Source: a virus
Length of the DNA: 64,000 nt
Strand: one strand, 5' to 3'
IMG/VR virus record: IMGVR_UViG_3300050034_000187
Coordinates: 131,762-195,761 of that record
The notes under the pieces were generated by a model, which worked only from the letters and a program-made list of their open reading frames with translations, was not told the DNA's origin and searched no databases. The position numbers and the translations under genes were made by a program. Positions 1 to 64,000 of the stretch are shown one piece after another (the first letter of the stretch is position 1; the number at the start of each line of letters is the position of its first letter).

Positions 1-1
1 A

Positions 2-1462
2 TATGCCAATACTCGCAATCTGGTTGCTGGTACATTGAAAAATAAAGATACTAGGATTATATCTGAACGAAACATTTTTTTGATGCCGTGGGATGTATAC
101 TCTCCTAATGAAGATGATACTTTGCCAGATAGCGCATATGAAAGAATGCTTCTTTTGGAATCGCTCGGTTTTCCAAAGTATCAGGGATTCATTGCACACA
201 ATATCAATGAGATTGAACCATTGATTGATAGGGTTCTGAAGTTCAATGAGACTGATTCCATCCAGAATGATGGCGTTGTAATTAAGACTGATTCTCATAA
301 GCTTCGTAATGTACTTGGTGTAAAAACGAAATTTACAAACTTTCAGTGCTGCTATAAAAATCAGCACATTAGTGCAGAAACCACCATTCTTGGCATTGAA
401 TGGGGGGTTGGTCGGCAAGGAAAAGTTACGCCGGTATTATTGATTGATCCTATTGATTTGGGTGGAGCAATCACTTCTCGGGCAACCGGAAACAACGTTA
501 CTTGGATGAATGCTCTTGGTATTCAAAATGGATCGGTGGTAAGCGTGTGCCGCAGTGGAGAAGTAATTCCGATGGTGACCGAAGTTATCGATAATTCGCA
601 TGCTACTCCCTTTGATATTCCAGAAGTATGCCCTGCCTGTGGAAATAAACTGGAAGTGAATTGCGATAATGGAATTACAATTCTATTCTGCCGCAATTCT
701 TTATGTGAAGGAAAAGCAGCAGAAACATTTTATTACATTGCAGATCGTGCTACTCTGGAAATTGATAATCTTGGAATTGAAATGGCAAAAGAATTGATCG
801 AACATCATATTACTAGTTTAAGTGATCTATTTGAGTTTGCGAATGTATCAATTAATGCTCCAGCAACTTATTTTAAGAACACCTTGCAGTTTCGTTCAGG
901 GGCGAATGTAGTAAAAATGGTCAAGTCTATTCAAGATGCAAAGACTAGAGATTGGGATAAGTGGTTTGCTGCATTTGGTATTCCAATGGTTGGTCATACT
1001 CTTGGAAAAGTGATTGCTACAAAGTTGAATCTGCAAAGTGAGGATATGCAAGATCTTTGTGAGAAGATTCTAACTATTCAAGATGGGCAGATTGATGGTC
1101 TTGGAGTAGTTAAATTGCAATCATTGCGTACTTGGGCGAATGATGAAAAGAATGTTGCACTTTGCATTGCTCTTTATCATGATGGCGTGCGCCCACAACC
1201 ATTAACTAACAAGGAGAAAACTATGGATGGAAAATTGAATGATATTACGTTTTGTATTACCGGAACATTCAAGGAAACCTTTGGTTCTAGAACCGTTATT
1301 ACTGGGCAGCTAGAGGCCCTTGGCGCGAAGTCTGTTTCTTCGGTGACCAAAGCTTGCAACCTATTGATCGCCGGAGACAAGGTGGGCTCAAAACTTTCAA
1401 AAGCTGAGAAGCTTGGAATCAAGATTGTGGGTGAAGAATGGCTGAGTTCGGCGCTGGACTAG
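2..1462 (+). CDS. ligA: NAD-dependent DNA ligase (5'-truncated by window)
   Basis: Frame open from nt 2 (YANTRNLVAGTLK, cf. FANPRNAAAGSLR); DGVVIK motif, VGRQGKVTPV OB-fold, Zn finger CPAC...CRNSLC, HhH region, C-terminal BRCT (FCITGTF...GSKLSKAEKLG). Confidence 0.95.
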   Translation, partial: YANTRNLVAGTLKNKDTRIISERNIFLMPWDVYSPNEDDTLPDSAYERMLLLESLGFPKYQGFIAHNINEIEPLIDRVLKFNETDSIQNDGVVIKTDSHKLRNVLGVKTKFTNFQCCYKNQHISAETTILGIEWGVGRQGKVTPVLLIDPIDLGGAITSRATGNNVTWMNALGIQNGSVVSVCRSGEVIPMVTEVIDNSHATPFDIPEVCPACGNKLEVNCDNGITILFCRNSLCEGKAAETFYYIADRATLEIDNLGIEMAKELIEHHITSLSDLFEFANVSINAPATYFKNTLQFRSGANVVKMVKSIQDAKTRDWDKWFAAFGIPMVGHTLGKVIATKLNLQSEDMQDLCEKILTIQDGQIDGLGVVKLQSLRTWANDEKNVALCIALYHDGVRPQPLTNKEKTMDGKLNDITFCITGTFKETFGSRTVITGQLEALGAKSVSSVTKACNLLIAGDKVGSKLSKAEKLGIKIVGEEWLSSALD

Positions 1463-1725
1463 GAATTGATGATGTTAATGGGGTTCCATTGAAAATTGGA
1501 ACCCCAATTAAATTTGAAATAGAAGACGTGGGCTGCTATTATGGGTACATTAAATCTTTGATTTATGAGGCTGAGGGCCATCATGTTTTTGATATGGATA
1601 GTAGCGCAGGTTCTAACGGAAGATTTTACAAGTCCATTAATATTTCGTGGCACGATTGGGTTCGTGCGTATCAGTTAACTGTTATTTCAGAGGAAGAATA
1701 TGTGCAGGGAATAATGGAGAGTTAA
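1438..1725 (+). CDS. C-terminal-tag family small protein (start uncertain)
   Basis: Ends ISEEEYVQGIMES; close paralog of next ORF. Confidence 0.75.
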   Translation: MAEFGAGLGIDDVNGVPLKIGTPIKFEIEDVGCYYGYIKSLIYEAEGHHVFDMDSSAGSNGRFYKSINISWHDWVRAYQLTVISEEEYVQGIMES

Positions 1726-1726
1726 T

Positions 1727-2002
1727 GTGAAAATTGAATTAGGTATTAGTGATGTTAGGGGGGTTCCATTAAAAATAGGAACCCCAATTAAATTTGGAAT
1801 GGAATCTGAATGTTATGGACACATTAAATCGCTGATTTATAAATATGATTCGGTATATCATGTTTTTGATATGGATAGTAGTGTATGCCCAGATGGAAAA
1901 TTTTACAAGAATGTTGCTAGTTCGTGGGCCGAGCACGTTAGTTTGTATCAGTTAACTGCAATTTCAGAGGAAGAATATGTACAGGGAATAATGGAGAGTT
2001 AA
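1727..2002 (+). CDS. C-terminal-tag family small protein
   Basis: Ends ISEEEYVQGIMES. Confidence 0.8.
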   Translation: MKIELGISDVRGVPLKIGTPIKFGMESECYGHIKSLIYKYDSVYHVFDMDSSVCPDGKFYKNVASSWAEHVSLYQLTAISEEEYVQGIMES

Positions 2003-2003
2003 T

Positions 2004-2267
2004 ATGTTTAAATTTACAGATATGCATGAAAATGAATTACATAATGGAGATTACATTGCATTTGGAAAATTTCCTAAATTATATAGAAAAATAGATCATT
2101 TTGAGCAATCCGCAGATTTCGCATATATGTATGATGATAATACTAATATTTTGTGGTCCATTTCTCTGCTGCGCGTGGCAGATGACTGGATGATGACGTG
2201 CGCTCGTGCAAGTAATCTAGAAAAGGTTTCGGAAGAGGAATATTTGCAATGGATAATGGAGCAATAA
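2004..2267 (+). CDS. C-terminal-tag family small protein
   Basis: DMHENELHNGDYI start; ends VSEEEYLQWIMEQ. Confidence 0.8.
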   Translation: MFKFTDMHENELHNGDYIAFGKFPKLYRKIDHFEQSADFAYMYDDNTNILWSISLLRVADDWMMTCARASNLEKVSEEEYLQWIMEQ

Positions 2268-2268
2268 A

Positions 2269-2567
2269 ATGAATGATGAATTGGGAATTAATGATGTTAA
2301 TGGTGTTCCATCATATATTAAATGGCAATTTTCAGATTGGAAAAAAGAAAAAATATAGAATATTGTTGGGGAATAATTACTTCGTTGATCGGTGAATGTG
2401 AATTTGCTGGCATAGAAAAATATCACTTCTTTTCAATAAGCAATTCAAATTTATCGATAATCAGGTTTTCTAAGCCAATTCTTCTTTCATGGGATCTCTG
2501 TATATCGACATGTAGGATGACTGTTATTTCGAAAGAAGAATTTTGGCAACTTGTAATGGAGAACTAG
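2269..2567 (+). pseudogene. Frameshifted C-terminal-tag family gene
   Basis: ATG 2269 gives MNDELGINDVNGVP (paralog of 1438/1727) then stops; the homologous remainder and tail ISKEEFWQLVMEN are in another frame (2322-2567). Confidence 0.6.
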
Positions 2568-2823
2568 AATATTGTTGACAGTCTAATTTATCTTTGATAC
2601 TATTGAATAGTCAATGAAAGAGGATTCCATGAAGCTCACACAAACTCAAATGAAGATCATGAACAACATCGAGTATTTTGGATTCTACATCGTTAAAGGG
2701 AAAGTTGAATGATGCATTGCAGCACGCCATTATTCGAAATGACAAACAACTGATTGCTGAAATCCGCGCGAAGATTTTAAAGCGCGATGAAAATAGCAAT
2801 CAATAATTGATGGGAGAATTAGT

Positions 2824-3015
2824 ATGTCAAAAGATAAAAATGTATTTGTAATTAATTTTAATGACCCACGCATTCCAGAGGAAATTCATGCTGATTTTGT
2901 GGCGGTAATAGAGAGATTTGTTCATTTTGTGCAAGGAACTTCCGAGGATAATATGGTGGTTGGGCTTTATCCGATTGCGGATATTAAGTCGGTTTACCGC
3001 AAGGATGTAAAGTAA
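2824..3015 (+). CDS. hypothetical protein
   Basis: GGGAG SD, 63 aa. Confidence 0.55.
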   Translation: MSKDKNVFVINFNDPRIPEEIHADFVAVIERFVHFVQGTSEDNMVVGLYPIADIKSVYRKDVK

Positions 3016-3244
3016 TATGGGATGTGCGGAGAGGGAAGCAGATCGGTTTGAAGAGGAGGAAGAATATCTTGCTTCTTTGGAAACTCGATGGGAAAATGAT
3101 CAACTTAAAATTAAATATTTAACGCAGAAAAATAAATAACTGCAAGATAAGGTTGATCATTTGAAAACGGTTTGTGCAATTAAAAATTGATCCTCTTCGC
3201 CATACCGGAAAAGATAATCCAATTATTGATGAATTACCAGAGGT

Positions 3245-3475
3245 ATGACTATGAAATTTAATTATGATGGCATTGAACTTGATAGATGGTCAAAAGGAAT
3301 AGATCATGATCGCCGATCAGAAAAGATTGGAAGAGCGCTTGGCACCATTGATTATGAAATATTTGATGATTCTATGGATTTGAAGTTTGGTGGTGCCGGG
3401 GATAATGGAGAAACTCTGATGTATGCTCTTGATATCTATTTTGATCTTTTAGATCGGGGGAAGATAAAAGAATGA
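3245..3475 (+). CDS. hypothetical protein
   Basis: GAGG SD; overlaps next ORF (ATGA). Confidence 0.6.
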   Translation: MTMKFNYDGIELDRWSKGIDHDRRSEKIGRALGTIDYEIFDDSMDLKFGGAGDNGETLMYALDIYFDLLDRGKIKE

Positions 3476-3738
3476 AAAAATTAATTGAATGGTTTAAATT
3501 TCAATATGCAAAATGCGTCCTTAAATCAAATAATATTTGTCTTGAACATCTTCTTCCAGAGACGTGGGAAAATAATCCGGTTTCTAATACATGGGAGCCA
3601 TATATTAGAATTTGCCCAGAATGTTTAAAGAAAATTCAAGCAGAAGACAAAGAAAGATGGAAGAAACGTTTTGCTACGTTAAATGAGGAAGAAAAAGAAT
3701 TAAATAAAGCAATTTTATATATTAAGAACAGAAAATAG
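3472..3738 (+). CDS. hypothetical protein (CxxH/CxxC)
   Basis: Coupled ORF, 88 aa. Confidence 0.55.
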   Translation: MKKLIEWFKFQYAKCVLKSNNICLEHLLPETWENNPVSNTWEPYIRICPECLKKIQAEDKERWKKRFATLNEEEKELNKAILYIKNRK

Positions 3739-3796
3739 TTCTTGCATTTTGAACATTAATTTGCTATATTATATTTGTTGTTAAGAAAGAGAACAC

Positions 3797-4324
3797 ATGA
3801 CGTATACCAAGATTTTTGTAACCATGGCATTGCTTGTTAGTAGCTATGTTTCCGCCCAGAATGTTGTTGCAACCGCCATCAAGGAAAATGTTCATGCCAA
3901 TGGCTATATTGAATTTTCATTGGCTCCCCCACATAACGAAATTGATCCGGGCATTTGCGGATTGCGTAATACCGATACATATTGTTCAGCTTTTGCTCGA
4001 TATATGTTAGGTGAGAATATTTCCATTCAACCATTTGCAAATGTTCCATATGCCAGCCATCTTCGAACACATTTTAACACCAATTTGCTTCTGGGGAAGA
4101 CTATTCCTCAATATCAATATACATGGTCACCAAAGGCCATTGGGATTGAACGTTCTGCTTCCGTTGGTATTATGTTTTCTCACAATATTGAATTGGTTGG
4201 AACTCAGCATTATCTCTTCGATATTATGAATTCTGATTATAAGAAGAGCGATGTTTACAAGGGAAATAACGGTCCTTGGGGGCGCTATAACACGGTTTCG
4301 GTGCGAAAGTATATCAACTTTTAA
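3797..4324 (+). CDS. secreted/outer-membrane-like protein
   Basis: Signal-peptide-like N-terminus (…YVSA|QN), beta-strand pattern, terminal F; own TTGCAT/TATATT promoter. Confidence 0.6.
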   Translation: MTYTKIFVTMALLVSSYVSAQNVVATAIKENVHANGYIEFSLAPPHNEIDPGICGLRNTDTYCSAFARYMLGENISIQPFANVPYASHLRTHFNTNLLLGKTIPQYQYTWSPKAIGIERSASVGIMFSHNIELVGTQHYLFDIMNSDYKKSDVYKGNNGPWGRYNTVSVRKYINF

Positions 4325-4335
4325 TAAATACTTTC

Positions 4336-4995
4336 ATGAGACTTCATGAATTTTCCAATATATCATTAGAAGAAGGTTTTCTTAAAAATGGAATATTATC
4401 GGCTGCTCTTGCTGCATCCACAGTTGGAGCGGCCTATAATATTCATAAAACAACTCCGCAAGATGCTCAGCTTACTTCTCTTGGGCAGAGTATGATTAAA
4501 GATATGCCTTCTGTCTTACAGCACAAATTGGGAAATGTAAATGATATAAAATTCGTTTCTGGTATTCCAGATGGCGGAGATCCAAATGCGATTGCCCAAG
4601 TAGAACAAGGTTCTAAAATAGTATATATAAATCCAAAATATATTAATCAATTTAAAAATGGTGATGCCGATCAAATTGTTCAGCATGAATTAACTCATAT
4701 CGCTCAGCAAAATAATATAAAATATAAAAATAGTGATAATCCGCATGATTATGAAGGAATGGATAATTTAAATATATGGCCGTCTCTACAAAAGATGAGA
4801 AATTCCGGCGACACCATGAAAAATCATACCAGAGAAGCTCAGGCAATGATTGTTCAACAGCGGGTTGCGCAAGTTCATATGTTAAATAATTTAATCAATT
4901 CCAATAAAAAAGATAATTATACATTAAATGCCATAAAATTATGTAAATCTCATATTTCTTTAGCTGACGAATATATTTCTGATTTTAATAATTGA
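4336..4995 (+). CDS. HEXXH zinc-metallopeptidase-like, probable late/virion protein
   Basis: QHELTHIAQ motif; MRLHEF…LEEG N-terminus; TAAATA 5 nt before ATG. Confidence 0.6.
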   Translation: MRLHEFSNISLEEGFLKNGILSAALAASTVGAAYNIHKTTPQDAQLTSLGQSMIKDMPSVLQHKLGNVNDIKFVSGIPDGGDPNAIAQVEQGSKIVYINPKYINQFKNGDADQIVQHELTHIAQQNNIKYKNSDNPHDYEGMDNLNIWPSLQKMRNSGDTMKNHTREAQAMIVQQRVAQVHMLNNLINSNKKDNYTLNAIKLCKSHISLADEYISDFNN

Positions 4996-5025
4996 CATAT
5001 TTTGAAAGGATGATATAATATATCT

Positions 5026-5652
5026 ATGTTTGATTCAGCAAAATACGAAGCCAGTCTAAAGGCAATGCCAGATTTGATGGAATTGGATTTTGATTTGGAT
5101 AAAACCGAATACTGCACCTTGGATGAAGCCAGAGATTGGTGCAAAGAAAATGGAATTAATAGTCAGTCAAAATATCGAGAAGTGGTAACTGGTGGAGTAT
5201 ATAATTCCGATGGAAAGAAATTACCAAGCGCTCCAAGTAGGTATTATAAAATTTTATGGAGTAAATTTTTTGGAAAAGAAGAACGGTATACTGGAGACTA
5301 TACTTCTTTAGAAGAATGTAAAAATTGGTGCAAGGAAAATGAAATTAATACCAGAGAAAAATACCGAGAAGTGGTAAATGGTGGAGTATATAATTCGGAT
5401 GGAAAGAAACTACCCGGAGGTCCAAATAAGAAATATAAAATTTCATGGAATGAATTTTTTGAGAAATCTGAATATTGTTCTTTGGATGAAGCAAGGGATT
5501 GGTGCAAACTAAATGTAATTAACTCGGTGGACAAATACGATAAAGCAGTAAATGGCGGTGTGTATAATTCCAATGGTAAGAAATTACCGAGTCATCCATA
5601 TCAAAAATATAAAAATACTGGTTGGGTTTCGTGGCCAGATTTATGGAAATAA
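5026..5652 (+). CDS. Repeat protein, 3x ~58-aa integrase-repeat-like units
   Basis: Three units YC(T/S)LxEAxDWCKxNxI…GGVYNSDGKKLP…Y…W; leaderless TTGACA/TATAAT promoter. Confidence 0.75.
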   Translation: MFDSAKYEASLKAMPDLMELDFDLDKTEYCTLDEARDWCKENGINSQSKYREVVTGGVYNSDGKKLPSAPSRYYKILWSKFFGKEERYTGDYTSLEECKNWCKENEINTREKYREVVNGGVYNSDGKKLPGGPNKKYKISWNEFFEKSEYCSLDEARDWCKLNVINSVDKYDKAVNGGVYNSNGKKLPSHPYQKYKNTGWVSWPDLWK

Positions 5653-5782
5653 TTATTGCCTTGTTCCACAAGACTGCGGCAAGTTTCGGCAGATGTTGAT
5701 GACTATTTTGAAAAACATCACAATAAAATTACTTCATTCAAGCAAACTATGGTATAATTTAACATAGTGAGAAAGGAAACCA

Positions 5783-6577
5783 ATGTTTATCGAATCTATT
5801 AAGCGAGAATTTTCAAATGGCGTAGTTTATGCAATGAAAACCGAGGATGGCTATCCTATTGAAACAACGGATACTTTCCTGCCGTATTATACCAAATTTG
5901 CAATTAATGAGCATACCAATAAGTTGAAGTCCGATGATGTTGGATCACGCAAAGAGCGTTGGATGATTGGTGTTAGTTGCATGTCATCGTGCCCCGTTCA
6001 CTGCCGTTTTTGCGCCACTGGCCAGTTGAAGCGTACTCGAAAGCTTTCTGCTCAGGAAATTGTTGATCAAGTTAAGTTCATTCTTGTGAAGAATCATGAT
6101 TTAACTCCAAGTGATTCTAAGGAATTTAAAATCAATTATACTAGGTGCGGCGAACCATTCCTAAACATTGAAGCTGTGAAGGAAGCTATTCGCAGCATTG
6201 ATGCAATGCTTCCGGGGGTACGCGTGCATCATTATATTTCTACTATTGGTTTAAGGGGAATGGATACCTCATGGATTAAGGATAATATCACTCTTCAGCT
6301 ATCTCTACATAGCACCGATGAAATCCGGCGGAATGATCTTATTCCAGTATCCAATTTAATGAGTATTGAAGAGTTGGGAAAAGTTCGCACGGAAAGCGAA
6401 TTGAAGACCACTATTAATATGACTCTGGTCGATACAGCGGACTTTAATATTGATGTGATCAAAAAGAATTTTGACCCGGATTACTTTTTTATAAAAATTT
6501 CTCCAATTAACGTTAACTCGGTGAGTGAAGCAAATCATATGGGGGCTGGAATTATCAAGGCAGTTAATTTGATTTAA
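5783..6577 (+). CDS. RlmN/Cfr-like radical SAM protein lacking its C-terminal AACGQL segment
   Basis: CPVHCRFCATG cluster motif, RKLSAQEIVDQV, GEPFLN, ISTIG, LQLSLHS..E.RR.LIP as in RlmN; terminates early. Confidence 0.85.
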   Translation: MFIESIKREFSNGVVYAMKTEDGYPIETTDTFLPYYTKFAINEHTNKLKSDDVGSRKERWMIGVSCMSSCPVHCRFCATGQLKRTRKLSAQEIVDQVKFILVKNHDLTPSDSKEFKINYTRCGEPFLNIEAVKEAIRSIDAMLPGVRVHHYISTIGLRGMDTSWIKDNITLQLSLHSTDEIRRNDLIPVSNLMSIEELGKVRTESELKTTINMTLVDTADFNIDVIKKNFDPDYFFIKISPINVNSVSEANHMGAGIIKAVNLI

Positions 6578-6589
6578 GAAAGGGAACTG

Positions 6590-6790
6590 ATGAAATATTG
6601 GCAGAAGATGACTTTGTATATTGTAATGATGGTTGGTGGACTGCTGGGTGGTGCAATTTTGCAGGACAACGAACACTCATCATTTTTTGAACATAATAAG
6701 AATCTTAATGATGTATTGATTTCATTGTGCGGTTTCAGCACCGTGATTGGAATTATATTGGGCATCGAAACAATTAAGGAAACAGATTAA
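6590..6790 (+). CDS. small membrane protein
   Basis: Two hydrophobic segments; paralog of 6993-7187. Confidence 0.6.
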   Translation: MKYWQKMTLYIVMMVGGLLGGAILQDNEHSSFFEHNKNLNDVLISLCGFSTVIGIILGIETIKETD

Positions 6791-6992
6791 TCATTGAAAT
6801 TTAAATAACGCATTGACCAATTATGACCATTCAAAGAATAAGATCCTTGCTATAATTATAATCATTGAAGGTTGATTATTAATATATAGAAGGGAGGTTG
6901 CCTGATATCGACGTATGGCTGGCTTAATATAAATTACTTGTTAAGCAGATTTTATTGGATACCGCATAAAAGTTTCACGCGGAGGAAAATAT

Positions 6993-7187
6993 ATGAGAGT
7001 TTGGCAAAAAATTGTTCTTTGCATTATAATAGCAGGTGGAGTTTTTGGTGGAGCTAGATTAGAAGATCGGGATCACAATCCACTGTATGAATATTATAAT
7101 AATGTTCATGATAAACTAGAAAGAGTATCTATTGTTCTTTCTGTTTCTGGTACAAAACGATTTCGGAACTATCAGTTTAAAAAATAA
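6993..7187 (+). CDS. small membrane protein
   Basis: GGAGG SD; WQK…GG.(L/F)GGA shared with 6590. Confidence 0.55.
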   Translation: MRVWQKIVLCIIIAGGVFGGARLEDRDHNPLYEYYNNVHDKLERVSIVLSVSGTKRFRNYQFKK

Positions 7188-7242
7188 ATCCTTGCATTTT
7201 TAATTAATTCAATGTAGTATTAACCAATAAGGAGAACAAACA

Positions 7243-7383
7243 ATGGAAAGTGTAATTGAGAAGTTGAAGGATGCTGGTTATGATTATGCTGTTGCAATTT
7301 CAACAGAAAGCGAACAAAAGGCGAATGCCGCGTGCGGCCAGCTAAGTCTTGTTGTTGAACTAGATACGCAGGAGAATAGCTAA
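7243..7383 (+). CDS. 46-aa peptide equal to the missing RlmN-like C-terminus (AACGQL)
   Basis: Hand translation MESVIEKLKDAGYDYAVAISTESEQKANAACGQLSLVVELDTQENS; AAGGAG SD and own TTGCAT-17-TAGTAT promoter; absent from the ORF track. Confidence 0.8.
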   Translation: MESVIEKLKDAGYDYAVAISTESEQKANAACGQLSLVVELDTQENS

Positions 7384-7400
7384 TATTTGGCTGTTATTTA

Positions 7401-7440
7401 AAATTCCTCTATTATATTAATCTATGGTAGAGGAATTTTT
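7401..7440 (+). terminator. hairpin/terminator
   Basis: AAATTCCTCTA…TAGAGGAATTTTT. Confidence 0.55.
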
Positions 7441-7497
7441 ATATTGACAAATCAGTTGATATTTGATATTATTAGTATGTTGATAAGGAGATTAATT

Positions 7498-7683
7498 ATG
7501 AATTACAAAAATCTGATTGAAACGAATATTTCACTGCGGACTCAGCTTAAATATAAATTGGACATTGAGCCGGACTACCAGTTGGCAGAAGAGATTGAGA
7601 AGGCGCTGCTCGCGACCCTTCCCACCGACGTTGAACTTGCCAAGGATGAGAACCAACAGTTGGCCGTATTGCTTCTTCGGTAA
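7498..7683 (+). CDS. hypothetical protein
   Basis: TTGACA promoter plus AAGGAG SD. Confidence 0.55.
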   Translation: MNYKNLIETNISLRTQLKYKLDIEPDYQLAEEIEKALLATLPTDVELAKDENQQLAVLLLR

Positions 7684-7827
7684 ATTGATGTTTCTTTATA
7701 AGGAGATTAATTATGAAAGGTTTTCGAGGAGTCATTTTTGGAATTGCACTATCCTTGCCAGTTTGGATTGGTGCCATAATTCTCATTCGCTGGCTTAGCT
7801 TGCGATAACCAATTGAGGAGGAATATT

Positions 7828-8184
7828 ATGTGGTTTTTTAATAAGAAAGCAACTCCCATTATTGAAAAGATTGTTCCATCACCACCAGAAATGCAAATCT
7901 ATCTAAGTAGTGTCGAGTATAGGATTGGTCATTTGTGTGACAATTGCTCCCATCTTGAATTCTTTCCAAAAGGGATTGTAAGTGAACAGTTGTGTAATCT
8001 TTGCGGTTCTATTGCCAACGCAACGGTGATCCGAGTACTCCATTATCAAATCGAAAATTTTGATAATGAATGCCTGAACTTCTTAAAAGATAAAGATTTT
8101 ATTGTTGGCCGGAGTGATAGAACTGGCGGAAGATACATGACGAAATATTTTCGCACCGATAAACCGATACCAAAGAAGGGATAA
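7828..8184 (+). CDS. hypothetical protein with CxxC pairs
   Basis: GAGGAGG SD; CDNC…CNLC. Confidence 0.6.
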   Translation: MWFFNKKATPIIEKIVPSPPEMQIYLSSVEYRIGHLCDNCSHLEFFPKGIVSEQLCNLCGSIANATVIRVLHYQIENFDNECLNFLKDKDFIVGRSDRTGGRYMTKYFRTDKPIPKKG

Positions 8185-8185
8185 T

Positions 8186-8368
8186 ATGAAGATTAAAATT
8201 GATCCGCATTATACTGGATGTGAAAGTGGTTATGTTAATGTTAGCATTACCGATGATTTTGGTAAGATTGTAACTCACAAAATTGATCTTATTTCAGTAT
8301 GTAATGCTATGGGAGGCGCAGTACATGGCATGAAGCTGCTTGCAGAAGCAGTCAATAAAGAGAACTAA
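8186..8368 (+). CDS. hypothetical protein
   Basis: Coupled to previous ORF. Confidence 0.5.
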   Translation: MKIKIDPHYTGCESGYVNVSITDDFGKIVTHKIDLISVCNAMGGAVHGMKLLAEAVNKEN

Positions 8369-8460
8369 ACTAAGAAATATGCGATATCGCACACATTGCC
8401 CATGGATTATTAATTCATTTATTCCAGCGGTTCCAACAAATTAATTTAAGGAGATTAGTC

Positions 8461-8712
8461 ATGGGAGAATTTAAAAAACTGGAACAGGTGATTCCTAATA
8501 ACACCGAATTTGATGGTTTCAAAGGCATGGCTCCCGGAAATGACGATGGATATGGAAATAGTTATGTGAAATATTCGGATGCAATCGCAAGAGAGAACCT
8601 GCTCTTGGATGCTATAGAACGTGCCATTCTTGTTCTTGACAATCTTCCGGGTATTTCCATTGATACCATCGGCCTGAAATATGTACATGAAAATATCAAA
8701 AATACGCAATAA
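8461..8712 (+). CDS. hypothetical protein
   Basis: AAGGAG SD. Confidence 0.55.
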   Translation: MGEFKKLEQVIPNNTEFDGFKGMAPGNDDGYGNSYVKYSDAIARENLLLDAIERAILVLDNLPGISIDTIGLKYVHENIKNTQ

Positions 8713-8750
8713 TAATTGACAATTGAGTTCAATCTTGCTATTATTAATAC

Positions 8751-9299
8751 ATGGAAAACAAGATTGAACTCGCCATATCCCCCCTCAAGAATGATGCAGT
8801 CAAATCTGCCTTGGCTATTGCGCATGATGATATTGAATCCGTTAAGAAAAATCTTGAAGCATCTGGGTGGGATCGCGAAAAAGTTGCCTCTTATCCGGCG
8901 TCCAATTGGGCAACTCCTTGCAAAGATTATCAAATGAAGGTTGAAATGTACAAATTTGTTTGCTCAATTACCGCCGGAGATGATAGCAAAAATTCTGGGT
9001 CGAGGAAGCTGAATGATCCATATTTTGTTGTGATGAGCAATGCCGGGATTGATAATTATTTGGAGATGGTTGCAAGAGATGCCGGTTCTCGGTATGTTTC
9101 CTTCGTTGCAAAGATGGTGAAGAAAATTGGGGATGTGGCGGATGCTTCTTTGGAAGGCAACCATGTTTGGGGAAATAGCATTCTTACTATTACTCGCGAA
9201 GACGGTTCAAGGGAGCGGTGGTTCACTCAGCAGATCATCAATGTTTCTAAATGGGGTCGGCTGTTTAATCAATGGCCTTCGAGAAAGATGAAAGGATAA
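8751..9299 (+). CDS. phage hypothetical protein (early, leaderless)
   Basis: TTGACA-17-TATTAT-6-ATG; C-terminal QQIINVSKWGRLFNQWPSR; hairpin at 9314-9345. Confidence 0.7.
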   Translation: MENKIELAISPLKNDAVKSALAIAHDDIESVKKNLEASGWDREKVASYPASNWATPCKDYQMKVEMYKFVCSITAGDDSKNSGSRKLNDPYFVVMSNAGIDNYLEMVARDAGSRYVSFVAKMVKKIGDVADASLEGNHVWGNSILTITREDGSRERWFTQQIINVSKWGRLFNQWPSRKMKG

Positions 9300-9371
9300 T
9301 ATAAAGTAATTTTGAAATGCTCCCATGGGATTTTGGGAGCATTTCTATGAGAAAGGTGATATAATATATCT

Positions 9372-9635
9372 ATGATTGATTCAGCCAAAGACGAAGCCAT
9401 TCTCAAGGCAATGCCAGATTTGATGGAACTGGATTTTGATTTGGATAAAACCGAATACTGTTCTTTGGAAGAAGCGCGAGATTGGTGCAAATTAAATGAA
9501 ATTAGTACTCAAGTCAGATATAACAAATCAGTTTTCGGTGGAGTATATAATTCTGACGGAAAGAAGCTTCCGAGTAGTCCCAATAGGCAGTATAAAAATT
9601 CTGGTTGGGTTTCGTGGACAGAGTTATGGAAATAA
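9372..9635 (+). CDS. single-unit paralog of the 5026 repeat protein
   Basis: Near-identical N-terminus (LKAMPDLMELDFDLDKTEYC) and upstream TATAATATATCTATG. Confidence 0.75.
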   Translation: MIDSAKDEAILKAMPDLMELDFDLDKTEYCSLEEARDWCKLNEISTQVRYNKSVFGGVYNSDGKKLPSSPNRQYKNSGWVSWTELWK

Positions 9636-9674
9636 TTCTTGACATTCAATCATGCAACGGGGTATAATATACAT

Positions 9675-9842
9675 ATGAATAATTCACAAAAGGTATGCGA
9701 GCATCGATGGAAATATTCTCTTGATTCTGCAAGTGATAGAGAAGTATTTTGTATTCATTGCGGGATGGTTGGAGAAGTTAACGATATAGAGCCACCAAAT
9801 AATCCAGATGATATTATTGACGTATTTTATCCAGCAAGTTGA
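9675..9842 (+). CDS. small Cys/His protein (leaderless)
   Basis: CEH…CIHC; TTGACA/TATAAT-6-ATG. Confidence 0.55.
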   Translation: MNNSQKVCEHRWKYSLDSASDREVFCIHCGMVGEVNDIEPPNNPDDIIDVFYPAS

Positions 9843-9855
9843 TGAAAGGAGCACA

Positions 9856-10134
9856 ATGATTGTTAATAAATTCAAGGCACTAAAAGCAGTAGAAGCTGCA
9901 AGAACTCGCTTAATTAAGTTTGTATTGTCTGAAAAAGAAGAGTTTATCAATAAGCTCTTATTGCATCCCCGTAAATATTTTTTCTTTTTTAATGGTGCCC
10001 CATATACCAAGGCGCAAGCGGGTGAGAAGTGGTATACTTCAGATAAATTCCTAGCAGCAATGCAAATGTACACGGAAGAAGTATATTTGGATTTTTCTGA
10101 ATACAAATTGTTGAGAACCTTTTTGGAGGCATGA
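9856..10134 (+). CDS. hypothetical protein
   Basis: AAGGAG SD. Confidence 0.55.
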   Translation: MIVNKFKALKAVEAARTRLIKFVLSEKEEFINKLLLHPRKYFFFFNGAPYTKAQAGEKWYTSDKFLAAMQMYTEEVYLDFSEYKLLRTFLEA

Positions 10135-10135
10135 T

Positions 10136-10333
10136 ATGACGACAATTAAAATTCAATTGGAGAAATGTACTAGCGGTGTTATTTCCTGCCCGTATTGCGA
10201 AGAATCCAGAACAATGGGTGCCGGTTATGCAATGGATTATCATTGCGGAAAGAATCATAAGGAAATTGCTCATTATGTTGAATTTAATTCTGAAATTCCT
10301 TCTGTTCCAACGTGGTGCCCCTGTAAAAGTTAA
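10136..10333 (+). CDS. small Cys-rich protein
   Basis: C…CPYC…C…PTWCP. Confidence 0.6.
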   Translation: MTTIKIQLEKCTSGVISCPYCEESRTMGAGYAMDYHCGKNHKEIAHYVEFNSEIPSVPTWCPCKS

Positions 10334-10343
10334 GAAAGGAAAT

Positions 10344-10517
10344 ATGATGAAAATCCCAGAAGAAGTATTTGATGATTCCCTTTTTGAAAAGAAGATTAAA
10401 CTTCAAAGTCTTAAAGTCGAGGAAGATCAATATACGTTATTGTATATGTGGATCAAACAAGGAGTGATTAGCAAAAAAGAGTTTATTTACCTGATTGAAC
10501 GGATTAATCATGATTGA
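10344..10517 (+). CDS. hypothetical protein
   Basis: AAGGA SD; LYMWIKQGVISKKEF. Confidence 0.5.
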   Translation: MMKIPEEVFDDSLFEKKIKLQSLKVEEDQYTLLYMWIKQGVISKKEFIYLIERINHD

Positions 10518-10737
10518 TTTCATTAAAAACTTTTGGCATAGTTATCACACTATTATTTTGTGGATTGTCGTTGAAATTGCATTATCTTATCTAATTGGAT
10601 TTGAATTTTGTCTGTGGTCACCAACTTCTATCTGCCCATGGTATGGGACTATAACTATATTTTGGACAATTGGTGCGGATATACTTTGGTTTCTGGTTGG
10701 ATGGGCTAAATTCATGGATTGGATTGATTTGAATTAA
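10510..10737 (+). CDS. small membrane protein
   Basis: Two TM-like segments. Confidence 0.55.
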   Translation: MIDFIKNFWHSYHTIILWIVVEIALSYLIGFEFCLWSPTSICPWYGTITIFWTIGADILWFLVGWAKFMDWIDLN

Positions 10738-10757
10738 CAAGTAACAAAAGGAGAAAA

Positions 10758-11018
10758 ATGGCAGTAGAACAATTAGGACCGAGTGAAGTACAAAAACTTC
10801 GGGAACTTTTGCAAGAAAGTTTAAAGGTACGGCAGGAATGTGATGATCTAAAATCATCCCTTTCTGAAACGATCTCGTGTATTTCTGAGGAGCTTTCTAT
10901 TCCAAAGAAATATATTAGCAAAGCAATTCAAATTGCTTATAAAGGGAAATTCAGCGATTCCGAGGAAGAGCTTGCGCAGATCGGTGAGATTCTTTCTAAG
11001 ACTGGCTTCAAGGATTAA
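10758..11018 (+). CDS. T4 DsbA-like dsDNA-binding protein (putative)
   Basis: 86-aa all-helical protein, ISEELSIPKKYISKAIQIAYK pattern. Confidence 0.45.
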   Translation: MAVEQLGPSEVQKLRELLQESLKVRQECDDLKSSLSETISCISEELSIPKKYISKAIQIAYKGKFSDSEEELAQIGEILSKTGFKD

Positions 11019-11077
11019 TTTTAATTGACATTTCCTCCGATGTTTGCTATTATATATTCATCGGAGGAAATACAAAA

Positions 11078-11329
11078 ATGATGTATCCTACTGTTCATTT
11101 AAACGGAACTTCGCAAAAGGATCTTCTAGGCCAATATTGTGAAATGGCGTATTCTCTGGGAAAAGCGTTGGATAAGATGCAAGAGAACGGTCCCCATGGG
11201 CGAGACTATTATCCGCAAGGAGATTCTGCTCTGTATAAGGCGCAGGATGAGCATCGGGATAGGTGCAATCGTCTATTGAAGATCAAGCAAGAGATTGAAG
11301 ATATCATGTATCATATCAACGATATTTAA
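11078..11329 (+). CDS. phage hypothetical protein
   Basis: PTVHLNGTS…PHGRDYYPQ; TTGACA promoter plus GGAGG. Confidence 0.65.
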   Translation: MMYPTVHLNGTSQKDLLGQYCEMAYSLGKALDKMQENGPHGRDYYPQGDSALYKAQDEHRDRCNRLLKIKQEIEDIMYHINDI

Positions 11330-11407
11330 AATAGTTGTTGACAGATTATAAAAGATCTGCTAATATAAAGTTGTAATTAAAAATGTATTACCACAAGGAG
11401 ATATATC

Positions 11408-11800
11408 ATGGCTAAGAGCAAGAATTTCGTAACATTTTCAGAGTTTCAAGAGTTTGCAAAGGCACAAAACATTCACAGCGTAACCGAGTTTCAAGCATTT
11501 CGCAAGGCAAATCCATCCTTCGCCCAAGGTGAAAAGAGCATTCCATCAAACCCACAGGTTGCTTATAATACCTCGTGGGCGGTTCTGTTGGGAAAGACTC
11601 CCCGCACAACTTATGGTAAGAATTTTGTTACCGTGGATGAATTTAAGCAATTCCTTGCTGAGAAGAGTATTAAGACCTCAACCGAATTTGTTAAGTTTTA
11701 TCATACAGCAGAGACTCGCCCGACCTTTGCAGAAAAGGATATTCCATCGAATCCAACACACACTTTAAAGACAAATTGGAAGAGTCTTCTTTCAGCATAA
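11408..11800 (+). CDS. two-repeat protein (integrase-repeat-like)
   Basis: Two units KNFVT..EF..F….I.S.TEF..F…IPSNP….W; strong promoter and terminator. Confidence 0.7.
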   Translation: MAKSKNFVTFSEFQEFAKAQNIHSVTEFQAFRKANPSFAQGEKSIPSNPQVAYNTSWAVLLGKTPRTTYGKNFVTVDEFKQFLAEKSIKTSTEFVKFYHTAETRPTFAEKDIPSNPTHTLKTNWKSLLSA

Positions 11801-11803
11801 AAT

Positions 11804-11830
11804 AGTGGGAGGAGAAAATCCTCCCATTTT
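11804..11830 (+). terminator. intrinsic terminator
   Basis: GTGGGAGGA-GAAAA-TCCTCCCAT-TTT. Confidence 0.7.
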
Positions 11831-11836
11831 AAATAT

Positions 11837-12013
11837 ATGAAAATTATTGGCGATAACGAAACTATATTTTATTTCGACGAACATAGAAAATTTCATAGAG
11901 AAGATGGCCCAGCTATAATTTTCAAAGATGGCATAACTGTGTGGTTTTTTCATGATAAATTATTAAATGAAGAAGGCCCAACTGTTTGTATTTGGAGGGA
12001 TAATGAAGAGTAA
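11837..12013 (+). CDS. small HREDGPA-motif protein
   Basis: Hand translation …FHREDGPAIIFKDGITVWFFHDK…; similar to 13102-13332. Confidence 0.55.
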   Translation: MKIIGDNETIFYFDEHRKFHREDGPAIIFKDGITVWFFHDKLLNEEGPTVCIWRDNEE

Positions 12014-12215
12014 GATCCAAACAATCAATGAAAGAAGGTATATGTTCGCAAAAGCTTAAAAACTATCCCTTCATCGGTTCTCTGCGCCGGAAAGAAACTT
12101 GCTATTGATATTTTGGTTGCAGATACTCCTTCTTTATTGGATATTCATGATGGGAATATTATGAGGCGCGGGAAAACTTTGGTATTTACAGATCCATGTT
12201 ATTAACGGAGAGTTT

Positions 12216-13142
12216 ATGAAGAAATTATTATTACTAGCACTTCTACAATCCCCATTCTTGCTCTCCCAAGGCCCCGCCAAGCCGTTGGTAGACACAACTC
12301 AGTATGTTACCTATACTACCTATTTGAGTGAGCCACAGGTGTTTGAAAATGCAAAAGAAGTCCCAACAGAACGGTTTCATTTATTCATGCCCGGAGTTGC
12401 TAAAGTTAATTTAAGTGATAAATTTGGAGAGAATGAAACTCCTAGATGGACGCTCACCGGAGAATTGCATCCAGCATGGCTTATTAAAGATACCAAACCA
12501 TATCGAGAATATATTAGTATACGAGGATATGTTGATTTAGATAATGAATTAAATGCTAATCCAAATTCCATTAATCTAAGTATTCAAACAAATCTAAGAA
12601 ATACTTCCTCGTTGAATAGACGATATTTTCGTGATCCAGAACTTAATTCAGATATAGTTGGATTTGAATATGATTATTCTCTTCATAATTTAAATTATAT
12701 TTCTGGGGCAGATATTTTAGAACCATTTATTGTTTTACATTCGGGAATGATTTTAATAAAAGGCGGAGCGGGAATGGTGGCGGGTCATCGAATTAAAGAA
12801 AATGATAAAACTAACTCCGATCCTATTTTAAGAATGACTATTCGAGGGCAAGTGGCATATCAAACCAATGATGGATTTTCAATTACTGCAAAATTAAAAA
12901 GTGCATTGCCATTCTATGATGAGCCAGAAACTATTGAAGTGAGTACTACTAAGAAGCCGACAATTACTTATAGTACAACTCCAAGACATTATTTTACGAT
13001 GGTGCTTGCCAAGAAAATGAATGCCTATGCCGCCATGTCTATTCAAGGAAACTGGGGAGAACTTCCCCCTAGTTTTTGGAATGTTAAACCAAATGTAACA
13101 ATTGGTATTCTACTTACTAGCGGAGGAAACAAAAGTGAATAG
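12216..13142 (+). CDS. secreted beta-rich (outer-membrane-like) protein
   Basis: MKKLLLLALL signal peptide; alternating beta-strand pattern. Confidence 0.6.
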   Translation: MKKLLLLALLQSPFLLSQGPAKPLVDTTQYVTYTTYLSEPQVFENAKEVPTERFHLFMPGVAKVNLSDKFGENETPRWTLTGELHPAWLIKDTKPYREYISIRGYVDLDNELNANPNSINLSIQTNLRNTSSLNRRYFRDPELNSDIVGFEYDYSLHNLNYISGADILEPFIVLHSGMILIKGGAGMVAGHRIKENDKTNSDPILRMTIRGQVAYQTNDGFSITAKLKSALPFYDEPETIEVSTTKKPTITYSTTPRHYFTMVLAKKMNAYAAMSIQGNWGELPPSFWNVKPNVTIGILLTSGGNKSE

Positions 13143-13332
13143 CGGAAAATGGTCCAGAGATTCTGAAGGGAATACGTTTCATAAAGACTTATTTGGAAGA
13201 TTGCATAATGAAATTTATCCAGCAGTTATCACAAATATAAGAAAATATTTCTTTTTTCATGGGCAGCAATTGATGTTGGAAGGCCCATCTGTATCAAGTT
13301 GGAAAGATAAAGAACATTTGAAAAGTAATTAA
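13102..13332 (+). CDS. small LHNEIYPAVI-motif protein (start probably GTG 13135)
   Basis: Paralog-like to 11837. Confidence 0.45.
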   Translation: MVFYLLAEETKVNSGKWSRDSEGNTFHKDLFGRLHNEIYPAVITNIRKYFFFHGQQLMLEGPSVSSWKDKEHLKSN

Positions 13333-13352
13333 AATAAGGATAAACTATATCT

Positions 13353-14990
13353 ATGTCATATATAAGTGCATTTCACGATAAGAAAAAAGAAGTTATTCAC
13401 GTAGTGGAAAGGGATCAAGAAGGTAATCGAGTTTATAAAGATTATGTTCCTGATTATTCTTTCTATGTTTCAGATGATAACGGTTCATATAAAACTATTT
13501 TTCAAAATAGAGTCAAAAAGATTATTCCTAAAAATTCCGCAGATTTTCATAAGTATCTTAATATGTATAAAGGTAAAAAGACTCTATGGGAATCTGATCT
13601 AAATTTAGTATATAAGTGTTTGGCAGAGAATTATAGGAATGCTCCGCTTCCTCCCCTTCATATAGCATTCCTTGATATTGAAGCAGATTTTTCACAAGAA
13701 CGCGGGTTTGCTCCAATTGAAGATCCATTTAATCAAATCACGGCAATTACGGTTTACTTATCTTGGCTAGATGAATTAATAACTCTTGCAATTCCTCCCA
13801 AAACACTCAGTAAAGATGAAGCAAATAAAATTGCATCTGAATTTGAAAATACTCTATTATTTGATAATGATGCAGATTTATTAAATGCATTTGTTATTTT
13901 GATAGAAGATGCCGACGTATTAACAAATTGGAATGGCGATGCCTACGATATTCCATATATCATTAATAGAACCAAAAGAGTATTATCAACCAATGATACT
14001 CGCAAAATGTGTTTATGGGATCAATTACCCGCAGAAAAAACAGCGGTAAGTTTTAATAATGAATATCTAACTTATGAATTAGTTGGAAGAGTACAACTTG
14101 ATTTATTGAAATTATATCAGAAGTTTACTTATGAAGAACGACGATCATATTCGTTGGATTCTATTGGAGAATATGAATTAGATGAACATAAGACTTCTTA
14201 TGAAGGAAACTTGGATCAGTTATATAATAATGATTTCAAGTTATTCATTCAATATAACCGCCAAGATGTTATGCTTATTAAAAAACTAGAAGATAAATTG
14301 AAGCTGATTTCTTTGGCTAATGCTCTTGCTCATGAAAATACGGTTCTATTGCCGAATGCATTGGGAACCGTTGCAATGATTGATCAAGCAATTATTAATA
14401 GAGCGCACGATTTGGTATTAGTTGTTCCTAATAAAAAGCATAGCAAAGAAGAAGTTATTGCGGCTGGCGCATATGTTGCTGATCCAATTGTTGGGATACA
14501 TTCTTACGTAGGCAGCACAGATATTAACTCGCTCTATCCATCGGATATTCGAGCATTGAATATGAGCATTGATACATTGATTGGAACTATTGTCCCGATA
14601 TATACCAAAAAGATGTTGGAAGAAAAATCTTCTCAGGGAAAATCCAGCGCAGAATGTTGGGAAAAAGTTTTTGGTTCTTTGGAATATCAAGGAATTATGA
14701 AGCAAGATGAAAATATGGAATTGGATATTCAATGGGAGCATTCTGATCAAGTAACTCATTGTACTGCAAATGATGCCTATAATCTTATTTTTAATTCAGG
14801 AAACAATTGGATTTTATCTGGCAATGGTATTATTTTCACCAAAGAAAAAAAAGGAATTATTCCAGAACTTCTTGCTGATTGGTATAATGAACGAAAAAAA
14901 ATGCAAAAGGAAATGAGGTCATTGGATGCTATCAATCATGGTATCGAAATACCCAATGATTTATTTGAAAATATAGAAAAACTATTATGA
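13353..14990 (+). CDS. gp43A: DNA polymerase family B, N-terminal subunit (exonuclease plus motif A)
   Basis: ExoI FLDIEAD, ExoII WNGDAYDIPY, ExoIII YNRQDV, motif A DINSLYPS, GIIPELL..W..ERK; stops in the fingers domain. Confidence 0.92.
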   Translation: MSYISAFHDKKKEVIHVVERDQEGNRVYKDYVPDYSFYVSDDNGSYKTIFQNRVKKIIPKNSADFHKYLNMYKGKKTLWESDLNLVYKCLAENYRNAPLPPLHIAFLDIEADFSQERGFAPIEDPFNQITAITVYLSWLDELITLAIPPKTLSKDEANKIASEFENTLLFDNDADLLNAFVILIEDADVLTNWNGDAYDIPYIINRTKRVLSTNDTRKMCLWDQLPAEKTAVSFNNEYLTYELVGRVQLDLLKLYQKFTYEERRSYSLDSIGEYELDEHKTSYEGNLDQLYNNDFKLFIQYNRQDVMLIKKLEDKLKLISLANALAHENTVLLPNALGTVAMIDQAIINRAHDLVLVVPNKKHSKEEVIAAGAYVADPIVGIHSYVGSTDINSLYPSDIRALNMSIDTLIGTIVPIYTKKMLEEKSSQGKSSAECWEKVFGSLEYQGIMKQDENMELDIQWEHSDQVTHCTANDAYNLIFNSGNNWILSGNGIIFTKEKKGIIPELLADWYNERKKMQKEMRSLDAINHGIEIPNDLFENIEKLL

Positions 14991-15000
14991 AAATAGTAGA

Positions 15001-15046
15001 GTGAGTCTCCGTATAATGTATTAATAAATACTCGAAGGAGACTTAC
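15001..15046 (+). promoter_or_regulatory. RBS-sequestering hairpin with internal late promoter
   Basis: GTGAGTCTCC pairs with GGAGACTTAC (contains the SD); TAAATA lies between the arms. Confidence 0.7.
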
Positions 15047-16243
15047 ATGGATCGCATAGAAATTGAAAAGAAGTTTAGGGAAACTTATACTATAAAAAGT
15101 GAGTTGCATTTTAACAGATATTTGAATTATTTTGAAAAATATTTTTATTCATTTGAAAAATATAGAGTTAATTGTATTATGGAAAAGCATCATATATTCC
15201 CGGTGTCGTTATTTCCTGAATATAAAAAAGAAAAATGGAATAAAGTAAAGATTTCTGCAAGAGAGCATTTCTTACTTCATTTTCTATTGTATAAAGCTAT
15301 TAAAAGTAGTAGCATGGTATATGCGTTTAATCAAATGCGAAGATATTTAAAAACATCTTCCTGCCAATATGCATGGTTATATGTTAAACATAGAGAAGAG
15401 ATTTGTAAAATAATTTCCAAATGTAATACTGGAAGAATTAGAACAGAAGAGCAAAAGTTGGCAATGTCTATTTCTCGAAAGGGAATGATGGCTTGGAAAA
15501 ATTTGGAAACTGGAGAAACTTGTTATGCTCTACATGGAAGTTTAAAATATCCATGGGTGCATATCTGTACTGGAAATAAGCATAGCGAAAATACAAAGAA
15601 ACAAATTGGAGAATCGCAAAAAGGAAAATTGTGGCAATATAATCCAGCGACCGGGGAAATTCGGCAAGAGTATGAATTACTAGATGGATTTGTTTGGGGA
15701 ATGAGTCCAGAATTAAAAAAGCACAATAGTTTGCATATACAAAAACGAATTGTAGATTCTCTCTGGGTTATCAAAGATGGCAAAGAACTTAGAGTTAAAT
15801 CTGGAGATATTACCGACGATATGACTGTTGGAAGATTACCGGATACTGCTGAAGTTGGATTATCAATCATGAACAATAAGGATTATAAAAAATTACTTAA
15901 TTTGAAAACAAAGCAATATGAACTTGTTCTTATGAAAACTAGCAAGCCATGGCAAATCCCAGCCGGAGCAAAATTATCCACTCTTTATATTTTTGAATAT
16001 AAAGGAATTTATTCTGCTAGCGCTAACCAAATGTGGAAATGTTTTTCATACTTGCCAATAAAAAATGGAAAAAAAGATTTATCATTGATGAATAAATTAA
16101 TTCCAAAGCCAAGACCAAATTGGTCCAAAGAACGAAATGAGTTTTATACCAAATACCACGGAGAGACATTGCATGAGGTTGGATTTCATGTAATTCCATT
16201 AAAAGATTATACGTTTAGTGAGGAACATATATGGCTGAAATAG
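15047..16243 (+). CDS. free-standing HNH homing endonuclease
   Basis: EKHHIFP…WNKVKISAREHFLLH HNH core; NUMOD3-like HSENTKKQIGESQKG. Confidence 0.85.
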   Translation: MDRIEIEKKFRETYTIKSELHFNRYLNYFEKYFYSFEKYRVNCIMEKHHIFPVSLFPEYKKEKWNKVKISAREHFLLHFLLYKAIKSSSMVYAFNQMRRYLKTSSCQYAWLYVKHREEICKIISKCNTGRIRTEEQKLAMSISRKGMMAWKNLETGETCYALHGSLKYPWVHICTGNKHSENTKKQIGESQKGKLWQYNPATGEIRQEYELLDGFVWGMSPELKKHNSLHIQKRIVDSLWVIKDGKELRVKSGDITDDMTVGRLPDTAEVGLSIMNNKDYKKLLNLKTKQYELVLMKTSKPWQIPAGAKLSTLYIFEYKGIYSASANQMWKCFSYLPIKNGKKDLSLMNKLIPKPRPNWSKERNEFYTKYHGETLHEVGFHVIPLKDYTFSEEHIWLK

Positions 16244-17454
16244 CAGAGAAATTGAAAGATCTAATTGAGTGCGGAGATGTTAAAAAGATTTCTGTATTCA
16301 TGAAAGATAATAATCTAATTTTAGATAAAAAACACAAAACTATTACATATGCAAATAATAATGACATAGCTAAAAAGGTTGAATTTTTAGATCAGAGTCA
16401 GCATGTAAGAAAAATCAAGATGAACAGCTTATTTGGTTCGGAATTAAATTTAGCATCTAGATTTAATGATCATAGAATTGGCCAATCTATTACTTTATCT
16501 GGTAGATTAATTGTGAAGCATATGTCTGCCTATATTAATCAGTTATTGACTGGAAAATATGATTATGTTGGTGAAACTATATTATACAATGACACGGATA
16601 GTGCATACTTTACTATTTGGCCTATTATCAAAAATAAAGTAGAATCTGGAGAAATGGAATGGAATGCTGATATTGCTATAAAACTATATAATGAAATTGC
16701 AGAAAAGGTGAATAATAATTTTCCATCTTTTATGAAATCGGCATTTAATTGTTCACTGGAAGATGGTGCTATTATTAAGTGCGGGCGTGAGATAGTTGCA
16801 TCCAAGATGTTGTTGATTGTTAAAAAAAGATATGCAGCAATGATGGTAGACAAAGATGGTATTCGTTATGATGTAGATGGAAAGCCCGGTAAAATGAAAG
16901 TTATGGGATTGGATCTACGTAGATCAGATACTCCCGCAATTGTTCAAAAGTTCCTTAAAGATACTTTGTTAGAAGTTCTTACTTCCAATGATGAGAATGT
17001 TATTGTGGAGAAGATCAAAGCATTCAAGAAAACATTTAAGAATCTTCCACCGTGGGAAATGGGATCGCCAAAAAGAGGGAACCGACTTACGTTTTATAAA
17101 GAGTTGATTAAGGAAGGCAAAGGAAATAGAACTCCGGGACATGTTCGCGGAGCACTAAATTGGAATAAATTATGTGATCAACATCATGATAAGATGACGG
17201 GAAGAATTGCAGATGGAATGAAATTGGTGGTTGTTCCATTAAAAGAAAATAATATGGGAATGAAATCCATTGCTTATCCAACTGATGAAAAGAGATTACC
17301 AGAATGGTTTAAGAAATTACCGTTTGATACCGCATCTATGATGAAAACCGTTGTTGAAAAACGAATTGAAAATCTATTAAGTAAACTTCCTAATTGGAAA
17401 AGTATTGAAAGACGTACTCAACAAGAAACTGGATTGGATGCATTTTTCATTTGA
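16231..17454 (+). CDS. gp43B: DNA polymerase family B, C-terminal subunit
   Basis: Motif B KIKMNSLFG, SITLSG, motif C YNDTDS, KKRYA, MGLDLRRSDTP; terminal LDAFFI resembles the T4 clamp-binding peptide; GAGG SD. Confidence 0.92.
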   Translation: MAEIAEKLKDLIECGDVKKISVFMKDNNLILDKKHKTITYANNNDIAKKVEFLDQSQHVRKIKMNSLFGSELNLASRFNDHRIGQSITLSGRLIVKHMSAYINQLLTGKYDYVGETILYNDTDSAYFTIWPIIKNKVESGEMEWNADIAIKLYNEIAEKVNNNFPSFMKSAFNCSLEDGAIIKCGREIVASKMLLIVKKRYAAMMVDKDGIRYDVDGKPGKMKVMGLDLRRSDTPAIVQKFLKDTLLEVLTSNDENVIVEKIKAFKKTFKNLPPWEMGSPKRGNRLTFYKELIKEGKGNRTPGHVRGALNWNKLCDQHHDKMTGRIADGMKLVVVPLKENNMGMKSIAYPTDEKRLPEWFKKLPFDTASMMKTVVEKRIENLLSKLPNWKSIERRTQQETGLDAFFI

Positions 17455-17497
17455 CATTAATATCCTCTTCTGTTATCATATGGAAGAGGATATTTTC

Positions 17498-17725
17498 ATG
17501 CATCTAGATAAACTTGGCAATGAACTTCAAGTCGGGGATTATATTAAAGAATATTATCCTTTTTGCGGTTCTAATAATACAGAAGGAATTATTACTAGGT
17601 TTGATCGAACCGGTTCCGGGAAAGATATTGCTAGATATAGCGAAACGAGCGGAGATTATGCATATTTAGATCATTCTGAGAAGCAGTCTGAAGAAGATAG
17701 AATTCAATATATAATGGAGAGATAA
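17498..17725 (+). CDS. C-terminal-tag family
   Basis: DKLGNELQVGDYI…QSEEDRIQYIMER; TTGACA promoter at 17451. Confidence 0.8.
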   Translation: MHLDKLGNELQVGDYIKEYYPFCGSNNTEGIITRFDRTGSGKDIARYSETSGDYAYLDHSEKQSEEDRIQYIMER

Positions 17726-18162
17726 TGGAATATAAATGTAGAAATGGATTTATGAATATTGGTGACTGGATGGGAACCTTGGGATCATCCTATTATGATG
17801 CGGGTGGGCAAGTCGTGGATTTTTGCTGGAAGTATGGTCCATTGTATGCCGATATTCAAGATCTACGAGGAACCGTATATTGGAGTAATATATATTTTTC
17901 TAACTTATGGAAATTTGAAAATAAAGTAGAATTCGATAATTGGAAAAATAATAGGATGCCGGAGTCATTTGACTTGAATGGAATGACTTTTAAAATTGGA
18001 GATTATTTTTCTCAGGGAGAAGTAGTGGGAAAGAAAATTGATATTATTTATCTGCTTCCAGATAAATCGTATGCAATAGGTCACGCAATTCCATTTAATA
18101 TAGATAATTCTGTTAGAAGGGCAACAGACGAAGAAATATTGCAATATACAATGGAGCAATAA
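17725..18162 (+). CDS. C-terminal-tag family (two domains)
   Basis: Two IGD-type units; ends ATDEEILQYTMEQ. Confidence 0.8.
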   Translation: MEYKCRNGFMNIGDWMGTLGSSYYDAGGQVVDFCWKYGPLYADIQDLRGTVYWSNIYFSNLWKFENKVEFDNWKNNRMPESFDLNGMTFKIGDYFSQGEVVGKKIDIIYLLPDKSYAIGHAIPFNIDNSVRRATDEEILQYTMEQ

Positions 18163-18163
18163 T

Positions 18164-18394
18164 ATGAATTATAAAGTTGGAGAGTATTATACTTTGATGA
18201 ATCCAGCTAGACAGCGGGATGATAGAATATGGGAAATTGTTAATATAAATGGCACTCGCGTTTATATTAAATTAGTAATGATTGGCGGCGGAATGGTAAG
18301 TTGGGGGACTTCTCAAAGAGTATCAATAAAATATATGAATAGGTATGAATTGATTTCAAAAGAAGAAGTTATGCAAGAAATCATGGAAAAATAA
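18164..18394 (+). CDS. C-terminal-tag family
   Basis: YKVGEYY…ISKEEVMQEIMEK. Confidence 0.8.
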   Translation: MNYKVGEYYTLMNPARQRDDRIWEIVNINGTRVYIKLVMIGGGMVSWGTSQRVSIKYMNRYELISKEEVMQEIMEK

Positions 18395-18395
18395 T

Positions 18396-18596
18396 ATGGG
18401 AAGAAATAATATTCAATTACATGTTGGCGACTATGTTATGGAAACCTTTTGTGGAAGAATAATTGATATTGGGAGGTTAAGCAGCATTGATACCAGAGAC
18501 GGTGGTATTGGATTTTGCGGTAAGCAGATTGTAATATTGGGGATGACAGAAAAAATAAGCGAAGAAGAATATCTACAATATGTTATGGAGAGATAA
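18396..18596 (+). CDS. C-terminal-tag family
   Basis: LHVGDYV…ISEEEYLQYVMER. Confidence 0.8.
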   Translation: MGRNNIQLHVGDYVMETFCGRIIDIGRLSSIDTRDGGIGFCGKQIVILGMTEKISEEEYLQYVMER

Positions 18597-18833
18597 ATGA
18601 GACATAGATGTCAAAATGGATTAATTGGCGTGGGAGATTATGTAGTAATTCGCAAAACGCATGGATTCGGCCATGGGAAAGTGACTGGATTTTCTCAAGC
18701 AAGCAGCCTATGGGGACATGCATGGAAAGCTACGATAGAAGGTTATGATAAACCAAACAATTGGGGATTCTGCTGTCTTGCAAAAAAATTTAATAGTGAC
18801 GAGGAAATTATACAATTTATTATGGAGCAATGA
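18597..18833 (+). CDS. C-terminal-tag family
   Basis: VGDYV…NSDEEIIQFIMEQ. Confidence 0.8.
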   Translation: MRHRCQNGLIGVGDYVVIRKTHGFGHGKVTGFSQASSLWGHAWKATIEGYDKPNNWGFCCLAKKFNSDEEIIQFIMEQ

Positions 18834-18834
18834 T

Positions 18835-19068
18835 ATGAAATTTAAAGTAGATGATTTAATTCGTGATGATAATGATATTAGCAGAATATGGAAAATTATC
18901 GGAGTATATCCAATGGATAAATCTTATAATACTATTCTATATATGCTGTCGGGACATATGATTGCATGGGGAGAAGATTATCCACAAAACGTATTGGCGT
19001 CCTTTCTCGAAGAAGATTTTAATGTATTGTCCAATGAAGAAATTATGCAATATATTATGGAGCAATAA
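18835..19068 (+). CDS. C-terminal-tag family
   Basis: MKFKVDDLI…LSNEEIMQYIMEQ. Confidence 0.8.
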   Translation: MKFKVDDLIRDDNDISRIWKIIGVYPMDKSYNTILYMLSGHMIAWGEDYPQNVLASFLEEDFNVLSNEEIMQYIMEQ

Positions 19069-19069
19069 T

Positions 19070-19336
19070 ATGAAATTTAAAGTTGGTGATTATATTAGAA
19101 ATGTAGATAGCACCATTGATGATAGAGTATGGAAAATAATAGCATTGGCTTTTGATGAAAATCAATATGTATTAGACTTAAAATTTTTTGTAAATATTGC
19201 AATTCCGTATTCTTACAGCATTATTGGTGATTGCTCCTTAAAGCCATTTGTTAGCTATGGTGAAGTTATACTGACAGACCGTACCATGGAAAAAGTATCA
19301 GATGAAGAAATATTGCAATTGGAAATGGAGCAATAA
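19070..19336 (+). CDS. C-terminal-tag family
   Basis: MKFKVGDYI…VSDEEILQLEMEQ. Confidence 0.8.
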   Translation: MKFKVGDYIRNVDSTIDDRVWKIIALAFDENQYVLDLKFFVNIAIPYSYSIIGDCSLKPFVSYGEVILTDRTMEKVSDEEILQLEMEQ

Positions 19337-19578
19337 TGAAATTTAAAGTTGGTGATATAATTTGGTGGAAAGATCATTCTGATGCTGATGATTGTCGTAT
19401 TTGGAAAATTGTTGAAATATTAAAACATGGTGAATATATGATTGTTATATATCGAAGAATGTCTGGAGATTATCCAAGTTATGAAGAGTTGAGGTTATTT
19501 AAATTAACTTCGGACATAGCTGGTGGGATGGAAAAAGTATCATCGGAAGAAATTATGCAACTTGACATGGAATTATAA
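19336..19578 (+). CDS. C-terminal-tag family
   Basis: MKFKVGDII…VSSEEIMQLDMEL. Confidence 0.8.
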   Translation: MKFKVGDIIWWKDHSDADDCRIWKIVEILKHGEYMIVIYRRMSGDYPSYEELRLFKLTSDIAGGMEKVSSEEIMQLDMEL

Positions 19579-19638
19579 GAACATTTGAAATAACATTTGT
19601 TAACGAGTAAACTGGTATTATAACAAGGAGAAACAACA

Positions 19639-20352
19639 TTGATTATTGACGCACTCAAGGAAATTATCGCACATACTTATTCACTCTCATTAGAAAAGGT
19701 GAAGGTATTAGGAACCGAAGATTCCACGACTTTTATTTCACAAGCAAACAACATTTATCTTAATAGTGAATTTAAAAATCCTATTCCAGAATTTTCTGGT
19801 ATGTTTGGATTACATGATTTGGCACGGTTGAATACCATTGTTAATATTCCAGAATATTCAGAAAATGCAAAGGTTTCAATTAAGGAATCAAATGGTATTC
19901 CTTCTAGTATCACTTTTGTAAATGAGAAGGGCGATTTTAAGAATGAATATCGATTTATGGCTCATGCGGTAATTGATGAGGAAGTTCCAAGCCGAACCAT
20001 TCGTTCAATTCCATGGGATATCACAGTTATTCCAACTGTGCAAAGTATTCAACGATTGAAGTATCAAAGTCAAGCAACCGGAAATACCGTTACAACGTTT
20101 CGAGCATGGACTGAAAATGGTTCATTGAAGTTTGCTCTGGGCGAAGCGGGTTCTGTTTGTGGAGATTTTGAATTTTCTAATAATGTTCCTGATCGTATCA
20201 AGGAAGCAACAAATTGGCCATTGACCACCGTTTTGGCAGTTCTCTCTTTACAGGGAGAGAAGACCTTGAAAATTTATGGTGGTGGATTAATGGAAATCAC
20301 GGTGGATAGCGGATTTGCCATTCATCAATATAGTATTGGCGCAGTAATTTAA
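19639..20352 (+). CDS. DNA polymerase sliding clamp (gp45-like)
   Basis: 237 aa, alpha/beta pattern with FGLHDLARL (cf. gp45 AIYDLNGFL); same promoter class as pol/primase/SSB. Confidence 0.6.
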   Translation: MIIDALKEIIAHTYSLSLEKVKVLGTEDSTTFISQANNIYLNSEFKNPIPEFSGMFGLHDLARLNTIVNIPEYSENAKVSIKESNGIPSSITFVNEKGDFKNEYRFMAHAVIDEEVPSRTIRSIPWDITVIPTVQSIQRLKYQSQATGNTVTTFRAWTENGSLKFALGEAGSVCGDFEFSNNVPDRIKEATNWPLTTVLAVLSLQGEKTLKIYGGGLMEITVDSGFAIHQYSIGAVI

Positions 20353-20356
20353 AATA

Positions 20357-20380
20357 AAAGGAGCCGAAGGGCTCCTTTTT
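20357..20380 (+). terminator. intrinsic terminator
   Basis: AAAAGGAGC-CGAAGG-GCTCCTTTTT. Confidence 0.8.
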
Positions 20381-20417
20381 CATTGACATAATATAGAAAT
20401 CGCGGTATTATCTTTAC

Positions 20418-21245
20418 ATGAGCTACTTCAAAAGCAACGGCGAAATCTTCGAAGGAACGGTTTTTGATGCCAACGAAAAGAAGGGCATTGCCTATTATTC
20501 TTTTCAGGACAAGTGCCATAAATGTGGTGGCGCTGGCGGTAGGCCCGAGTGGAATTATACCGGGTGGGTTTGCTTTCGTTGTGGTGGAAGCGGTCTGGAA
20601 GCGGTTAAAACGGACAAGGTTTATAATGCCGTGGCATATGCAAAGATGGATGCTGCTCGTGCCAAGCGTGCCATTGCTAAGAAGATTAAGGATGATATCA
20701 AGGTTGCAGAGTATAAAGCAAAGCAGGAAGAGATTGCTGCAACTATTCGGGAAAAGGGACTTGCATTTTCCAAAGAGCATTCCGAGGAAATTTCTTTCTT
20801 GAATAATTATCAAGAGAATCTTTCCAACGAAAATGCCAAGTATAATGATTTTCTTTCGTCTCTATACGCCATGTTTGATAAGAATGGATATTTGAGCGAT
20901 AATCAACTTGCCTCTATTCAAAAGATGCTTGCCGCCAAGAAAGAACTTTCCGAATCTAGTTTTATTGATGCAAATATCGGAGATAAGATTGAAAAGAGTC
21001 TTACTTTGGTGAAAGCATTCACCTTCAAAACTTCATACTCATATTATTCTTGCTCGACCATCTATATCATGAAGGATGAAGATGGGAATTATTATAAGTA
21101 TTGCGGATCGACTGGCAAGAATGTTCCAGAAGTTATTGGAGAAACCCGCAAAATTCAATTCACCATCAAGGAATTTTCAACCTATAATGATATGAAGCAA
21201 ACTGTCATCGCTCGTCCTAAGCTGCTTGATTCAATTGCAGCTTAG
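20418..21245 (+). CDS. Zn-finger (CxxCGG x2) plus OB-like C-terminal domain protein
   Basis: CHKCGGAG…CFRCGGSG; GYLSDNQL; leaderless promoter. Confidence 0.65.
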   Translation: MSYFKSNGEIFEGTVFDANEKKGIAYYSFQDKCHKCGGAGGRPEWNYTGWVCFRCGGSGLEAVKTDKVYNAVAYAKMDAARAKRAIAKKIKDDIKVAEYKAKQEEIAATIREKGLAFSKEHSEEISFLNNYQENLSNENAKYNDFLSSLYAMFDKNGYLSDNQLASIQKMLAAKKELSESSFIDANIGDKIEKSLTLVKAFTFKTSYSYYSCSTIYIMKDEDGNYYKYCGSTGKNVPEVIGETRKIQFTIKEFSTYNDMKQTVIARPKLLDSIAA

Positions 21246-21264
21246 GCTTTAAAAGGAGATTGAA

Positions 21265-22650
21265 TTGTACACAATTATTTTTATTACTGCGCTAATTTCT
21301 TTGGGAATTGGATTAGCTATCAAAATTATTGATGGAAGAAAATTTTCATGGATTGAATTTACAATCGGGATTGGTGTAAGTGTTTTTATTATTGGCCCGG
21401 CGGTTGCACATATTGGATATAGCTTATCCAAAAATAATTTAACTGAATTTTCAGAATATCGAAATGGTTGGGAACTATCCGCAAATAAGAGTATGGTAGA
21501 ATGCACGCGTGATGGAAGCTGTCATTATACATATGATTGTGATCCATATACGGTTGTTGTTCCAGAAACTTCCTGTGATAGCAAAGGAACCTGCCATACT
21601 ACTTATCATACCGAAACCAAGTACCATGATTGCCCCTATTCTTCGGAAGAAGATAGCTATAGCATTCATACCACGTTAGGTGATTATAATATCGCAAGCG
21701 GAGTATTCCCAAACAATCCTCAGCAGCATCGCTATCGCGACTATGAGGCTATTCCTGCCTCTGTTATCTCTTCGGCGGGGGTCGGCTCACCAAATTTTTG
21801 GAATGCTGCCTACACTCGAATTAAGAATGGCAGTCCGGGTCCTGTTGCTATTCGAGCGAATTATAAAAATTATATTCTTGCCAGTGACAATACCATTTTG
21901 AAGCAATATTCAAATGATATTTCTACCTATCAAAAGAAGGGATTGCTTCCTTCAATTAATTCAACCATTGAAGATACTTATCATGCTCGGAAGGTATATT
22001 TTGTGGGAGTACCGGCAAATAATTATTGGGATTGGGAAAGTAGAATGCAATATCTTGATTCCGCGCTCGGAAGCGAACGGCAAGGTGATGCTCACTTAAT
22101 TATTGTCAATGCTAACATGATAGATAATCCAGATAATTATATTCTGGCAGTAAAAAGCTATTGGCAAGATAAGAAAATATTTGATAAAAATACTTTGGCA
22201 AAGAATGGTATTCTAATTGTGGCAGGAACTACTAATGGCAAAACCGTTTCTTGGATGAGAGCTACCACAGGAATGCCCATTGGAAATCAACAGTTAATCA
22301 CGGCATTTCAAAATGTAGCAAGTATTCCGTTGACTCCTTTAGCAGTGATCGGAAATACATATTCTAAGATTGACAAAGGGGTGGTTAAGACTTATCATAT
22401 GAATGGAGCAATTGAGAATATTCTTTGGAATAATACCACCGGATTTCGTCGTGTAAGTATGTCTGGAAAGAATGGTCCCGGATTTAAATACCTTTTAGAT
22501 GAAATTCAACCAACAACTGGCGGAACCATTTTAATTTATTTCATTGCAATTCTATTGGATATTGTGTTATGGTGTATGTTGATTTACATTTCTGAGCAAA
22601 TGGTTTCATCATCAAATCATTCAACCACCTCGCATAACAACTTTTTGTAG
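21265..22650 (+). CDS. membrane protein with large Cys-containing extracytoplasmic domain
   Basis: Two N-terminal TMs, C-terminal TM, CTRDGSC…CDPY…CDSKGTC. Confidence 0.7.
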   Translation: MYTIIFITALISLGIGLAIKIIDGRKFSWIEFTIGIGVSVFIIGPAVAHIGYSLSKNNLTEFSEYRNGWELSANKSMVECTRDGSCHYTYDCDPYTVVVPETSCDSKGTCHTTYHTETKYHDCPYSSEEDSYSIHTTLGDYNIASGVFPNNPQQHRYRDYEAIPASVISSAGVGSPNFWNAAYTRIKNGSPGPVAIRANYKNYILASDNTILKQYSNDISTYQKKGLLPSINSTIEDTYHARKVYFVGVPANNYWDWESRMQYLDSALGSERQGDAHLIIVNANMIDNPDNYILAVKSYWQDKKIFDKNTLAKNGILIVAGTTNGKTVSWMRATTGMPIGNQQLITAFQNVASIPLTPLAVIGNTYSKIDKGVVKTYHMNGAIENILWNNTTGFRRVSMSGKNGPGFKYLLDEIQPTTGGTILIYFIAILLDIVLWCMLIYISEQMVSSSNHSTTSHNNFL

Positions 22651-22663
22651 AAAGGAATACTCC

Positions 22664-22900
22664 ATGGCAATTAAAGCAGATGAAAATAATGCACTTCTTC
22701 CCTATGGATTACGGGTTGCATTCAAGTTATCCGATGAAATTTTTGGAAAAGGGATTATCTATGGTTGTGTCAATAATGGAGCAGCTATCATTGGCCGGGG
22801 ATATGCGGTGAAGTATGATGAAATTTCAATTGATTATCATGAATATCCGATGATCACCGCATTCGAATGTCAACTAACAATTATTAATCAGGAGGATTAA
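22664..22900 (+). CDS. hypothetical protein
   Basis: AAGGA SD. Confidence 0.55.
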   Translation: MAIKADENNALLPYGLRVAFKLSDEIFGKGIIYGCVNNGAAIIGRGYAVKYDEISIDYHEYPMITAFECQLTIINQED

Positions 22901-23536
22901 ATGAGTAAAACAGGCAATATTATTTTGGGAATTTTCGTAGCAATTGTAGCAGTTATTTTATTTTCAACTATCGGCGCTTTTTCGTATGTCAATTCAATTC
23001 GCAATGAAGGAGTTGGGTATGAATCTCAACTTAATGCTCAGTATCTTTCAAATCAAAACTATCTAAGTTCGTATATTTCCGGATTTTACGAGCAGACTGG
23101 CCTTGTTAAGTATAAGAGTGAAAAGCTTGATCAGATTTTAAGTGATTATGCCAAGGGACGTTCTGGTGGAAGCGACAAGGAAGATCGTGGTAATTTTATT
23201 AATGCTGTTCATGAGGCTGCACCAGATCTTTCTGGATTGAATATTGCAGACAAGATGTTGGCATATGTTTCATCTGGTCGAGCCGGTTATCGAGATAAGC
23301 AGGATCAGCTTCTTGATCTATTGCGTAGTTATGATAAGTGGCGTAATACTGGAATCTTTCAAAGTATGATTATTAAGAATGTTCTAAATTATCCATCTGA
23401 TAATTTAGAAGCGCGTATTGGTACAACCGTTGTTAGAGGTTCATCTGCTCGGGATAAGATGTATGAGATTGTGCTTGCGCCGCAAGCCAAGACTGCATAT
23501 CAATCTGGCGAAATGACTCCTCTCAGTATTAAGTAA
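22901..23536 (+). CDS. membrane-anchored LemA-like helical protein
   Basis: N-terminal TM followed by long helices; GGAGG SD. Confidence 0.55.
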   Translation: MSKTGNIILGIFVAIVAVILFSTIGAFSYVNSIRNEGVGYESQLNAQYLSNQNYLSSYISGFYEQTGLVKYKSEKLDQILSDYAKGRSGGSDKEDRGNFINAVHEAAPDLSGLNIADKMLAYVSSGRAGYRDKQDQLLDLLRSYDKWRNTGIFQSMIIKNVLNYPSDNLEARIGTTVVRGSSARDKMYEIVLAPQAKTAYQSGEMTPLSIK

Positions 23537-23771
23537 TGAAAATTTATTGTGCTGGATGACTATATTGAAGTTGTCCAGCATAATAAATTACTTGTCAGAT
23601 GTGCGCGGCTTAAATAATTTAATATTTAACCTCGTCGGCAAGAATTCTCCCACCTCAATGAGTCTCAACGAATAGGTGGGAGATGAATTGCCGTCCTTAC
23701 TTATGTTGTAATTGCTAATACTTCCCCTTCATGATATAATCAGTAGTATAACGATGAATGGAGGAAATACA

Positions 23772-24173
23772 ATGGATTTAGACAACAATAATCATTCAGT
23801 ATTCTTGATGTATTATCATCTAGTCTTTGTCGTAAAGTACCGTAGAAAAGTTATTGACGATACTGTTTCTTCTAGCCTAAAAGGAATATTTGAGCGCATA
23901 TCACCAAACTACAATATCTCCTTACAAGAATGGAATCACGACAAAGATCATGTTCATGTACTGTTCAAGGCTCACCCTAATACCGAGTTATCAAAATTCA
24001 TCAACTCCTATAAGAGTGCTTCATCACGATTGATTAAGAAAGAGTATCCTCAAATTCGTAAATCATTGTGGAAAGAGTACTTTTGGTCAAGAAGTTTTTG
24101 TTTACTTACTACTGGTGGCGCGCCTATTGACGTTGTGAAGAGATATATCGAAAGCCAAGGTGAGAAGTTATGA
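23772..24173 (+). CDS. tnpA: IS200/IS605 Y1 transposase
   Basis: YHLVFVVKYRR, HUH motif DHVHVL, FWSRSF, YIESQ. Confidence 0.95.
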   Translation: MDLDNNNHSVFLMYYHLVFVVKYRRKVIDDTVSSSLKGIFERISPNYNISLQEWNHDKDHVHVLFKAHPNTELSKFINSYKSASSRLIKKEYPQIRKSLWKEYFWSRSFCLLTTGGAPIDVVKRYIESQGEKL

Positions 24174-25243
24174 TTAAGGCTTTCAAGTACCGCATATACC
24201 CAAACAATGAGCAACGTGAATATTTTGCTAAGACGTTTGGTTGTACTAGATTCGTGTATAATCGGATGTTGCATGACAAGATCGAACATTACAAAACTAC
24301 TGAGCAAACTCTAAAGAATACACCAGCACAATATAAGGATGAATTCCCTTGGCTAAAAGAAGTGGACAGCCTAGCACTTGCTAATGCTCAAATGAATTTA
24401 GAAAAGGCTTATAAAAACTTCTTTCGAGATAAAAGTGTTGGTTTTCCAAAATTCAAGAGCAAAAAGAATAATCACCGTAGTTATACCACCAATAACCAGA
24501 AGGGTACTGTGTCGATTGAGAATAGGCATATCAAACTACCTAAACTAAAATCAATGGTCAGAATTAAGCAACATAGGTTATTTGATGGTTTGATAAAGTC
24601 TTGCACTGTCTCGCAAACTCCAAGTGGTAAATACTTTGTATCAATATTGGTTGAATGTGAGATTGAGAAACTACCACAATTAGAAACTAAAGTGGGTATT
24701 GATGTTGGTATAAAAACTTTTGCCTTTATGTCCAATGGTAAAGAAATTGCAAATCCTAAGCACCTCAGAAAGTCAGAAAAGCGACTTGCTAAACTACAAA
24801 AAGACCTGTCCAGAAAACAAAAAGGCAGTCGCAATCGTGCCAAGGCTAGAATCAAAGTTGCTACACTACATGAGAAAATAAGCAACCAAAGACTTGATTT
24901 CCTACACAAAATATCTTTTGAAATTATCCGCGATAACCAAGCAATAGTTCTCGAAGATTTGAAAATCAAGAACATGGTCAAAAACCATAAGCTGGCAAAA
25001 TCCATCTCAGAAGTGTCATGGGGAATGTTTAGAGCAATGATTGAATATAAGGCTGAATGGTACGGTAGAGAGGTTATTATTGCGCCTCCCAATTATGCCA
25101 GTAGCCAACTTTGTTCTGAATGTGGCAATAAATCGAGTCAAACAAAAGATTTGTCTTGCAGAACTTATATGTGTCCCGTATGTGGTTTAGAGATTGATCG
25201 GGACTATAATGCAAGCCTAAATCTACTAAAGTTAGCTGTGTAA
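24170..25243 (+). CDS. tnpB: RNA-guided endonuclease TnpB
   Basis: KAFKYRIYP HTH, GIDVG, LEDL, SSQLCSECG…CPVCG, DRDYNASLN. Confidence 0.95.
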   Translation: MIKAFKYRIYPNNEQREYFAKTFGCTRFVYNRMLHDKIEHYKTTEQTLKNTPAQYKDEFPWLKEVDSLALANAQMNLEKAYKNFFRDKSVGFPKFKSKKNNHRSYTTNNQKGTVSIENRHIKLPKLKSMVRIKQHRLFDGLIKSCTVSQTPSGKYFVSILVECEIEKLPQLETKVGIDVGIKTFAFMSNGKEIANPKHLRKSEKRLAKLQKDLSRKQKGSRNRAKARIKVATLHEKISNQRLDFLHKISFEIIRDNQAIVLEDLKIKNMVKNHKLAKSISEVSWGMFRAMIEYKAEWYGREVIIAPPNYASSQLCSECGNKSSQTKDLSCRTYMCPVCGLEIDRDYNASLNLLKLAV

Positions 25244-25359
25244 ATACAAGATATATAGCTAATCGGGATAGGACATATCCTTAGAGCTTGGTAATTATGC
25301 TGGCGTTAGTCGGTACGTCCCAAGAAGCCCCCACCTCTTAGGCGGTGGGAGTATGTCAC

Positions 25360-25426
25360 AGGAAGTATTCGTGGATATAATATGCTATTAAGAGAAGAAG
25401 CACTGCAATATAAACTGGAGTTATAA
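25360..25426 (+). pseudogene. 3' remnant of a tag-family gene interrupted by the IS605 element
   Basis: GSIRGYNMLLREEALQYKLEL-stop directly after the IS; DDYIEVV 5' remnant near 23556. Confidence 0.6.
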
Positions 25427-25427
25427 A

Positions 25428-25682
25428 ATGGACGAATATAAAATTGGAGATTATATTGAAGTTATCAAAGACAATGATGAAATTATGATTTGTATAATTG
25501 ATAACATATATAGTGAAGAAATTCATGCTATGATTCTAGGTAGGTATCGCGACGATAGTTATGGGTGGATACTGCCCATTAATAAAGGATCTCTTTTTGA
25601 TAGACGCTTCTTTTCGTACCAAACAAAATCATATAGAAAATTATCAAATGAAGAGATTTTGCAATGGAAAATGGAGTTATAA
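25428..25682 (+). CDS. C-terminal-tag family
   Basis: MDEYKIGDYI…LSNEEILQWKMEL. Confidence 0.82.
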   Translation: MDEYKIGDYIEVIKDNDEIMICIIDNIYSEEIHAMILGRYRDDSYGWILPINKGSLFDRRFFSYQTKSYRKLSNEEILQWKMEL

Positions 25683-25683
25683 T

Positions 25684-25995
25684 ATGAAAAGTTATCCGCA
25701 TGGAATTAATCCATATTATGCATGGAACGGAGATTATTTACAAATTGGTGATATGGTGCAAGTTTTGGGAGGAATTGGGAAAATTGTTGATATATATCCA
25801 TATGGAAATTACAGCAATGCAAAGTTGGATACTCTTGATGATCAAAAATCGGCGGCAGAAATTGTAGTAAAACTTGAACATACTTCTTGGTTGCCCGTTG
25901 GAGCAATGCTTCATAGAAATTATAGACTTGAAACCAGTGATTATATAAGGAAAGTATCGCAAGAAGAAGTTATGCAATATATTATGGAATTGTAA
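25684..25995 (+). CDS. C-terminal-tag family
   Basis: LQIGDMV…VSQEEVMQYIMEL. Confidence 0.8.
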   Translation: MKSYPHGINPYYAWNGDYLQIGDMVQVLGGIGKIVDIYPYGNYSNAKLDTLDDQKSAAEIVVKLEHTSWLPVGAMLHRNYRLETSDYIRKVSQEEVMQYIMEL

Positions 25996-26004
25996 GGAGA
26001 ACGT

Positions 26005-26277
26005 ATGGTTAATGTTAATACTGGCAGAAATTTTAAAACTTACATTGCATGGAATGGTGATGAAGTAAATGTAGGAGATTACATCAAATATCAAAGATTG
26101 TTTCCTTGCGCCAAAGACTCGGAATCTTTATATATAAACAAAGTGGATTATTTTTATGAAAATCATAAGTTTGCTTCAATTGATAATGGAAAACACATAG
26201 TAGACCTCGATAGTTCCGATAAGTATTTGGGGAAAGCATCAAAAGAAGAATACCTACAATATATCATGGAGTTGTGA
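26005..26277 (+). CDS. C-terminal-tag family
   Basis: VNVGDYI…ASKEEYLQYIMEL. Confidence 0.8.
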   Translation: MVNVNTGRNFKTYIAWNGDEVNVGDYIKYQRLFPCAKDSESLYINKVDYFYENHKFASIDNGKHIVDLDSSDKYLGKASKEEYLQYIMEL

Positions 26278-26278
26278 A

Positions 26279-26530
26279 ATGGACGAATATAAAATTGGAG
26301 ATTATTTGGAAGTTATCAAAGACAATGATGAAATTATGATTTGTATAATTGATAGAATCGATGACAAAGATATTATTACCGTTCCGTTTGATAAAGTCAA
26401 TTGTTATCAGAATGTTTGGCTTCTTCCTCTATATTTGTCTAAACTCACTAATGCAATGTTGGGATATATTACGAAAGCATATCGAAAATTATCAAATGAA
26501 GAAGTATTGCAATGGAAAATGGAGCAATAA
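26279..26530 (+). CDS. C-terminal-tag family
   Basis: MDEYKIGDYL…LSNEEVLQWKMEQ. Confidence 0.82.
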   Translation: MDEYKIGDYLEVIKDNDEIMICIIDRIDDKDIITVPFDKVNCYQNVWLLPLYLSKLTNAMLGYITKAYRKLSNEEVLQWKMEQ

Positions 26531-26534
26531 TGAA

Positions 26535-26804
26535 ATGGTGAGCGCATGGACCGGAGAAAAATTAGAAATCAATGATATAGTACAGGTTGATGGTGGAGTT
26601 GGAATAATTCAACAAATTTCCACTAGGAATACTGCGCTGGCGGTAGCATCGGATTATATTGTGGTTAAATTATTGGTTAAATTTAAAGTAAATGACTATC
26701 CAGACTATCCAACAACAGTCAGACGAAATTATACTGTTAAATCAAATGATTTTGTAAGAAAATTATCAAATGAAGAATTACTTCAACTTCAAATGGAGCA
26801 ATAA
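26535..26804 (+). CDS. C-terminal-tag family
   Basis: LEINDIV…LSNEELLQLQMEQ. Confidence 0.75.
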   Translation: MVSAWTGEKLEINDIVQVDGGVGIIQQISTRNTALAVASDYIVVKLLVKFKVNDYPDYPTTVRRNYTVKSNDFVRKLSNEELLQLQMEQ

Positions 26805-27035
26805 ATGAAATATGCAAAAGGTGATTATATTGAAGTTACCCCCGAGGATGGAAAAATATTCGTGGGGAAAATTTCTTCAATAGATTCTATTCGATTTTAT
26901 ATTAAAAGCGGTCCATCTCATACTCAATGGTTCTTGCCCTTAAATAAGTTGCATCTAAGAAATCGTAATTATAATACCAAAGCATATCGAAAATTATCAA
27001 ATGAAGAAGTATTGCAATGGAAAATGGAATTATAA
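26805..27035 (+). CDS. C-terminal-tag family
   Basis: MKYAKGDYI…LSNEEVLQWKMEL. Confidence 0.82.
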   Translation: MKYAKGDYIEVTPEDGKIFVGKISSIDSIRFYIKSGPSHTQWFLPLNKLHLRNRNYNTKAYRKLSNEEVLQWKMEL

Positions 27036-27122
27036 TTATCTTGCAATCTGTGTTACAACCGTTCATCACAAATATAATATTTAGTATTAAAATGTATAAA
27101 TTTATATGAGATAAATAAACAT

Positions 27123-27692
27123 ATGAGATTAAAAGAATATGCAAAATTACAAGGTATTACTTATCAAACCGCGTGGAATTGGTTCAAATCTGGATTAATT
27201 TTGAATGCCTATCAAATGCCAACAGGCACAATTATTGTTCCCATTGACAATGACATCACAAATAAAGAAAAAATAATCAATGTTATCTATTGTCGAGTTA
27301 GCAATCAATCAAGAAAAAAAGAACTAGAATACCAAGTTAAACGAGTTGAAGATTATTGCATAGCAAATGGAATGACAATTTCAAGAGTATATAAAGAAGT
27401 AGCATCTGGAATGAATGATAATAGGCTTCAATTATGGAAAATGATAAATTCGAAACCAACTACCATAATTGTGGAAAACAAAGATAGATTGACTCGATTT
27501 GGTTTTAGATATATTAAAAATTTACTAGAAAAACTAGATACAAAAATAATTGTAATTCATGAAGATGCCACCGATGAACAGGACTTAATTAAAGATTTGG
27601 TATCAATTATTACCAGTTTTTGTTGTAGATTATATGGTATGCGTCGTGGTTATAAAAAGGCGCAAGAAATAAAGAATACCGCCATTTCTTAA
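27123..27692 (+). CDS. tnpA: IS607 serine recombinase/transposase
   Basis: N-terminal MerR-like HTH, YCRVS catalytic Ser, EVASG, DRLTRFGF, SFCCRLYGMR. Confidence 0.93.
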   Translation: MRLKEYAKLQGITYQTAWNWFKSGLILNAYQMPTGTIIVPIDNDITNKEKIINVIYCRVSNQSRKKELEYQVKRVEDYCIANGMTISRVYKEVASGMNDNRLQLWKMINSKPTTIIVENKDRLTRFGFRYIKNLLEKLDTKIIVIHEDATDEQDLIKDLVSIITSFCCRLYGMRRGYKKAQEIKNTAIS

Positions 27693-27738
27693 ATGATAGT
27701 TTTTTATAAATTTATATAAATAGATATAGAAGAGAATA

Positions 27739-29040
27739 ATGTTACTTATTAGATCAACAAATCACAGCACGAAATATACCAATTCAGATAAGAAAAATAA
27801 TCTGAAAGAATTTCTTATTGAATATACCAAAATAATTTGGTGGTTTGTTGACTATTTTTGGGATAATAAAATTATATGGAATAATAAAACACTTGATATT
27901 AAAAATAATAAATTAGAGTGCCCAAAATTTATTTCAACTACAAATATTAAAGTTCCTTCGGAACTATCTGCTCGGGCGATTAAATTAGCAAGTAGTGCCG
28001 CGCTGGGTATTATTTCAAGCCGAATTGAAAAAAGAAAACGGCAATTTTATGTTCTTAATAAAAAACAACATCTGGATGATAAAGTAGCAAGTGCTAAAAT
28101 TCAATCTAAAATTGATAGCACACCATTAACTAAACCAGAAAGAATCAATAATAAGTTATTTGCTAATTTGGATAGTAATTGCTGTGATTTTCAAAATGAG
28201 CATAATAAGAAATTTGATGGGTTCTTGGAATTAAAATCCATCTGGAAAACAAGACGAGGATTTAAAATTCGAATTCCAATTAAATTTACAAAGTGCAGTA
28301 ATAAATTTAAAAATAATAAATGGAATTTAAAAACTAGTTGGAATATTTCATTAGATCAAGTAACGGCTCGTTGGGAAAAAGATATTGCAATCTCCGTTGG
28401 TAATAAAATTATAGGCGGAGATCAGGGTGCAACTACCTGCTTATCTCTATCCGATGGGCAAGTAACGGGTAAAAATAATGATGGTTATGACTTATCGTTC
28501 ATTATGAAAATACTATCAAGAAAGAAAAAAGGAAGTAAAGCATTTAAACGAGCCCAATGTCACCGAACAAATTATATTAATTGGAGTATTAAACAATTAG
28601 ATTTTAGTAACATAAAAGAATTTAGATTAGAAAAATTGTTTCAAGTTAGAAAAGGAAGGAAAATTAGTTCTTTTCTAGGTAGTTGGACATATACCCAAAT
28701 AAATGAAGCTATTGTAAATTCCTGTGAATTACTTGGGGTCCAAGTAATATTGCAAGACTCGACTTATAGAAGTCAGCGGTGTTCTTCATGTGGGTGGGTT
28801 CAAAAATCCAATAGGAAGAGAAAGGAGTTTATATGCCATGCGTGCGGAGAAATTCATGATGCAGATATAAATGGCGCTCTTAATCATGTAGTTGACTTAT
28901 ATCAACTCCCTACTTGGATTCGACAAAGGAAATTAAATATTGCTGGTTTTTATTGGTTAGAAACCGGAATATTTAATTCATTTGGTCGGGAGCTTACAGT
29001 CCCCGATGAATATAAAAATGCTTTATATTCATTTATATAA
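27739..29040 (+). CDS. tnpB: TnpB-like RuvC nuclease (IS607 type)
   Basis: GGDQG, RLEKL, SQRCSSCG…CHACG, DADINGALN. Confidence 0.88.
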   Translation: MLLIRSTNHSTKYTNSDKKNNLKEFLIEYTKIIWWFVDYFWDNKIIWNNKTLDIKNNKLECPKFISTTNIKVPSELSARAIKLASSAALGIISSRIEKRKRQFYVLNKKQHLDDKVASAKIQSKIDSTPLTKPERINNKLFANLDSNCCDFQNEHNKKFDGFLELKSIWKTRRGFKIRIPIKFTKCSNKFKNNKWNLKTSWNISLDQVTARWEKDIAISVGNKIIGGDQGATTCLSLSDGQVTGKNNDGYDLSFIMKILSRKKKGSKAFKRAQCHRTNYINWSIKQLDFSNIKEFRLEKLFQVRKGRKISSFLGSWTYTQINEAIVNSCELLGVQVILQDSTYRSQRCSSCGWVQKSNRKRKEFICHACGEIHDADINGALNHVVDLYQLPTWIRQRKLNIAGFYWLETGIFNSFGRELTVPDEYKNALYSFI

Positions 29041-29463
29041 AAAGCATTACTGTTAAAAGCTGTTATAATACAAATAGAAAGAAGGCAAAATGCAAACTAT
29101 TAAAATGTATATGGCGTATGATATGGCAAGATTTTTACATAGGAATCAATTAGATAAAGCTGGTAAGAAATATTTTAATCATCCGCTGCGCGTTGCTGAA
29201 AAAGTAAAATCATATGGAGAATTATATTATGTTGCTGCCATACTCCATGACTGCGTAGAGGATACCTCGATAACCTTGAAAGATATTATATACTATTTCG
29301 GAGAAGATGTTGGAGAAATTGTAGATTGTATTAGTCGCAGGAACGGAGAAAAGTATATGGATTTTGTTGATCGATGCAAGAAGAATGAAATTGCAAAGAT
29401 TATTAAACTAGCAGATATAGAAGACAATTCTGATCCGATTAGGAGGTTTGGCGATGATAAGAG

Positions 29464-30666
29464 TTATGCCTCGCTAATTAGTGAACTACTGCGACCATAA
29501 CGGGTAGCAGCTTCCTGCTTCATCGATACAACTTTCATATCTCCACAGGCATTTTTACTGGTGGCAATTCCTGCCATACCAATCTTTAAAATATTAACTG
29601 CTGCATTATAATCGCGGTTTGCTACAAAACCACAAGCAGGGCATACATATTTCCTTTCGGAAAGAGGCATCTTTTGTTGACGGCCGCATTCGGAACATAA
29701 TTGAGAGGAAGGTGCAAACCGAGCTATTTTATGCATTGCTCCACCTTTCCATTTCATCTTGTATTCCAAATATGTTATGAATTGACTCCAGCCGCAATCC
29801 GATATTGCTTTTGCCAATTTGTGATTTTTTAACATGTTCTTTACAGCTAGGTCTTCTACAAATACATTGTCATTGCTTTTGGCTATCGAGCAACTACCTT
29901 TATGTAAGAAATCCTTTCTTTGAAATCTTGTTTTTCTATACATCTTTGCTAATTTAACTTTTGCTTTGCTATAATTATGACTTCCTTTTTTCTTTCTTGC
30001 TAAATTTTGTTGCAATTTCTTTATTTTATCTTCTGAATTTCTTAGGTACTTTGGATTATCAATATATTCACTTTCTGAGGTAACCGCGAATGACTTAATT
30101 CCTAAGTCAATGCCCAAAGAGGTACTTTCTTTAACTTCTAATTGATATGAAATATCCGGTACTTCGGTTAAAATAGAAACGTACCATTGATCGATATATC
30201 TAGAAATAGTAATTGATTTCATAATACCAATTAATTCTCGATGTTTCTTAATTTTTATTTGACTTAATTTGGGAATTTTGATATACTTATCAAGTAAAGA
30301 AATATGTTTTCCTACTTGAGGAATATAAATACCTGATTCATTGGAACCTTTCTTTTTAAAGTGGGGAAATCCCACGTCCATGCTTTTGCGATTCTTACAA
30401 TAAGTTCGTAAGGATTGATCCAAGGATCTTCCTATGTATTGAAGAGAATGTGCAGGAGCATTTAACCAAGGATATTGAACTTTCAACGAAGGTAATTGCA
30501 TATTTAATGCATATTTCCAAATAAATGTCTTATCTTTCTTATATTGCTCAATATTTTGCTCTAAGAATAGGTTCCAAATAAATCTGGTTTGTCCTAACCA
30601 ATTGATCAAGGCATTAGCTTGTTCTTTGTTTGGATAAATTCGATATTTGAATGCCCTGTTCATCAT
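29464..30666 (-). CDS. tnpB: RNA-guided endonuclease TnpB
   Basis: RAFKYRIYP, GIDLG, VEDL, PSSQLCSECG, NRDYNAAVN; ORF reads through the right end. Confidence 0.95.
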   Translation of the reverse strand: MMNRAFKYRIYPNKEQANALINWLGQTRFIWNLFLEQNIEQYKKDKTFIWKYALNMQLPSLKVQYPWLNAPAHSLQYIGRSLDQSLRTYCKNRKSMDVGFPHFKKKGSNESGIYIPQVGKHISLLDKYIKIPKLSQIKIKKHRELIGIMKSITISRYIDQWYVSILTEVPDISYQLEVKESTSLGIDLGIKSFAVTSESEYIDNPKYLRNSEDKIKKLQQNLARKKKGSHNYSKAKVKLAKMYRKTRFQRKDFLHKGSCSIAKSNDNVFVEDLAVKNMLKNHKLAKAISDCGWSQFITYLEYKMKWKGGAMHKIARFAPSSQLCSECGRQQKMPLSERKYVCPACGFVANRDYNAAVNILKIGMAGIATSKNACGDMKVVSMKQEAATRYGRSSSLISEA

Positions 30667-30722
30667 AGATATTTATACTTTACAAAACGAGCCAGTCAAA
30701 CTCATTCTGGTTCAAAAACACA
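29481..30722 (-). mobile_element. non-autonomous IS1341-like tnpB-only element
   Basis: Right end GTAGTTCAC, left hairpin GAACCAG…CTGGCTC, inserted 3' of TTTAT on the minus strand, no target duplication. Confidence 0.85.
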
Positions 30723-30764
30723 ATAAATACGCCAGAGCAAGGAAGCGTTTGACGGAGGAGCTAA

Positions 30765-31097
30765 ATGTTTAAAAAATGGTGGAATAAACTATTAAGTAAA
30801 AATAAAAAATACAATAATAAAAAGAATTTATCATACGAAAAAGAAAAGGCAACCAAAAATCATGAGCCTTGGGTTGGTATTGTATCAATCAATGTTGACC
30901 CAGAAGATATGGGTTCAGGTTCATTTGAGCTTGATTGGAATGAAATATTCGTTGCCCGTCTTGTTAGATTGGGGTGGTCTGGAAAAAATGATGTTGATAT
31001 TGTGAATGCATGGTTCTCCGATTTGTGCGGAGGAGTATATTATAATATGTTTGAAGATGAAATGGCTGATCCAGACAATAGGAAGCCGAAGGAATAA
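30765..31097 (+). CDS. phage hypothetical protein
   Basis: GGAGGAG SD; EPWV…GSFELDWNEIFV. Confidence 0.7.
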   Translation: MFKKWWNKLLSKNKKYNNKKNLSYEKEKATKNHEPWVGIVSINVDPEDMGSGSFELDWNEIFVARLVRLGWSGKNDVDIVNAWFSDLCGGVYYNMFEDEMADPDNRKPKE

Positions 31098-31098
31098 T

Positions 31099-32085
31099 AT
31101 GAAAAAGTTTTTACTTGTAGATGCCTCACATTTATATCATCGGGCCAAACATTCTGTAAAGGGAAATGATTATGATAAAGCTGGTTTTTGTCTTCATTTA
31201 ATTTTTTCTTGTTTAGGAAAAGTTTGGAGAAAGTATAAGTCGGATCATATTGTATTTGCTTTTGATGGTAACCAATATTGGCGCAGAGAATTATATTCCC
31301 CTTATAAAAAGCAACGTATTGAAAAAGCAGCTAAGCGAAGTCAAGAAGAAAAAGAAGAAGATGATTATTTTTTTGAAGTCTTCGAAGTTTTTAAAAAGTT
31401 TGTTACGGAAAAAACAAACTGCACAGTATTATATCATCCTAAATTAGAAGCAGATGACAATATTGCTGGCTGGGTACAATCACATCCAAATGATGAACAT
31501 ATTATTGTATCGGGAGACAAGGATTTTGAGCAATTAATTTCATCAAATGTTTCTCTGTATGATGGAATTAAAGATCATCTAAATACGTTGACTGGGGTAT
31601 ATGATGAAAGAGGGCATCAAGTAACTGATAAGTTTGGAACTGTTTTAATTCCAAATCCAGAATTAAGTTTATTTGAAAAAGAAGTTAAAGGTTGCACAAC
31701 TGATAATATTTTTTCATCAAGTCCGGGCATTCGTATAAAATCTTCTAAAAACAAAGTTGGATTAATGGAAGCATTTGAAGATAGAAATAAAAAAGGGTTT
31801 GCGTGGAGCGCAGTTATGATGAATCGATGGGTCGATCATAATAATATTGAACATCGTACCTTGGATGATTATACTCGAAATGTTACCTTGGTGGATTTAA
31901 AGAAGCAACCAGAAGAAATTAAAAAAATCATGAATGAAACTATTTCATCTGCTATTCAAAAGCCGCATGTTCCCATGGTAGGAATTCATTTCATGAAATT
32001 CTGTTCAAAATATGAATTAGTTAAATTAGGAGAGATGAATAAGTTTTATGGGGAAATGTTAAATAAACCATATGGCACTCTCTAG
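31099..32085 (+). CDS. rnh: T4 RNase H-like 5'-3' exonuclease (FEN/PIN)
   Basis: LLVDAS, AFDG..YWR…YK..R, EADD, IVSGDKDF.QL, DNI. Confidence 0.88.
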   Translation: MKKFLLVDASHLYHRAKHSVKGNDYDKAGFCLHLIFSCLGKVWRKYKSDHIVFAFDGNQYWRRELYSPYKKQRIEKAAKRSQEEKEEDDYFFEVFEVFKKFVTEKTNCTVLYHPKLEADDNIAGWVQSHPNDEHIIVSGDKDFEQLISSNVSLYDGIKDHLNTLTGVYDERGHQVTDKFGTVLIPNPELSLFEKEVKGCTTDNIFSSSPGIRIKSSKNKVGLMEAFEDRNKKGFAWSAVMMNRWVDHNNIEHRTLDDYTRNVTLVDLKKQPEEIKKIMNETISSAIQKPHVPMVGIHFMKFCSKYELVKLGEMNKFYGEMLNKPYGTL

Positions 32086-32425
32086 AGCAGAATGGGAAGA
32101 AGAAGCAAAAAAGAATCTTCCTTCCATCATTAATGGAATGTCAATTGACGATGAGCAATGGTGGAAACTTCCAATTTCAAAAACCAATTTCAGATTAACA
32201 CAGATGGGATATACTCGATTTAAAATTGCCATTCCAAAGTATTACGAATATACCGGAATAAATATGGGAAGACTTAATGGAAATTCTATTTTAGGATTAT
32301 CCAGAATAACTTCTCCTTTTTATCTTAGTTCACAAAAATTTTGTACTTGGTCCGAGGATGATGCACTTATGTTTTCAATGCTCGGGGAAAATATGGATGA
32401 ATTTATCCTATCTTACATATCATAG
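32072..32425 (+). CDS. hypothetical protein
   Basis: WW…FRLT..G pattern; overlaps rnh. Confidence 0.6.
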   Translation: MALSRAEWEEEAKKNLPSIINGMSIDDEQWWKLPISKTNFRLTQMGYTRFKIAIPKYYEYTGINMGRLNGNSILGLSRITSPFYLSSQKFCTWSEDDALMFSMLGENMDEFILSYIS

Positions 32426-32438
32426 GAGGCTATCTCAC

Positions 32439-32912
32439 ATGAAGTCATTTAGTGAGTACCTTGTTGAAGTTGAAAAAGAATCAAAAGGAACATTTGCTGG
32501 ATTAAAATTATCTCCGCAAAGTTCTTTAAAATTATATTCTGCTCTTTCCGATTTGGAAATTGAAAATAAATTAAATGCAGAACAATATCACTGTACTATT
32601 ATTTGCTCTAAAAAATATGTTCCTGAATTAGAAGGAATCAAACCAAATTTACCAATTAGCTCTCAATGTCTTGATTGGGATATGTTGGGAGATTGCTTAG
32701 TTATTACTTTAAAAGGAAAGCATCTTTATAAGCTATATGAGGAATGTATTAATATGGGTGCAGTGAGTGATTTTGAAGAATACATTCCTCATATCACAAT
32801 TGCTCCTCATTATGAAGGGGAACTTCCAACTATTCCATGTCCAAAAATTAAACTACTATTTGATGAATTCGCGGTTGATGAATTAAATGACGAGGTATAT
32901 AAAAATGAGTAA
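32439..32912 (+). CDS. acb1: Acb1/T4 gp57B-like 2H phosphoesterase (anti-CBASS)
   Basis: Two HxT motifs (YHCTIICS, YIPHITIA) with GAVSDFEEYIPHIT matching 57B GATHDFDDYTPHIT; AGGAGG SD. Confidence 0.8.
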   Translation: MKSFSEYLVEVEKESKGTFAGLKLSPQSSLKLYSALSDLEIENKLNAEQYHCTIICSKKYVPELEGIKPNLPISSQCLDWDMLGDCLVITLKGKHLYKLYEECINMGAVSDFEEYIPHITIAPHYEGELPTIPCPKIKLLFDEFAVDELNDEVYKNE

Positions 32913-33723
32913 AGCTCCAATTGTAATTTGTGCTATTATGAAGTTAGAAGGGAAATATATACGAGAATGGTGTGCATTCCATCGCATTGCTGGTGTAGAT
33001 AAAATTTATATCTATAATAACAATGTAGAAAATGATTGGGAGGAAGCTCTACAGCCGTTTCTTGAGGATGGTTTTGTTGAAGTGATGGATTGGCCAATGG
33101 AATCTCCTTGCCAACTACAAGCGTATCAGAACTTCATTAATAAGCATATGGGGGAAGATATCTGGGCAGCATTTATTGATTGTGATGAATTTTTATTTGC
33201 TCCGCAACATTCAACTCTGCATGCTTATTTTGATCAAATTCCAAAATCAATTGCGATTGGCGCTAATTGGTGTTGTTTTGGTTCCGGCGATCAAACTGAA
33301 TATTCTCCTCAGCCGGTGATTGAAAGATTTGCATATCGGACTTGCGATAATGAATGGAATAATTCTCATATTAAAAGTATTATTCGAATGAATCAACAAG
33401 TACAATTGCTAGGTACTCCTCATTTTTTTAATGTAGAAAATAAAACTTGGTCTACTTCTGGCAAAGAAATCAATGGACCTTTTTCTACGCATGATTCTTC
33501 ATACCTACGAATTAATCATTATAAAACCAAAAGTAAGCCTGAATTTATTGATCGTTGCAAAAAGGCCAAAAAAGCAGATATTCCAAATTATGTATTAAAT
33601 TGGGAACATTATAATTCCGTTCAAGCAAAAGCGGTACATGATATTACTATTCAAAAATATCTTCCACAATTAAAAAAATATTTGGAAGAACTGAATTCAA
33701 AACAATTAAATTTTAAATTCTAA
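32905..33723 (+). CDS. glycosyltransferase (GT92/GT2-like)
   Basis: ICAIMK.EG.YI.EW..FH…GVD..YIYNN, WAAFIDCDEF (DxD), INHY. Confidence 0.85.
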   Translation: MSKAPIVICAIMKLEGKYIREWCAFHRIAGVDKIYIYNNNVENDWEEALQPFLEDGFVEVMDWPMESPCQLQAYQNFINKHMGEDIWAAFIDCDEFLFAPQHSTLHAYFDQIPKSIAIGANWCCFGSGDQTEYSPQPVIERFAYRTCDNEWNNSHIKSIIRMNQQVQLLGTPHFFNVENKTWSTSGKEINGPFSTHDSSYLRINHYKTKSKPEFIDRCKKAKKADIPNYVLNWEHYNSVQAKAVHDITIQKYLPQLKKYLEELNSKQLNFKF

Positions 33724-33749
33724 AAGATGGGCAAATTGCCCATCTTTTT
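33722..33749 (+). terminator. intrinsic terminator
   Basis: AAAAGATGGGCA-AAT-TGCCCATCTTTTT. Confidence 0.8.
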
Positions 33750-33785
33750 CTTGCAATCAAGGTGAATCTATGATAATATTCAGAT

Positions 33786-34016
33786 ATGAAAACACCATCT
33801 GATCTTGATCCGTGGGGAGAGAATGCAAAAGATATTAATGGATTTCATGTGAAAAACGGATGTTTGGCGAGAGAACTTTCTACCGGCTTCTGCGGAAAAA
33901 TGAAATATGATTTCGAAGACAGCTATTGGGAATTAGATGGAGAAATTGTTGATCCCAAAGAGGTAGAAGTTATAACTGATCCCTATGAAATTCTAGCATT
34001 GGAGATGGAACAATGA
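33786..34016 (+). CDS. C-terminal-tag family (TDPxE subtype)
   Basis: KDING…ITDPYEILALEMEQ; leaderless promoter. Confidence 0.75.
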   Translation: MKTPSDLDPWGENAKDINGFHVKNGCLARELSTGFCGKMKYDFEDSYWELDGEIVDPKEVEVITDPYEILALEMEQ

Positions 34017-34270
34017 TAACTTATTGGCGTGATTTGCATCTGAAGAAAGGGATGTATATTGCCGCAGCCTTGCTTTTGGATGGCACGGTCCAAAGAATAT
34101 ACAAAGTTAAAAAAGTGGATAAAAGTGAAATATTATTGGAAAATATCCCTACCGGACTCAGCAAAGGAGAGAATATAATTACCGCAAAAACTTATTGGAT
34201 TATTCACAAAAATTATTTCGTCAAGATTTTATCTGACGAAGACGTTCTTCAACTTCAAATGGAGCTATAA
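34013..34270 (+). CDS. C-terminal-tag family
   Basis: LKKGMYI…LSDEDVLQLQMEL. Confidence 0.78.
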   Translation: MITYWRDLHLKKGMYIAAALLLDGTVQRIYKVKKVDKSEILLENIPTGLSKGENIITAKTYWIIHKNYFVKILSDEDVLQLQMEL

Positions 34271-34271
34271 T

Positions 34272-34529
34272 ATGGAAGATTTTATGCGGCTTTCTGATAA
34301 AAATGGAAATGACGTTCAAGAAGGAGACTATGTTCGCATCCAAACAAATTCCATATCAGGAACTTTAATTGTCACCACACAAAAAGTAGTTAGATCCTTC
34401 TGGGTGGATACAAAAACAATGGAACCAATTTGTTATATTAGAGATAAGAATTGGGAGCGAATAGATTCCAGCCGAATAGAACTTATAACTGATCCTTATG
34501 AAATTTTGGCATTACAGATGGAGGAATAA
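34272..34529 (+). CDS. C-terminal-tag family (TDPxE subtype)
   Basis: DKNGNDVQEGDYV (YopX-like)…ITDPYEILALQMEE. Confidence 0.78.
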   Translation: MEDFMRLSDKNGNDVQEGDYVRIQTNSISGTLIVTTQKVVRSFWVDTKTMEPICYIRDKNWERIDSSRIELITDPYEILALQMEE

Positions 34530-34532
34530 TAT

Positions 34533-34916
34533 ATGCATGGCGATATAACTTTTAAAATTGGAGATCTTGCTGCTTCTTTTATCATTGATCCAGAAAATGA
34601 GGAAAAATGGCTTATCGTGGGAAAATTAATTAACGATGAAAAAGGGTGGAAAGTATATGATGTTCCAACAGGTTATGGAGATACCTCGATATTAAAGCAG
34701 AGAAAGGGGAGTTTTCGTACTATGATTCTTGATAAAAATGGAGTAGAATTTACTGAAGGATGCTGGTTAAAAGTGGACGGCAAGGAACCACAATTTGTGA
34801 AAGGAAAGAATATAGTCATGGATCTTTCGGAACTTGGAAATAATGAATATATAATCAACGGCATGGAAATCATTACCGATCCATCTGAAATTCTGGCGTT
34901 AGAAATGGAACAATAA
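34533..34916 (+). CDS. C-terminal-tag family (two domains, TDPxE subtype)
   Basis: FKIGDL…DKNGVEFTEG…ITDPSEILALEMEQ. Confidence 0.75.
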   Translation: MHGDITFKIGDLAASFIIDPENEEKWLIVGKLINDEKGWKVYDVPTGYGDTSILKQRKGSFRTMILDKNGVEFTEGCWLKVDGKEPQFVKGKNIVMDLSELGNNEYIINGMEIITDPSEILALEMEQ

Positions 34917-35004
34917 TATATTTTATCATTGACAATGCTCTCCAAATTTGATATTCTTATTATGTTGTTGAGAGACAACAAATCAAAAAGGAGAATATCA
35001 GCAT

Positions 35005-36060
35005 ATGGCAAGCGTCAATATCAAGCACGGAATCTACCATCCTACTCATCCTGAAATCATTGAAAACGAAACGTTTGAACTGGTGAAGGACTTGCAGAAT
35101 ACCACAAAGGGTGATTTTGGCGGGTTCCTTACCGTAAAGGATATGGATCGTTTCGGCGGTAATGGCCTTGCTCGTATCTACATCTATGGCCTCAAGGATT
35201 TCATGATCTTTGGAGAAGTTCGCCAGCAGAACGGCCATGATTATTCGAATGATGCTGCCTTTCAACCCGAAGTGCCTGTTGAGAGCGATGAAGAGATTAT
35301 GACTCGTATCAATGAGAGGTTCAATGTGCTGGATAAGCTTACTCTCGCAGCCGCAAAGGGCACCATTCGTTCTCTCATTGTTTCCGGGGCACCGGGAGTT
35401 GGGAAGTCATTTGGCATCAACAAGATGCTGGAAGAGTATGCCGAGAGCAAGCGCGATACCTTGAAGTCTTCCGAAGAACGCTTTGTCTTTGTTTCGGGGG
35501 TAATGCGTCCGGTTGCTCTTTATATGAAATTCTTTGAATATTCGAAAAATTCGGTAATTGTGCTTGACGACGTAGATTCTGCGTTTGGAGATGTGGATTC
35601 TATCAATTTGCTCAAATCCGCACTCGATTCTTCCCCAAAGCGTACCATTCATTGGGGTTCGCAGAACCCCACCCTTCGGGCATTGGATATTCCTGATTCT
35701 TTTGAATTTACCAGTTCCGTAATTTTCGTAACCAACATCAACATCAAGAACGTGCGTGCCGGTGATTCGAAAAAGGTTCATCTGGATGCCCTTCTTTCGC
35801 GCAGCCATTATATTGACCTCACGGTCCACACTCCCCGGGAAAAGATGCTTCGCATCGAGTCCGTTGTGCTTCAGAATGGTATGCTGGACAGATATCATCT
35901 TAGCGGAGAGTGCAAGCTGGATATCATGGAATTTATTCGGAAGAATGCGGATAAATTCAGCGAAGCTCTTAGCTTGCGCACGGTGGTAAAGATTGCTGAT
36001 CTGGCTGTTGCATTTCCCAATGCAGAATGGAAGGCGATTGCAAAGATTAGCTTGATGTAA
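35005..36060 (+). CDS. AAA+/P-loop ATPase
   Basis: Walker A GAPGVGKS, Walker B IVLDDVD, sensor IFVTN, ALLSRS arginine finger; TTGACA promoter. Confidence 0.85.
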   Translation: MASVNIKHGIYHPTHPEIIENETFELVKDLQNTTKGDFGGFLTVKDMDRFGGNGLARIYIYGLKDFMIFGEVRQQNGHDYSNDAAFQPEVPVESDEEIMTRINERFNVLDKLTLAAAKGTIRSLIVSGAPGVGKSFGINKMLEEYAESKRDTLKSSEERFVFVSGVMRPVALYMKFFEYSKNSVIVLDDVDSAFGDVDSINLLKSALDSSPKRTIHWGSQNPTLRALDIPDSFEFTSSVIFVTNINIKNVRAGDSKKVHLDALLSRSHYIDLTVHTPREKMLRIESVVLQNGMLDRYHLSGECKLDIMEFIRKNADKFSEALSLRTVVKIADLAVAFPNAEWKAIAKISLM

Positions 36061-36089
36061 AAGGAAGGGGATTAATCCCCTTCCTTTTT
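36061..36089 (+). terminator. intrinsic terminator
   Basis: AAGGAAGGGGA-TTAA-TCCCCTTCCTTTTT. Confidence 0.85.
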
Positions 36090-36217
36090 CTTTATCAGTT
36101 TTGCAAAAGTGTGATATACTTTTAATATATTTACGTACTTAATTCACTGGCCGCGAAGTTTCCTCATGACATTAATGCGGGATTTAAAAGAATAAGGAGA
36201 ATCAAGGATATGACTCA

Positions 36218-36520
36218 ATGAATACAAACCGCATCATTCGCCACTGTAAACGCCAGTCTTGCGGTCATGTTTGGGCGCGGCAGTATGAAACCGCTCCCAA
36301 CGCTCGCGCACCTTTCCGCATTGATGAATCAGGCAAGAGAGTATTTGCCAGCGATAGCTACGAGTGGACTTGCCCGAAGTGTAATTCGCAATGTGTCACA
36401 GGCAATACCGTCCAAGGCTTTATCTCTAAGCATAAATGCGGAGCAAAGTGTACCGGAGCCATCGGTCCTAACTGTGAGTGTTCATGCGGAGGAGCTAACC
36501 ATGGGAAGAATTGGCTGTAA
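36218..36520 (+). CDS. Cys-rich zinc-binding protein
   Basis: C….C, CPKC, KCGAKCTGA.G..CECSCGG.NHG. Confidence 0.7.
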   Translation: MNTNRIIRHCKRQSCGHVWARQYETAPNARAPFRIDESGKRVFASDSYEWTCPKCNSQCVTGNTVQGFISKHKCGAKCTGAIGPNCECSCGGANHGKNWL

Positions 36521-36570
36521 ACCGTCAGCCACCCCCGAAAAAGAGTTGCAATATATTATGGAGACCTACC

Positions 36571-36822
36571 ATGATTGATGAATACAAAATCGGAGATTGG
36601 GTCTACATCGAAACTCCAATTTGGTCTAATATTGGAAAAATTTATAAATGCCATCTTACTACTGCTTGGGATAGGAAGTATTACGATTACGTAGCAGTTA
36701 TTATCAATGGGGACTGGCTTTGGAATATTCCTTATGACAGAACCGCATGGGCGCATTTCTATACAAAGAATGTTCGTAAATTATCCAACGAAGAAATTCT
36801 GCAATATCAAATGGAGTGCTAG
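36571..36822 (+). CDS. C-terminal-tag family
   Basis: MIDEYKIGDWV…LSNEEILQYQMEC. Confidence 0.82.
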   Translation: MIDEYKIGDWVYIETPIWSNIGKIYKCHLTTAWDRKYYDYVAVIINGDWLWNIPYDRTAWAHFYTKNVRKLSNEEILQYQMEC

Positions 36823-36903
36823 GAGGGTACTAGGCCAGTCTACAAACGGCAGGAAGGTGCCCCAGATGAGCGGGAATAGGCATTGTATAAGAGGAGCAAG
36901 ACA

Positions 36904-37149
36904 ATGAAATATGAACCAAAGGTTGGTGATATATTCAAGGTATCGTTTAAAGGAATTGATTATGTCTGCCATATTATTGAAATTGGTATATGGCAACAAA
37001 CAACAATTGTCAAGTATCGATGGATTAATCAAAATGGCGCAAGTGGTATTTCAACCGACACCCTTCATTCTATTTCGAATTTGGAAAATGAATCCAGTTT
37101 TTATCTTTATAATGAAGAAGAGAAGATGCAATTTATCATGGAGCAATAA
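36904..37149 (+). CDS. C-terminal-tag family (YNEEEK subtype)
   Basis: PKVGDIF…YNEEEKMQFIMEQ. Confidence 0.82.
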   Translation: MKYEPKVGDIFKVSFKGIDYVCHIIEIGIWQQTTIVKYRWINQNGASGISTDTLHSISNLENESSFYLYNEEEKMQFIMEQ

Positions 37150-37150
37150 A

Positions 37151-37411
37151 ATGATTGATGAATACAAAATCGGCGACTATGTGAAAATTACAAGTATAGA
37201 GACGGGATGGCTGCTGGGGAAGGTTGAAAGTATTGATGCAAAAATTAACGATTATCCTTTGTGCAGTTTCATTAATTTTAAAATTATTGAAAATAATCGA
37301 TATGATAATTGGTATGTTCCCTGTGATAAAACCAAATGGCCAGAATCAGCAAGCATTGAAGTAAATAGATTATCTAACGAAGAAGCACTACAATTTATTA
37401 TGGAGCAATGA
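37151..37411 (+). CDS. C-terminal-tag family
   Basis: MIDEYKIGDYV…LSNEEALQFIMEQ. Confidence 0.82.
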   Translation: MIDEYKIGDYVKITSIETGWLLGKVESIDAKINDYPLCSFINFKIIENNRYDNWYVPCDKTKWPESASIEVNRLSNEEALQFIMEQ

Positions 37412-37412
37412 T

Positions 37413-37637
37413 ATGAAAATAGAAGTGGGGAAATATTATAGCATTTTCATTAATGAAGAATGGGTTTTAAAAGTTGTAAAAATTGAGAACAATGATATTT
37501 TTTATATTTGCATTAACCATCCAGAAAAACAATACATAGATAGAACTAGATATGAATTTGCTCGTTGGTTATCGCCGGAATATAAAGCAAAAATTCTAAC
37601 CGAAGAAGAAGTTCTACAATGGAAAATGGAGCAGTAA
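37413..37637 (+). CDS. C-terminal-tag family
   Basis: IEVGKYY…LTEEEVLQWKMEQ. Confidence 0.82.
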   Translation: MKIEVGKYYSIFINEEWVLKVVKIENNDIFYICINHPEKQYIDRTRYEFARWLSPEYKAKILTEEEVLQWKMEQ

Positions 37638-37638
37638 T

Positions 37639-37893
37639 ATGAAATTTAAAATTGGCGATATCTTGAAAATTGAAAGTACCGGAGTAATGGTCATGGTAGG
37701 AGAAGTGGTAGGGATGAGTAAATTTTCGTGCGGAGCACCAGATAATGTTCTCTGTTACAAAATCAAAGTGTTCTTTCCATATGGCGCTGCATGGAATGTT
37801 CCAGTTAGCAAATCATTTTATAAACAATTCATAACCAAAACAGTACATAAATTATCAAACGAAGAATATCTGCAATATGTGATGGAGCTATAA
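37639..37893 (+). CDS. C-terminal-tag family
   Basis: MKFKIGDIL…LSNEEYLQYVMEL. Confidence 0.82.
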   Translation: MKFKIGDILKIESTGVMVMVGEVVGMSKFSCGAPDNVLCYKIKVFFPYGAAWNVPVSKSFYKQFITKTVHKLSNEEYLQYVMEL

Positions 37894-37895
37894 AA

Positions 37896-38138
37896 ATGAA
37901 TGAATATGTTCCAAAAATCGGTGATGTATTTGACCTAACTTTGGTAGATGACTATATTATTGAAATTAAGAGGATACCGCCAAATAGTATTGGATACAAG
38001 TGGATCAATTTAACTCGATCTGTTGAAAAAATTGAAAGTCATCTACCGCCCGTGGGAGTCTGGCGCACATGGATATCTAATCCAAGCTTTCATCTTTATA
38101 ATGAAGAAGAGAAATTACAATATTTAATGGAGCAATAA
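37896..38138 (+). CDS. C-terminal-tag family (YNEEEK subtype)
   Basis: PKIGDVF…YNEEEKLQYLMEQ. Confidence 0.82.
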   Translation: MNEYVPKIGDVFDLTLVDDYIIEIKRIPPNSIGYKWINLTRSVEKIESHLPPVGVWRTWISNPSFHLYNEEEKLQYLMEQ

Positions 38139-38139
38139 T

Positions 38140-38409
38140 ATGGATGATGAATATAAAATTGGAGATTATGCAGTAATTCACACGCTGACGAAGACCTGTT
38201 TAATTGGAGTAGTAATTGAATTACATTATTGTGAGAATCTCGTTCATGGTCATGATGACGATGATGTTATTTATTTTAGAATAATTAATAATCTATGTAA
38301 GTATATCTGGATGGTGCCATATGATAAATCAAAATTAAATGATTATGGCATCAGTTTTATCAGAAAGCCATCTAATGAAGAAGTTTTACAATACATTATG
38401 GAACAATGA
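38140..38409 (+). CDS. C-terminal-tag family
   Basis: MDDEYKIGDYA…PSNEEVLQYIMEQ. Confidence 0.82.
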   Translation: MDDEYKIGDYAVIHTLTKTCLIGVVIELHYCENLVHGHDDDDVIYFRIINNLCKYIWMVPYDKSKLNDYGISFIRKPSNEEVLQYIMEQ

Positions 38410-38418
38410 GGAGAACAT

Positions 38419-38661
38419 ATGAAACATACATTTCAAAGTGGAGATATTTTTGAATTTTCAACAAAGGATTATCACTTTATTGTTAAAGTTGAATCAATTG
38501 ATATCTCTTCGGAAGAACTAGAAATAACTTATCGAAATACAACTACCGGGTTAACTGGGAATGAGCAAGGAGGTTTTAAAACCCTTGCACTCTGGGAAGA
38601 ATCATTGGATTTTCATCTTTATAATGACGAAGAAAAAATGCAATATATTATGGAGCAATAA
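38419..38661 (+). CDS. C-terminal-tag family (YNEEEK subtype)
   Basis: FQSGDIF…YNDEEKMQYIMEQ. Confidence 0.82.
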   Translation: MKHTFQSGDIFEFSTKDYHFIVKVESIDISSEELEITYRNTTTGLTGNEQGGFKTLALWEESLDFHLYNDEEKMQYIMEQ

Positions 38662-38663
38662 AC

Positions 38664-38918
38664 ATGGATGATGAATATCAAATTGGGGATTATGCAGAAA
38701 TTCACACGATGGGGCAGAATTGTTTAATCGGAATAGTAACCGAATTACATGACGAGGCATTTTCTGGAGAGGATGTTATTACTTTCACCATAATTGATAA
38801 TACTCCTTATAAGGAATGGCTGGTTCCTTATAACAAATCAAAATTAAATTATTATGCTACGAGTTTTATCAGAAAGCTATCTAATGAAGAAGTTTTACAA
38901 TACATTATGGAACAATGA
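38664..38918 (+). CDS. C-terminal-tag family
   Basis: MDDEYQIGDYA…LSNEEVLQYIMEQ. Confidence 0.82.
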   Translation: MDDEYQIGDYAEIHTMGQNCLIGIVTELHDEAFSGEDVITFTIIDNTPYKEWLVPYNKSKLNYYATSFIRKLSNEEVLQYIMEQ

Positions 38919-38927
38919 GGAGAACAT

Positions 38928-39176
38928 ATGAAATTTAAAATTGGAGAATATTTAAAAATTGTTTTGGAAGTTGATGCTAATACTCAACCGTTATTAGGAA
39001 AAATTACAGACACCAATAGTTCTATCAATTCTGGAATACCTGTAGCTGTTTGCCAGATCATAAGTGGGAGAACTTATTTTATTCCTCACAATCGCAAAAA
39101 ATGGTATCCTTATAACATTCTGTCGATTGAGAGATTGTCTGATGAAGAAGCAATGCAATGGAAAATGGAGTTATAA
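38928..39176 (+). CDS. C-terminal-tag family
   Basis: MKFKIGEYL…LSDEEAMQWKMEL. Confidence 0.82.
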   Translation: MKFKIGEYLKIVLEVDANTQPLLGKITDTNSSINSGIPVAVCQIISGRTYFIPHNRKKWYPYNILSIERLSDEEAMQWKMEL

Positions 39177-39634
39177 TGTTTTTACCAAATCAATATGTTA
39201 AAATTATTCCAGATAAAATATCTTGCTGTTTCTGGAAATATGCATTATTTACTGGATATTCCAGACAAAATGGAAAACCCCAACTACAACTACCAGATGG
39301 ACGAAGTTTTGAAGCAGATGATACTTGCATGGGCCATCTTACTCCAGAAGAGGCATCTCAATGGATGTTCGAGTTTCAATGCATTGATTACATCTATGAC
39401 AATGTTGGAGAAAAGATTCATACTAATGATTATATAAAATATGTTAATAGATCAAGTGGGAAACAAAGCTTTGGGATAGTTACTTCCTTTGATTTTCCAA
39501 CATTATTTATTAAAGATTTAATTCATAAAGAAAATACATATTCGGAATTCGAAAAGTATGTTTATATATATTCACAAGAATATGTTGGTAAATCATGCGA
39601 AGAAGATTATGTACAATGGATGATGGAGCAATGA
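39176..39634 (+). CDS. C-terminal-tag family (fusion of two units)
   Basis: Internal degenerate tag LTPEEASQWMFEF plus terminal SCEEDYVQWMMEQ. Confidence 0.8.
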   Translation: MFLPNQYVKIIPDKISCCFWKYALFTGYSRQNGKPQLQLPDGRSFEADDTCMGHLTPEEASQWMFEFQCIDYIYDNVGEKIHTNDYIKYVNRSSGKQSFGIVTSFDFPTLFIKDLIHKENTYSEFEKYVYIYSQEYVGKSCEEDYVQWMMEQ

Positions 39635-40024
39635 TCATAGACGTTTGACTACAATAGTCGAGCGTCTTTTCTTTTTTTGTATAAGTAAGTTTAATGATGT
39701 AGCAGGACCACAAATGAGATTGGTATTTCGAGTAGCTAATATCTTGAAAATTCTATTAAACTTTGAAAATTCCTCATGCAAAAATATATTAATGGGCAAT
39801 AGTTTGTTACTTTCAAACCACCATCGTTCTCCAAGTTCCAAAAATTCCTTCTGCTCTTCTTTGGAAGTTAACAACCCAAAATCATATACGCACGTTATGG
39901 TTTGATCATAATGCTGAATAATTCCTACAATCTCTTCATCTTCCTTTTCTCCATATACTATAATAGATAAGAAAGGATATTTTTCGGAAAGTGCTGTATG
40001 TAACTGTTCTATATTTCTTGACAA
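39635..40024 (-). CDS. phage hypothetical protein
   Basis: YPFLS…VGIIQ…FLELGERWWFESN..LPINIFL; TAAATA upstream. Confidence 0.7.
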   Translation of the reverse strand: MSRNIEQLHTALSEKYPFLSIIVYGEKEDEEIVGIIQHYDQTITCVYDFGLLTSKEEQKEFLELGERWWFESNKLLPINIFLHEEFSKFNRIFKILATRNTNLICGPATSLNLLIQKKKRRSTIVVKRL

Positions 40025-40209
40025 TATATTATTCCTATTTCATATCTATTTATATAATTATTTTTTGGACGAGTATCATTTTAAGCTATGGGCTGGTTAT
40101 ATTAAAAGCACTATATCTTGTGTAGTAAATTATCATAGACAACTAGGTGCGACATGTTTTTCGTATAGATCTTTACGGGTTTCCTGTCACGCTCTTGATA
40201 AATATATAC

Positions 40210-40983
40210 ATGGAAATTAAAAGCTATTTCGAGTGGTATCATTTACGAGCTATATTCCCATCATCAGAATCAAGTTATTCGTTTAAGGAAGAGAGTATAA
40301 TGTATACAAATCCAATCAAGTTATATAGTGGTGTTGATAATCCAATTAAGGTTCGATGCCTTGATTCCGAGCAAAAAAGAGTTAATGTTTCTAATATGAC
40401 TATACAACTGAATATATTCGAATCAGAAACAAATAATGTATTAGCTACTTCTAATGCTTCTTCTATTGATAATGCAAATGGTAAAATATTATCTCAATTC
40501 AATTCGAATCAGTTAGAAGGTTTGGATTTTGGTGATTATGAAATTGCCATGACTTCTCAAGATATTAATGGGAATATATATCCAATTTATATGGATGATA
40601 ATTATACTTCCCGATTACCTCTTACATTATTACGAGGTCCAGTAAATGCAAATTCTGAACCAATAGATTTATTGTGGACAAATAATGATAATTCTGGAGT
40701 AACTTCACAATACGTCAATTTGAGTGATAGGCCGATACTTAGTACTTTGGCAACGGCATGCTTAAATTTAAATAGTTATAGCGGGAATGTGGTTGCGCAA
40801 GGATCAATTATTACTACGCCTTCCGAAACAGATTTTGCAAATATTTCGTATGTAAATTATAGTAATACATCTGGATTAGTTTTTCAAAATGTGGAAGGAT
40901 CATATGGAACGATTAGATTTTTATTGGATGCTGCTATAGGGAACGCCAATTCATATATTTTAGGCGGGAATGTACGAATCTAA
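40210..40983 (+). CDS. probable late/structural beta-rich protein
   Basis: TAAATA-5-ATG; Asn/Ser/Thr-rich; IKLYSGVDNPI. Confidence 0.6.
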   Translation: MEIKSYFEWYHLRAIFPSSESSYSFKEESIMYTNPIKLYSGVDNPIKVRCLDSEQKRVNVSNMTIQLNIFESETNNVLATSNASSIDNANGKILSQFNSNQLEGLDFGDYEIAMTSQDINGNIYPIYMDDNYTSRLPLTLLRGPVNANSEPIDLLWTNNDNSGVTSQYVNLSDRPILSTLATACLNLNSYSGNVVAQGSIITTPSETDFANISYVNYSNTSGLVFQNVEGSYGTIRFLLDAAIGNANSYILGGNVRI

Positions 40984-41025
40984 TTAACATTTGAATTTCC
41001 ATTTTTTGCTTGCTATGATTAATTC

Positions 41026-42015
41026 ATGAATGAGATATTGCAAGCAGTTTATGATAAATGGATGATGACTTCGAAAGTAAAAACCAGCCAAGGCGGTTGG
41101 TTATGCCGAAATGCAGTATGCTGTATACATAGGGGAGAATCGCAAGATAAGAGGGGTAGGGGCAATTTAAAGATAGAGGGTGATAGAATCTCCACCAATT
41201 GCTTTAACTGTGGCTTCAAGGCATCTTATACGATTGGGCGATCCATTTATCCAAAGTTTGAGAACTTCCTTTCTTGGCTTGGTTTTGGGTCTAGAGAAAT
41301 TGAGCAATTTAAATTAATTGCATTTAAAAATAAAACAGTATCCAATCATTCAATTGAAAAAGTTATTCATCCAACTATTCCAATGGATATTCCAGATGTA
41401 TTCCAAATAAGCAACGATTCTCGTTTTCTAGAATATCTAAAATCCAGAAGAATTGATAAAAATATATATCCATTTTTAGGAAGCAATAACGTTCGTTATA
41501 AAAATAGAATTATTATTCCATTTATACAGAATGATATTATTATTGGATTTAGTGCTAGAAGTATAGATGAAAATAATCCAAATAGATTCATAATGAAAAA
41601 AAATGGAGAATATGTTTTTGGAATGGATTTTGTTAAACCAGAACATCACTGGGTAATTGTAACCGAGGGATTATTTAATGCATTAAGTGTTAAGGGATTA
41701 GCTGTTTTACATAATGTAATAAGTGAAGAGCAAGGTGAGATGATTCATGATTTAGGAAAAAGAATAATTGTAGTTCCTGATTATGATAAAACTGGTCTAT
41801 CAAAAAAAGAAGGAAGTCTTATTAGTACCGCAAAAGATTATGGTTGGGATGTTTCTTTTCCAGATTGGGAATGCGATGATATCAATGAAGCACACATAAA
41901 ATATGGACCGTTATATGTTGTTTCTATGATATTGAAACATGCCACGCACAATGAACTTAAAATATATCAGGAACAAGCTTACAGACTTAATAAAGTAAAA
42001 ACTAGGAGATTTTAA
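41026..42015 (+). CDS. DNA primase (gp61-like)
   Basis: Zn-binding CC…CFNCG, YLKSR, RIIIPF…GFSARS, TOPRIM VTEGLFNA…VPDYD..G, DINE. Confidence 0.88.
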   Translation: MNEILQAVYDKWMMTSKVKTSQGGWLCRNAVCCIHRGESQDKRGRGNLKIEGDRISTNCFNCGFKASYTIGRSIYPKFENFLSWLGFGSREIEQFKLIAFKNKTVSNHSIEKVIHPTIPMDIPDVFQISNDSRFLEYLKSRRIDKNIYPFLGSNNVRYKNRIIIPFIQNDIIIGFSARSIDENNPNRFIMKKNGEYVFGMDFVKPEHHWVIVTEGLFNALSVKGLAVLHNVISEEQGEMIHDLGKRIIVVPDYDKTGLSKKEGSLISTAKDYGWDVSFPDWECDDINEAHIKYGPLYVVSMILKHATHNELKIYQEQAYRLNKVKTRRF

Positions 42016-43367
42016 TGGAATTTGATACAAAGGTGCAGCAATTATTTTTGGAATTTATGGTGTCAACTCCGGCATTATATACGCGAGTACAAAATATTTT
42101 TAATCCAGATAACTTTGATAAAAGTTTAAAAGTGGCAGCAGAATTCATCCAAGCTCACGCAGAACAATATTCTGGTTTACCTAAATTTGAACAGTTGAAT
42201 GCTGTTACTTCTGGGAATTTTATTGAGGTAAGCGGGATTAATGATAGCCAAGAAGAATGGTTCTTTGAGAACTTTGAAAAATTTACAAGACAACAAGAAC
42301 TATCTTCTGCAATTAGAAAAAGCATCGACCTATTAGAAAAGGGAGAGTTTGATCCAGTTGAAAAGCTTATTAAAGATGCCGTTCAAATCGGTCTTACTAG
42401 AGATTTAGGTATTAGCTATCATGAAGATCCGCGTGCTCGACTACTTAAATTGCGAGATTCAAACGGCCAACAAAGTACTGGATGGAAAACTTTTGATACT
42501 TTTTTATTTGGCGGAATGTCCAGAGGAGAACTTCATATTTTTTCTGCTCCATCGGGTGGCGGCAAAAGCTTAGCTCTTCAAAATCTTGCATTGAATTGGG
42601 CAGAGATGGGATTGAATGGTATCTATATTAGTTTGGAGCTATCTCAAGAATTAGTTGCTTTTCGCATTGATTCAATGTTAACTGGATATTCCAGTAAAGA
42701 GATTTTCAAGAATCTAGATGACGTTGAATTAAAAGTGAAGTTTGCTGGAAAGAAGCAAGGCAAACTTAAAATTAAGTATATGCCGTCTAGTAGTAATACC
42801 AATGCTATCAGGGCATATATTAAAGAATTAAAAATTAAGGAGCAATTCCGTCCAGATTTTATTATGGTAGATTATCTTGGATTAGTTATGCCGTCTGGTT
42901 GTAAAGTTGATCCATCTAACATGTTCATGCGAGATAAGTACACTTCGGAAGAACTTAGAAATATTGCTATGGAAGAAGATGCAATTCTTTGTACTGCTGC
43001 TCAGATTAATCGAGATGGAATTGATGCAAGTGAATTTTCTCAATCTCAAATTTCAGGAGGATTATCACAAATTTTCTCATGTGATAGCCTAATGGGAATT
43101 TATCAAACAAAGGCAATGAGAGAAGCCGGAGAGATGCAATTTCAATTCCTCAAAACTCGCAATAGTTCTGGAGTAGGAAGTAAATTGGATATGGCATATA
43201 ATATAGATTCCATGCGAATTTCTGACCTAGAAGGTGGTAGTAGAATGGGCAATGGAATGACTGGTTCTAATGTATTAGCTCAAATTAAGAATACAAATCA
43301 AGCATCTAAAAGTGCTCCGGATATGAAAGCACAATTATCTGCTTTGATGAATAAGGTGAAATCATGA
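42015..43367 (+). CDS. replicative DnaB-like helicase (gp41-like)
   Basis: Walker A APSGGGKS, YISLEL, IMVDYL, TAAQINR, KTRNS. Confidence 0.92.
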   Translation: MEFDTKVQQLFLEFMVSTPALYTRVQNIFNPDNFDKSLKVAAEFIQAHAEQYSGLPKFEQLNAVTSGNFIEVSGINDSQEEWFFENFEKFTRQQELSSAIRKSIDLLEKGEFDPVEKLIKDAVQIGLTRDLGISYHEDPRARLLKLRDSNGQQSTGWKTFDTFLFGGMSRGELHIFSAPSGGGKSLALQNLALNWAEMGLNGIYISLELSQELVAFRIDSMLTGYSSKEIFKNLDDVELKVKFAGKKQGKLKIKYMPSSSNTNAIRAYIKELKIKEQFRPDFIMVDYLGLVMPSGCKVDPSNMFMRDKYTSEELRNIAMEEDAILCTAAQINRDGIDASEFSQSQISGGLSQIFSCDSLMGIYQTKAMREAGEMQFQFLKTRNSSGVGSKLDMAYNIDSMRISDLEGGSRMGNGMTGSNVLAQIKNTNQASKSAPDMKAQLSALMNKVKS

Positions 43368-43603
43368 TCTTAAAAGAAGGTGATTATATTTGGATAGAAT
43401 GGAATGAAGATATAAATTATGATATTTTGGGCAAGAGAACTTTATTTCGCTGTTCTCTTGCCATCGATAGTTTAATGTATTGTGAAAGTGGAAGTATTGC
43501 GGCAATGAATGTCAGCATAGATACCGAAGAAAAATCATACATGTATTCCGCAATATATCCAGCAACAGACGAGGAAGTTATTCAATGGAAAATGGAGCAA
43601 TAA
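43364..43603 (+). CDS. C-terminal-tag family
   Basis: LKEGDYI…ATDEEVIQWKMEQ. Confidence 0.8.
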   Translation: MILKEGDYIWIEWNEDINYDILGKRTLFRCSLAIDSLMYCESGSIAAMNVSIDTEEKSYMYSAIYPATDEEVIQWKMEQ

Positions 43604-43860
43604 ATAATGATTCAATAGAATTCAAGGTAGGCGATAAAGTTATCATCTATTTTTCAAAATTAGCAAGAAGTCAAACCTTGCCGTTTTTATGGGAATGTAT
43701 AGAATTAAAAAATATTGTTACCATGCTATGCACCTCCGGGAATTTACATAATAAACTTATGATTCCAAGGTTTTATAAAGATCTTGAATATTATCCAATG
43801 TACACAGATATTCATATAGCATCTGATGAAGAGATCCTACAAATACAAATGGAACTTTAA
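43585..43860 (+). CDS. C-terminal-tag family (start uncertain)
   Basis: FKVGDKV…ASDEEILQIQMEL. Confidence 0.7.
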   Translation: MENGAINNDSIEFKVGDKVIIYFSKLARSQTLPFLWECIELKNIVTMLCTSGNLHNKLMIPRFYKDLEYYPMYTDIHIASDEEILQIQMEL

Positions 43861-45392
43861 TATACTTGCGATTTGATTACTTTAAATTCTCCATTCGATA
43901 ATTTTTGTACAATTTGGATTTCCTTCTTATTTCCCTGAATATTTGGATATTTTGTGCTATATGCAAATCTTGCTTTGCATTCTCCCAATGTTAGAGGATT
44001 TTCTGTATCACTTGCCCAAATCCATTTTGGATTATTAACATCAACATATCTTACTCGAAGCAAATATTCTTTATTTCCATATCTTCGGAGTATGTTTTTC
44101 GTTTGAAGTATATCAATTCTTCCAGTCATAAATTTCACATATGTTCCATATAGTTCATTATTTTTGGATGGCAAAGAAGCAAGCATTGCTCCCCATTTTT
44201 TGAGATATTCTTTTTTATTCATGTCTGGAGATAATGCAACATTCAATGTAACAATATATTTGGTCAAAGTGAATAATAATTTATCTAATCCTTGCTGTAA
44301 CCAGTTTCCTCCCGGCGCTCGAAATTCTACATAATTTGCATCTTCTGCATGTTCCAAATTAATGCTATTTCCATGATTTTCTGCACCAAATAAAGATTTT
44401 GCATATTCATTCATTGTTTCATCAAACCCGCTTTTCGCCACATTTAAAAACTTTTCAGAGGCGGCGCGATGATGTATTAATGCGGTTTTAATTTTATCAA
44501 ATGACGATTGGCAATAATGATTACTAGCTCTAGAAAATTGATCTAGAATATATTTGTCTCCGGATAATAAACACAATTTAATATAATTTAAATTCTTTAA
44601 ATTTTTTCCTTTAATGGAAACGTTCATATGAAGTCCGGTGCTATTATCGGTTTTACATCCATAATCCTTCATCCAAGCAAGTATATTTTTTAAATGTATA
44701 ATCATCTTTTCAGTTGGCATTGGAGGAGAAACTAATTCCAAACCAATATAATCATAATCCGCAGTCATAGAAGTATCTGGTTCTAGTGCGTACTCATTGG
44801 CGGTTCTTTTTACCCCATGATATTCAGTTCCATAATTGACTTTAATTCCTATTTTTTGAATATCCTTTGCAATTTTCTTAATACATCCAGCATAATCTCG
44901 AATCGTCGGCATATCCATGCCCTGATTTTTTATAAAATCTGTAAATGTTTTAATACCTTCCCATTTTAAATATTTCTTTTCATGATCTGCATCATCATGA
45001 TCTTCAATCCAAATTGAAATCCAATCTTTTCTAACATGATTTTTATCAGCATTTGATAAATTATTCAAGGACTCATTAAATTCATCATCTGATATATCTT
45101 CGGGTGATATTTCTTCAACATAATTTTTATAAATTTCATTTTCGTCATTATCAAACAAATCATCGGCGGTACTTTTTAAATAATCAATATATTGATCATG
45201 AAAATTTTTATACTCTTGCTTAGATATATGTGATTCCACATCAGAAATAAAATGAATATTAAAATCTGGAATTGGGGGACGAGGAATAATCATTTCGAAT
45301 TCCATACCAACCAATGCAGGAATGTTTTTGGTTCTAGACAATAATATATTTGGACTGGCTTTATATTCAATAAGAAAATCTTTAATCATCAT
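43857..45392 (-). CDS. putative amidoligase (COOH-NH2 ligase family)
   Basis: VGMEFE, EPDTSM, GLELVSPP, STGLHMNVS, VEFRAPGG; TAAATA leaderless start. Confidence 0.75.
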   Translation of the reverse strand: MMIKDFLIEYKASPNILLSRTKNIPALVGMEFEMIIPRPPIPDFNIHFISDVESHISKQEYKNFHDQYIDYLKSTADDLFDNDENEIYKNYVEEISPEDISDDEFNESLNNLSNADKNHVRKDWISIWIEDHDDADHEKKYLKWEGIKTFTDFIKNQGMDMPTIRDYAGCIKKIAKDIQKIGIKVNYGTEYHGVKRTANEYALEPDTSMTADYDYIGLELVSPPMPTEKMIIHLKNILAWMKDYGCKTDNSTGLHMNVSIKGKNLKNLNYIKLCLLSGDKYILDQFSRASNHYCQSSFDKIKTALIHHRAASEKFLNVAKSGFDETMNEYAKSLFGAENHGNSINLEHAEDANYVEFRAPGGNWLQQGLDKLLFTLTKYIVTLNVALSPDMNKKEYLKKWGAMLASLPSKNNELYGTYVKFMTGRIDILQTKNILRRYGNKEYLLRVRYVDVNNPKWIWASDTENPLTLGECKARFAYSTKYPNIQGNKKEIQIVQKLSNGEFKVIKSQVY

Positions 45393-45529
45393 GATAATAA
45401 TATTTATCCTTGACAGAAATTTTAATATCTGGTATTATTTGTTTGAACAGGTGTGGATGGATTAGAAGCATTATGAACATCTATGAGATGTTTGATGTTC
45501 AGCTAGACGCCAAACCTGTAAGGAGGAAT

Positions 45530-45778
45530 ATGTTTATCACAATTATCATCTGTAATGCCATTTTAGCGATGTATGGGTTGCGGTTATCCTATAAGGCCCG
45601 GCATCCAAAACATATGCATACGTTTGATAGTACCAAGTGGGTCGCAGAGCAAAGTATCAAGCATTCCGAGCGCAGCCCATATACAGGGGAATGGCTTTCT
45701 TGTGGGAAAACTACGTACTATTCCAACGTATGTCTGACATGTGGGGATAGAGTTGTAAAAGGGTCAAATTATGATTAA
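45530..45778 (+). CDS. small membrane-anchored protein
   Basis: AGGAGG SD; N-terminal TM; CLTCG. Confidence 0.55.
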   Translation: MFITIIICNAILAMYGLRLSYKARHPKHMHTFDSTKWVAEQSIKHSERSPYTGEWLSCGKTTYYSNVCLTCGDRVVKGSNYD

Positions 45779-45936
45779 CTCCATAATTTTTGGCTCTATG
45801 ATCCTCATTCTCGTTGCTATGAATCTCGCGTACCTCCATCAAAAGTATGCCTATATTTGGAGTGTAGGTGGGGCAAGATGCGGGAGCGTGGTGCCGGATC
45901 ATGCGAGAAATGCAAATGGAAAATGGAGAGATAACT

Positions 45937-46146
45937 ATGAAATACATTCGAGCAAATTCTAATAATAAAGTGTTTAATTGTAAAAATTGTATTGGTGTGG
46001 ATGGAAAAGCGGATATGAATATAGGATACACGGTGATTGTATCCAAAAATATTTTTGGATTGCAGAACTGCTCCTGTGTTACTGCAAATGAAAACATTAT
46101 TGAAGTACCAGAAGAAGAAGTAATTCAATGGAAAATGGAGAAGTGA
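45937..46146 (+). CDS. C-terminal-tag family (Cys-rich body)
   Basis: CKNCI…CSC…VPEEEVIQWKMEK. Confidence 0.75.
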   Translation: MKYIRANSNNKVFNCKNCIGVDGKADMNIGYTVIVSKNIFGLQNCSCVTANENIIEVPEEEVIQWKMEK

Positions 46147-46148
46147 AT

Positions 46149-47138
46149 ATGATCCAGTTATATAAAACATTATATGGTTCAAAGTTATATGGAACCTCGA
46201 TTGAAACATCGGATACAGATTATAAAGTAATTATGCTGCCCAATTTAAATGAATTGCTTTTGGGGAATCGTCTTGCATCCACCGTTGCCAAAACTAATAT
46301 TTCTGCTCATACCAAAAATGAAGCGGAAGATGTAGACATTGAATATATTCCATTACAGATTTTTGCCAAGCATTATTTAAGTGGCCAAGCTTATGCATTA
46401 GAAGTATGCAATGCTGCCTTCTGCACTGGGACAATATATGATAATAGGTTTCTTGAATTTTGTAAGAAACTGCAAGATAATTTTTTAACATCTGATTTAA
46501 CTTCGATGATTTCATATAGTGTAGATCAGGCTAATTTATATTCAGATAAAGGGCACCGCCTAAATGTGATATTAGAAGTTGAGAAGGTATTCTTAAAGTT
46601 TCCTCCGAATGATAAATTAAAAGATCATTCTCTAAAATTAAAAGAATTGATGCTGCCTATTTTGAAAAAGTATCCAGAGTATTTCTCATTTGATTTATAT
46701 GAAGCATCTATGGGGAAATATATGCCGTGTTTAAAAGTCAATACAAAAACGTTTCCTTATACCAATTCATTTCATATTGGTTTGCAAACCATTTCCTCCA
46801 TGAAAAAGAAATATGGTGCCCGAGTTAAGTCAGCAGCAAATGCTGATGGCAGCGATTTCAAAGCAATGGGACATGCTCTTCGTATCATTTTGGAAGGGCA
46901 AGATCTTCTTACGAATAGGAAAATTATATTTCCATATTCGGAAAAGCGAGTTAATTTAATTAAAAACGTTCGCATGGGGAAATATTCAAGAGAAGAAATA
47001 TCAAAAATAATCGAAGCACAACTTACAAATTTGAAATCATTGGAAGAAGCTTCTACCTTGCAAAAGCCATCGGAAGAGTTATCCAATAAATTAAATGAAT
47101 TTGTTATCAAAGAATTGCGAGGATTTTATGAAATCTGA
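46149..47138 (+). CDS. Pol-beta-superfamily nucleotidyltransferase
   Basis: GSKLYGT…SDTDYK, YG.R, DFKAMGHALR. Confidence 0.8.
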   Translation: MIQLYKTLYGSKLYGTSIETSDTDYKVIMLPNLNELLLGNRLASTVAKTNISAHTKNEAEDVDIEYIPLQIFAKHYLSGQAYALEVCNAAFCTGTIYDNRFLEFCKKLQDNFLTSDLTSMISYSVDQANLYSDKGHRLNVILEVEKVFLKFPPNDKLKDHSLKLKELMLPILKKYPEYFSFDLYEASMGKYMPCLKVNTKTFPYTNSFHIGLQTISSMKKKYGARVKSAANADGSDFKAMGHALRIILEGQDLLTNRKIIFPYSEKRVNLIKNVRMGKYSREEISKIIEAQLTNLKSLEEASTLQKPSEELSNKLNEFVIKELRGFYEI

Positions 47139-47352
47139 ACATCTTAAAAAGGGAGATTGTGGAAAAATAATCTCTACTGATACTTTCGATGATTTTATTG
47201 ATCTGCGTTCGGGAGAGTTGGCGGTTATTGAAGACCTAAATAATTACACATTTTTTGTTTGTTGTCATAATCATCGCAAGCAGTGGATTCCGAAAGATTC
47301 TATTGTTCCTGCAAGTGAAGAAGAAGTTCTGCAATATATTATGGAGCAATAA
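47128..47352 (+). CDS. C-terminal-tag family
   Basis: LKKGDCG…ASEEEVLQYIMEQ. Confidence 0.8.
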   Translation: MKSEHLKKGDCGKIISTDTFDDFIDLRSGELAVIEDLNNYTFFVCCHNHRKQWIPKDSIVPASEEEVLQYIMEQ

Positions 47353-47549
47353 TGTTTTCTGAGTGGAGAGATGGCTGCGTTATGATTAATAGGAAAACCA
47401 ACGAAGTTATTCATGTGAAAAATGTATATAGTGCCAATACTTATAGAAAAAATGATGGAATTATATATCATACGAATATCATTTCTGGAAGTGATTTTAA
47501 AATATTTTCGTGTGAGGAGGATTATTTACAATGGATGATGGAGCAATAA
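47352..47549 (+). CDS. C-terminal-tag family
   Basis: SCEEDYLQWMMEQ. Confidence 0.78.
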   Translation: MFSEWRDGCVMINRKTNEVIHVKNVYSANTYRKNDGIIYHTNIISGSDFKIFSCEEDYLQWMMEQ

Positions 47550-47770
47550 ATGAAAAATATTATATTTTTACAGTTTCGGAAGACGATGACTGTTATTGTT
47601 ATAATTGCATTGCTTCTAGGTCGAAATATCCGAGACACGCCTTATATGATTTTAAAAGTATTAATAAGATGGGAAGGTTAATACCGGAGCCGTGCCATTG
47701 CCATCAGCCTCTTGCCAAATGGGAAAAACTATCCGACGAAGAATATCTACAATATATAATGGAGAACTAA
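47531..47770 (+). CDS. C-terminal-tag family (Cys-rich body; start uncertain)
   Basis: CYNCIASR…CHC…LSDEEYLQYIMEN. Confidence 0.7.
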   Translation: MDDGAINEKYYIFTVSEDDDCYCYNCIASRSKYPRHALYDFKSINKMGRLIPEPCHCHQPLAKWEKLSDEEYLQYIMEN

Positions 47771-47773
47771 TAT

Positions 47774-47998
47774 ATGAATATAAATTATTATAAAAATATG
47801 TATGGCTGTCCCGCCAATCCATCCTGTAAAAATTGCATTGCATCAAGAGATGAAAATAGCATGTTACAATTGGATTTAATTACAAGTATCAATAGATTCT
47901 GCGGCAATAATCCATGCGGATGCATAATATATGATGAGTCGGATGATTGGGAAAAGTTATCAAATGAAGAATCTATGCAATATGTTATGGAGCAATAA
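47774..47998 (+). CDS. C-terminal-tag family (Cys-rich body)
   Basis: CKNCIASR…CGC…LSNEESMQYVMEQ. Confidence 0.78.
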   Translation: MNINYYKNMYGCPANPSCKNCIASRDENSMLQLDLITSINRFCGNNPCGCIIYDESDDWEKLSNEESMQYVMEQ

Positions 47999-48001
47999 TT
48001 A

Positions 48002-48202
48002 ATGAAAGTGAAATATTATCATTTATTTTCATCTACTGAGCGCATACATAACCAATATGGAATAATCAAAGATAATATATTTGTTAGTGAGAAAGTAATT
48101 ATTCCATATTGGGTAATAAATACATGGATAGAACAATGCCTCGATGTTAAATTTGAAGAAATATCCGAGGAAGAATACTTGCAGTGGAGAATGGAATTAT
48201 GA
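48002..48202 (+). CDS. C-terminal-tag family
   Basis: ISEEEYLQWRMEL. Confidence 0.78.
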   Translation: MKVKYYHLFSSTERIHNQYGIIKDNIFVSEKVIIPYWVINTWIEQCLDVKFEEISEEEYLQWRMEL

Positions 48203-48450
48203 GATTTAATAGTATTGAAGAAGCACATTTGCCGTCTGGAGAAATTATCAAAGTCGGAGATTATGTGATCGAATCAAGAGGAGATAATAGTTTTGGAAAA
48301 GTCGAGTCTCTGGATGAAATTGATGGAACAATCTTAATTATGTACGAAACTCCGCATGGAACCGAAAATGTAGATAACGATTGCGCATATTCAAATTTAA
48401 GTGAGAAGATAAGCGAAGAAGAGTTTTTGCAATATTGCATGGAGGAATAA
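48199..48450 (+). CDS. C-terminal-tag family
   Basis: IKVGDYV…ISEEEFLQYCMEE. Confidence 0.8.
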   Translation: MRFNSIEEAHLPSGEIIKVGDYVIESRGDNSFGKVESLDEIDGTILIMYETPHGTENVDNDCAYSNLSEKISEEEFLQYCMEE

Positions 48451-48453
48451 TTT

Positions 48454-48981
48454 ATGGCAACATGGTTTACATCTGATCCTCATTTTTATCATATTTCAAT
48501 TATTAAATTGTGCAACCGCCCATTTAATAATTTCGAAGAGATGAATGAAACTTTAATTAAAAATTGGAATAATGCGGTACATAAAAATGATACAATCTAT
48601 TGTCAGGGAGACTTCGCACTTAAATGTACGCAAGCCCAAGCACAGCAGATTTTGTCAAGATTAAACGGAAAAAAGATTCTTTTAGTTGGGAATCATGATA
48701 AAGTGAGTATTCAATTAAATGGATGGGATAAAATTTTATATGCTGATATGATAAAGGATAATCATATTCGTTATTATCTTTCTCATTATCCACTAATGCA
48801 ATTTCCAAAATCATATGTGAGTGTACATGGTCATTGCCATGGAAATCTTGCACAAAGTAAGAAGAGGATCGATGTTGGGGTTGATTCAAATCAATATGTG
48901 CCTATTAGTTTTGAACAACTTCGATTGAAACTTTTACAATATGAAGAAGGAGATTATCCTGATTCTACGGTCTTCAAATAA
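48454..48981 (+). CDS. calcineurin-like metallophosphoesterase
   Basis: SDPHFYH, GDF, GNHD, HYP, HGHCH, DVGVD. Confidence 0.92.
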   Translation: MATWFTSDPHFYHISIIKLCNRPFNNFEEMNETLIKNWNNAVHKNDTIYCQGDFALKCTQAQAQQILSRLNGKKILLVGNHDKVSIQLNGWDKILYADMIKDNHIRYYLSHYPLMQFPKSYVSVHGHCHGNLAQSKKRIDVGVDSNQYVPISFEQLRLKLLQYEEGDYPDSTVFK

Positions 48982-49033
48982 TAGTTGACATCTTCCTACT
49001 ATTTTGATATTATTGTTGATAGAGGGAGCCGCC

Positions 49034-50362
49034 ATGAAAAACACCGCTTTTGAAATTGTTAAAGAACTGAAGGAATCTGGATTCTCCGCCTTTATCGTTG
49101 GGGGAGCTTGCCGGAACATTCTGCTTGGTCTTACTCCCAAGGATTTTGATATTTGTACGAATGCTACTCCAGATCAGGTTCATGCTATTTTTCCTGATTC
49201 CGGCTTTATTGGAGAAGCTTTCGGTGTCTCTTTGGTTAAGCGCAATGGATTTTCTTTCGAGGTGGCAACGTTCCGCAAGGAATCTTATGATTCTAACGGA
49301 GATAATCGTCATCCAGATAATGTTGATCTGGTTAATAATGTCGAAGAAGACCTCGGCAGACGTGATCTGACTGTTAATTCTATTATCATGGACGAAAACG
49401 AAAAGTTCATTGATTTCTTTGGCGGAATGGAAGATATCAAGAACAAGATTGTCCGCGCAATTGGTGATCCGAATATTCGTTTTAAGGAAGATGCCCTTCG
49501 CATTCTTCGAGCAGTTCGATTTGCAACGGTTCTTGATTTTACCATTGAAGAGAATACTCTTAATTCCATCAAGGAAAATGGGTTCCGTCTGGAAAATATT
49601 TCAATTGAGCGTATTCGCGAAGAGTTTATGAAGATCATCACTTCGCCCAATGCTGCAAAGGGGCTTACTATCCTCAAGGAAGCGGGGCTTCTTCGGTTTG
49701 TTATGCCGGAGCTTATCTCTCTTATCGGATGCAAGCAGGGTGCCGAGAATCATCCAGAAGGAGACGTTTTCAATCACACGGTGAAAATGTTTCTGGTAAA
49801 TACTGAAAAGCTTACTCCCAATCTTGCTCTTGGAATGATTCTGCATGATATCGGCAAGCCATCTACTCAGAATATTACCGAAAATGGCAAGATTCAATTT
49901 ATAGGTCATGAAAAGGTTGGAGCAGGTATCGCAGTTAACATTCTTCGTCGTATGAAGTTTGATAAGGATACTATCAATGTGGTATCTTCTCATGTTCGGA
50001 ATCATATGATGTTTATGAATGTGATGCATATGAAGAAGAGCAAGGTGGTTCGTTTTTGCCGTCATCGTAATTTTGAAGAACTGATGCAGCTTGGTCTTTT
50101 TGATTCTCTGGCAAGCAATGGACTTCTTGAAAATATTCAGTTTATTCATGATTTCTTTGAAGAGAATACCGATAAGATCAATGCTACTCCGCTGGTAAAT
50201 GGCAACGATCTTCTTGCTCTTGGTTTCAAGGCTGGTGCAGAATTCAAAAAGGTACTTGAGAAGACGGAAGACGCTTTTCTGGATGATCGATTTACTACAA
50301 AAGAAGAGCTTCTTTCTTTTGCAGAACATGTCGCCAAGTCTATGAAAGTGGAGAGGAGTTAA
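49034..50362 (+). CDS. cca: CCA-adding tRNA nucleotidyltransferase with HD domain
   Basis: VGGACR…KDFD, EVATFR, DLGRRDLTVN, RFKEDALRILRAVRF, SIERIREE, HPEGDV..HT, LHDIGK. Confidence 0.92.
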   Translation: MKNTAFEIVKELKESGFSAFIVGGACRNILLGLTPKDFDICTNATPDQVHAIFPDSGFIGEAFGVSLVKRNGFSFEVATFRKESYDSNGDNRHPDNVDLVNNVEEDLGRRDLTVNSIIMDENEKFIDFFGGMEDIKNKIVRAIGDPNIRFKEDALRILRAVRFATVLDFTIEENTLNSIKENGFRLENISIERIREEFMKIITSPNAAKGLTILKEAGLLRFVMPELISLIGCKQGAENHPEGDVFNHTVKMFLVNTEKLTPNLALGMILHDIGKPSTQNITENGKIQFIGHEKVGAGIAVNILRRMKFDKDTINVVSSHVRNHMMFMNVMHMKKSKVVRFCRHRNFEELMQLGLFDSLASNGLLENIQFIHDFFEENTDKINATPLVNGNDLLALGFKAGAEFKKVLEKTEDAFLDDRFTTKEELLSFAEHVAKSMKVERS

Positions 50363-50611
50363 ATGATACTGGGCGATGGAAATGACGGAACCTATGGAGA
50401 TATGGTACGGATTAATGATCCGTACCAATTCCCGGAATATACTTATCATAAGAATATGATTGGAATTATAACCGCCATTTATTATCCAAGTGTATATGTA
50501 AAATGGTTGTCATGTGATAATAGCAATTCCCGCATTACTAATTCAGTCACACCAAAATCATTGGAATTGTTAAGTGAGGAAGAAGCTTTACAATATAGGA
50601 TGGAATTGTGA
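50363..50611 (+). CDS. C-terminal-tag family
   Basis: YGDMV…LSEEEALQYRMEL. Confidence 0.8.
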   Translation: MILGDGNDGTYGDMVRINDPYQFPEYTYHKNMIGIITAIYYPSVYVKWLSCDNSNSRITNSVTPKSLELLSEEEALQYRMEL

Positions 50612-50797
50612 ATGGTGAAAATTGGTGATTATGTTAGATTTAACGTTGACAACACTTATATTATATGTAAAGTTGAATTTATTAACGTTTTTGGAGAAGC
50701 AAGTTTGTCTACTAACGGGGCCATTTATTACTACCAAGGCTATGAAATGGAAAAATTGACGGAAGAAGAAATACTTGAATACAAAATGGAATTATAG
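50612..50797 (+). CDS. C-terminal-tag family
   Basis: VKIGDYV…LTEEEILEYKMEL. Confidence 0.8.
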   Translation: MVKIGDYVRFNVDNTYIICKVEFINVFGEASLSTNGAIYYYQGYEMEKLTEEEILEYKMEL

Positions 50798-50806
50798 GAG
50801 AGTTTT

Positions 50807-51025
50807 ATGCAAACAAATGATTATGTACGAGCATATCTATTTGGAACACATCCAAAGCAAATGATTATTGGGAAACTGATTACGCCAGATTCGGAAGGTG
50901 GGTGGACCATTAGCTATAGAAACATGAATAATAATCCAGAGAAAGAACGATACATTTATCGTCCAGAAGCAGACATTGAATTACTATCAGATGAGGAAAT
51001 TGTTCAATATAAAATGGAGGAATAA
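50807..51025 (+). CDS. C-terminal-tag family
   Basis: MQTNDYV…LSDEEIVQYKMEE. Confidence 0.8.
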   Translation: MQTNDYVRAYLFGTHPKQMIIGKLITPDSEGGWTISYRNMNNNPEKERYIYRPEADIELLSDEEIVQYKMEE

Positions 51026-51153
51026 TGGAAGACTTTGAAGAAGATTATTACGATACCGAGGATGATGAAAATTCTCTTATTCAAAAAGAATCAAAAGAAA
51101 ATTTAAAGGAAACTCGCAGAGATGAATATTATGACGAGTTTGATCAATATTAA
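51025..51153 (+). CDS. 42-aa highly acidic peptide
   Basis: Hand translation MEDFEEDYYDTEDDENSLIQKESKENLKETRRDEYYDEFDQY; GGAGG SD from the upstream tag. Confidence 0.5.
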   Translation: MEDFEEDYYDTEDDENSLIQKESKENLKETRRDEYYDEFDQY

Positions 51154-51155
51154 TT

Positions 51156-51386
51156 ATGACTCGGATATTATCTGCGTCGTCTGATCTTCTCGGAAAGCAT
51201 TGTTATGTGAATGCCCGGTATCTCGACGGTCCAAAAGTTGGGAAAATTATTGAATGCTGTGGCGACCACGTATATTTTAGATGTGTTTGTGGGAGTGAAT
51301 CTAATATCAGTTTTCGAGTAGTATCATTTGAAGAAATATATCTTTTATCAGATGAAGAATATTTACAATATTGCATGGAGGACTAG
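51156..51386 (+). CDS. C-terminal-tag family
   Basis: LSDEEYLQYCMED. Confidence 0.78.
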   Translation: MTRILSASSDLLGKHCYVNARYLDGPKVGKIIECCGDHVYFRCVCGSESNISFRVVSFEEIYLLSDEEYLQYCMED

Positions 51387-51387
51387 T

Positions 51388-51639
51388 TTGGAATTAATAG
51401 CATCTACCACAAATACCAAGAAAGGTGAGTATGTTTGGGTAAAATCCATTGTATATGATGATAAGTTTTATGTTGGCGTGATAACTGAATGTTATTCAGA
51501 ATGGTTGGAAATTCATCTTGAAAATTATATCAATGATAATAGCGCAATTTATGGAAATGATATAACCAGAAAAATATATGATAGCACTGTCTATAAAATG
51601 AGTGATGAGGAGTACTTACAATGGCAGATGGAACAATGA
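51388..51639 (+). CDS. C-terminal-tag family (TTG start inferred)
   Basis: KKGEYV…MSDEEYLQWQMEQ. Confidence 0.75.
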   Translation: MELIASTTNTKKGEYVWVKSIVYDDKFYVGVITECYSEWLEIHLENYINDNSAIYGNDITRKIYDSTVYKMSDEEYLQWQMEQ

Positions 51640-51866
51640 AAATTTGGGAATGTAAAATTGGCGGAATTGATTTACCTAACCTTCCATCTGGTGCTGATGG
51701 TCCTATGAGAAATGCTATTGAGAAAGCGTATTATGATTTAACTGGGAAGTATCCGGATTTTAATTTTTCTGGATGGGGGGCAAATCTTACAAAAGAAGAA
51801 CGAAAATGCGTTTTCTCATCAGAAGATTCTAGATATTACGATGAAAGGACTGGAAAATATGATTGA
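51636..51866 (+). CDS. hypothetical protein
   Basis: WECKIGG…LPSGADGPMR.A.E.AY…FSGWG. Confidence 0.6.
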   Translation: MKIWECKIGGIDLPNLPSGADGPMRNAIEKAYYDLTGKYPDFNFSGWGANLTKEERKCVFSSEDSRYYDERTGKYD

Positions 51867-52302
51867 TAGCTACGGGAATGAATTGAATAAAGGCGATATT
51901 ATTCTTCTAACGGAGATCACTGATCCCGATGGCATCAAAGATGCACCATATATTGTTAGCGATGTATGGCAAGATGATTTAATTGTGTTTTTGTCTTTAA
52001 CAGATAATACAGATAGGTATGTGTTTCAGAGGCACATTGCTCCTTCAATTAGCGATGGACTTCAATATTCTATTATTAAATTGCATCAAATAAATTTACA
52101 AGTGGTATCAAATTTTTCATCCGGAGATTTTGTTAAATTTTTTGATAATACACAGGAATTCATAGGAAATATTATATGCAGCACCATCAATCAAAAATAT
52201 TTTGTAATTGAGAATATTTATAACTATCAATTTGTTAGACGGCGAGAAGATATTTCAATATTATCAGAAGAAGAACAGTTTCAATATCAAATGGAACAAT
52301 AG
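51859..52302 (+). CDS. C-terminal-tag family (two domains)
   Basis: DSYGNELNKGDII…FSSGDFV…LSEEEQFQYQMEQ. Confidence 0.8.
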   Translation: MIDSYGNELNKGDIILLTEITDPDGIKDAPYIVSDVWQDDLIVFLSLTDNTDRYVFQRHIAPSISDGLQYSIIKLHQINLQVVSNFSSGDFVKFFDNTQEFIGNIICSTINQKYFVIENIYNYQFVRRREDISILSEEEQFQYQMEQ

Positions 52303-52311
52303 GAGAATAAT

Positions 52312-52476
52312 ATGCCAATTTACGAATATGAATGTAGTAAATGCAATACATCTTTTTCAAAGCTACAAAAAGTTTCAGATAAAGTAATTTGTCCAACTTG
52401 CGGAAATAAACAGCCAGAGCGAGTAGTATCAATTCCAAGTCCTGCTATTTGGAAATGTGATACCGGGACTCTGTAA
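52312..52476 (+). CDS. FmdB-like zinc-ribbon protein
   Basis: Hand translation MPIYEYECSKC…CPTCG…ERVVS; AGGAG SD. Confidence 0.75.
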   Translation: MPIYEYECSKCNTSFSKLQKVSDKVICPTCGNKQPERVVSIPSPAIWKCDTGTL

Positions 52477-52490
52477 GAAGGGAGTTACAT

Positions 52491-53333
52491 ATGAAAATTT
52501 TAATGTTACGGGGATTGCAAGGTTCTGGTAAATCTACCTTTTGTAATAATTTAACTAAGACCGATAAAAATTGGTTGCGGGTGAATCGTGATTCAATTCG
52601 TAAAGATTTCTTTGGAGGAATTTGGTCAAGGGACAGAGAAAAGACGGTTGTTGCCATTGAAAAGAATATGGTGAAAACCATGATAGAAAATGGATTTTCT
52701 GTGGTCATCGATGATACAAACGTAAGTGCTCATAATCAAAATCTTTGGAAGGAGTTTGCAAGAGAATATTCTGCTACCTTTGAAACAAAAATAATGGATA
52801 CTTCGATTGAAGAATGCATTCACCGAGATTCATTGCGAACTGGGTCAGAACGTATTGGTCAAGCTATTATTTGCAAAACTGCGCTATTCAATGATCTTAT
52901 TAATTGGAATAATAAACCAATATTGATTGTAGATTTAGATGGAACGATAGCAGATGGTTCTCACCGAGAGCAATATCTATTACCAGAAAAGAAAAACTGG
53001 AATATGTATTTTTCGTTGATGAGTAAAGATTCTCCCATTGAGAAGAATATTGCAATTGTAAAAGAATTAGCAAAAACTCATACTATTTGTGTGGTAACTG
53101 GACGGCCAGATACTTATCAATATGACACGATTGATTGGATTCGTAAAATCGCAAAACTTGAATTTGATTATATTTTCATGCGATCAAGCAATGACCGGCG
53201 TCCAGATTACGTTGTGAAGGGAGAAATCGTTTCTCATATTCCCATTACAAATATTGCAACAACGGCCATTGATGACAAAGAATCTGTTATCGAGGCTTAT
53301 AAAAAACTTGGTATCAACGTTATTCATGCATGA
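52491..53333 (+). CDS. pseT: polynucleotide 5'-kinase/3'-phosphatase (PseT-like)
   Basis: GLQGSGKST, NRDSIR, IDDTN, HAD motif VDLDGT, VTGRP, IDD. Confidence 0.9.
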   Translation: MKILMLRGLQGSGKSTFCNNLTKTDKNWLRVNRDSIRKDFFGGIWSRDREKTVVAIEKNMVKTMIENGFSVVIDDTNVSAHNQNLWKEFAREYSATFETKIMDTSIEECIHRDSLRTGSERIGQAIICKTALFNDLINWNNKPILIVDLDGTIADGSHREQYLLPEKKNWNMYFSLMSKDSPIEKNIAIVKELAKTHTICVVTGRPDTYQYDTIDWIRKIAKLEFDYIFMRSSNDRRPDYVVKGEIVSHIPITNIATTAIDDKESVIEAYKKLGINVIHA

Positions 53334-53386
53334 AAAATATCTAAATATAGGTAGGAATTTTCCTACCTATATTTTTGGAGAAAATA

Positions 53387-54418
53387 ATGCATACTCTTTT
53401 CGAATGGAAGTCATCACAAATTTTACATACCATTTCGGTATATTCAAATCCACTTCGCTCACAAACACGAAAAAACTCTTTTCAATTATTTCTAAATCAA
53501 TTTAAACATACTTCAAATATTAAATTATACATTGTCGAAATTGCATATGGTGATCGTCCATTTGAGATTCCGCATGACAACTATTATAATGTAATTCAAT
53601 TAAGAGCAAAAGATATTGTTTGGACTAAAGAAAATGCTATTAATGTTGCAGTTTCTCATCTTCCATCAGATTGGAAATATGCAGCATATATTGATGGAGA
53701 TTTCCACTTTACTCGCGAAGATTGGGCACTAGAAGCGATTGAAAAGATGCAGCACTATGATTGGGTCCAATTGTTCTCTGGATACGCATTCATGACCGCA
53801 GATTATCGCCCGATGTGGTGTCGTCCAAGTTTTGCGTATTGCTATCATAATTATTTTAAATGTGATCGAAATAAACTCGCGGCAGTTGCTCAACCACTCA
53901 TTACTTCTTCTAGCGATGATATTGCTTATTCAAAATCATATAATGGTCCAAATATTGGTGCTGTTGGCGGTGCTTGGGCATGGACAAAAGAATCTTTTGA
54001 AAATGTATGTGGAATGATTGATTTTTGCGTATTAGGATCAGGAGATTTATTTACTGCACTTGGCTTGGTTGGTTGTCCTTTTAATAATAGAGAAGAAATT
54101 ATTCATTGCGATCCGGCTTATGTGAATTCTATTATACATTGGACTGATAATGCGTATAATGTTGTACGAGGAAATATCGGATATATTGATAATTTTATTA
54201 CTCACACATGGCACGGTGATCTTCGCAATCGTGGTTATGAGACTCGTTGGAAGATTTTGGAAGATAATAAATTTGACCCAAATGCAGATATATGCTATGA
54301 TGATCAAGGATTAGTTATATGGAAAGGAAACAAATCAAAATTACGGGATGATGTCCGTCAATATTTTCTATCAAGAAATGAAGATAGTTCATATTGTTCA
54401 TATGAGGCATTATATTAA
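53387..54418 (+). CDS. glycosyltransferase-like protein (GT-A fold)
   Basis: WTKENAIN…WKYAAYIDGD (DxD), GGAWA, GSGD, HTWHG. Confidence 0.65.
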   Translation: MHTLFEWKSSQILHTISVYSNPLRSQTRKNSFQLFLNQFKHTSNIKLYIVEIAYGDRPFEIPHDNYYNVIQLRAKDIVWTKENAINVAVSHLPSDWKYAAYIDGDFHFTREDWALEAIEKMQHYDWVQLFSGYAFMTADYRPMWCRPSFAYCYHNYFKCDRNKLAAVAQPLITSSSDDIAYSKSYNGPNIGAVGGAWAWTKESFENVCGMIDFCVLGSGDLFTALGLVGCPFNNREEIIHCDPAYVNSIIHWTDNAYNVVRGNIGYIDNFITHTWHGDLRNRGYETRWKILEDNKFDPNADICYDDQGLVIWKGNKSKLRDDVRQYFLSRNEDSSYCSYEALY

Positions 54419-54426
54419 GGAGATTT

Positions 54427-55248
54427 ATGTTATTTTTTGCAAGTGGTCCGAGATATAATTATTGGTCTGAAAGCAGATTGGCTAGATTCTTATTAAAAGG
54501 ATCTAAGCCACGTTCTGCAACTGCCGAAGAGTGGGATGAATGGACTATGAATATTAAAATAAAACATCCCATTCGATATTGGATTGCAGACACCGGGTTG
54601 ATATTTGCACAAGATGTTTGCATGCTCCCTCTTGATATATATCATATCATTCATACTTATATCAATAATAGATATATATCAAAAATTCACGCACTTACCG
54701 CCACTTCGAAACATTTGAAGAGAGGACAATATTATGACATTGATACTCGTATGTTTTATTGTCTATTTGATACTTTAGTAAAATATGTCGAGAGCGAAGT
54801 TGCTCATATGAGTGTATGGAGTAACGGGAGTGATGAAAGCAAAAATAAAAAATATAAATTCAAACATGGCAGATGCAAAGAAGCTGGAATTGATTATTTA
54901 AACTGGGAAAAATCACTATTATTAGATAAGGAAATGGGAACTGCCATTGATTCTCCATTTTATAACACTCCAACGGATCAAGCTTTCAAAGCTATGAAAG
55001 TTTTAGAATTATATACTTGGTATACAGAAGTATATGAAAATAGAAAATCATCTTACGTATTATCTGGCTTGGAAGAATATGATAAAAATCATCCACGAAC
55101 GGCTGATTTATTATCCGGGATGGGTAACACCAATAAAGATAAATCAAATCTTTTAAATAAAATGAGAGATATTGATACTCAATATGAAAAAGAAGAAGAT
55201 AATAAACTTCTTGAATTGATTAAACTTCGAAGAAGTCTATGGACTTAA
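54427..55248 (+). CDS. phage hypothetical protein
   Basis: AAGGAG SD; ends LIKLRRSLWT. Confidence 0.7.
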   Translation: MLFFASGPRYNYWSESRLARFLLKGSKPRSATAEEWDEWTMNIKIKHPIRYWIADTGLIFAQDVCMLPLDIYHIIHTYINNRYISKIHALTATSKHLKRGQYYDIDTRMFYCLFDTLVKYVESEVAHMSVWSNGSDESKNKKYKFKHGRCKEAGIDYLNWEKSLLLDKEMGTAIDSPFYNTPTDQAFKAMKVLELYTWYTEVYENRKSSYVLSGLEEYDKNHPRTADLLSGMGNTNKDKSNLLNKMRDIDTQYEKEEDNKLLELIKLRRSLWT

Positions 55249-55276
55249 AAATCCCCACCAATTGGTGGGGATTTTC
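55247..55276. terminator. palindromic (possibly bidirectional) terminator
   Basis: AAAATCCCCACCAATTGGTGGGGATTTT perfect inverted repeat. Confidence 0.75.
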
Positions 55277-55320
55277 TTTTATATAAAAGATAAATATCTC
55301 TTAGTGAGGTATTATTTATT

Positions 55321-56502
55321 ATGCCAGTACCAGAAGAAAATATATCATCTGATTTATTCAATTTTTTAACAACTCGTTTTTCTCTTGGACCGGGAATTGA
55401 TGAGAGCGGAAAAACTGTTACTAAACCAGAAGACATTAAAGTTTTTACTTTTGATTTTGTTACTAAAAATAAAAAAGATAGTGGTTGTGTTGTTATTAGT
55501 TTATTAGATGATTCTTCTAGTATTAATTCAGTTAAAATATATTTTGGAAAAGAGTTATCTGATTTATCTGGAGAAGCACAAGATGAATGGTATGCTTTTC
55601 TTCAGCAAATACGACAATTTGCTAAAACCCATGTACTTGGGTTTGATGTTAGAAATATTAATAAAAGTACTCTTGAAAAATCTGATTTAGAACCAATGTT
55701 TGAAAGTACCTTTGGTCCCATTGATGGTTCTGTGAAAACCAGCCGTCAACCATTAGATAATATGCAAATTGTCATCAAGCACAATGATAGAATTGATCCA
55801 TCAATTAAAAATGCCCGATCAAGAAGGATAGATAGAATTTATGTAACCACCTCAAATGGAGAACGATTCTTGCTTCCCTTTAAATCATTGCTTGCTGCGA
55901 GAGCAATGGCCCGACACATTGATAATGGTGGTCTTCCGTATGATTCCATCGGAAAATCAATTGTATCGCTTGTGGATGAATTGCAATCCATTCATAAATT
56001 CATTCACACCATGAAGCATAATGCCTCTTCTCCTGAAGAGATATCTGCGCTGGAATCCGGTAAAAATCGATGTATTCAAATCAAAAAAATGCTTTCTAGC
56101 TTAATAAGTGATGGTGGATATAAAAAGAATTCTCCGTCTCTTGCAAATTTAAATCAAGAATTCCCCACAGATGAATATGAATTATTCAATGATCAATCCT
56201 TAGATGAAGAATGCACAGATGCCATCCCTTATATTATGAGAGCATACCATTCTTCCCAACATATTGTAGAAGAAGACGAATTTGATCAATGGATATTATC
56301 AGAAGGTGATAATTTAAGTGGTTATTACCCATCTCCGTTAACTTATGTTACCGCCGATGTTCCTAATAGATTTAGAAGTAAGAAACAATTAAAAAAATTG
56401 CAAAACTTATCAGGAGAAATATCTCCGTTGAGTTTGCTAAATACTCATGATCAGGACGAATCTGATTCGGTTCCATCAAGTAAAAAAGGAACATTTGAAT
56501 AG
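55321..56502 (+). CDS. late hypothetical protein
   Basis: 393 aa; TAAATA upstream; GERFLLPF….ARAMARH…GG.PYD. Confidence 0.7.
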   Translation: MPVPEENISSDLFNFLTTRFSLGPGIDESGKTVTKPEDIKVFTFDFVTKNKKDSGCVVISLLDDSSSINSVKIYFGKELSDLSGEAQDEWYAFLQQIRQFAKTHVLGFDVRNINKSTLEKSDLEPMFESTFGPIDGSVKTSRQPLDNMQIVIKHNDRIDPSIKNARSRRIDRIYVTTSNGERFLLPFKSLLAARAMARHIDNGGLPYDSIGKSIVSLVDELQSIHKFIHTMKHNASSPEEISALESGKNRCIQIKKMLSSLISDGGYKKNSPSLANLNQEFPTDEYELFNDQSLDEECTDAIPYIMRAYHSSQHIVEEDEFDQWILSEGDNLSGYYPSPLTYVTADVPNRFRSKKQLKKLQNLSGEISPLSLLNTHDQDESDSVPSSKKGTFE

Positions 56503-56598
56503 TTAATTTTTGTTTGATAAGATAAATAAGTAATAGGGAAGTTAAAACTTCCCTCAGAAAAAGAAACATTTGAATAGTTAATTTTTGGTTGATATACT
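56484..56598 (+). repeat. ~36-bp direct repeat forming tandem duplicated promoters of the SSB gene
   Basis: AACATTTGAATAGTTAATTTTTG(T/G)TTGATA twice, each TTGAAT-17-TAnnnT. Confidence 0.8.
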
Positions 56599-56695
56599 TG
56601 GATAGTAATAAGGAAGGGGAGTAAAAATATAACTTCCAAAACATGGGCAATTAACAATAACCTAATATGGTTTAATTTTAAGGAGAAACAAAATC

Positions 56696-57733
56696 ATGGC
56701 AATGTCATCAAAACTTCAGGAACTTCGTAATCGTCTAGCACAGCAAGAACAAAAGAAAGCTTTTACACCAAATAGTGGCGGGGGAGTTTTTTATCCATTC
56801 TTCAATGCTGAAGCTAGTCCAAGTTTAGCTACTGCTCTTCGCTATCTTCCAGACGGCGATCCTAATAATGCATGGTTCTGGAAAGAGAAGCATACTGTTC
56901 GTCTTCCATTTAGCGGAATCAAGGGACAATCATCAAAGCCAGTTACAGTTACTATTCCATCAATGTCTCAGTGGGATGATCTAAAGTCTCAGGATACAAT
57001 TGCAAATGAAGTACGCAATATGTATACTTTGGCAAAGGAATCTGGCGACGAAAGTATTAAGAAGACTGCATCAACTTACTATCGTCGTGTGAATTATCTT
57101 TTCCAAGGATTTGTTCGGGAAAGTCGCATCACTGAGGAAACTTCTCCAGAAAATCCAATTCGTTTATTTCAATTGAATAAGCAGATTTTCAATATTATTC
57201 AATCCACTGTAATGAATGATCCAGATATCATGGAAATTCCTTGTGATTATCAGCATGGTCTAGATTTTCGTATCATCAAGACTAATAAAGGCCAATATGC
57301 TGACTATGGTACTTCTGCTTTTTCTCGCAGAGAAAGTTCTCTTACCGAGGATGAATTGGCTGCAATTGATAAGTATGGCCTATTCAATCTTTCTGAATTC
57401 ATTGGAAAGAAACCAAATGAGCAAGATATTGCAGTTATCAACGAGATGTTTGAAGCATCAGTTGATGGTGCGGAATATGATGTAGAGCGTTGGGGCAATC
57501 ATTATCGCCCATTTGGAGTAAATGCTCCCACTTCTGCAAAAACAACCGTGGCAGGATCATCGGAATCACAACATAATGCTCCAGAAGATACCCACAATGC
57601 GGCTGATTCTGCTCCAGTCACGCATACTCCCACCTTCACGGTAGAAACACCATCCACCCCTGCTACAACTTCACCAAAGCAGTCTGCACAAGCATTGCTA
57701 GATTTAGTTAGGAATCGAGCACACAAACAATAA
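56696..57733 (+). CDS. single-stranded DNA-binding protein (gp32-like)
   Basis: LRYLPDGD, YLFQGFV, GLDFRIIKT.KG.YADY..S.F; low-complexity tail; adjacent to UvsX. Confidence 0.8.
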   Translation: MAMSSKLQELRNRLAQQEQKKAFTPNSGGGVFYPFFNAEASPSLATALRYLPDGDPNNAWFWKEKHTVRLPFSGIKGQSSKPVTVTIPSMSQWDDLKSQDTIANEVRNMYTLAKESGDESIKKTASTYYRRVNYLFQGFVRESRITEETSPENPIRLFQLNKQIFNIIQSTVMNDPDIMEIPCDYQHGLDFRIIKTNKGQYADYGTSAFSRRESSLTEDELAAIDKYGLFNLSEFIGKKPNEQDIAVINEMFEASVDGAEYDVERWGNHYRPFGVNAPTSAKTTVAGSSESQHNAPEDTHNAADSAPVTHTPTFTVETPSTPATTSPKQSAQALLDLVRNRAHKQ

Positions 57734-57753
57734 ACAATATACCAAGGATAGCC

Positions 57754-57781
57754 GAAGCCTGTGAATTCGTTCGCGGGCTTC
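57754..57781 (+). terminator. hairpin after SSB
   Basis: GAAGCCTGTGAA-TTCG-TTCGCGGGCTTC (UUCG loop). Confidence 0.6.
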
Positions 57782-57800
57782 ATTACATCATGGAGAAAAT

Positions 57801-58883
57801 ATGAGTAAACCGTTTGATTTATCAAAATTTAGAAAGGCAATCACAAAAAGTATCACAGGCATGAGTATAGGATTCCGCGATCCAAAAACATGGATTTCAA
57901 CTGGAAATTATTGTTTAAACTATCTCATCTCGGGAGATTTTTTTAAAGGAATCCCACTGGGGAAGTTGACAATATTTGCTGGTATTAGCGGAAGTGGCAA
58001 ATCATATTTGGCCTCTGGAAATATTGTGAAAAATGCCCAAGAACAAGGAATTTTTGTCGTGCTAATTGATTCAGAAAATGCAATTGATGAAAGTTGGCTA
58101 CATAAACTAGGAGTTGATACTAGCGAAGATAAACTTTTAAAAATTAATATGGCAATGATTTCTGATGTTGCTAAATTAATTAGTGAATTTATAGCTCAAT
58201 ATAGAGAACTTCCAGAAGATGCTAGGCCCAAAGTATTATTCGTGCTAGATAGTCTTGGTATGTTAATGGCTGAAGCGCAAGTTGCTCAATTTAATGATGG
58301 GGAACTTAAAGGTGATATGGGTATTAAACCCAAACAACTTAAAGCCCTAGTAACTAATTGTGTTAATATGTTCGGAGATTTAGATATTGGCATGGTATGT
58401 ACAAATCATGTTTATTCTTCACAAGATAAGTATAGTGATGATATAATTTCTGGTGGATCTGGCGCAATTTTTGCAGCAAGTATCATAGTCACTATGAATT
58501 ATTTTAAGTTAAAAGAAGATGAAGATGGAACAAAAGGAAGCGAAGTCTTTGGAATTCGATCTAAATGCAAAGTGGTTAAGTCTAGATACAATAAACCATT
58601 TGAATCTGTTGAAATATTTATTCCATATGATGCTGGCATGTCCATATATTCTGGACTATTTAATTTTGTTTTAAAACAAAATACCATTATCAAAGAAGGC
58701 AACAGATATGTATATACAGATAATTCCGGAAATCAGCACAAGTATTGGCGAAAAGAGTATATTTCAAACACCGACGGTATATTAGATTTAATTATGTCAG
58801 AATGGGATCAAAGTAAAATACTACACAAAACAGAGCAAGATTTAATAGGAGCAGATGAAGACTCTAATTCAGACAATAATTAA
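57801..58883 (+). CDS. uvsX: RecA-like recombinase UvsX
   Basis: ISTG…LN.LISG…GIPLG, GISGSGKS, IDSENA, LDSLG, TNHVY, ISGG, KSRY. Confidence 0.92.
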   Translation: MSKPFDLSKFRKAITKSITGMSIGFRDPKTWISTGNYCLNYLISGDFFKGIPLGKLTIFAGISGSGKSYLASGNIVKNAQEQGIFVVLIDSENAIDESWLHKLGVDTSEDKLLKINMAMISDVAKLISEFIAQYRELPEDARPKVLFVLDSLGMLMAEAQVAQFNDGELKGDMGIKPKQLKALVTNCVNMFGDLDIGMVCTNHVYSSQDKYSDDIISGGSGAIFAASIIVTMNYFKLKEDEDGTKGSEVFGIRSKCKVVKSRYNKPFESVEIFIPYDAGMSIYSGLFNFVLKQNTIIKEGNRYVYTDNSGNQHKYWRKEYISNTDGILDLIMSEWDQSKILHKTEQDLIGADEDSNSDNN

Positions 58884-58995
58884 TGAACATCCCCACAACG
58901 CCAACAGATTAATTAAGAAAAATCTATTGGCTTGGGGAATAGATAAATATCGTGGATAATATTATCCACGATATTTGCACCAAGTAAGGAGACTC

Positions 58996-59211
58996 ATGAA
59001 TACGGAAATTTTTGTAGAATGCTGGCAGCAACTTTTAGAATATATCCCTCGCAAAGAACAAAAGCATGCAGCAGAACAGATTATGCTTTATCTAGATAAC
59101 ACTCTAGAAACCGAAGAAATTGATAGCATTATATCATTGGATGTGGATTTATCAGATGCATATTCTAATGTACACGAAGAAGATACTATGGAAGATGATG
59201 AGGGAGAGTAA
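58996..59211 (+). CDS. acidic hypothetical protein
   Basis: AAGGAG SD; between UvsX and UvsY. Confidence 0.65.
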   Translation: MNTEIFVECWQQLLEYIPRKEQKHAAEQIMLYLDNTLETEEIDSIISLDVDLSDAYSNVHEEDTMEDDEGE

Positions 59212-59667
59212 ATGGGATGGTATTCGATAGTTTCGAATGATGTATCTAAATTAGATTCATGTATTGTATTTTATGAAAAGGAATTAGAAAATCTAAGAAA
59301 AGATACTTCTATCAAGGGTAATCTGGAACAAAATCAAGCCAGATTACCCGGCATCACCGAAGTAGCTTTTAGCCAATTACAAGAAATAGAAGCTATCTTA
59401 AAATTTTTAGAACTTCAATATACTTGCATTCATAAAAAGCATTATCAAAAATACTTAGAAGGATATAATAGGCAACTATCATCCCGAGATGCTGAAAAAT
59501 ATTCCGATGCCGAAGATGAAGTAATTCAATATTCATTAATCATCAACGAGACTGCTCTTATAAGAAATAAATACTTGGGAATTATCAAAGCGCTGGAACA
59601 AAAGAGTTTTATGCTCGGAAATATTTCTCGACTTAGAGCGGCTGGAATGGAAGACGCATCTATCTGA
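59212..59667 (+). CDS. uvsY: recombination mediator UvsY-like
   Basis: Helical; KYLEGYNR.LSSRDAEKY.D.E, IKALEQKSFML.NI.RLR.AG. Confidence 0.75.
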   Translation: MGWYSIVSNDVSKLDSCIVFYEKELENLRKDTSIKGNLEQNQARLPGITEVAFSQLQEIEAILKFLELQYTCIHKKHYQKYLEGYNRQLSSRDAEKYSDAEDEVIQYSLIINETALIRNKYLGIIKALEQKSFMLGNISRLRAAGMEDASI

Positions 59668-59718
59668 TGAACCACTGCTACTCGGAAGAACGGCAATAGC
59701 TTCCTGATAAATAACATT

Positions 59719-59958
59719 ATGAAAGAAAAAACAAAATCATTATTGGAATCATTAATTGATATCTCTACTGAAAAAGAAATGGCACTGGTTATTGAGTCTC
59801 GCGGAACTCATATTATTTCCAGTGCTATTTCTTTAATTGAATCTATTCAAGAACAATTTGGTGATGAATTGGCTGATGAATTGGAAAGACGGCTTCTTTC
59901 GAGTATTCGAATAAAGAATGATAACAAATTTAAGAAAGGAGCCAAGAAGCTTAAATAA
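59719..59958 (+). CDS. late hypothetical protein
   Basis: TAAATA-5-ATG; KSLLESL N-terminus. Confidence 0.65.
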   Translation: MKEKTKSLLESLIDISTEKEMALVIESRGTHIISSAISLIESIQEQFGDELADELERRLLSSIRIKNDNKFKKGAKKLK

Positions 59959-61339
59959 TCAATCGCCACTTATAATTTGGATATGGTCCATACCAGCCAT
60001 CCACCCAAGCATTACCATTCCATTGATATTGTACATTACTAGCGTTATCCCAAACAAAATTCACATTACCACTATTATTTGCAGAGGCAAAGGTAGTAAT
60101 CCATGCATTCCCGTTATAAGTCACAATATCATTTTGATTAGCTGTATTTGCCACGGGTATTGCTGGGGAATATGGCCAATCTGATCCGATATTGGAAGTA
60201 ATAATATAGCTATCTCCAACATTTGGATTTGTAAAAAATGTATCATATGGATTAACTACGCCATTAATAGAAGAAATACTATTAGATGGTAGGGTAGAAG
60301 TATCAATAGAATAATTTACTATTGTTGGATCGCTATTTGAAATAGTAATTGTTCCTGATATTTCACTATCACTATTATCATACGTCAACCCAATCTTAGA
60401 TAATCCGGGTCGAATATTTCCATATGCTGCTAATATTCCGCTCCATTCTAATGGCTGACCATATAATGCATAATTTGTAATTGCATTTTGTGGAGACAAA
60501 TTTGAAGTATTTGAAACATTGGCAAATGGTGCTTGAACGAATTGATTCAATATACGAATAGTATTATTTTCAACATATAAACCATAATTATTGAAAGTAA
60601 CTACTTGTCTTGTTCCATATACTAAGTCACTTAATCCATCATATCCGGAAAGATTATTGATAACCTTGAAAATAACTCCCATTTTACTAACTTTGGCAGG
60701 AAGACTCATCCATATAGGAGTTTGAAAAGTCATGGTGAATACATCATATAAACTATCATTTCCGCTTGTACCAGTTGGAATACTTCTATTGCTCCATTGA
60801 ATATCTTTTTGCTCAACAATAGATAAACTCTCCCAATCTAAATAATTATCATTTTTTTGAATTTCCAACGCTGGATTAAACAAAGGCAAAAGCTGTTCCA
60901 AAATCTGGCATTTTTGATTGGTACTTGATGTAACTATATCCACTTTAAAAGATAAATCATAAGGAACTGGCATTATTCTGCTTATCGTGTAAGCATTTGC
61001 TTGCCCGGCTAGATATTTCCCAGTGGCTTCATCCCATTGTCTTGTTCTTACTTGTTTACTTTCTACATAAGTTGGATTCTGCCTTCTAGATGCGTTTGGT
61101 TTTAAGTCAGTAATATATATTGACATAAGAGGAACGCTTGGCATAATATTTTCTGAATTCAATCTTTGAATAGTGGACGCATTAAATGTACTATCTCCCC
61201 AAATTACCGGGATTTTGGAATACATCTGCGCACCATTTGAATCAAGTCCATATTGTACCGTAAAATTACTAAACAATCGTTGGATTTGTACTATCCAACT
61301 ACGCATATTATTATCTGAAAAAAACTGTTGAGTGCTCAT
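59951..61339 (-). CDS. tail sheath terminator/stabilizer (T4 gp15-like) with C-terminal extension
   Basis: FSNF, IPVIWG, PVPYDLSFKVDI…QKCQILEQLLPLFNP. Confidence 0.75.
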   Translation of the reverse strand: MSTQQFFSDNNMRSWIVQIQRLFSNFTVQYGLDSNGAQMYSKIPVIWGDSTFNASTIQRLNSENIMPSVPLMSIYITDLKPNASRRQNPTYVESKQVRTRQWDEATGKYLAGQANAYTISRIMPVPYDLSFKVDIVTSSTNQKCQILEQLLPLFNPALEIQKNDNYLDWESLSIVEQKDIQWSNRSIPTGTSGNDSLYDVFTMTFQTPIWMSLPAKVSKMGVIFKVINNLSGYDGLSDLVYGTRQVVTFNNYGLYVENNTIRILNQFVQAPFANVSNTSNLSPQNAITNYALYGQPLEWSGILAAYGNIRPGLSKIGLTYDNSDSEISGTITISNSDPTIVNYSIDTSTLPSNSISSINGVVNPYDTFFTNPNVGDSYIITSNIGSDWPYSPAIPVANTANQNDIVTYNGNAWITTFASANNSGNVNFVWDNASNVQYQWNGNAWVDGWYGPYPNYKWRLII

Positions 61340-61347
61340 AGAGATAT

Positions 61348-63360
61348 TTAGTATCTGTTATATATGAATGGCAATGCCGTATCAAAATCATAAAACTCAT
61401 CGTCATCATCTTCAACTGATTCTATCGGAAGAAAATTCTTTACTATATCTAACATTCTTATACCAAGAATCCCGGCCATTACTAGATCATCAGTTTTTCC
61501 GGGTTTTGCTTTATAACTATTTCCGTTAGAAACAAAACACTTCAATTCACTTATAAATTTCTTACTATGAATTGCCATCTTTTTCATTTCAATCTCGGTC
61601 TTAATTCTAGAACAAGTTGCAAGCTTCGAAGTTGGAGTAGTATTGAATCCTTTACGATATATTTTTGAACTTCTTACATGTGGCTCAGATAGGAAATAAC
61701 CATTGATATTTTCTTCTCCAACTGACCTAATAGCTACTAAATTAGCTTCTCCTAATGTATTATTCTCCACTGAATAATAAACATTATCCTTACTGCCAGA
61801 TATATCGGACAAATATCCAACAATTTCTTTCATTATTTCTATTTGCTTTTCAATACCAGTTTTATTATGAGTCCATTCTCCAATCTGCTCATGGCTTCTT
61901 GCATCAAAAATTTCAATGGCGGCTGGATCACCACCCGTTCCCATACTTGGATCAAGCGCAACAATATAAATGCCTTCTTTTTCTGGCTTCTTATACCACC
62001 GAGTTTGACCAGTTTTGTATAGAGGTTCCGATCCTTGCATAGCAGAAAGAAAGATAGAATTGATAAGCGTTTCTTCTGCAATAACAAACTCACATAATAC
62101 TTCTCTTCTATATTTTTCTTCTCCTAATTGCGATAATTGCTCATCTGCCCATGCTTGATCTCTATCGGGGTGCTCATCCCATTTTGCAGAAAATGCCTTG
62201 AATCCATTCTTTCCTATACCATCTTTTCTGGTATCTCCATATTCATCTAATATATCATTTGCACCAAACCATATTTGCGCATATAAATCATCACTGCTAT
62301 TCGGGGTACTTGTAATAATACACCGCCCACCACTTGATAATGTAGGAACAATTGAACTCCAAAATTCTGATGCAAACGATGACCGAACGAATGCTAATTC
62401 ATCGCAATTATGAGTTATTACACCATTAAGAATATATTCATGCCCGTCCACTTCATAAAAATCATACGTATCTTCTAGCGTATCCTCTTTTATATCTTTA
62501 ATTTTAATACTAGTATTATCTCCTTGTAACGAATCACCCGTCTTCAATTCTTTAACAGTTATCCATTTATCATTTTTTAAAAATTTATGATTTAATGTTG
62601 CAATAACAAAACTATTATCTTCAAATATTATTTTTTTAGCTTTTTTATTAGCGGCGCGATTACAAGAAATTCCCTTAAAATCTTTCCATCCGTTGGATGA
62701 TAAGATTGAATAGTTCATATTATCGGCAATAGAGGTATTTTTATTTACTAATCTATTATATAACTCCAACATTGATATATTTTCAATTTCCTCTGTTTGC
62801 TTATTTTTAATAGTTACAAATGAGGTTTCACCATCTGCACAATATAACATTGAAATCGATAATCCACGACCAGTAGTAGGAGTTGTTGATTGCGCGATTA
62901 ATCGAGAACCATTATCAAATACAATACTTTGTTTATTGTATTCTAATACCCCTGCTCTAACAAAATCTGGACAATTTTCATATGCGAATTTAACACGGCT
63001 TATAATTTCTGATGCACCCGCCATTTTATTTGCAGCAATTAAAACAGTTTGATCTGGATTAAACATAGATACCCATAACAAATATAATGCAGCCGTTGCA
63101 GTTTTTCCCATTTGACGACTTACTAAGTTGCAAGAATATCGATAATTTTGAAATATACCTACCATTCCTATTTGATATGAATATGGCTTATATAAAATCT
63201 TTCCTCGGGTTGGATGCTGAATATAGCAATAATTAGACATGAAATATAATGGACCATTGATTGGGTCCGAACATTTCATTAATTCCCGAATTTCTAAAGC
63301 AGAATATGAACTTGTAATATTTGGTTTTTTTAATACTGAACTTTCACTAAACTTTGCCAT
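61348..63360 (-). CDS. terL: terminase large subunit (gp17-like) with intein
   Basis: YSYQ, Walker A SRQMGKT, FDNGS, GRG, Walker B (LY/C)DELAF, ITSTPN, nuclease LDPSMG.G.D, ENN, DDLVMA. Confidence 0.95.
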   Translation of the reverse strand: MAKFSESSVLKKPNITSSYSALEIRELMKCSDPINGPLYFMSNYCYIQHPTRGKILYKPYSYQIGMVGIFQNYRYSCNLVSRQMGKTATAALYLLWVSMFNPDQTVLIAANKMAGASEIISRVKFAYENCPDFVRAGVLEYNKQSIVFDNGSRLIAQSTTPTTGRGLSISMLYCADGETSFVTIKNKQTEEIENISMLELYNRLVNKNTSIADNMNYSILSSNGWKDFKGISCNRAANKKAKKIIFEDNSFVIATLNHKFLKNDKWITVKELKTGDSLQGDNTSIKIKDIKEDTLEDTYDFYEVDGHEYILNGVITHNCDELAFVRSSFASEFWSSIVPTLSSGGRCIITSTPNSSDDLYAQIWFGANDILDEYGDTRKDGIGKNGFKAFSAKWDEHPDRDQAWADEQLSQLGEEKYRREVLCEFVIAEETLINSIFLSAMQGSEPLYKTGQTRWYKKPEKEGIYIVALDPSMGTGGDPAAIEIFDARSHEQIGEWTHNKTGIEKQIEIMKEIVGYLSDISGSKDNVYYSVENNTLGEANLVAIRSVGEENINGYFLSEPHVRSSKIYRKGFNTTPTSKLATCSRIKTEIEMKKMAIHSKKFISELKCFVSNGNSYKAKPGKTDDLVMAGILGIRMLDIVKNFLPIESVEDDDDEFYDFDTALPFIYNRY
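62407..62841 (-). other. 145-aa mini-intein (no endonuclease)
   Basis: Starts CADGET, block B ATLNHKF, ends ILNGVITHN followed by extein Cys; sits in Walker B. Confidence 0.9.
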
Positions 63361-63423
63361 ATAAATATTTATGCATTTGAAATGTTATTTTTATGTTGAT
63401 ATAATAATCATAGGAGTTATACC

Positions 63424-64000
63424 TTGATTAAAAAAGAAAGTAAAGAATATTGGTTAAAACAACATTGGGGAGATTATTCTATTTCACCGAATCAAAAATT
63501 ACCAGACAAATGGGGAGTACGATCCAGCAAAAAATTTATATTTAAATGCACTTGCGGAAAAACTATTTACCACACATTTATTAAATTAATTGACCGACAA
63601 GACAAATCATGCAGATGTGATAATATACAAACCAGAGAATATTGGTTAAAACAAAAATGGGGAGACTTGATACTTGATCCAAACCAAGAATTACCAGATA
63701 CATGGAGAATGGCAACATCCGATAAATATTATTTTATTTGTGATTGCGGGAAATCCTCAAATATACAATTTGTTGATGTATATAACCATAAGAGTAAATC
63801 ATGCTACTCTTGCAATACTCATCCAAAAGAATATTGGTTAAAACAAAAATGGGGAAAGTTAATACTTGATTCCCACCAGCAATTGCCAGATGAAATAAGT
63901 CAGGGATGCGGGGATAAATATTATTTTATTTGCGAGTGTGGTAAAAGGAAATTATATTATTTCTATAGCATTACTTCTGGAAACAGTGCTAGTTGCGGAT
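63424..64000 (+). CDS. tandem Cys-repeat protein (3'-truncated), possibly a homing-endonuclease DNA-binding region
   Basis: TTG start with AGGAG SD; three ~63-aa repeats EYWLKQKWG…Q.LPD…KY.F.C.CGK…SC. Confidence 0.65.
   Translation, partial: MIKKESKEYWLKQHWGDYSISPNQKLPDKWGVRSSKKFIFKCTCGKTIYHTFIKLIDRQDKSCRCDNIQTREYWLKQKWGDLILDPNQELPDTWRMATSDKYYFICDCGKSSNIQFVDVYNHKSKSCYSCNTHPKEYWLKQKWGKLILDSHQQLPDEISQGCGDKYYFICECGKRKLYYFYSITSGNSASCG

Follow-up and report, generated by a model that had tools for sequence, protein, structure and literature searches.

The unexplained gene content of large phages lies mostly in small early open reading frames (ORFs). In a peat phage of the Rak2/PA5oct clade, with a 196-kb genome, roughly one small protein in four finishes with the same C-terminal tail of 12 residues, independent of the body that precedes it, raising the question of what a constant ending does on so many different proteins. 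A preliminary description of a 64,000-nt stretch of the record (the window) read them as a library of variable binder domains addressed by a terminal helix to one partner, a reading that the present analysis supports in part.

Definition and distribution of the tail

The window holds 48 intact tagged ORFs in nine patches (4, 8, 6, 4, 11, 2, 1, 6 and 6; Table 1). A further 19 lie outside, giving about 67 genome-wide, every one on the + strand. Patches, strand and coordinates agree with the preliminary description, including one frameshifted ORF, and the two remnants that it mentioned could be placed. It had also proposed a profile scan of the genome and of related phages. A PSSM built from 54 strict hits, with terminal matches counted at a score above 8, returned 64 across the whole genome; 18 of these lay outside the window, and the 46 inside it comprised 45 intact ORFs and one remnant. 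The tail was found in relatives too. A looser pattern added one weak ORF outside the window and three within it (ends 34016, 34529 and 34916), whose variant tail reads Y/S-E-I-L-A-L-x-M-E-x.

The motif is C-terminal in all 48 ORFs, whose N-termini vary and in which no T4-type N-terminal targeting sequence was found. The final residue after M-E varies freely, no internal copy in the genome scores above 14 with the PSSM, and the internal copies in two-domain fusions have decayed. Five shuffled genomes gave a best PSSM score of -6 and no tail, and the 23 matches of a two-tag DNA pattern had no counterpart in 100 dinucleotide shuffles. Searches of the window for tRNA and Rfam matches were negative, and a search for the gp32 locus gave no result. 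RNA runs X6 and X9 yielded short pieces only, in which expression was not shown. DNA similar to the foreign insert in front of patch 5 reaches a higher depth than the phage itself in four peat runs.

Table 1. Tagged patches and associated features of the window
Feature	Position	Strand	Remarks
Patch 1, four tagged ORFs	1438..2567	+	1438-1725, 1727-2002, 2004-2267, 2322-2567
ORF of patch 1	2322..2567	+	Frameshifted paralog of the 1438 ORF
Patch 2, eight tagged ORFs	17498..19578	+	
ORF of patch 2	17725..18162	+	Two-domain fusion, tail at end only
Tail remnant	25310..25426	+	Directly after IS200/IS605 element (23712-25243); GGAG still supplied to 25428
Patch 3, six tagged ORFs	25428..27035	+	
Patch 4, four tagged ORFs	33786..34916	+	Three with variant tail L-A-L-x-M-E-x
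Foreign insert, 51% GC	36203..36530	+	100-aa Cys-rich ORF 36218-36520; precedes tail remnant at about 36525-36575
Patch 5, eleven tagged ORFs	36571..39634	+	Paralog subtypes alternate
Modelled member	38664..38918	+	Predicted five-strand SH3/Tudor-like barrel, then tail as helix 74-83
ORF of patch 5	39176..39634	+	Fusion; internal tail decayed
Patch 6, two tagged ORFs	43364..43860	+	
Patch 7, one Cys-rich tagged ORF	45937..46146	+	Upstream 45779-45934 ends in partial tail
Patch 8, six tagged ORFs, two Cys-rich	47128..48450	+	Strain X2: four in-frame indels
Patch 9, six tagged ORFs	50363..52302	+	
ORF of patch 9	51859..52302	+	Two-domain fusion
Conserved 273-aa protein ending L-W-T	54427..55248	+	Weak candidate reader

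Codon usage and selection on the tail

The M-E codons of the tail are also the Shine-Dalgarno sequence of the next gene, and because ATG-GAG supplies this GGAG, the codon of Glu(-2) is GAG in 48 of 64 tails, whereas within the bodies GAG accounts for 49 of 258 Glu codons. With ATG as the only start counted, coupled tails carry GAG in 39 of 41 cases and GAA in two, whereas uncoupled tails carry GAG in 10 of 26 and GAA in 16 (p 5e-7). GGAG thus stands 3-12 nt before coupled starts and is mostly lost where no start follows. Glu(-2) itself is kept in uncoupled tails with GAA, and the peptide must therefore also be under selection, as had been proposed. Ser(-12) draws on both of its codon boxes (39 TCN and 10 AGY in 65 tails), and the codon usage of E-10 and E-9 is that of the bodies (p 0.27 and 0.45); the synonymous variation described earlier is seen at these three positions, but codon choice at Glu(-2) is not free.

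The comparison of constraint between tag and body, likewise suggested beforehand, points the same way, since in seven paralog pairs 67 of 84 tail positions are identical against 234 of 484 in the bodies (p 6e-8). A contribution at the RNA or DNA level remains, given that Q(-6) is CAA in 60 of 64 tails, above body usage (p 0.005), and that silent differences are somewhat fewer in tails (11/59) than in bodies (65/218; p 0.10). The tail is retained at the peptide level, with a Shine-Dalgarno role in addition.

Bodies and predicted fold

The bodies had been called mostly unrelated, which BLAST bears out, 65 of them falling into 49 clusters. The description is too strong in another respect, as 46 of the 65 have a common early motif (G/N-D/E-hydrophobic) and the single body folded is predicted to be SH3/Tudor-like. 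AlphaFold models this member, ORF 38664-38918, as a small beta barrel with the tail helix (pLDDT 86); VIA-align gave a best Z of 6.5 (rmsd 3.6, 75 aligned) and none of at least 8, and ESM Atlas matches had a TM of 0.60-0.74. The model is that of an SH3/Tudor/KOW-like fold, within which a specific family cannot be named, and the majority of the bodies here are probably diverged SH3/Tudor-like barrels, which may form one remote superfamily. A single-domain family aligning over its full length, which would have reduced the tail to a last helix, was not found, with 49 BLAST clusters here and helical and membrane-like bodies in relatives. No window ORF exceeded the Pfam cut-off (0/48), and PHROG matches, on 40 members, were single-member only (best E 4e-4).

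On an ideal helix, by geometry and not from model coordinates, the five invariant tail positions fall inside a 120-degree arc opposite the variable hydrophobic ones. The first half of the tail, S/T-x-E-E, is also seen after SH3-like repeats within long multi-repeat proteins, of which two come from Bacillus-group genomes, and this half may therefore be structural. Tail subtypes follow body subtypes in this phage.

Related phages and strain variation

The tail recurs in related uncultured phage sequences (G001, G002, G003 and L016; G000 denotes this phage). Tagged ORFs make up 63 of 248 small ORFs in G000, 70 of 622 in G001, 26 of 133 in G002, 21 of 116 in G003 and 21 of 34 in L016, against 0.1-3.8 in shifted controls. 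In relatives it ends SH3-like, helical (H-P-N-x-P), hydrophobic membrane-like, 'Y-P-x-A' and 240-aa bodies, and so proves portable across folds. At position -6, 56 of 64 tails of G000 have Q, while L stands there in 13 of 13 of G002 and 13 of 18 of G003; a reader matched to its tails would be expected to give such genome-specific dialects. In G001 only 15 of 46 tails form GGAG, and in G002 4 of 13, L-E being kept nonetheless. Conservation is looser elsewhere, the stop lying one or two residues after L-E in G001 and T, R or A replacing E in the cultured Sinorhizobium phage Phosso, where some 25-30 proteins bear a related dialect; no paper on Phosso was found. Four other cultured relatives lack the tail.

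Among 47 tagged proteins of relatives none matched Pfam and two matched PHROGs of unknown function. DNA patterns containing Q gave 5 and 4 matches in IMG/VR, all by chance, none of 17 matches in prokaryote genomes was real, two of nine in a metagenome scan were, and word-based protein searches returned mostly self matches.

A second strain differs from the phage mainly in the bodies, in line with the view that these vary fast. Over 2.9 kb of tagged genes strain X2 and X3 show 16 substitutions, 12 of them replacements, and four in-frame indels, against one silent change in 2.1 kb of neighbouring genes (p 0.002), and no change falls at an invariant tail position. With 12 replacements to 4 silent changes, in contigs of depth about 5, relaxed selection fits no less well than diversifying selection. 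Every tail/Shine-Dalgarno/start junction has direct repeats of about 35 bp. The contigs of seven runs held no credible tail-to-tail joint, the sides of the listed joints being 21-37 nt, and the loose ends that could be placed were other tagged genes of the same genome.

Proposed function and alternatives

The explanation towards which we lean is that the tail is a putative docking helix bringing variable binder domains to one shared partner. The last 12 residues, a predicted helix, would be the docking tag of some 67 small early proteins, whose genes may be expressed early as coupled operons. The variable hydrophobic side (-8, -7, -5, -4) would pack on each body and, from helix geometry, the invariant side (E-10, E-9, Q-6, M-3, E-2) would face one reader, while the bodies, here mostly SH3/Tudor-like barrels, would bind differing host targets. 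Arrays may grow by tandem duplication, a built-in ribosome-binding site allowing a new unit to be translated wherever it lands.

Four other explanations have to be weighed. That the tail is a structural last helix of expanded paralog families, its end fixed by overlap with the next ribosome-binding site and read by nothing, is unlikely, though the SH3-like start motif in 46 of 65 bodies, the S/T-x-E-E after similar barrels in unrelated long proteins, the strong GGAG overlap in G000 and the matching of tail to body subtypes all suit it. Against this stand the same ending on helical-repeat, membrane-like and other bodies, the retention of L-E in relatives where GGAG is infrequent, the decay of internal copies in fusions and the invariant polar face, which packing alone would not be expected to produce. 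A turnover signal, degron or stabiliser, by which a protease of Clp or other type controlled how long early proteins persist would account for a strictly terminal tail, fit membrane and soluble carriers alike and find a ClpS, a ClpP and a ClpX-like ATPase encoded by the phage. Acidic C-termini usually block C-degron recognition of the ClpX type, however, the last residue is free to vary and the Clp genes do not clearly track the tail, so that this is quite improbable.

Poorer still are the prospects of a signal for packaging into the capsid, which would do at the C-terminus what the targeting sequence does for T4 internal proteins and have its carriers injected with the DNA. The phage has T4-like head genes, and T4 likewise joins a constant tag to small accessory proteins that vary (PMC9391042), but packaging looks unlikely because relatives carry the tail on membrane-like proteins and several late-strand proteins begin with a different leader, M-(K/R)-I-x-E-hydrophobic; the tail is moreover at the opposite terminus from the T4 sequence. 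Least probable is that the junction serves chiefly as a stretch of DNA homology through which gene cassettes are shuffled, with the peptide a by-product. Direct repeats at every junction and remnants beside insertions favour it, as does the microhomology-driven amplification described for T4 (PMC9391042). The variation at third codon positions and in the Ser codon box is, however, that predicted from selection on the protein, and credible tail-to-tail joints are absent from the contigs of the seven runs.

If the tail does dock onto one partner, it would be an address label, so far undescribed, for an arsenal of proteins that change fast, uniting between a tenth and a quarter of small early ORFs in one system, and the bodies would form a list of candidate counter-defence or host-takeover factors. 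The question reduces to one pull-down with a 12-residue peptide, and Phosso, cultured and with a related dialect, brings such a test within reach.

Candidate partners

Within the docking reading, the leading guess at the reader's kind, rather doubtful in itself, is an AAA+ unfoldase, for example the ClpX that the phage itself encodes, with the tagged proteins as substrate adaptors. By a broader and likewise unlikely conjecture, large phages of the clade would carry a plug-in library of adaptors, in which 10-25% of the small proteins would be variable binders with a genome-specific C-terminal helix for one hub, for example ClpX(P), redirected to dozens of host defence or regulatory proteins; phages would thereby have an analogue of the E3-ligase adaptors of other viruses, with the next unit's ribosome-binding site inside the docking helix.

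The phage's ClpX, ClpP and ClpS and a conserved helical protein are weak candidate partners. The ClpX-like ATPase is 48% identical to ClpX of G002, and ClpX is present in G000-G003 and Phosso, as well as in the untagged PA5oct and Atu_ph07; ClpP was not found in G001, and across the genomes compared Clp genes do not clearly track the tail. The L-W-T protein occurs in G000, G001 and Phosso and is absent from four untagged isolates, and it is also found in phages whose nearby small ORFs lack a common tail. Within 10 kb of 80 carriers the F-x-L-x-W dialect appears 31 times in 13 loci (control mean 6) and the L/M-E dialect five times against 10 in the control. Against it as a reader, the F-x-L-x-W pattern was near control level in seven of nine long carrier contigs, and carriers L234, L239 and L263 have no shared tail. 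Complex prediction of the L-W-T protein with ORF 38664-38918, at a score of 0.08 (mark 0.32), counts neither for nor against it. An amidoligase (43857-45392), considered as a Pup-like ligase, was set aside, with no match in G001-G005.

Comparison with known systems

No Pfam or PHROG family covers the tail and no description of such a system was found in the literature, in keeping with the preliminary assessment. The T4 capsid-targeting sequence is N-terminal, cleaved and present on a handful of proteins. The T4 internal proteins IPI-IPIII are alike in joining a short constant tag to small variable accessory proteins in a T4-like phage, and IPI and IPIII counter host defence (PMC9391042). The tail here differs in being C-terminal and in occurring on about 67 proteins and, in relatives, on membrane-like ones.

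Small SH3/Tudor-like phage domains (DUF7205, CarD/TRCF RID-like, Bacillus-group multi-repeat proteins) share the predicted barrel, a G-D-Y-V start and an S/T-x-E-E helix cap, but the tagged bodies have no significant Pfam match, and the terminal h-x-x-x-(L/M)-E-x stop is missing from the multi-repeat proteins. Poxvirus ANK/PRANC adaptors and microcompartment or encapsulin cargo peptides combine a variable binder with a constant terminal docking helix. The tagged proteins may be likened to them by analogy, although their partners are a eukaryotic ligase or a shell, none such having been identified in this genome.

C-terminal docking tails are known from SspB-type ClpX adaptors and from T4 clamp-binding proteins. 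Gp53 of SPO1 is a ClpC adaptor (PMC6873191). In all of these a terminal peptide or adaptor tethers a functional body to a hub, a likeness of arrangement to the docking proposed here, and a genome has only one to four such proteins, unlike the roughly 67 here. Bacillus phage G, with a lineage-specific expansion of about 35 zinc-ribbon copies, likewise has dozens of small paralogs in one large phage (PMC7824862); a whole domain is shared there, whereas the part shared here is a tail that crosses body types.

Position and consensus of the C-terminal tail

The 48 tagged open reading frames (ORFs) and two remnants of the preliminary description were confirmed in position when the ORFs of the window were re-examined, and 19 additional tagged ORFs lie outside it in the same phage genome (G000), every one on the + strand. 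The tail follows the consensus h-S-x-E-E-h-h-Q-h-x-M-E-x-stop with a mean identity of 56% (n=65 tails). A scan of the genome scored only C-terminal copies and no internal one, while shuffled sequences gave zero matches. The sharing of one tail is real and wider than first reported, extending outside the window and into relatives.

Distribution across relatives

The window makes up the final third of the virus record, which is 195,761 bp long. Five jumbo phages in culture (Vibrio 2.275.O, CBB, PA5oct, Phosso and Atu_ph07) have capsid proteins 58-66% identical to that of G000, and those of the uncultured G001, G004 and G005 reach 74-79%; G000 and these three uncultured phages form one clade in the capsid tree (support 100/100). 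All 10 runs holding parts of the phage genome are labelled peat metagenome.

Relaxed patterns recovered the tail in 6/6 IMG/VR matches, three being near-identical, in two of nine metagenome matches (the uncultured contigs L016 and L023), in further contigs and in none of 17 matches from prokaryote genomes. On crude ORF calls, the ending h-x3-(L/M)-E-x(1-2)-stop occurs in 63/248 small ORFs of G000, 21/34 of L016, and 70/622, 26/133, 21/116, 4/56 and 3/83 of the uncultured relatives G001 to G005, respectively; in Vibrio 2.275.O, CBB, PA5oct and Atu_ph07 it is no commoner than the control level. Carriers in relatives include helical H-P-N-x-P proteins, a Y-P-x-A family, 240-aa proteins and others whose N-terminal part, on visual inspection, holds a hydrophobic segment.

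In Phosso, 25 of 456 small ORFs end in h-x-L-(T/R/K/A)-(W/F/Y) against a control mean of 1.9 (389 of 469 kb covered). Judging from L-F-M-L-E-W-x endings in G001-G003, which are intermediate between the two dialects, the Phosso form may be akin to the L/M-E tail. Atu_ph07 is Phosso's sister in the capsid tree yet lacks the tail, and the trait is therefore patchy. Small-ORF arrays ending F-x-L-(R/K)-W-x, a Phosso-like dialect, were observed in four other uncultured phages (L243, L273, L279 and L222), and a different shared tail, R-R-G-I-G, in a cultured one (see table).

Selection on DNA and peptide

Constraint on the tail acts on DNA and peptide both, so that the earlier proposal of selection on the peptide holds, but not for the peptide alone. 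All six codons are used at Ser(-12), counted back from the stop, and codon choice at E-10 and E-9 is as in the bodies. The ATG-GAG of the tail yields GGAG a few bases 5' of the next start, and GAG is found in 39/41 coupled tails (ATG starts only); GAA is used in 16 of the 26 uncoupled ones, the residue still being Glu. GGAG is formed by 15/46 tails in G001 and 4/13 in G002, L-E nonetheless being kept. Against purely peptide-level selection count the preference for CAA at Q(-6) (p 0.005) and silent differences that are somewhat rarer in tails (p 0.10). Contigs of seven runs held no credible tail-to-tail rearrangement.

Between 46900 and 52450, comparison of runs X2 and X3 (depth ~5) with the window shows 16 differing sites in tagged genes (2.9 kb), 12 of them replacements, plus four in-frame indels, one silent difference in neighbouring genes (2.1 kb) and three differences outside the genes counted. 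No difference fell at an invariant tail position. The replacement share in tagged genes fits relaxed or diversifying selection alike.

Diversity of the bodies

None of the 48 window ORFs falls within a Pfam family, and the PHROG matches on 40 of them are weak and single. The bodies, previously described as mostly unrelated, are so at BLAST level, where 65 fall into 49 clusters. An early G/N-D/E-h motif is nevertheless common to 46 of them, and the AlphaFold model of the single member modelled (38664-38918; pLDDT 86) is a five-strand barrel with a terminal helix; most bodies in G000 therefore probably share a single, highly diverged fold, the exceptions being Cys-rich or larger. The model resembles Tudor/KOW/PWWP domains (Z up to 6.5, none standing out), and ESM Atlas comparison agrees with the barrel. 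Besides G000's own proteins and a few single tagged ones, most of the 83 matches of a 40-member profile were long proteins in which A/S-T/S-x-E-E comes after SH3-like repeats. The helix cap thus belongs to a wider module, and the terminal half is the special part.

Neighbouring elements

In run X1, DNA ~90-95% similar to the insert at 36203-36530 occurs at a depth of 350-400 vs ~99 for the phage; the source of the insert may therefore be an organism more abundant than the phage, perhaps its host. Its ORF has no Pfam match. The M-(K/R)-(I/L)-x-E-hydrophobic start of several late-region proteins probably serves as an N-terminal leader for head targeting, distinct from the tail.

Coordinates of features in the window, in G000 (contig coordinates, C1) and in Vibrio phage 2.275.O (W01)
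Feature	Position	Remarks
Insert, 51% GC	window 36203-36530	100-aa Cys-rich ORF; 5' of tail remnant
MITE-like repeat, ~140-160 bp	window 40040-40220; C1 26514-26656, 37990-38129, 71243-71405, 115853-115994	five copies, 89-96% identity; one between two tagged genes
M-(K/R)-(I/L)-x-E-hydrophobic start	C1 14159-17993, 51339-52619, 99682-100389, 107842-109277	several late-region proteins
Anti-CBASS Acb1 match	window 32358-32912	above cut-off, E 1e-15
IS200/IS605 element	window 23712-25243	within 7 kb together with next two rows
Resolvase and TnpB	window 27123-29040	
Second TnpB	window 29464-30666	
Tail-bearing ORFs in radical-SAM cluster	C1 41579-42307	three; neighbours bear different N-terminal serine-rich tag
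R-R-G-I-G tail	W01 98992-102226	eight adjoining basic ORFs
ClpX-like ATPase	C1 80463-81656	48% identity to G002 protein bearing ClpX zinc finger
Small heat-shock-like protein	C1 81757-82206	by eye
ClpS	C1 82264-82578	
ClpP	C1 87223-87825	
L-W-T protein	window 54427-55248	273 aa, conserved

Proposed function and comparison with known systems

In ideal geometry the five invariant residues would lie on one helix face, where a single partner would read them; the bodies would bind varied targets. Sigma-70-like promoter sequences, seen by eye flanking several arrays, suggest early expression. Among candidate partners, the ClpX-like, ClpS and ClpP genes do not appear to track the tail across genomes. 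The L-W-T protein follows the tail across seven near-whole genomes but not more widely; it belongs to no known family, has several hundred IMG/VR relatives (at least 556 confirmed) and a distant copy in Phosso, and a direct tblastn search of 50,697 cultured-phage records gave no match.

No description of such a tail system was found in the literature searched, which also covered passages of PMC9391042 and the abstract of PMC6873191, subscription papers lying mostly outside it; the supplements of PMC7824862 and bioRxiv 10.64898/2026.10.24.761521 may list such families. The tail is a member of none of the families tested. It is terminal, peptide-selected, fold-crossing and dialect-forming, and it couples translation; most likely it works as a docking tag for a putative partner. 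Systems for comparison include SspB, the T4 clamp tails, PRANC and encapsulation peptides.
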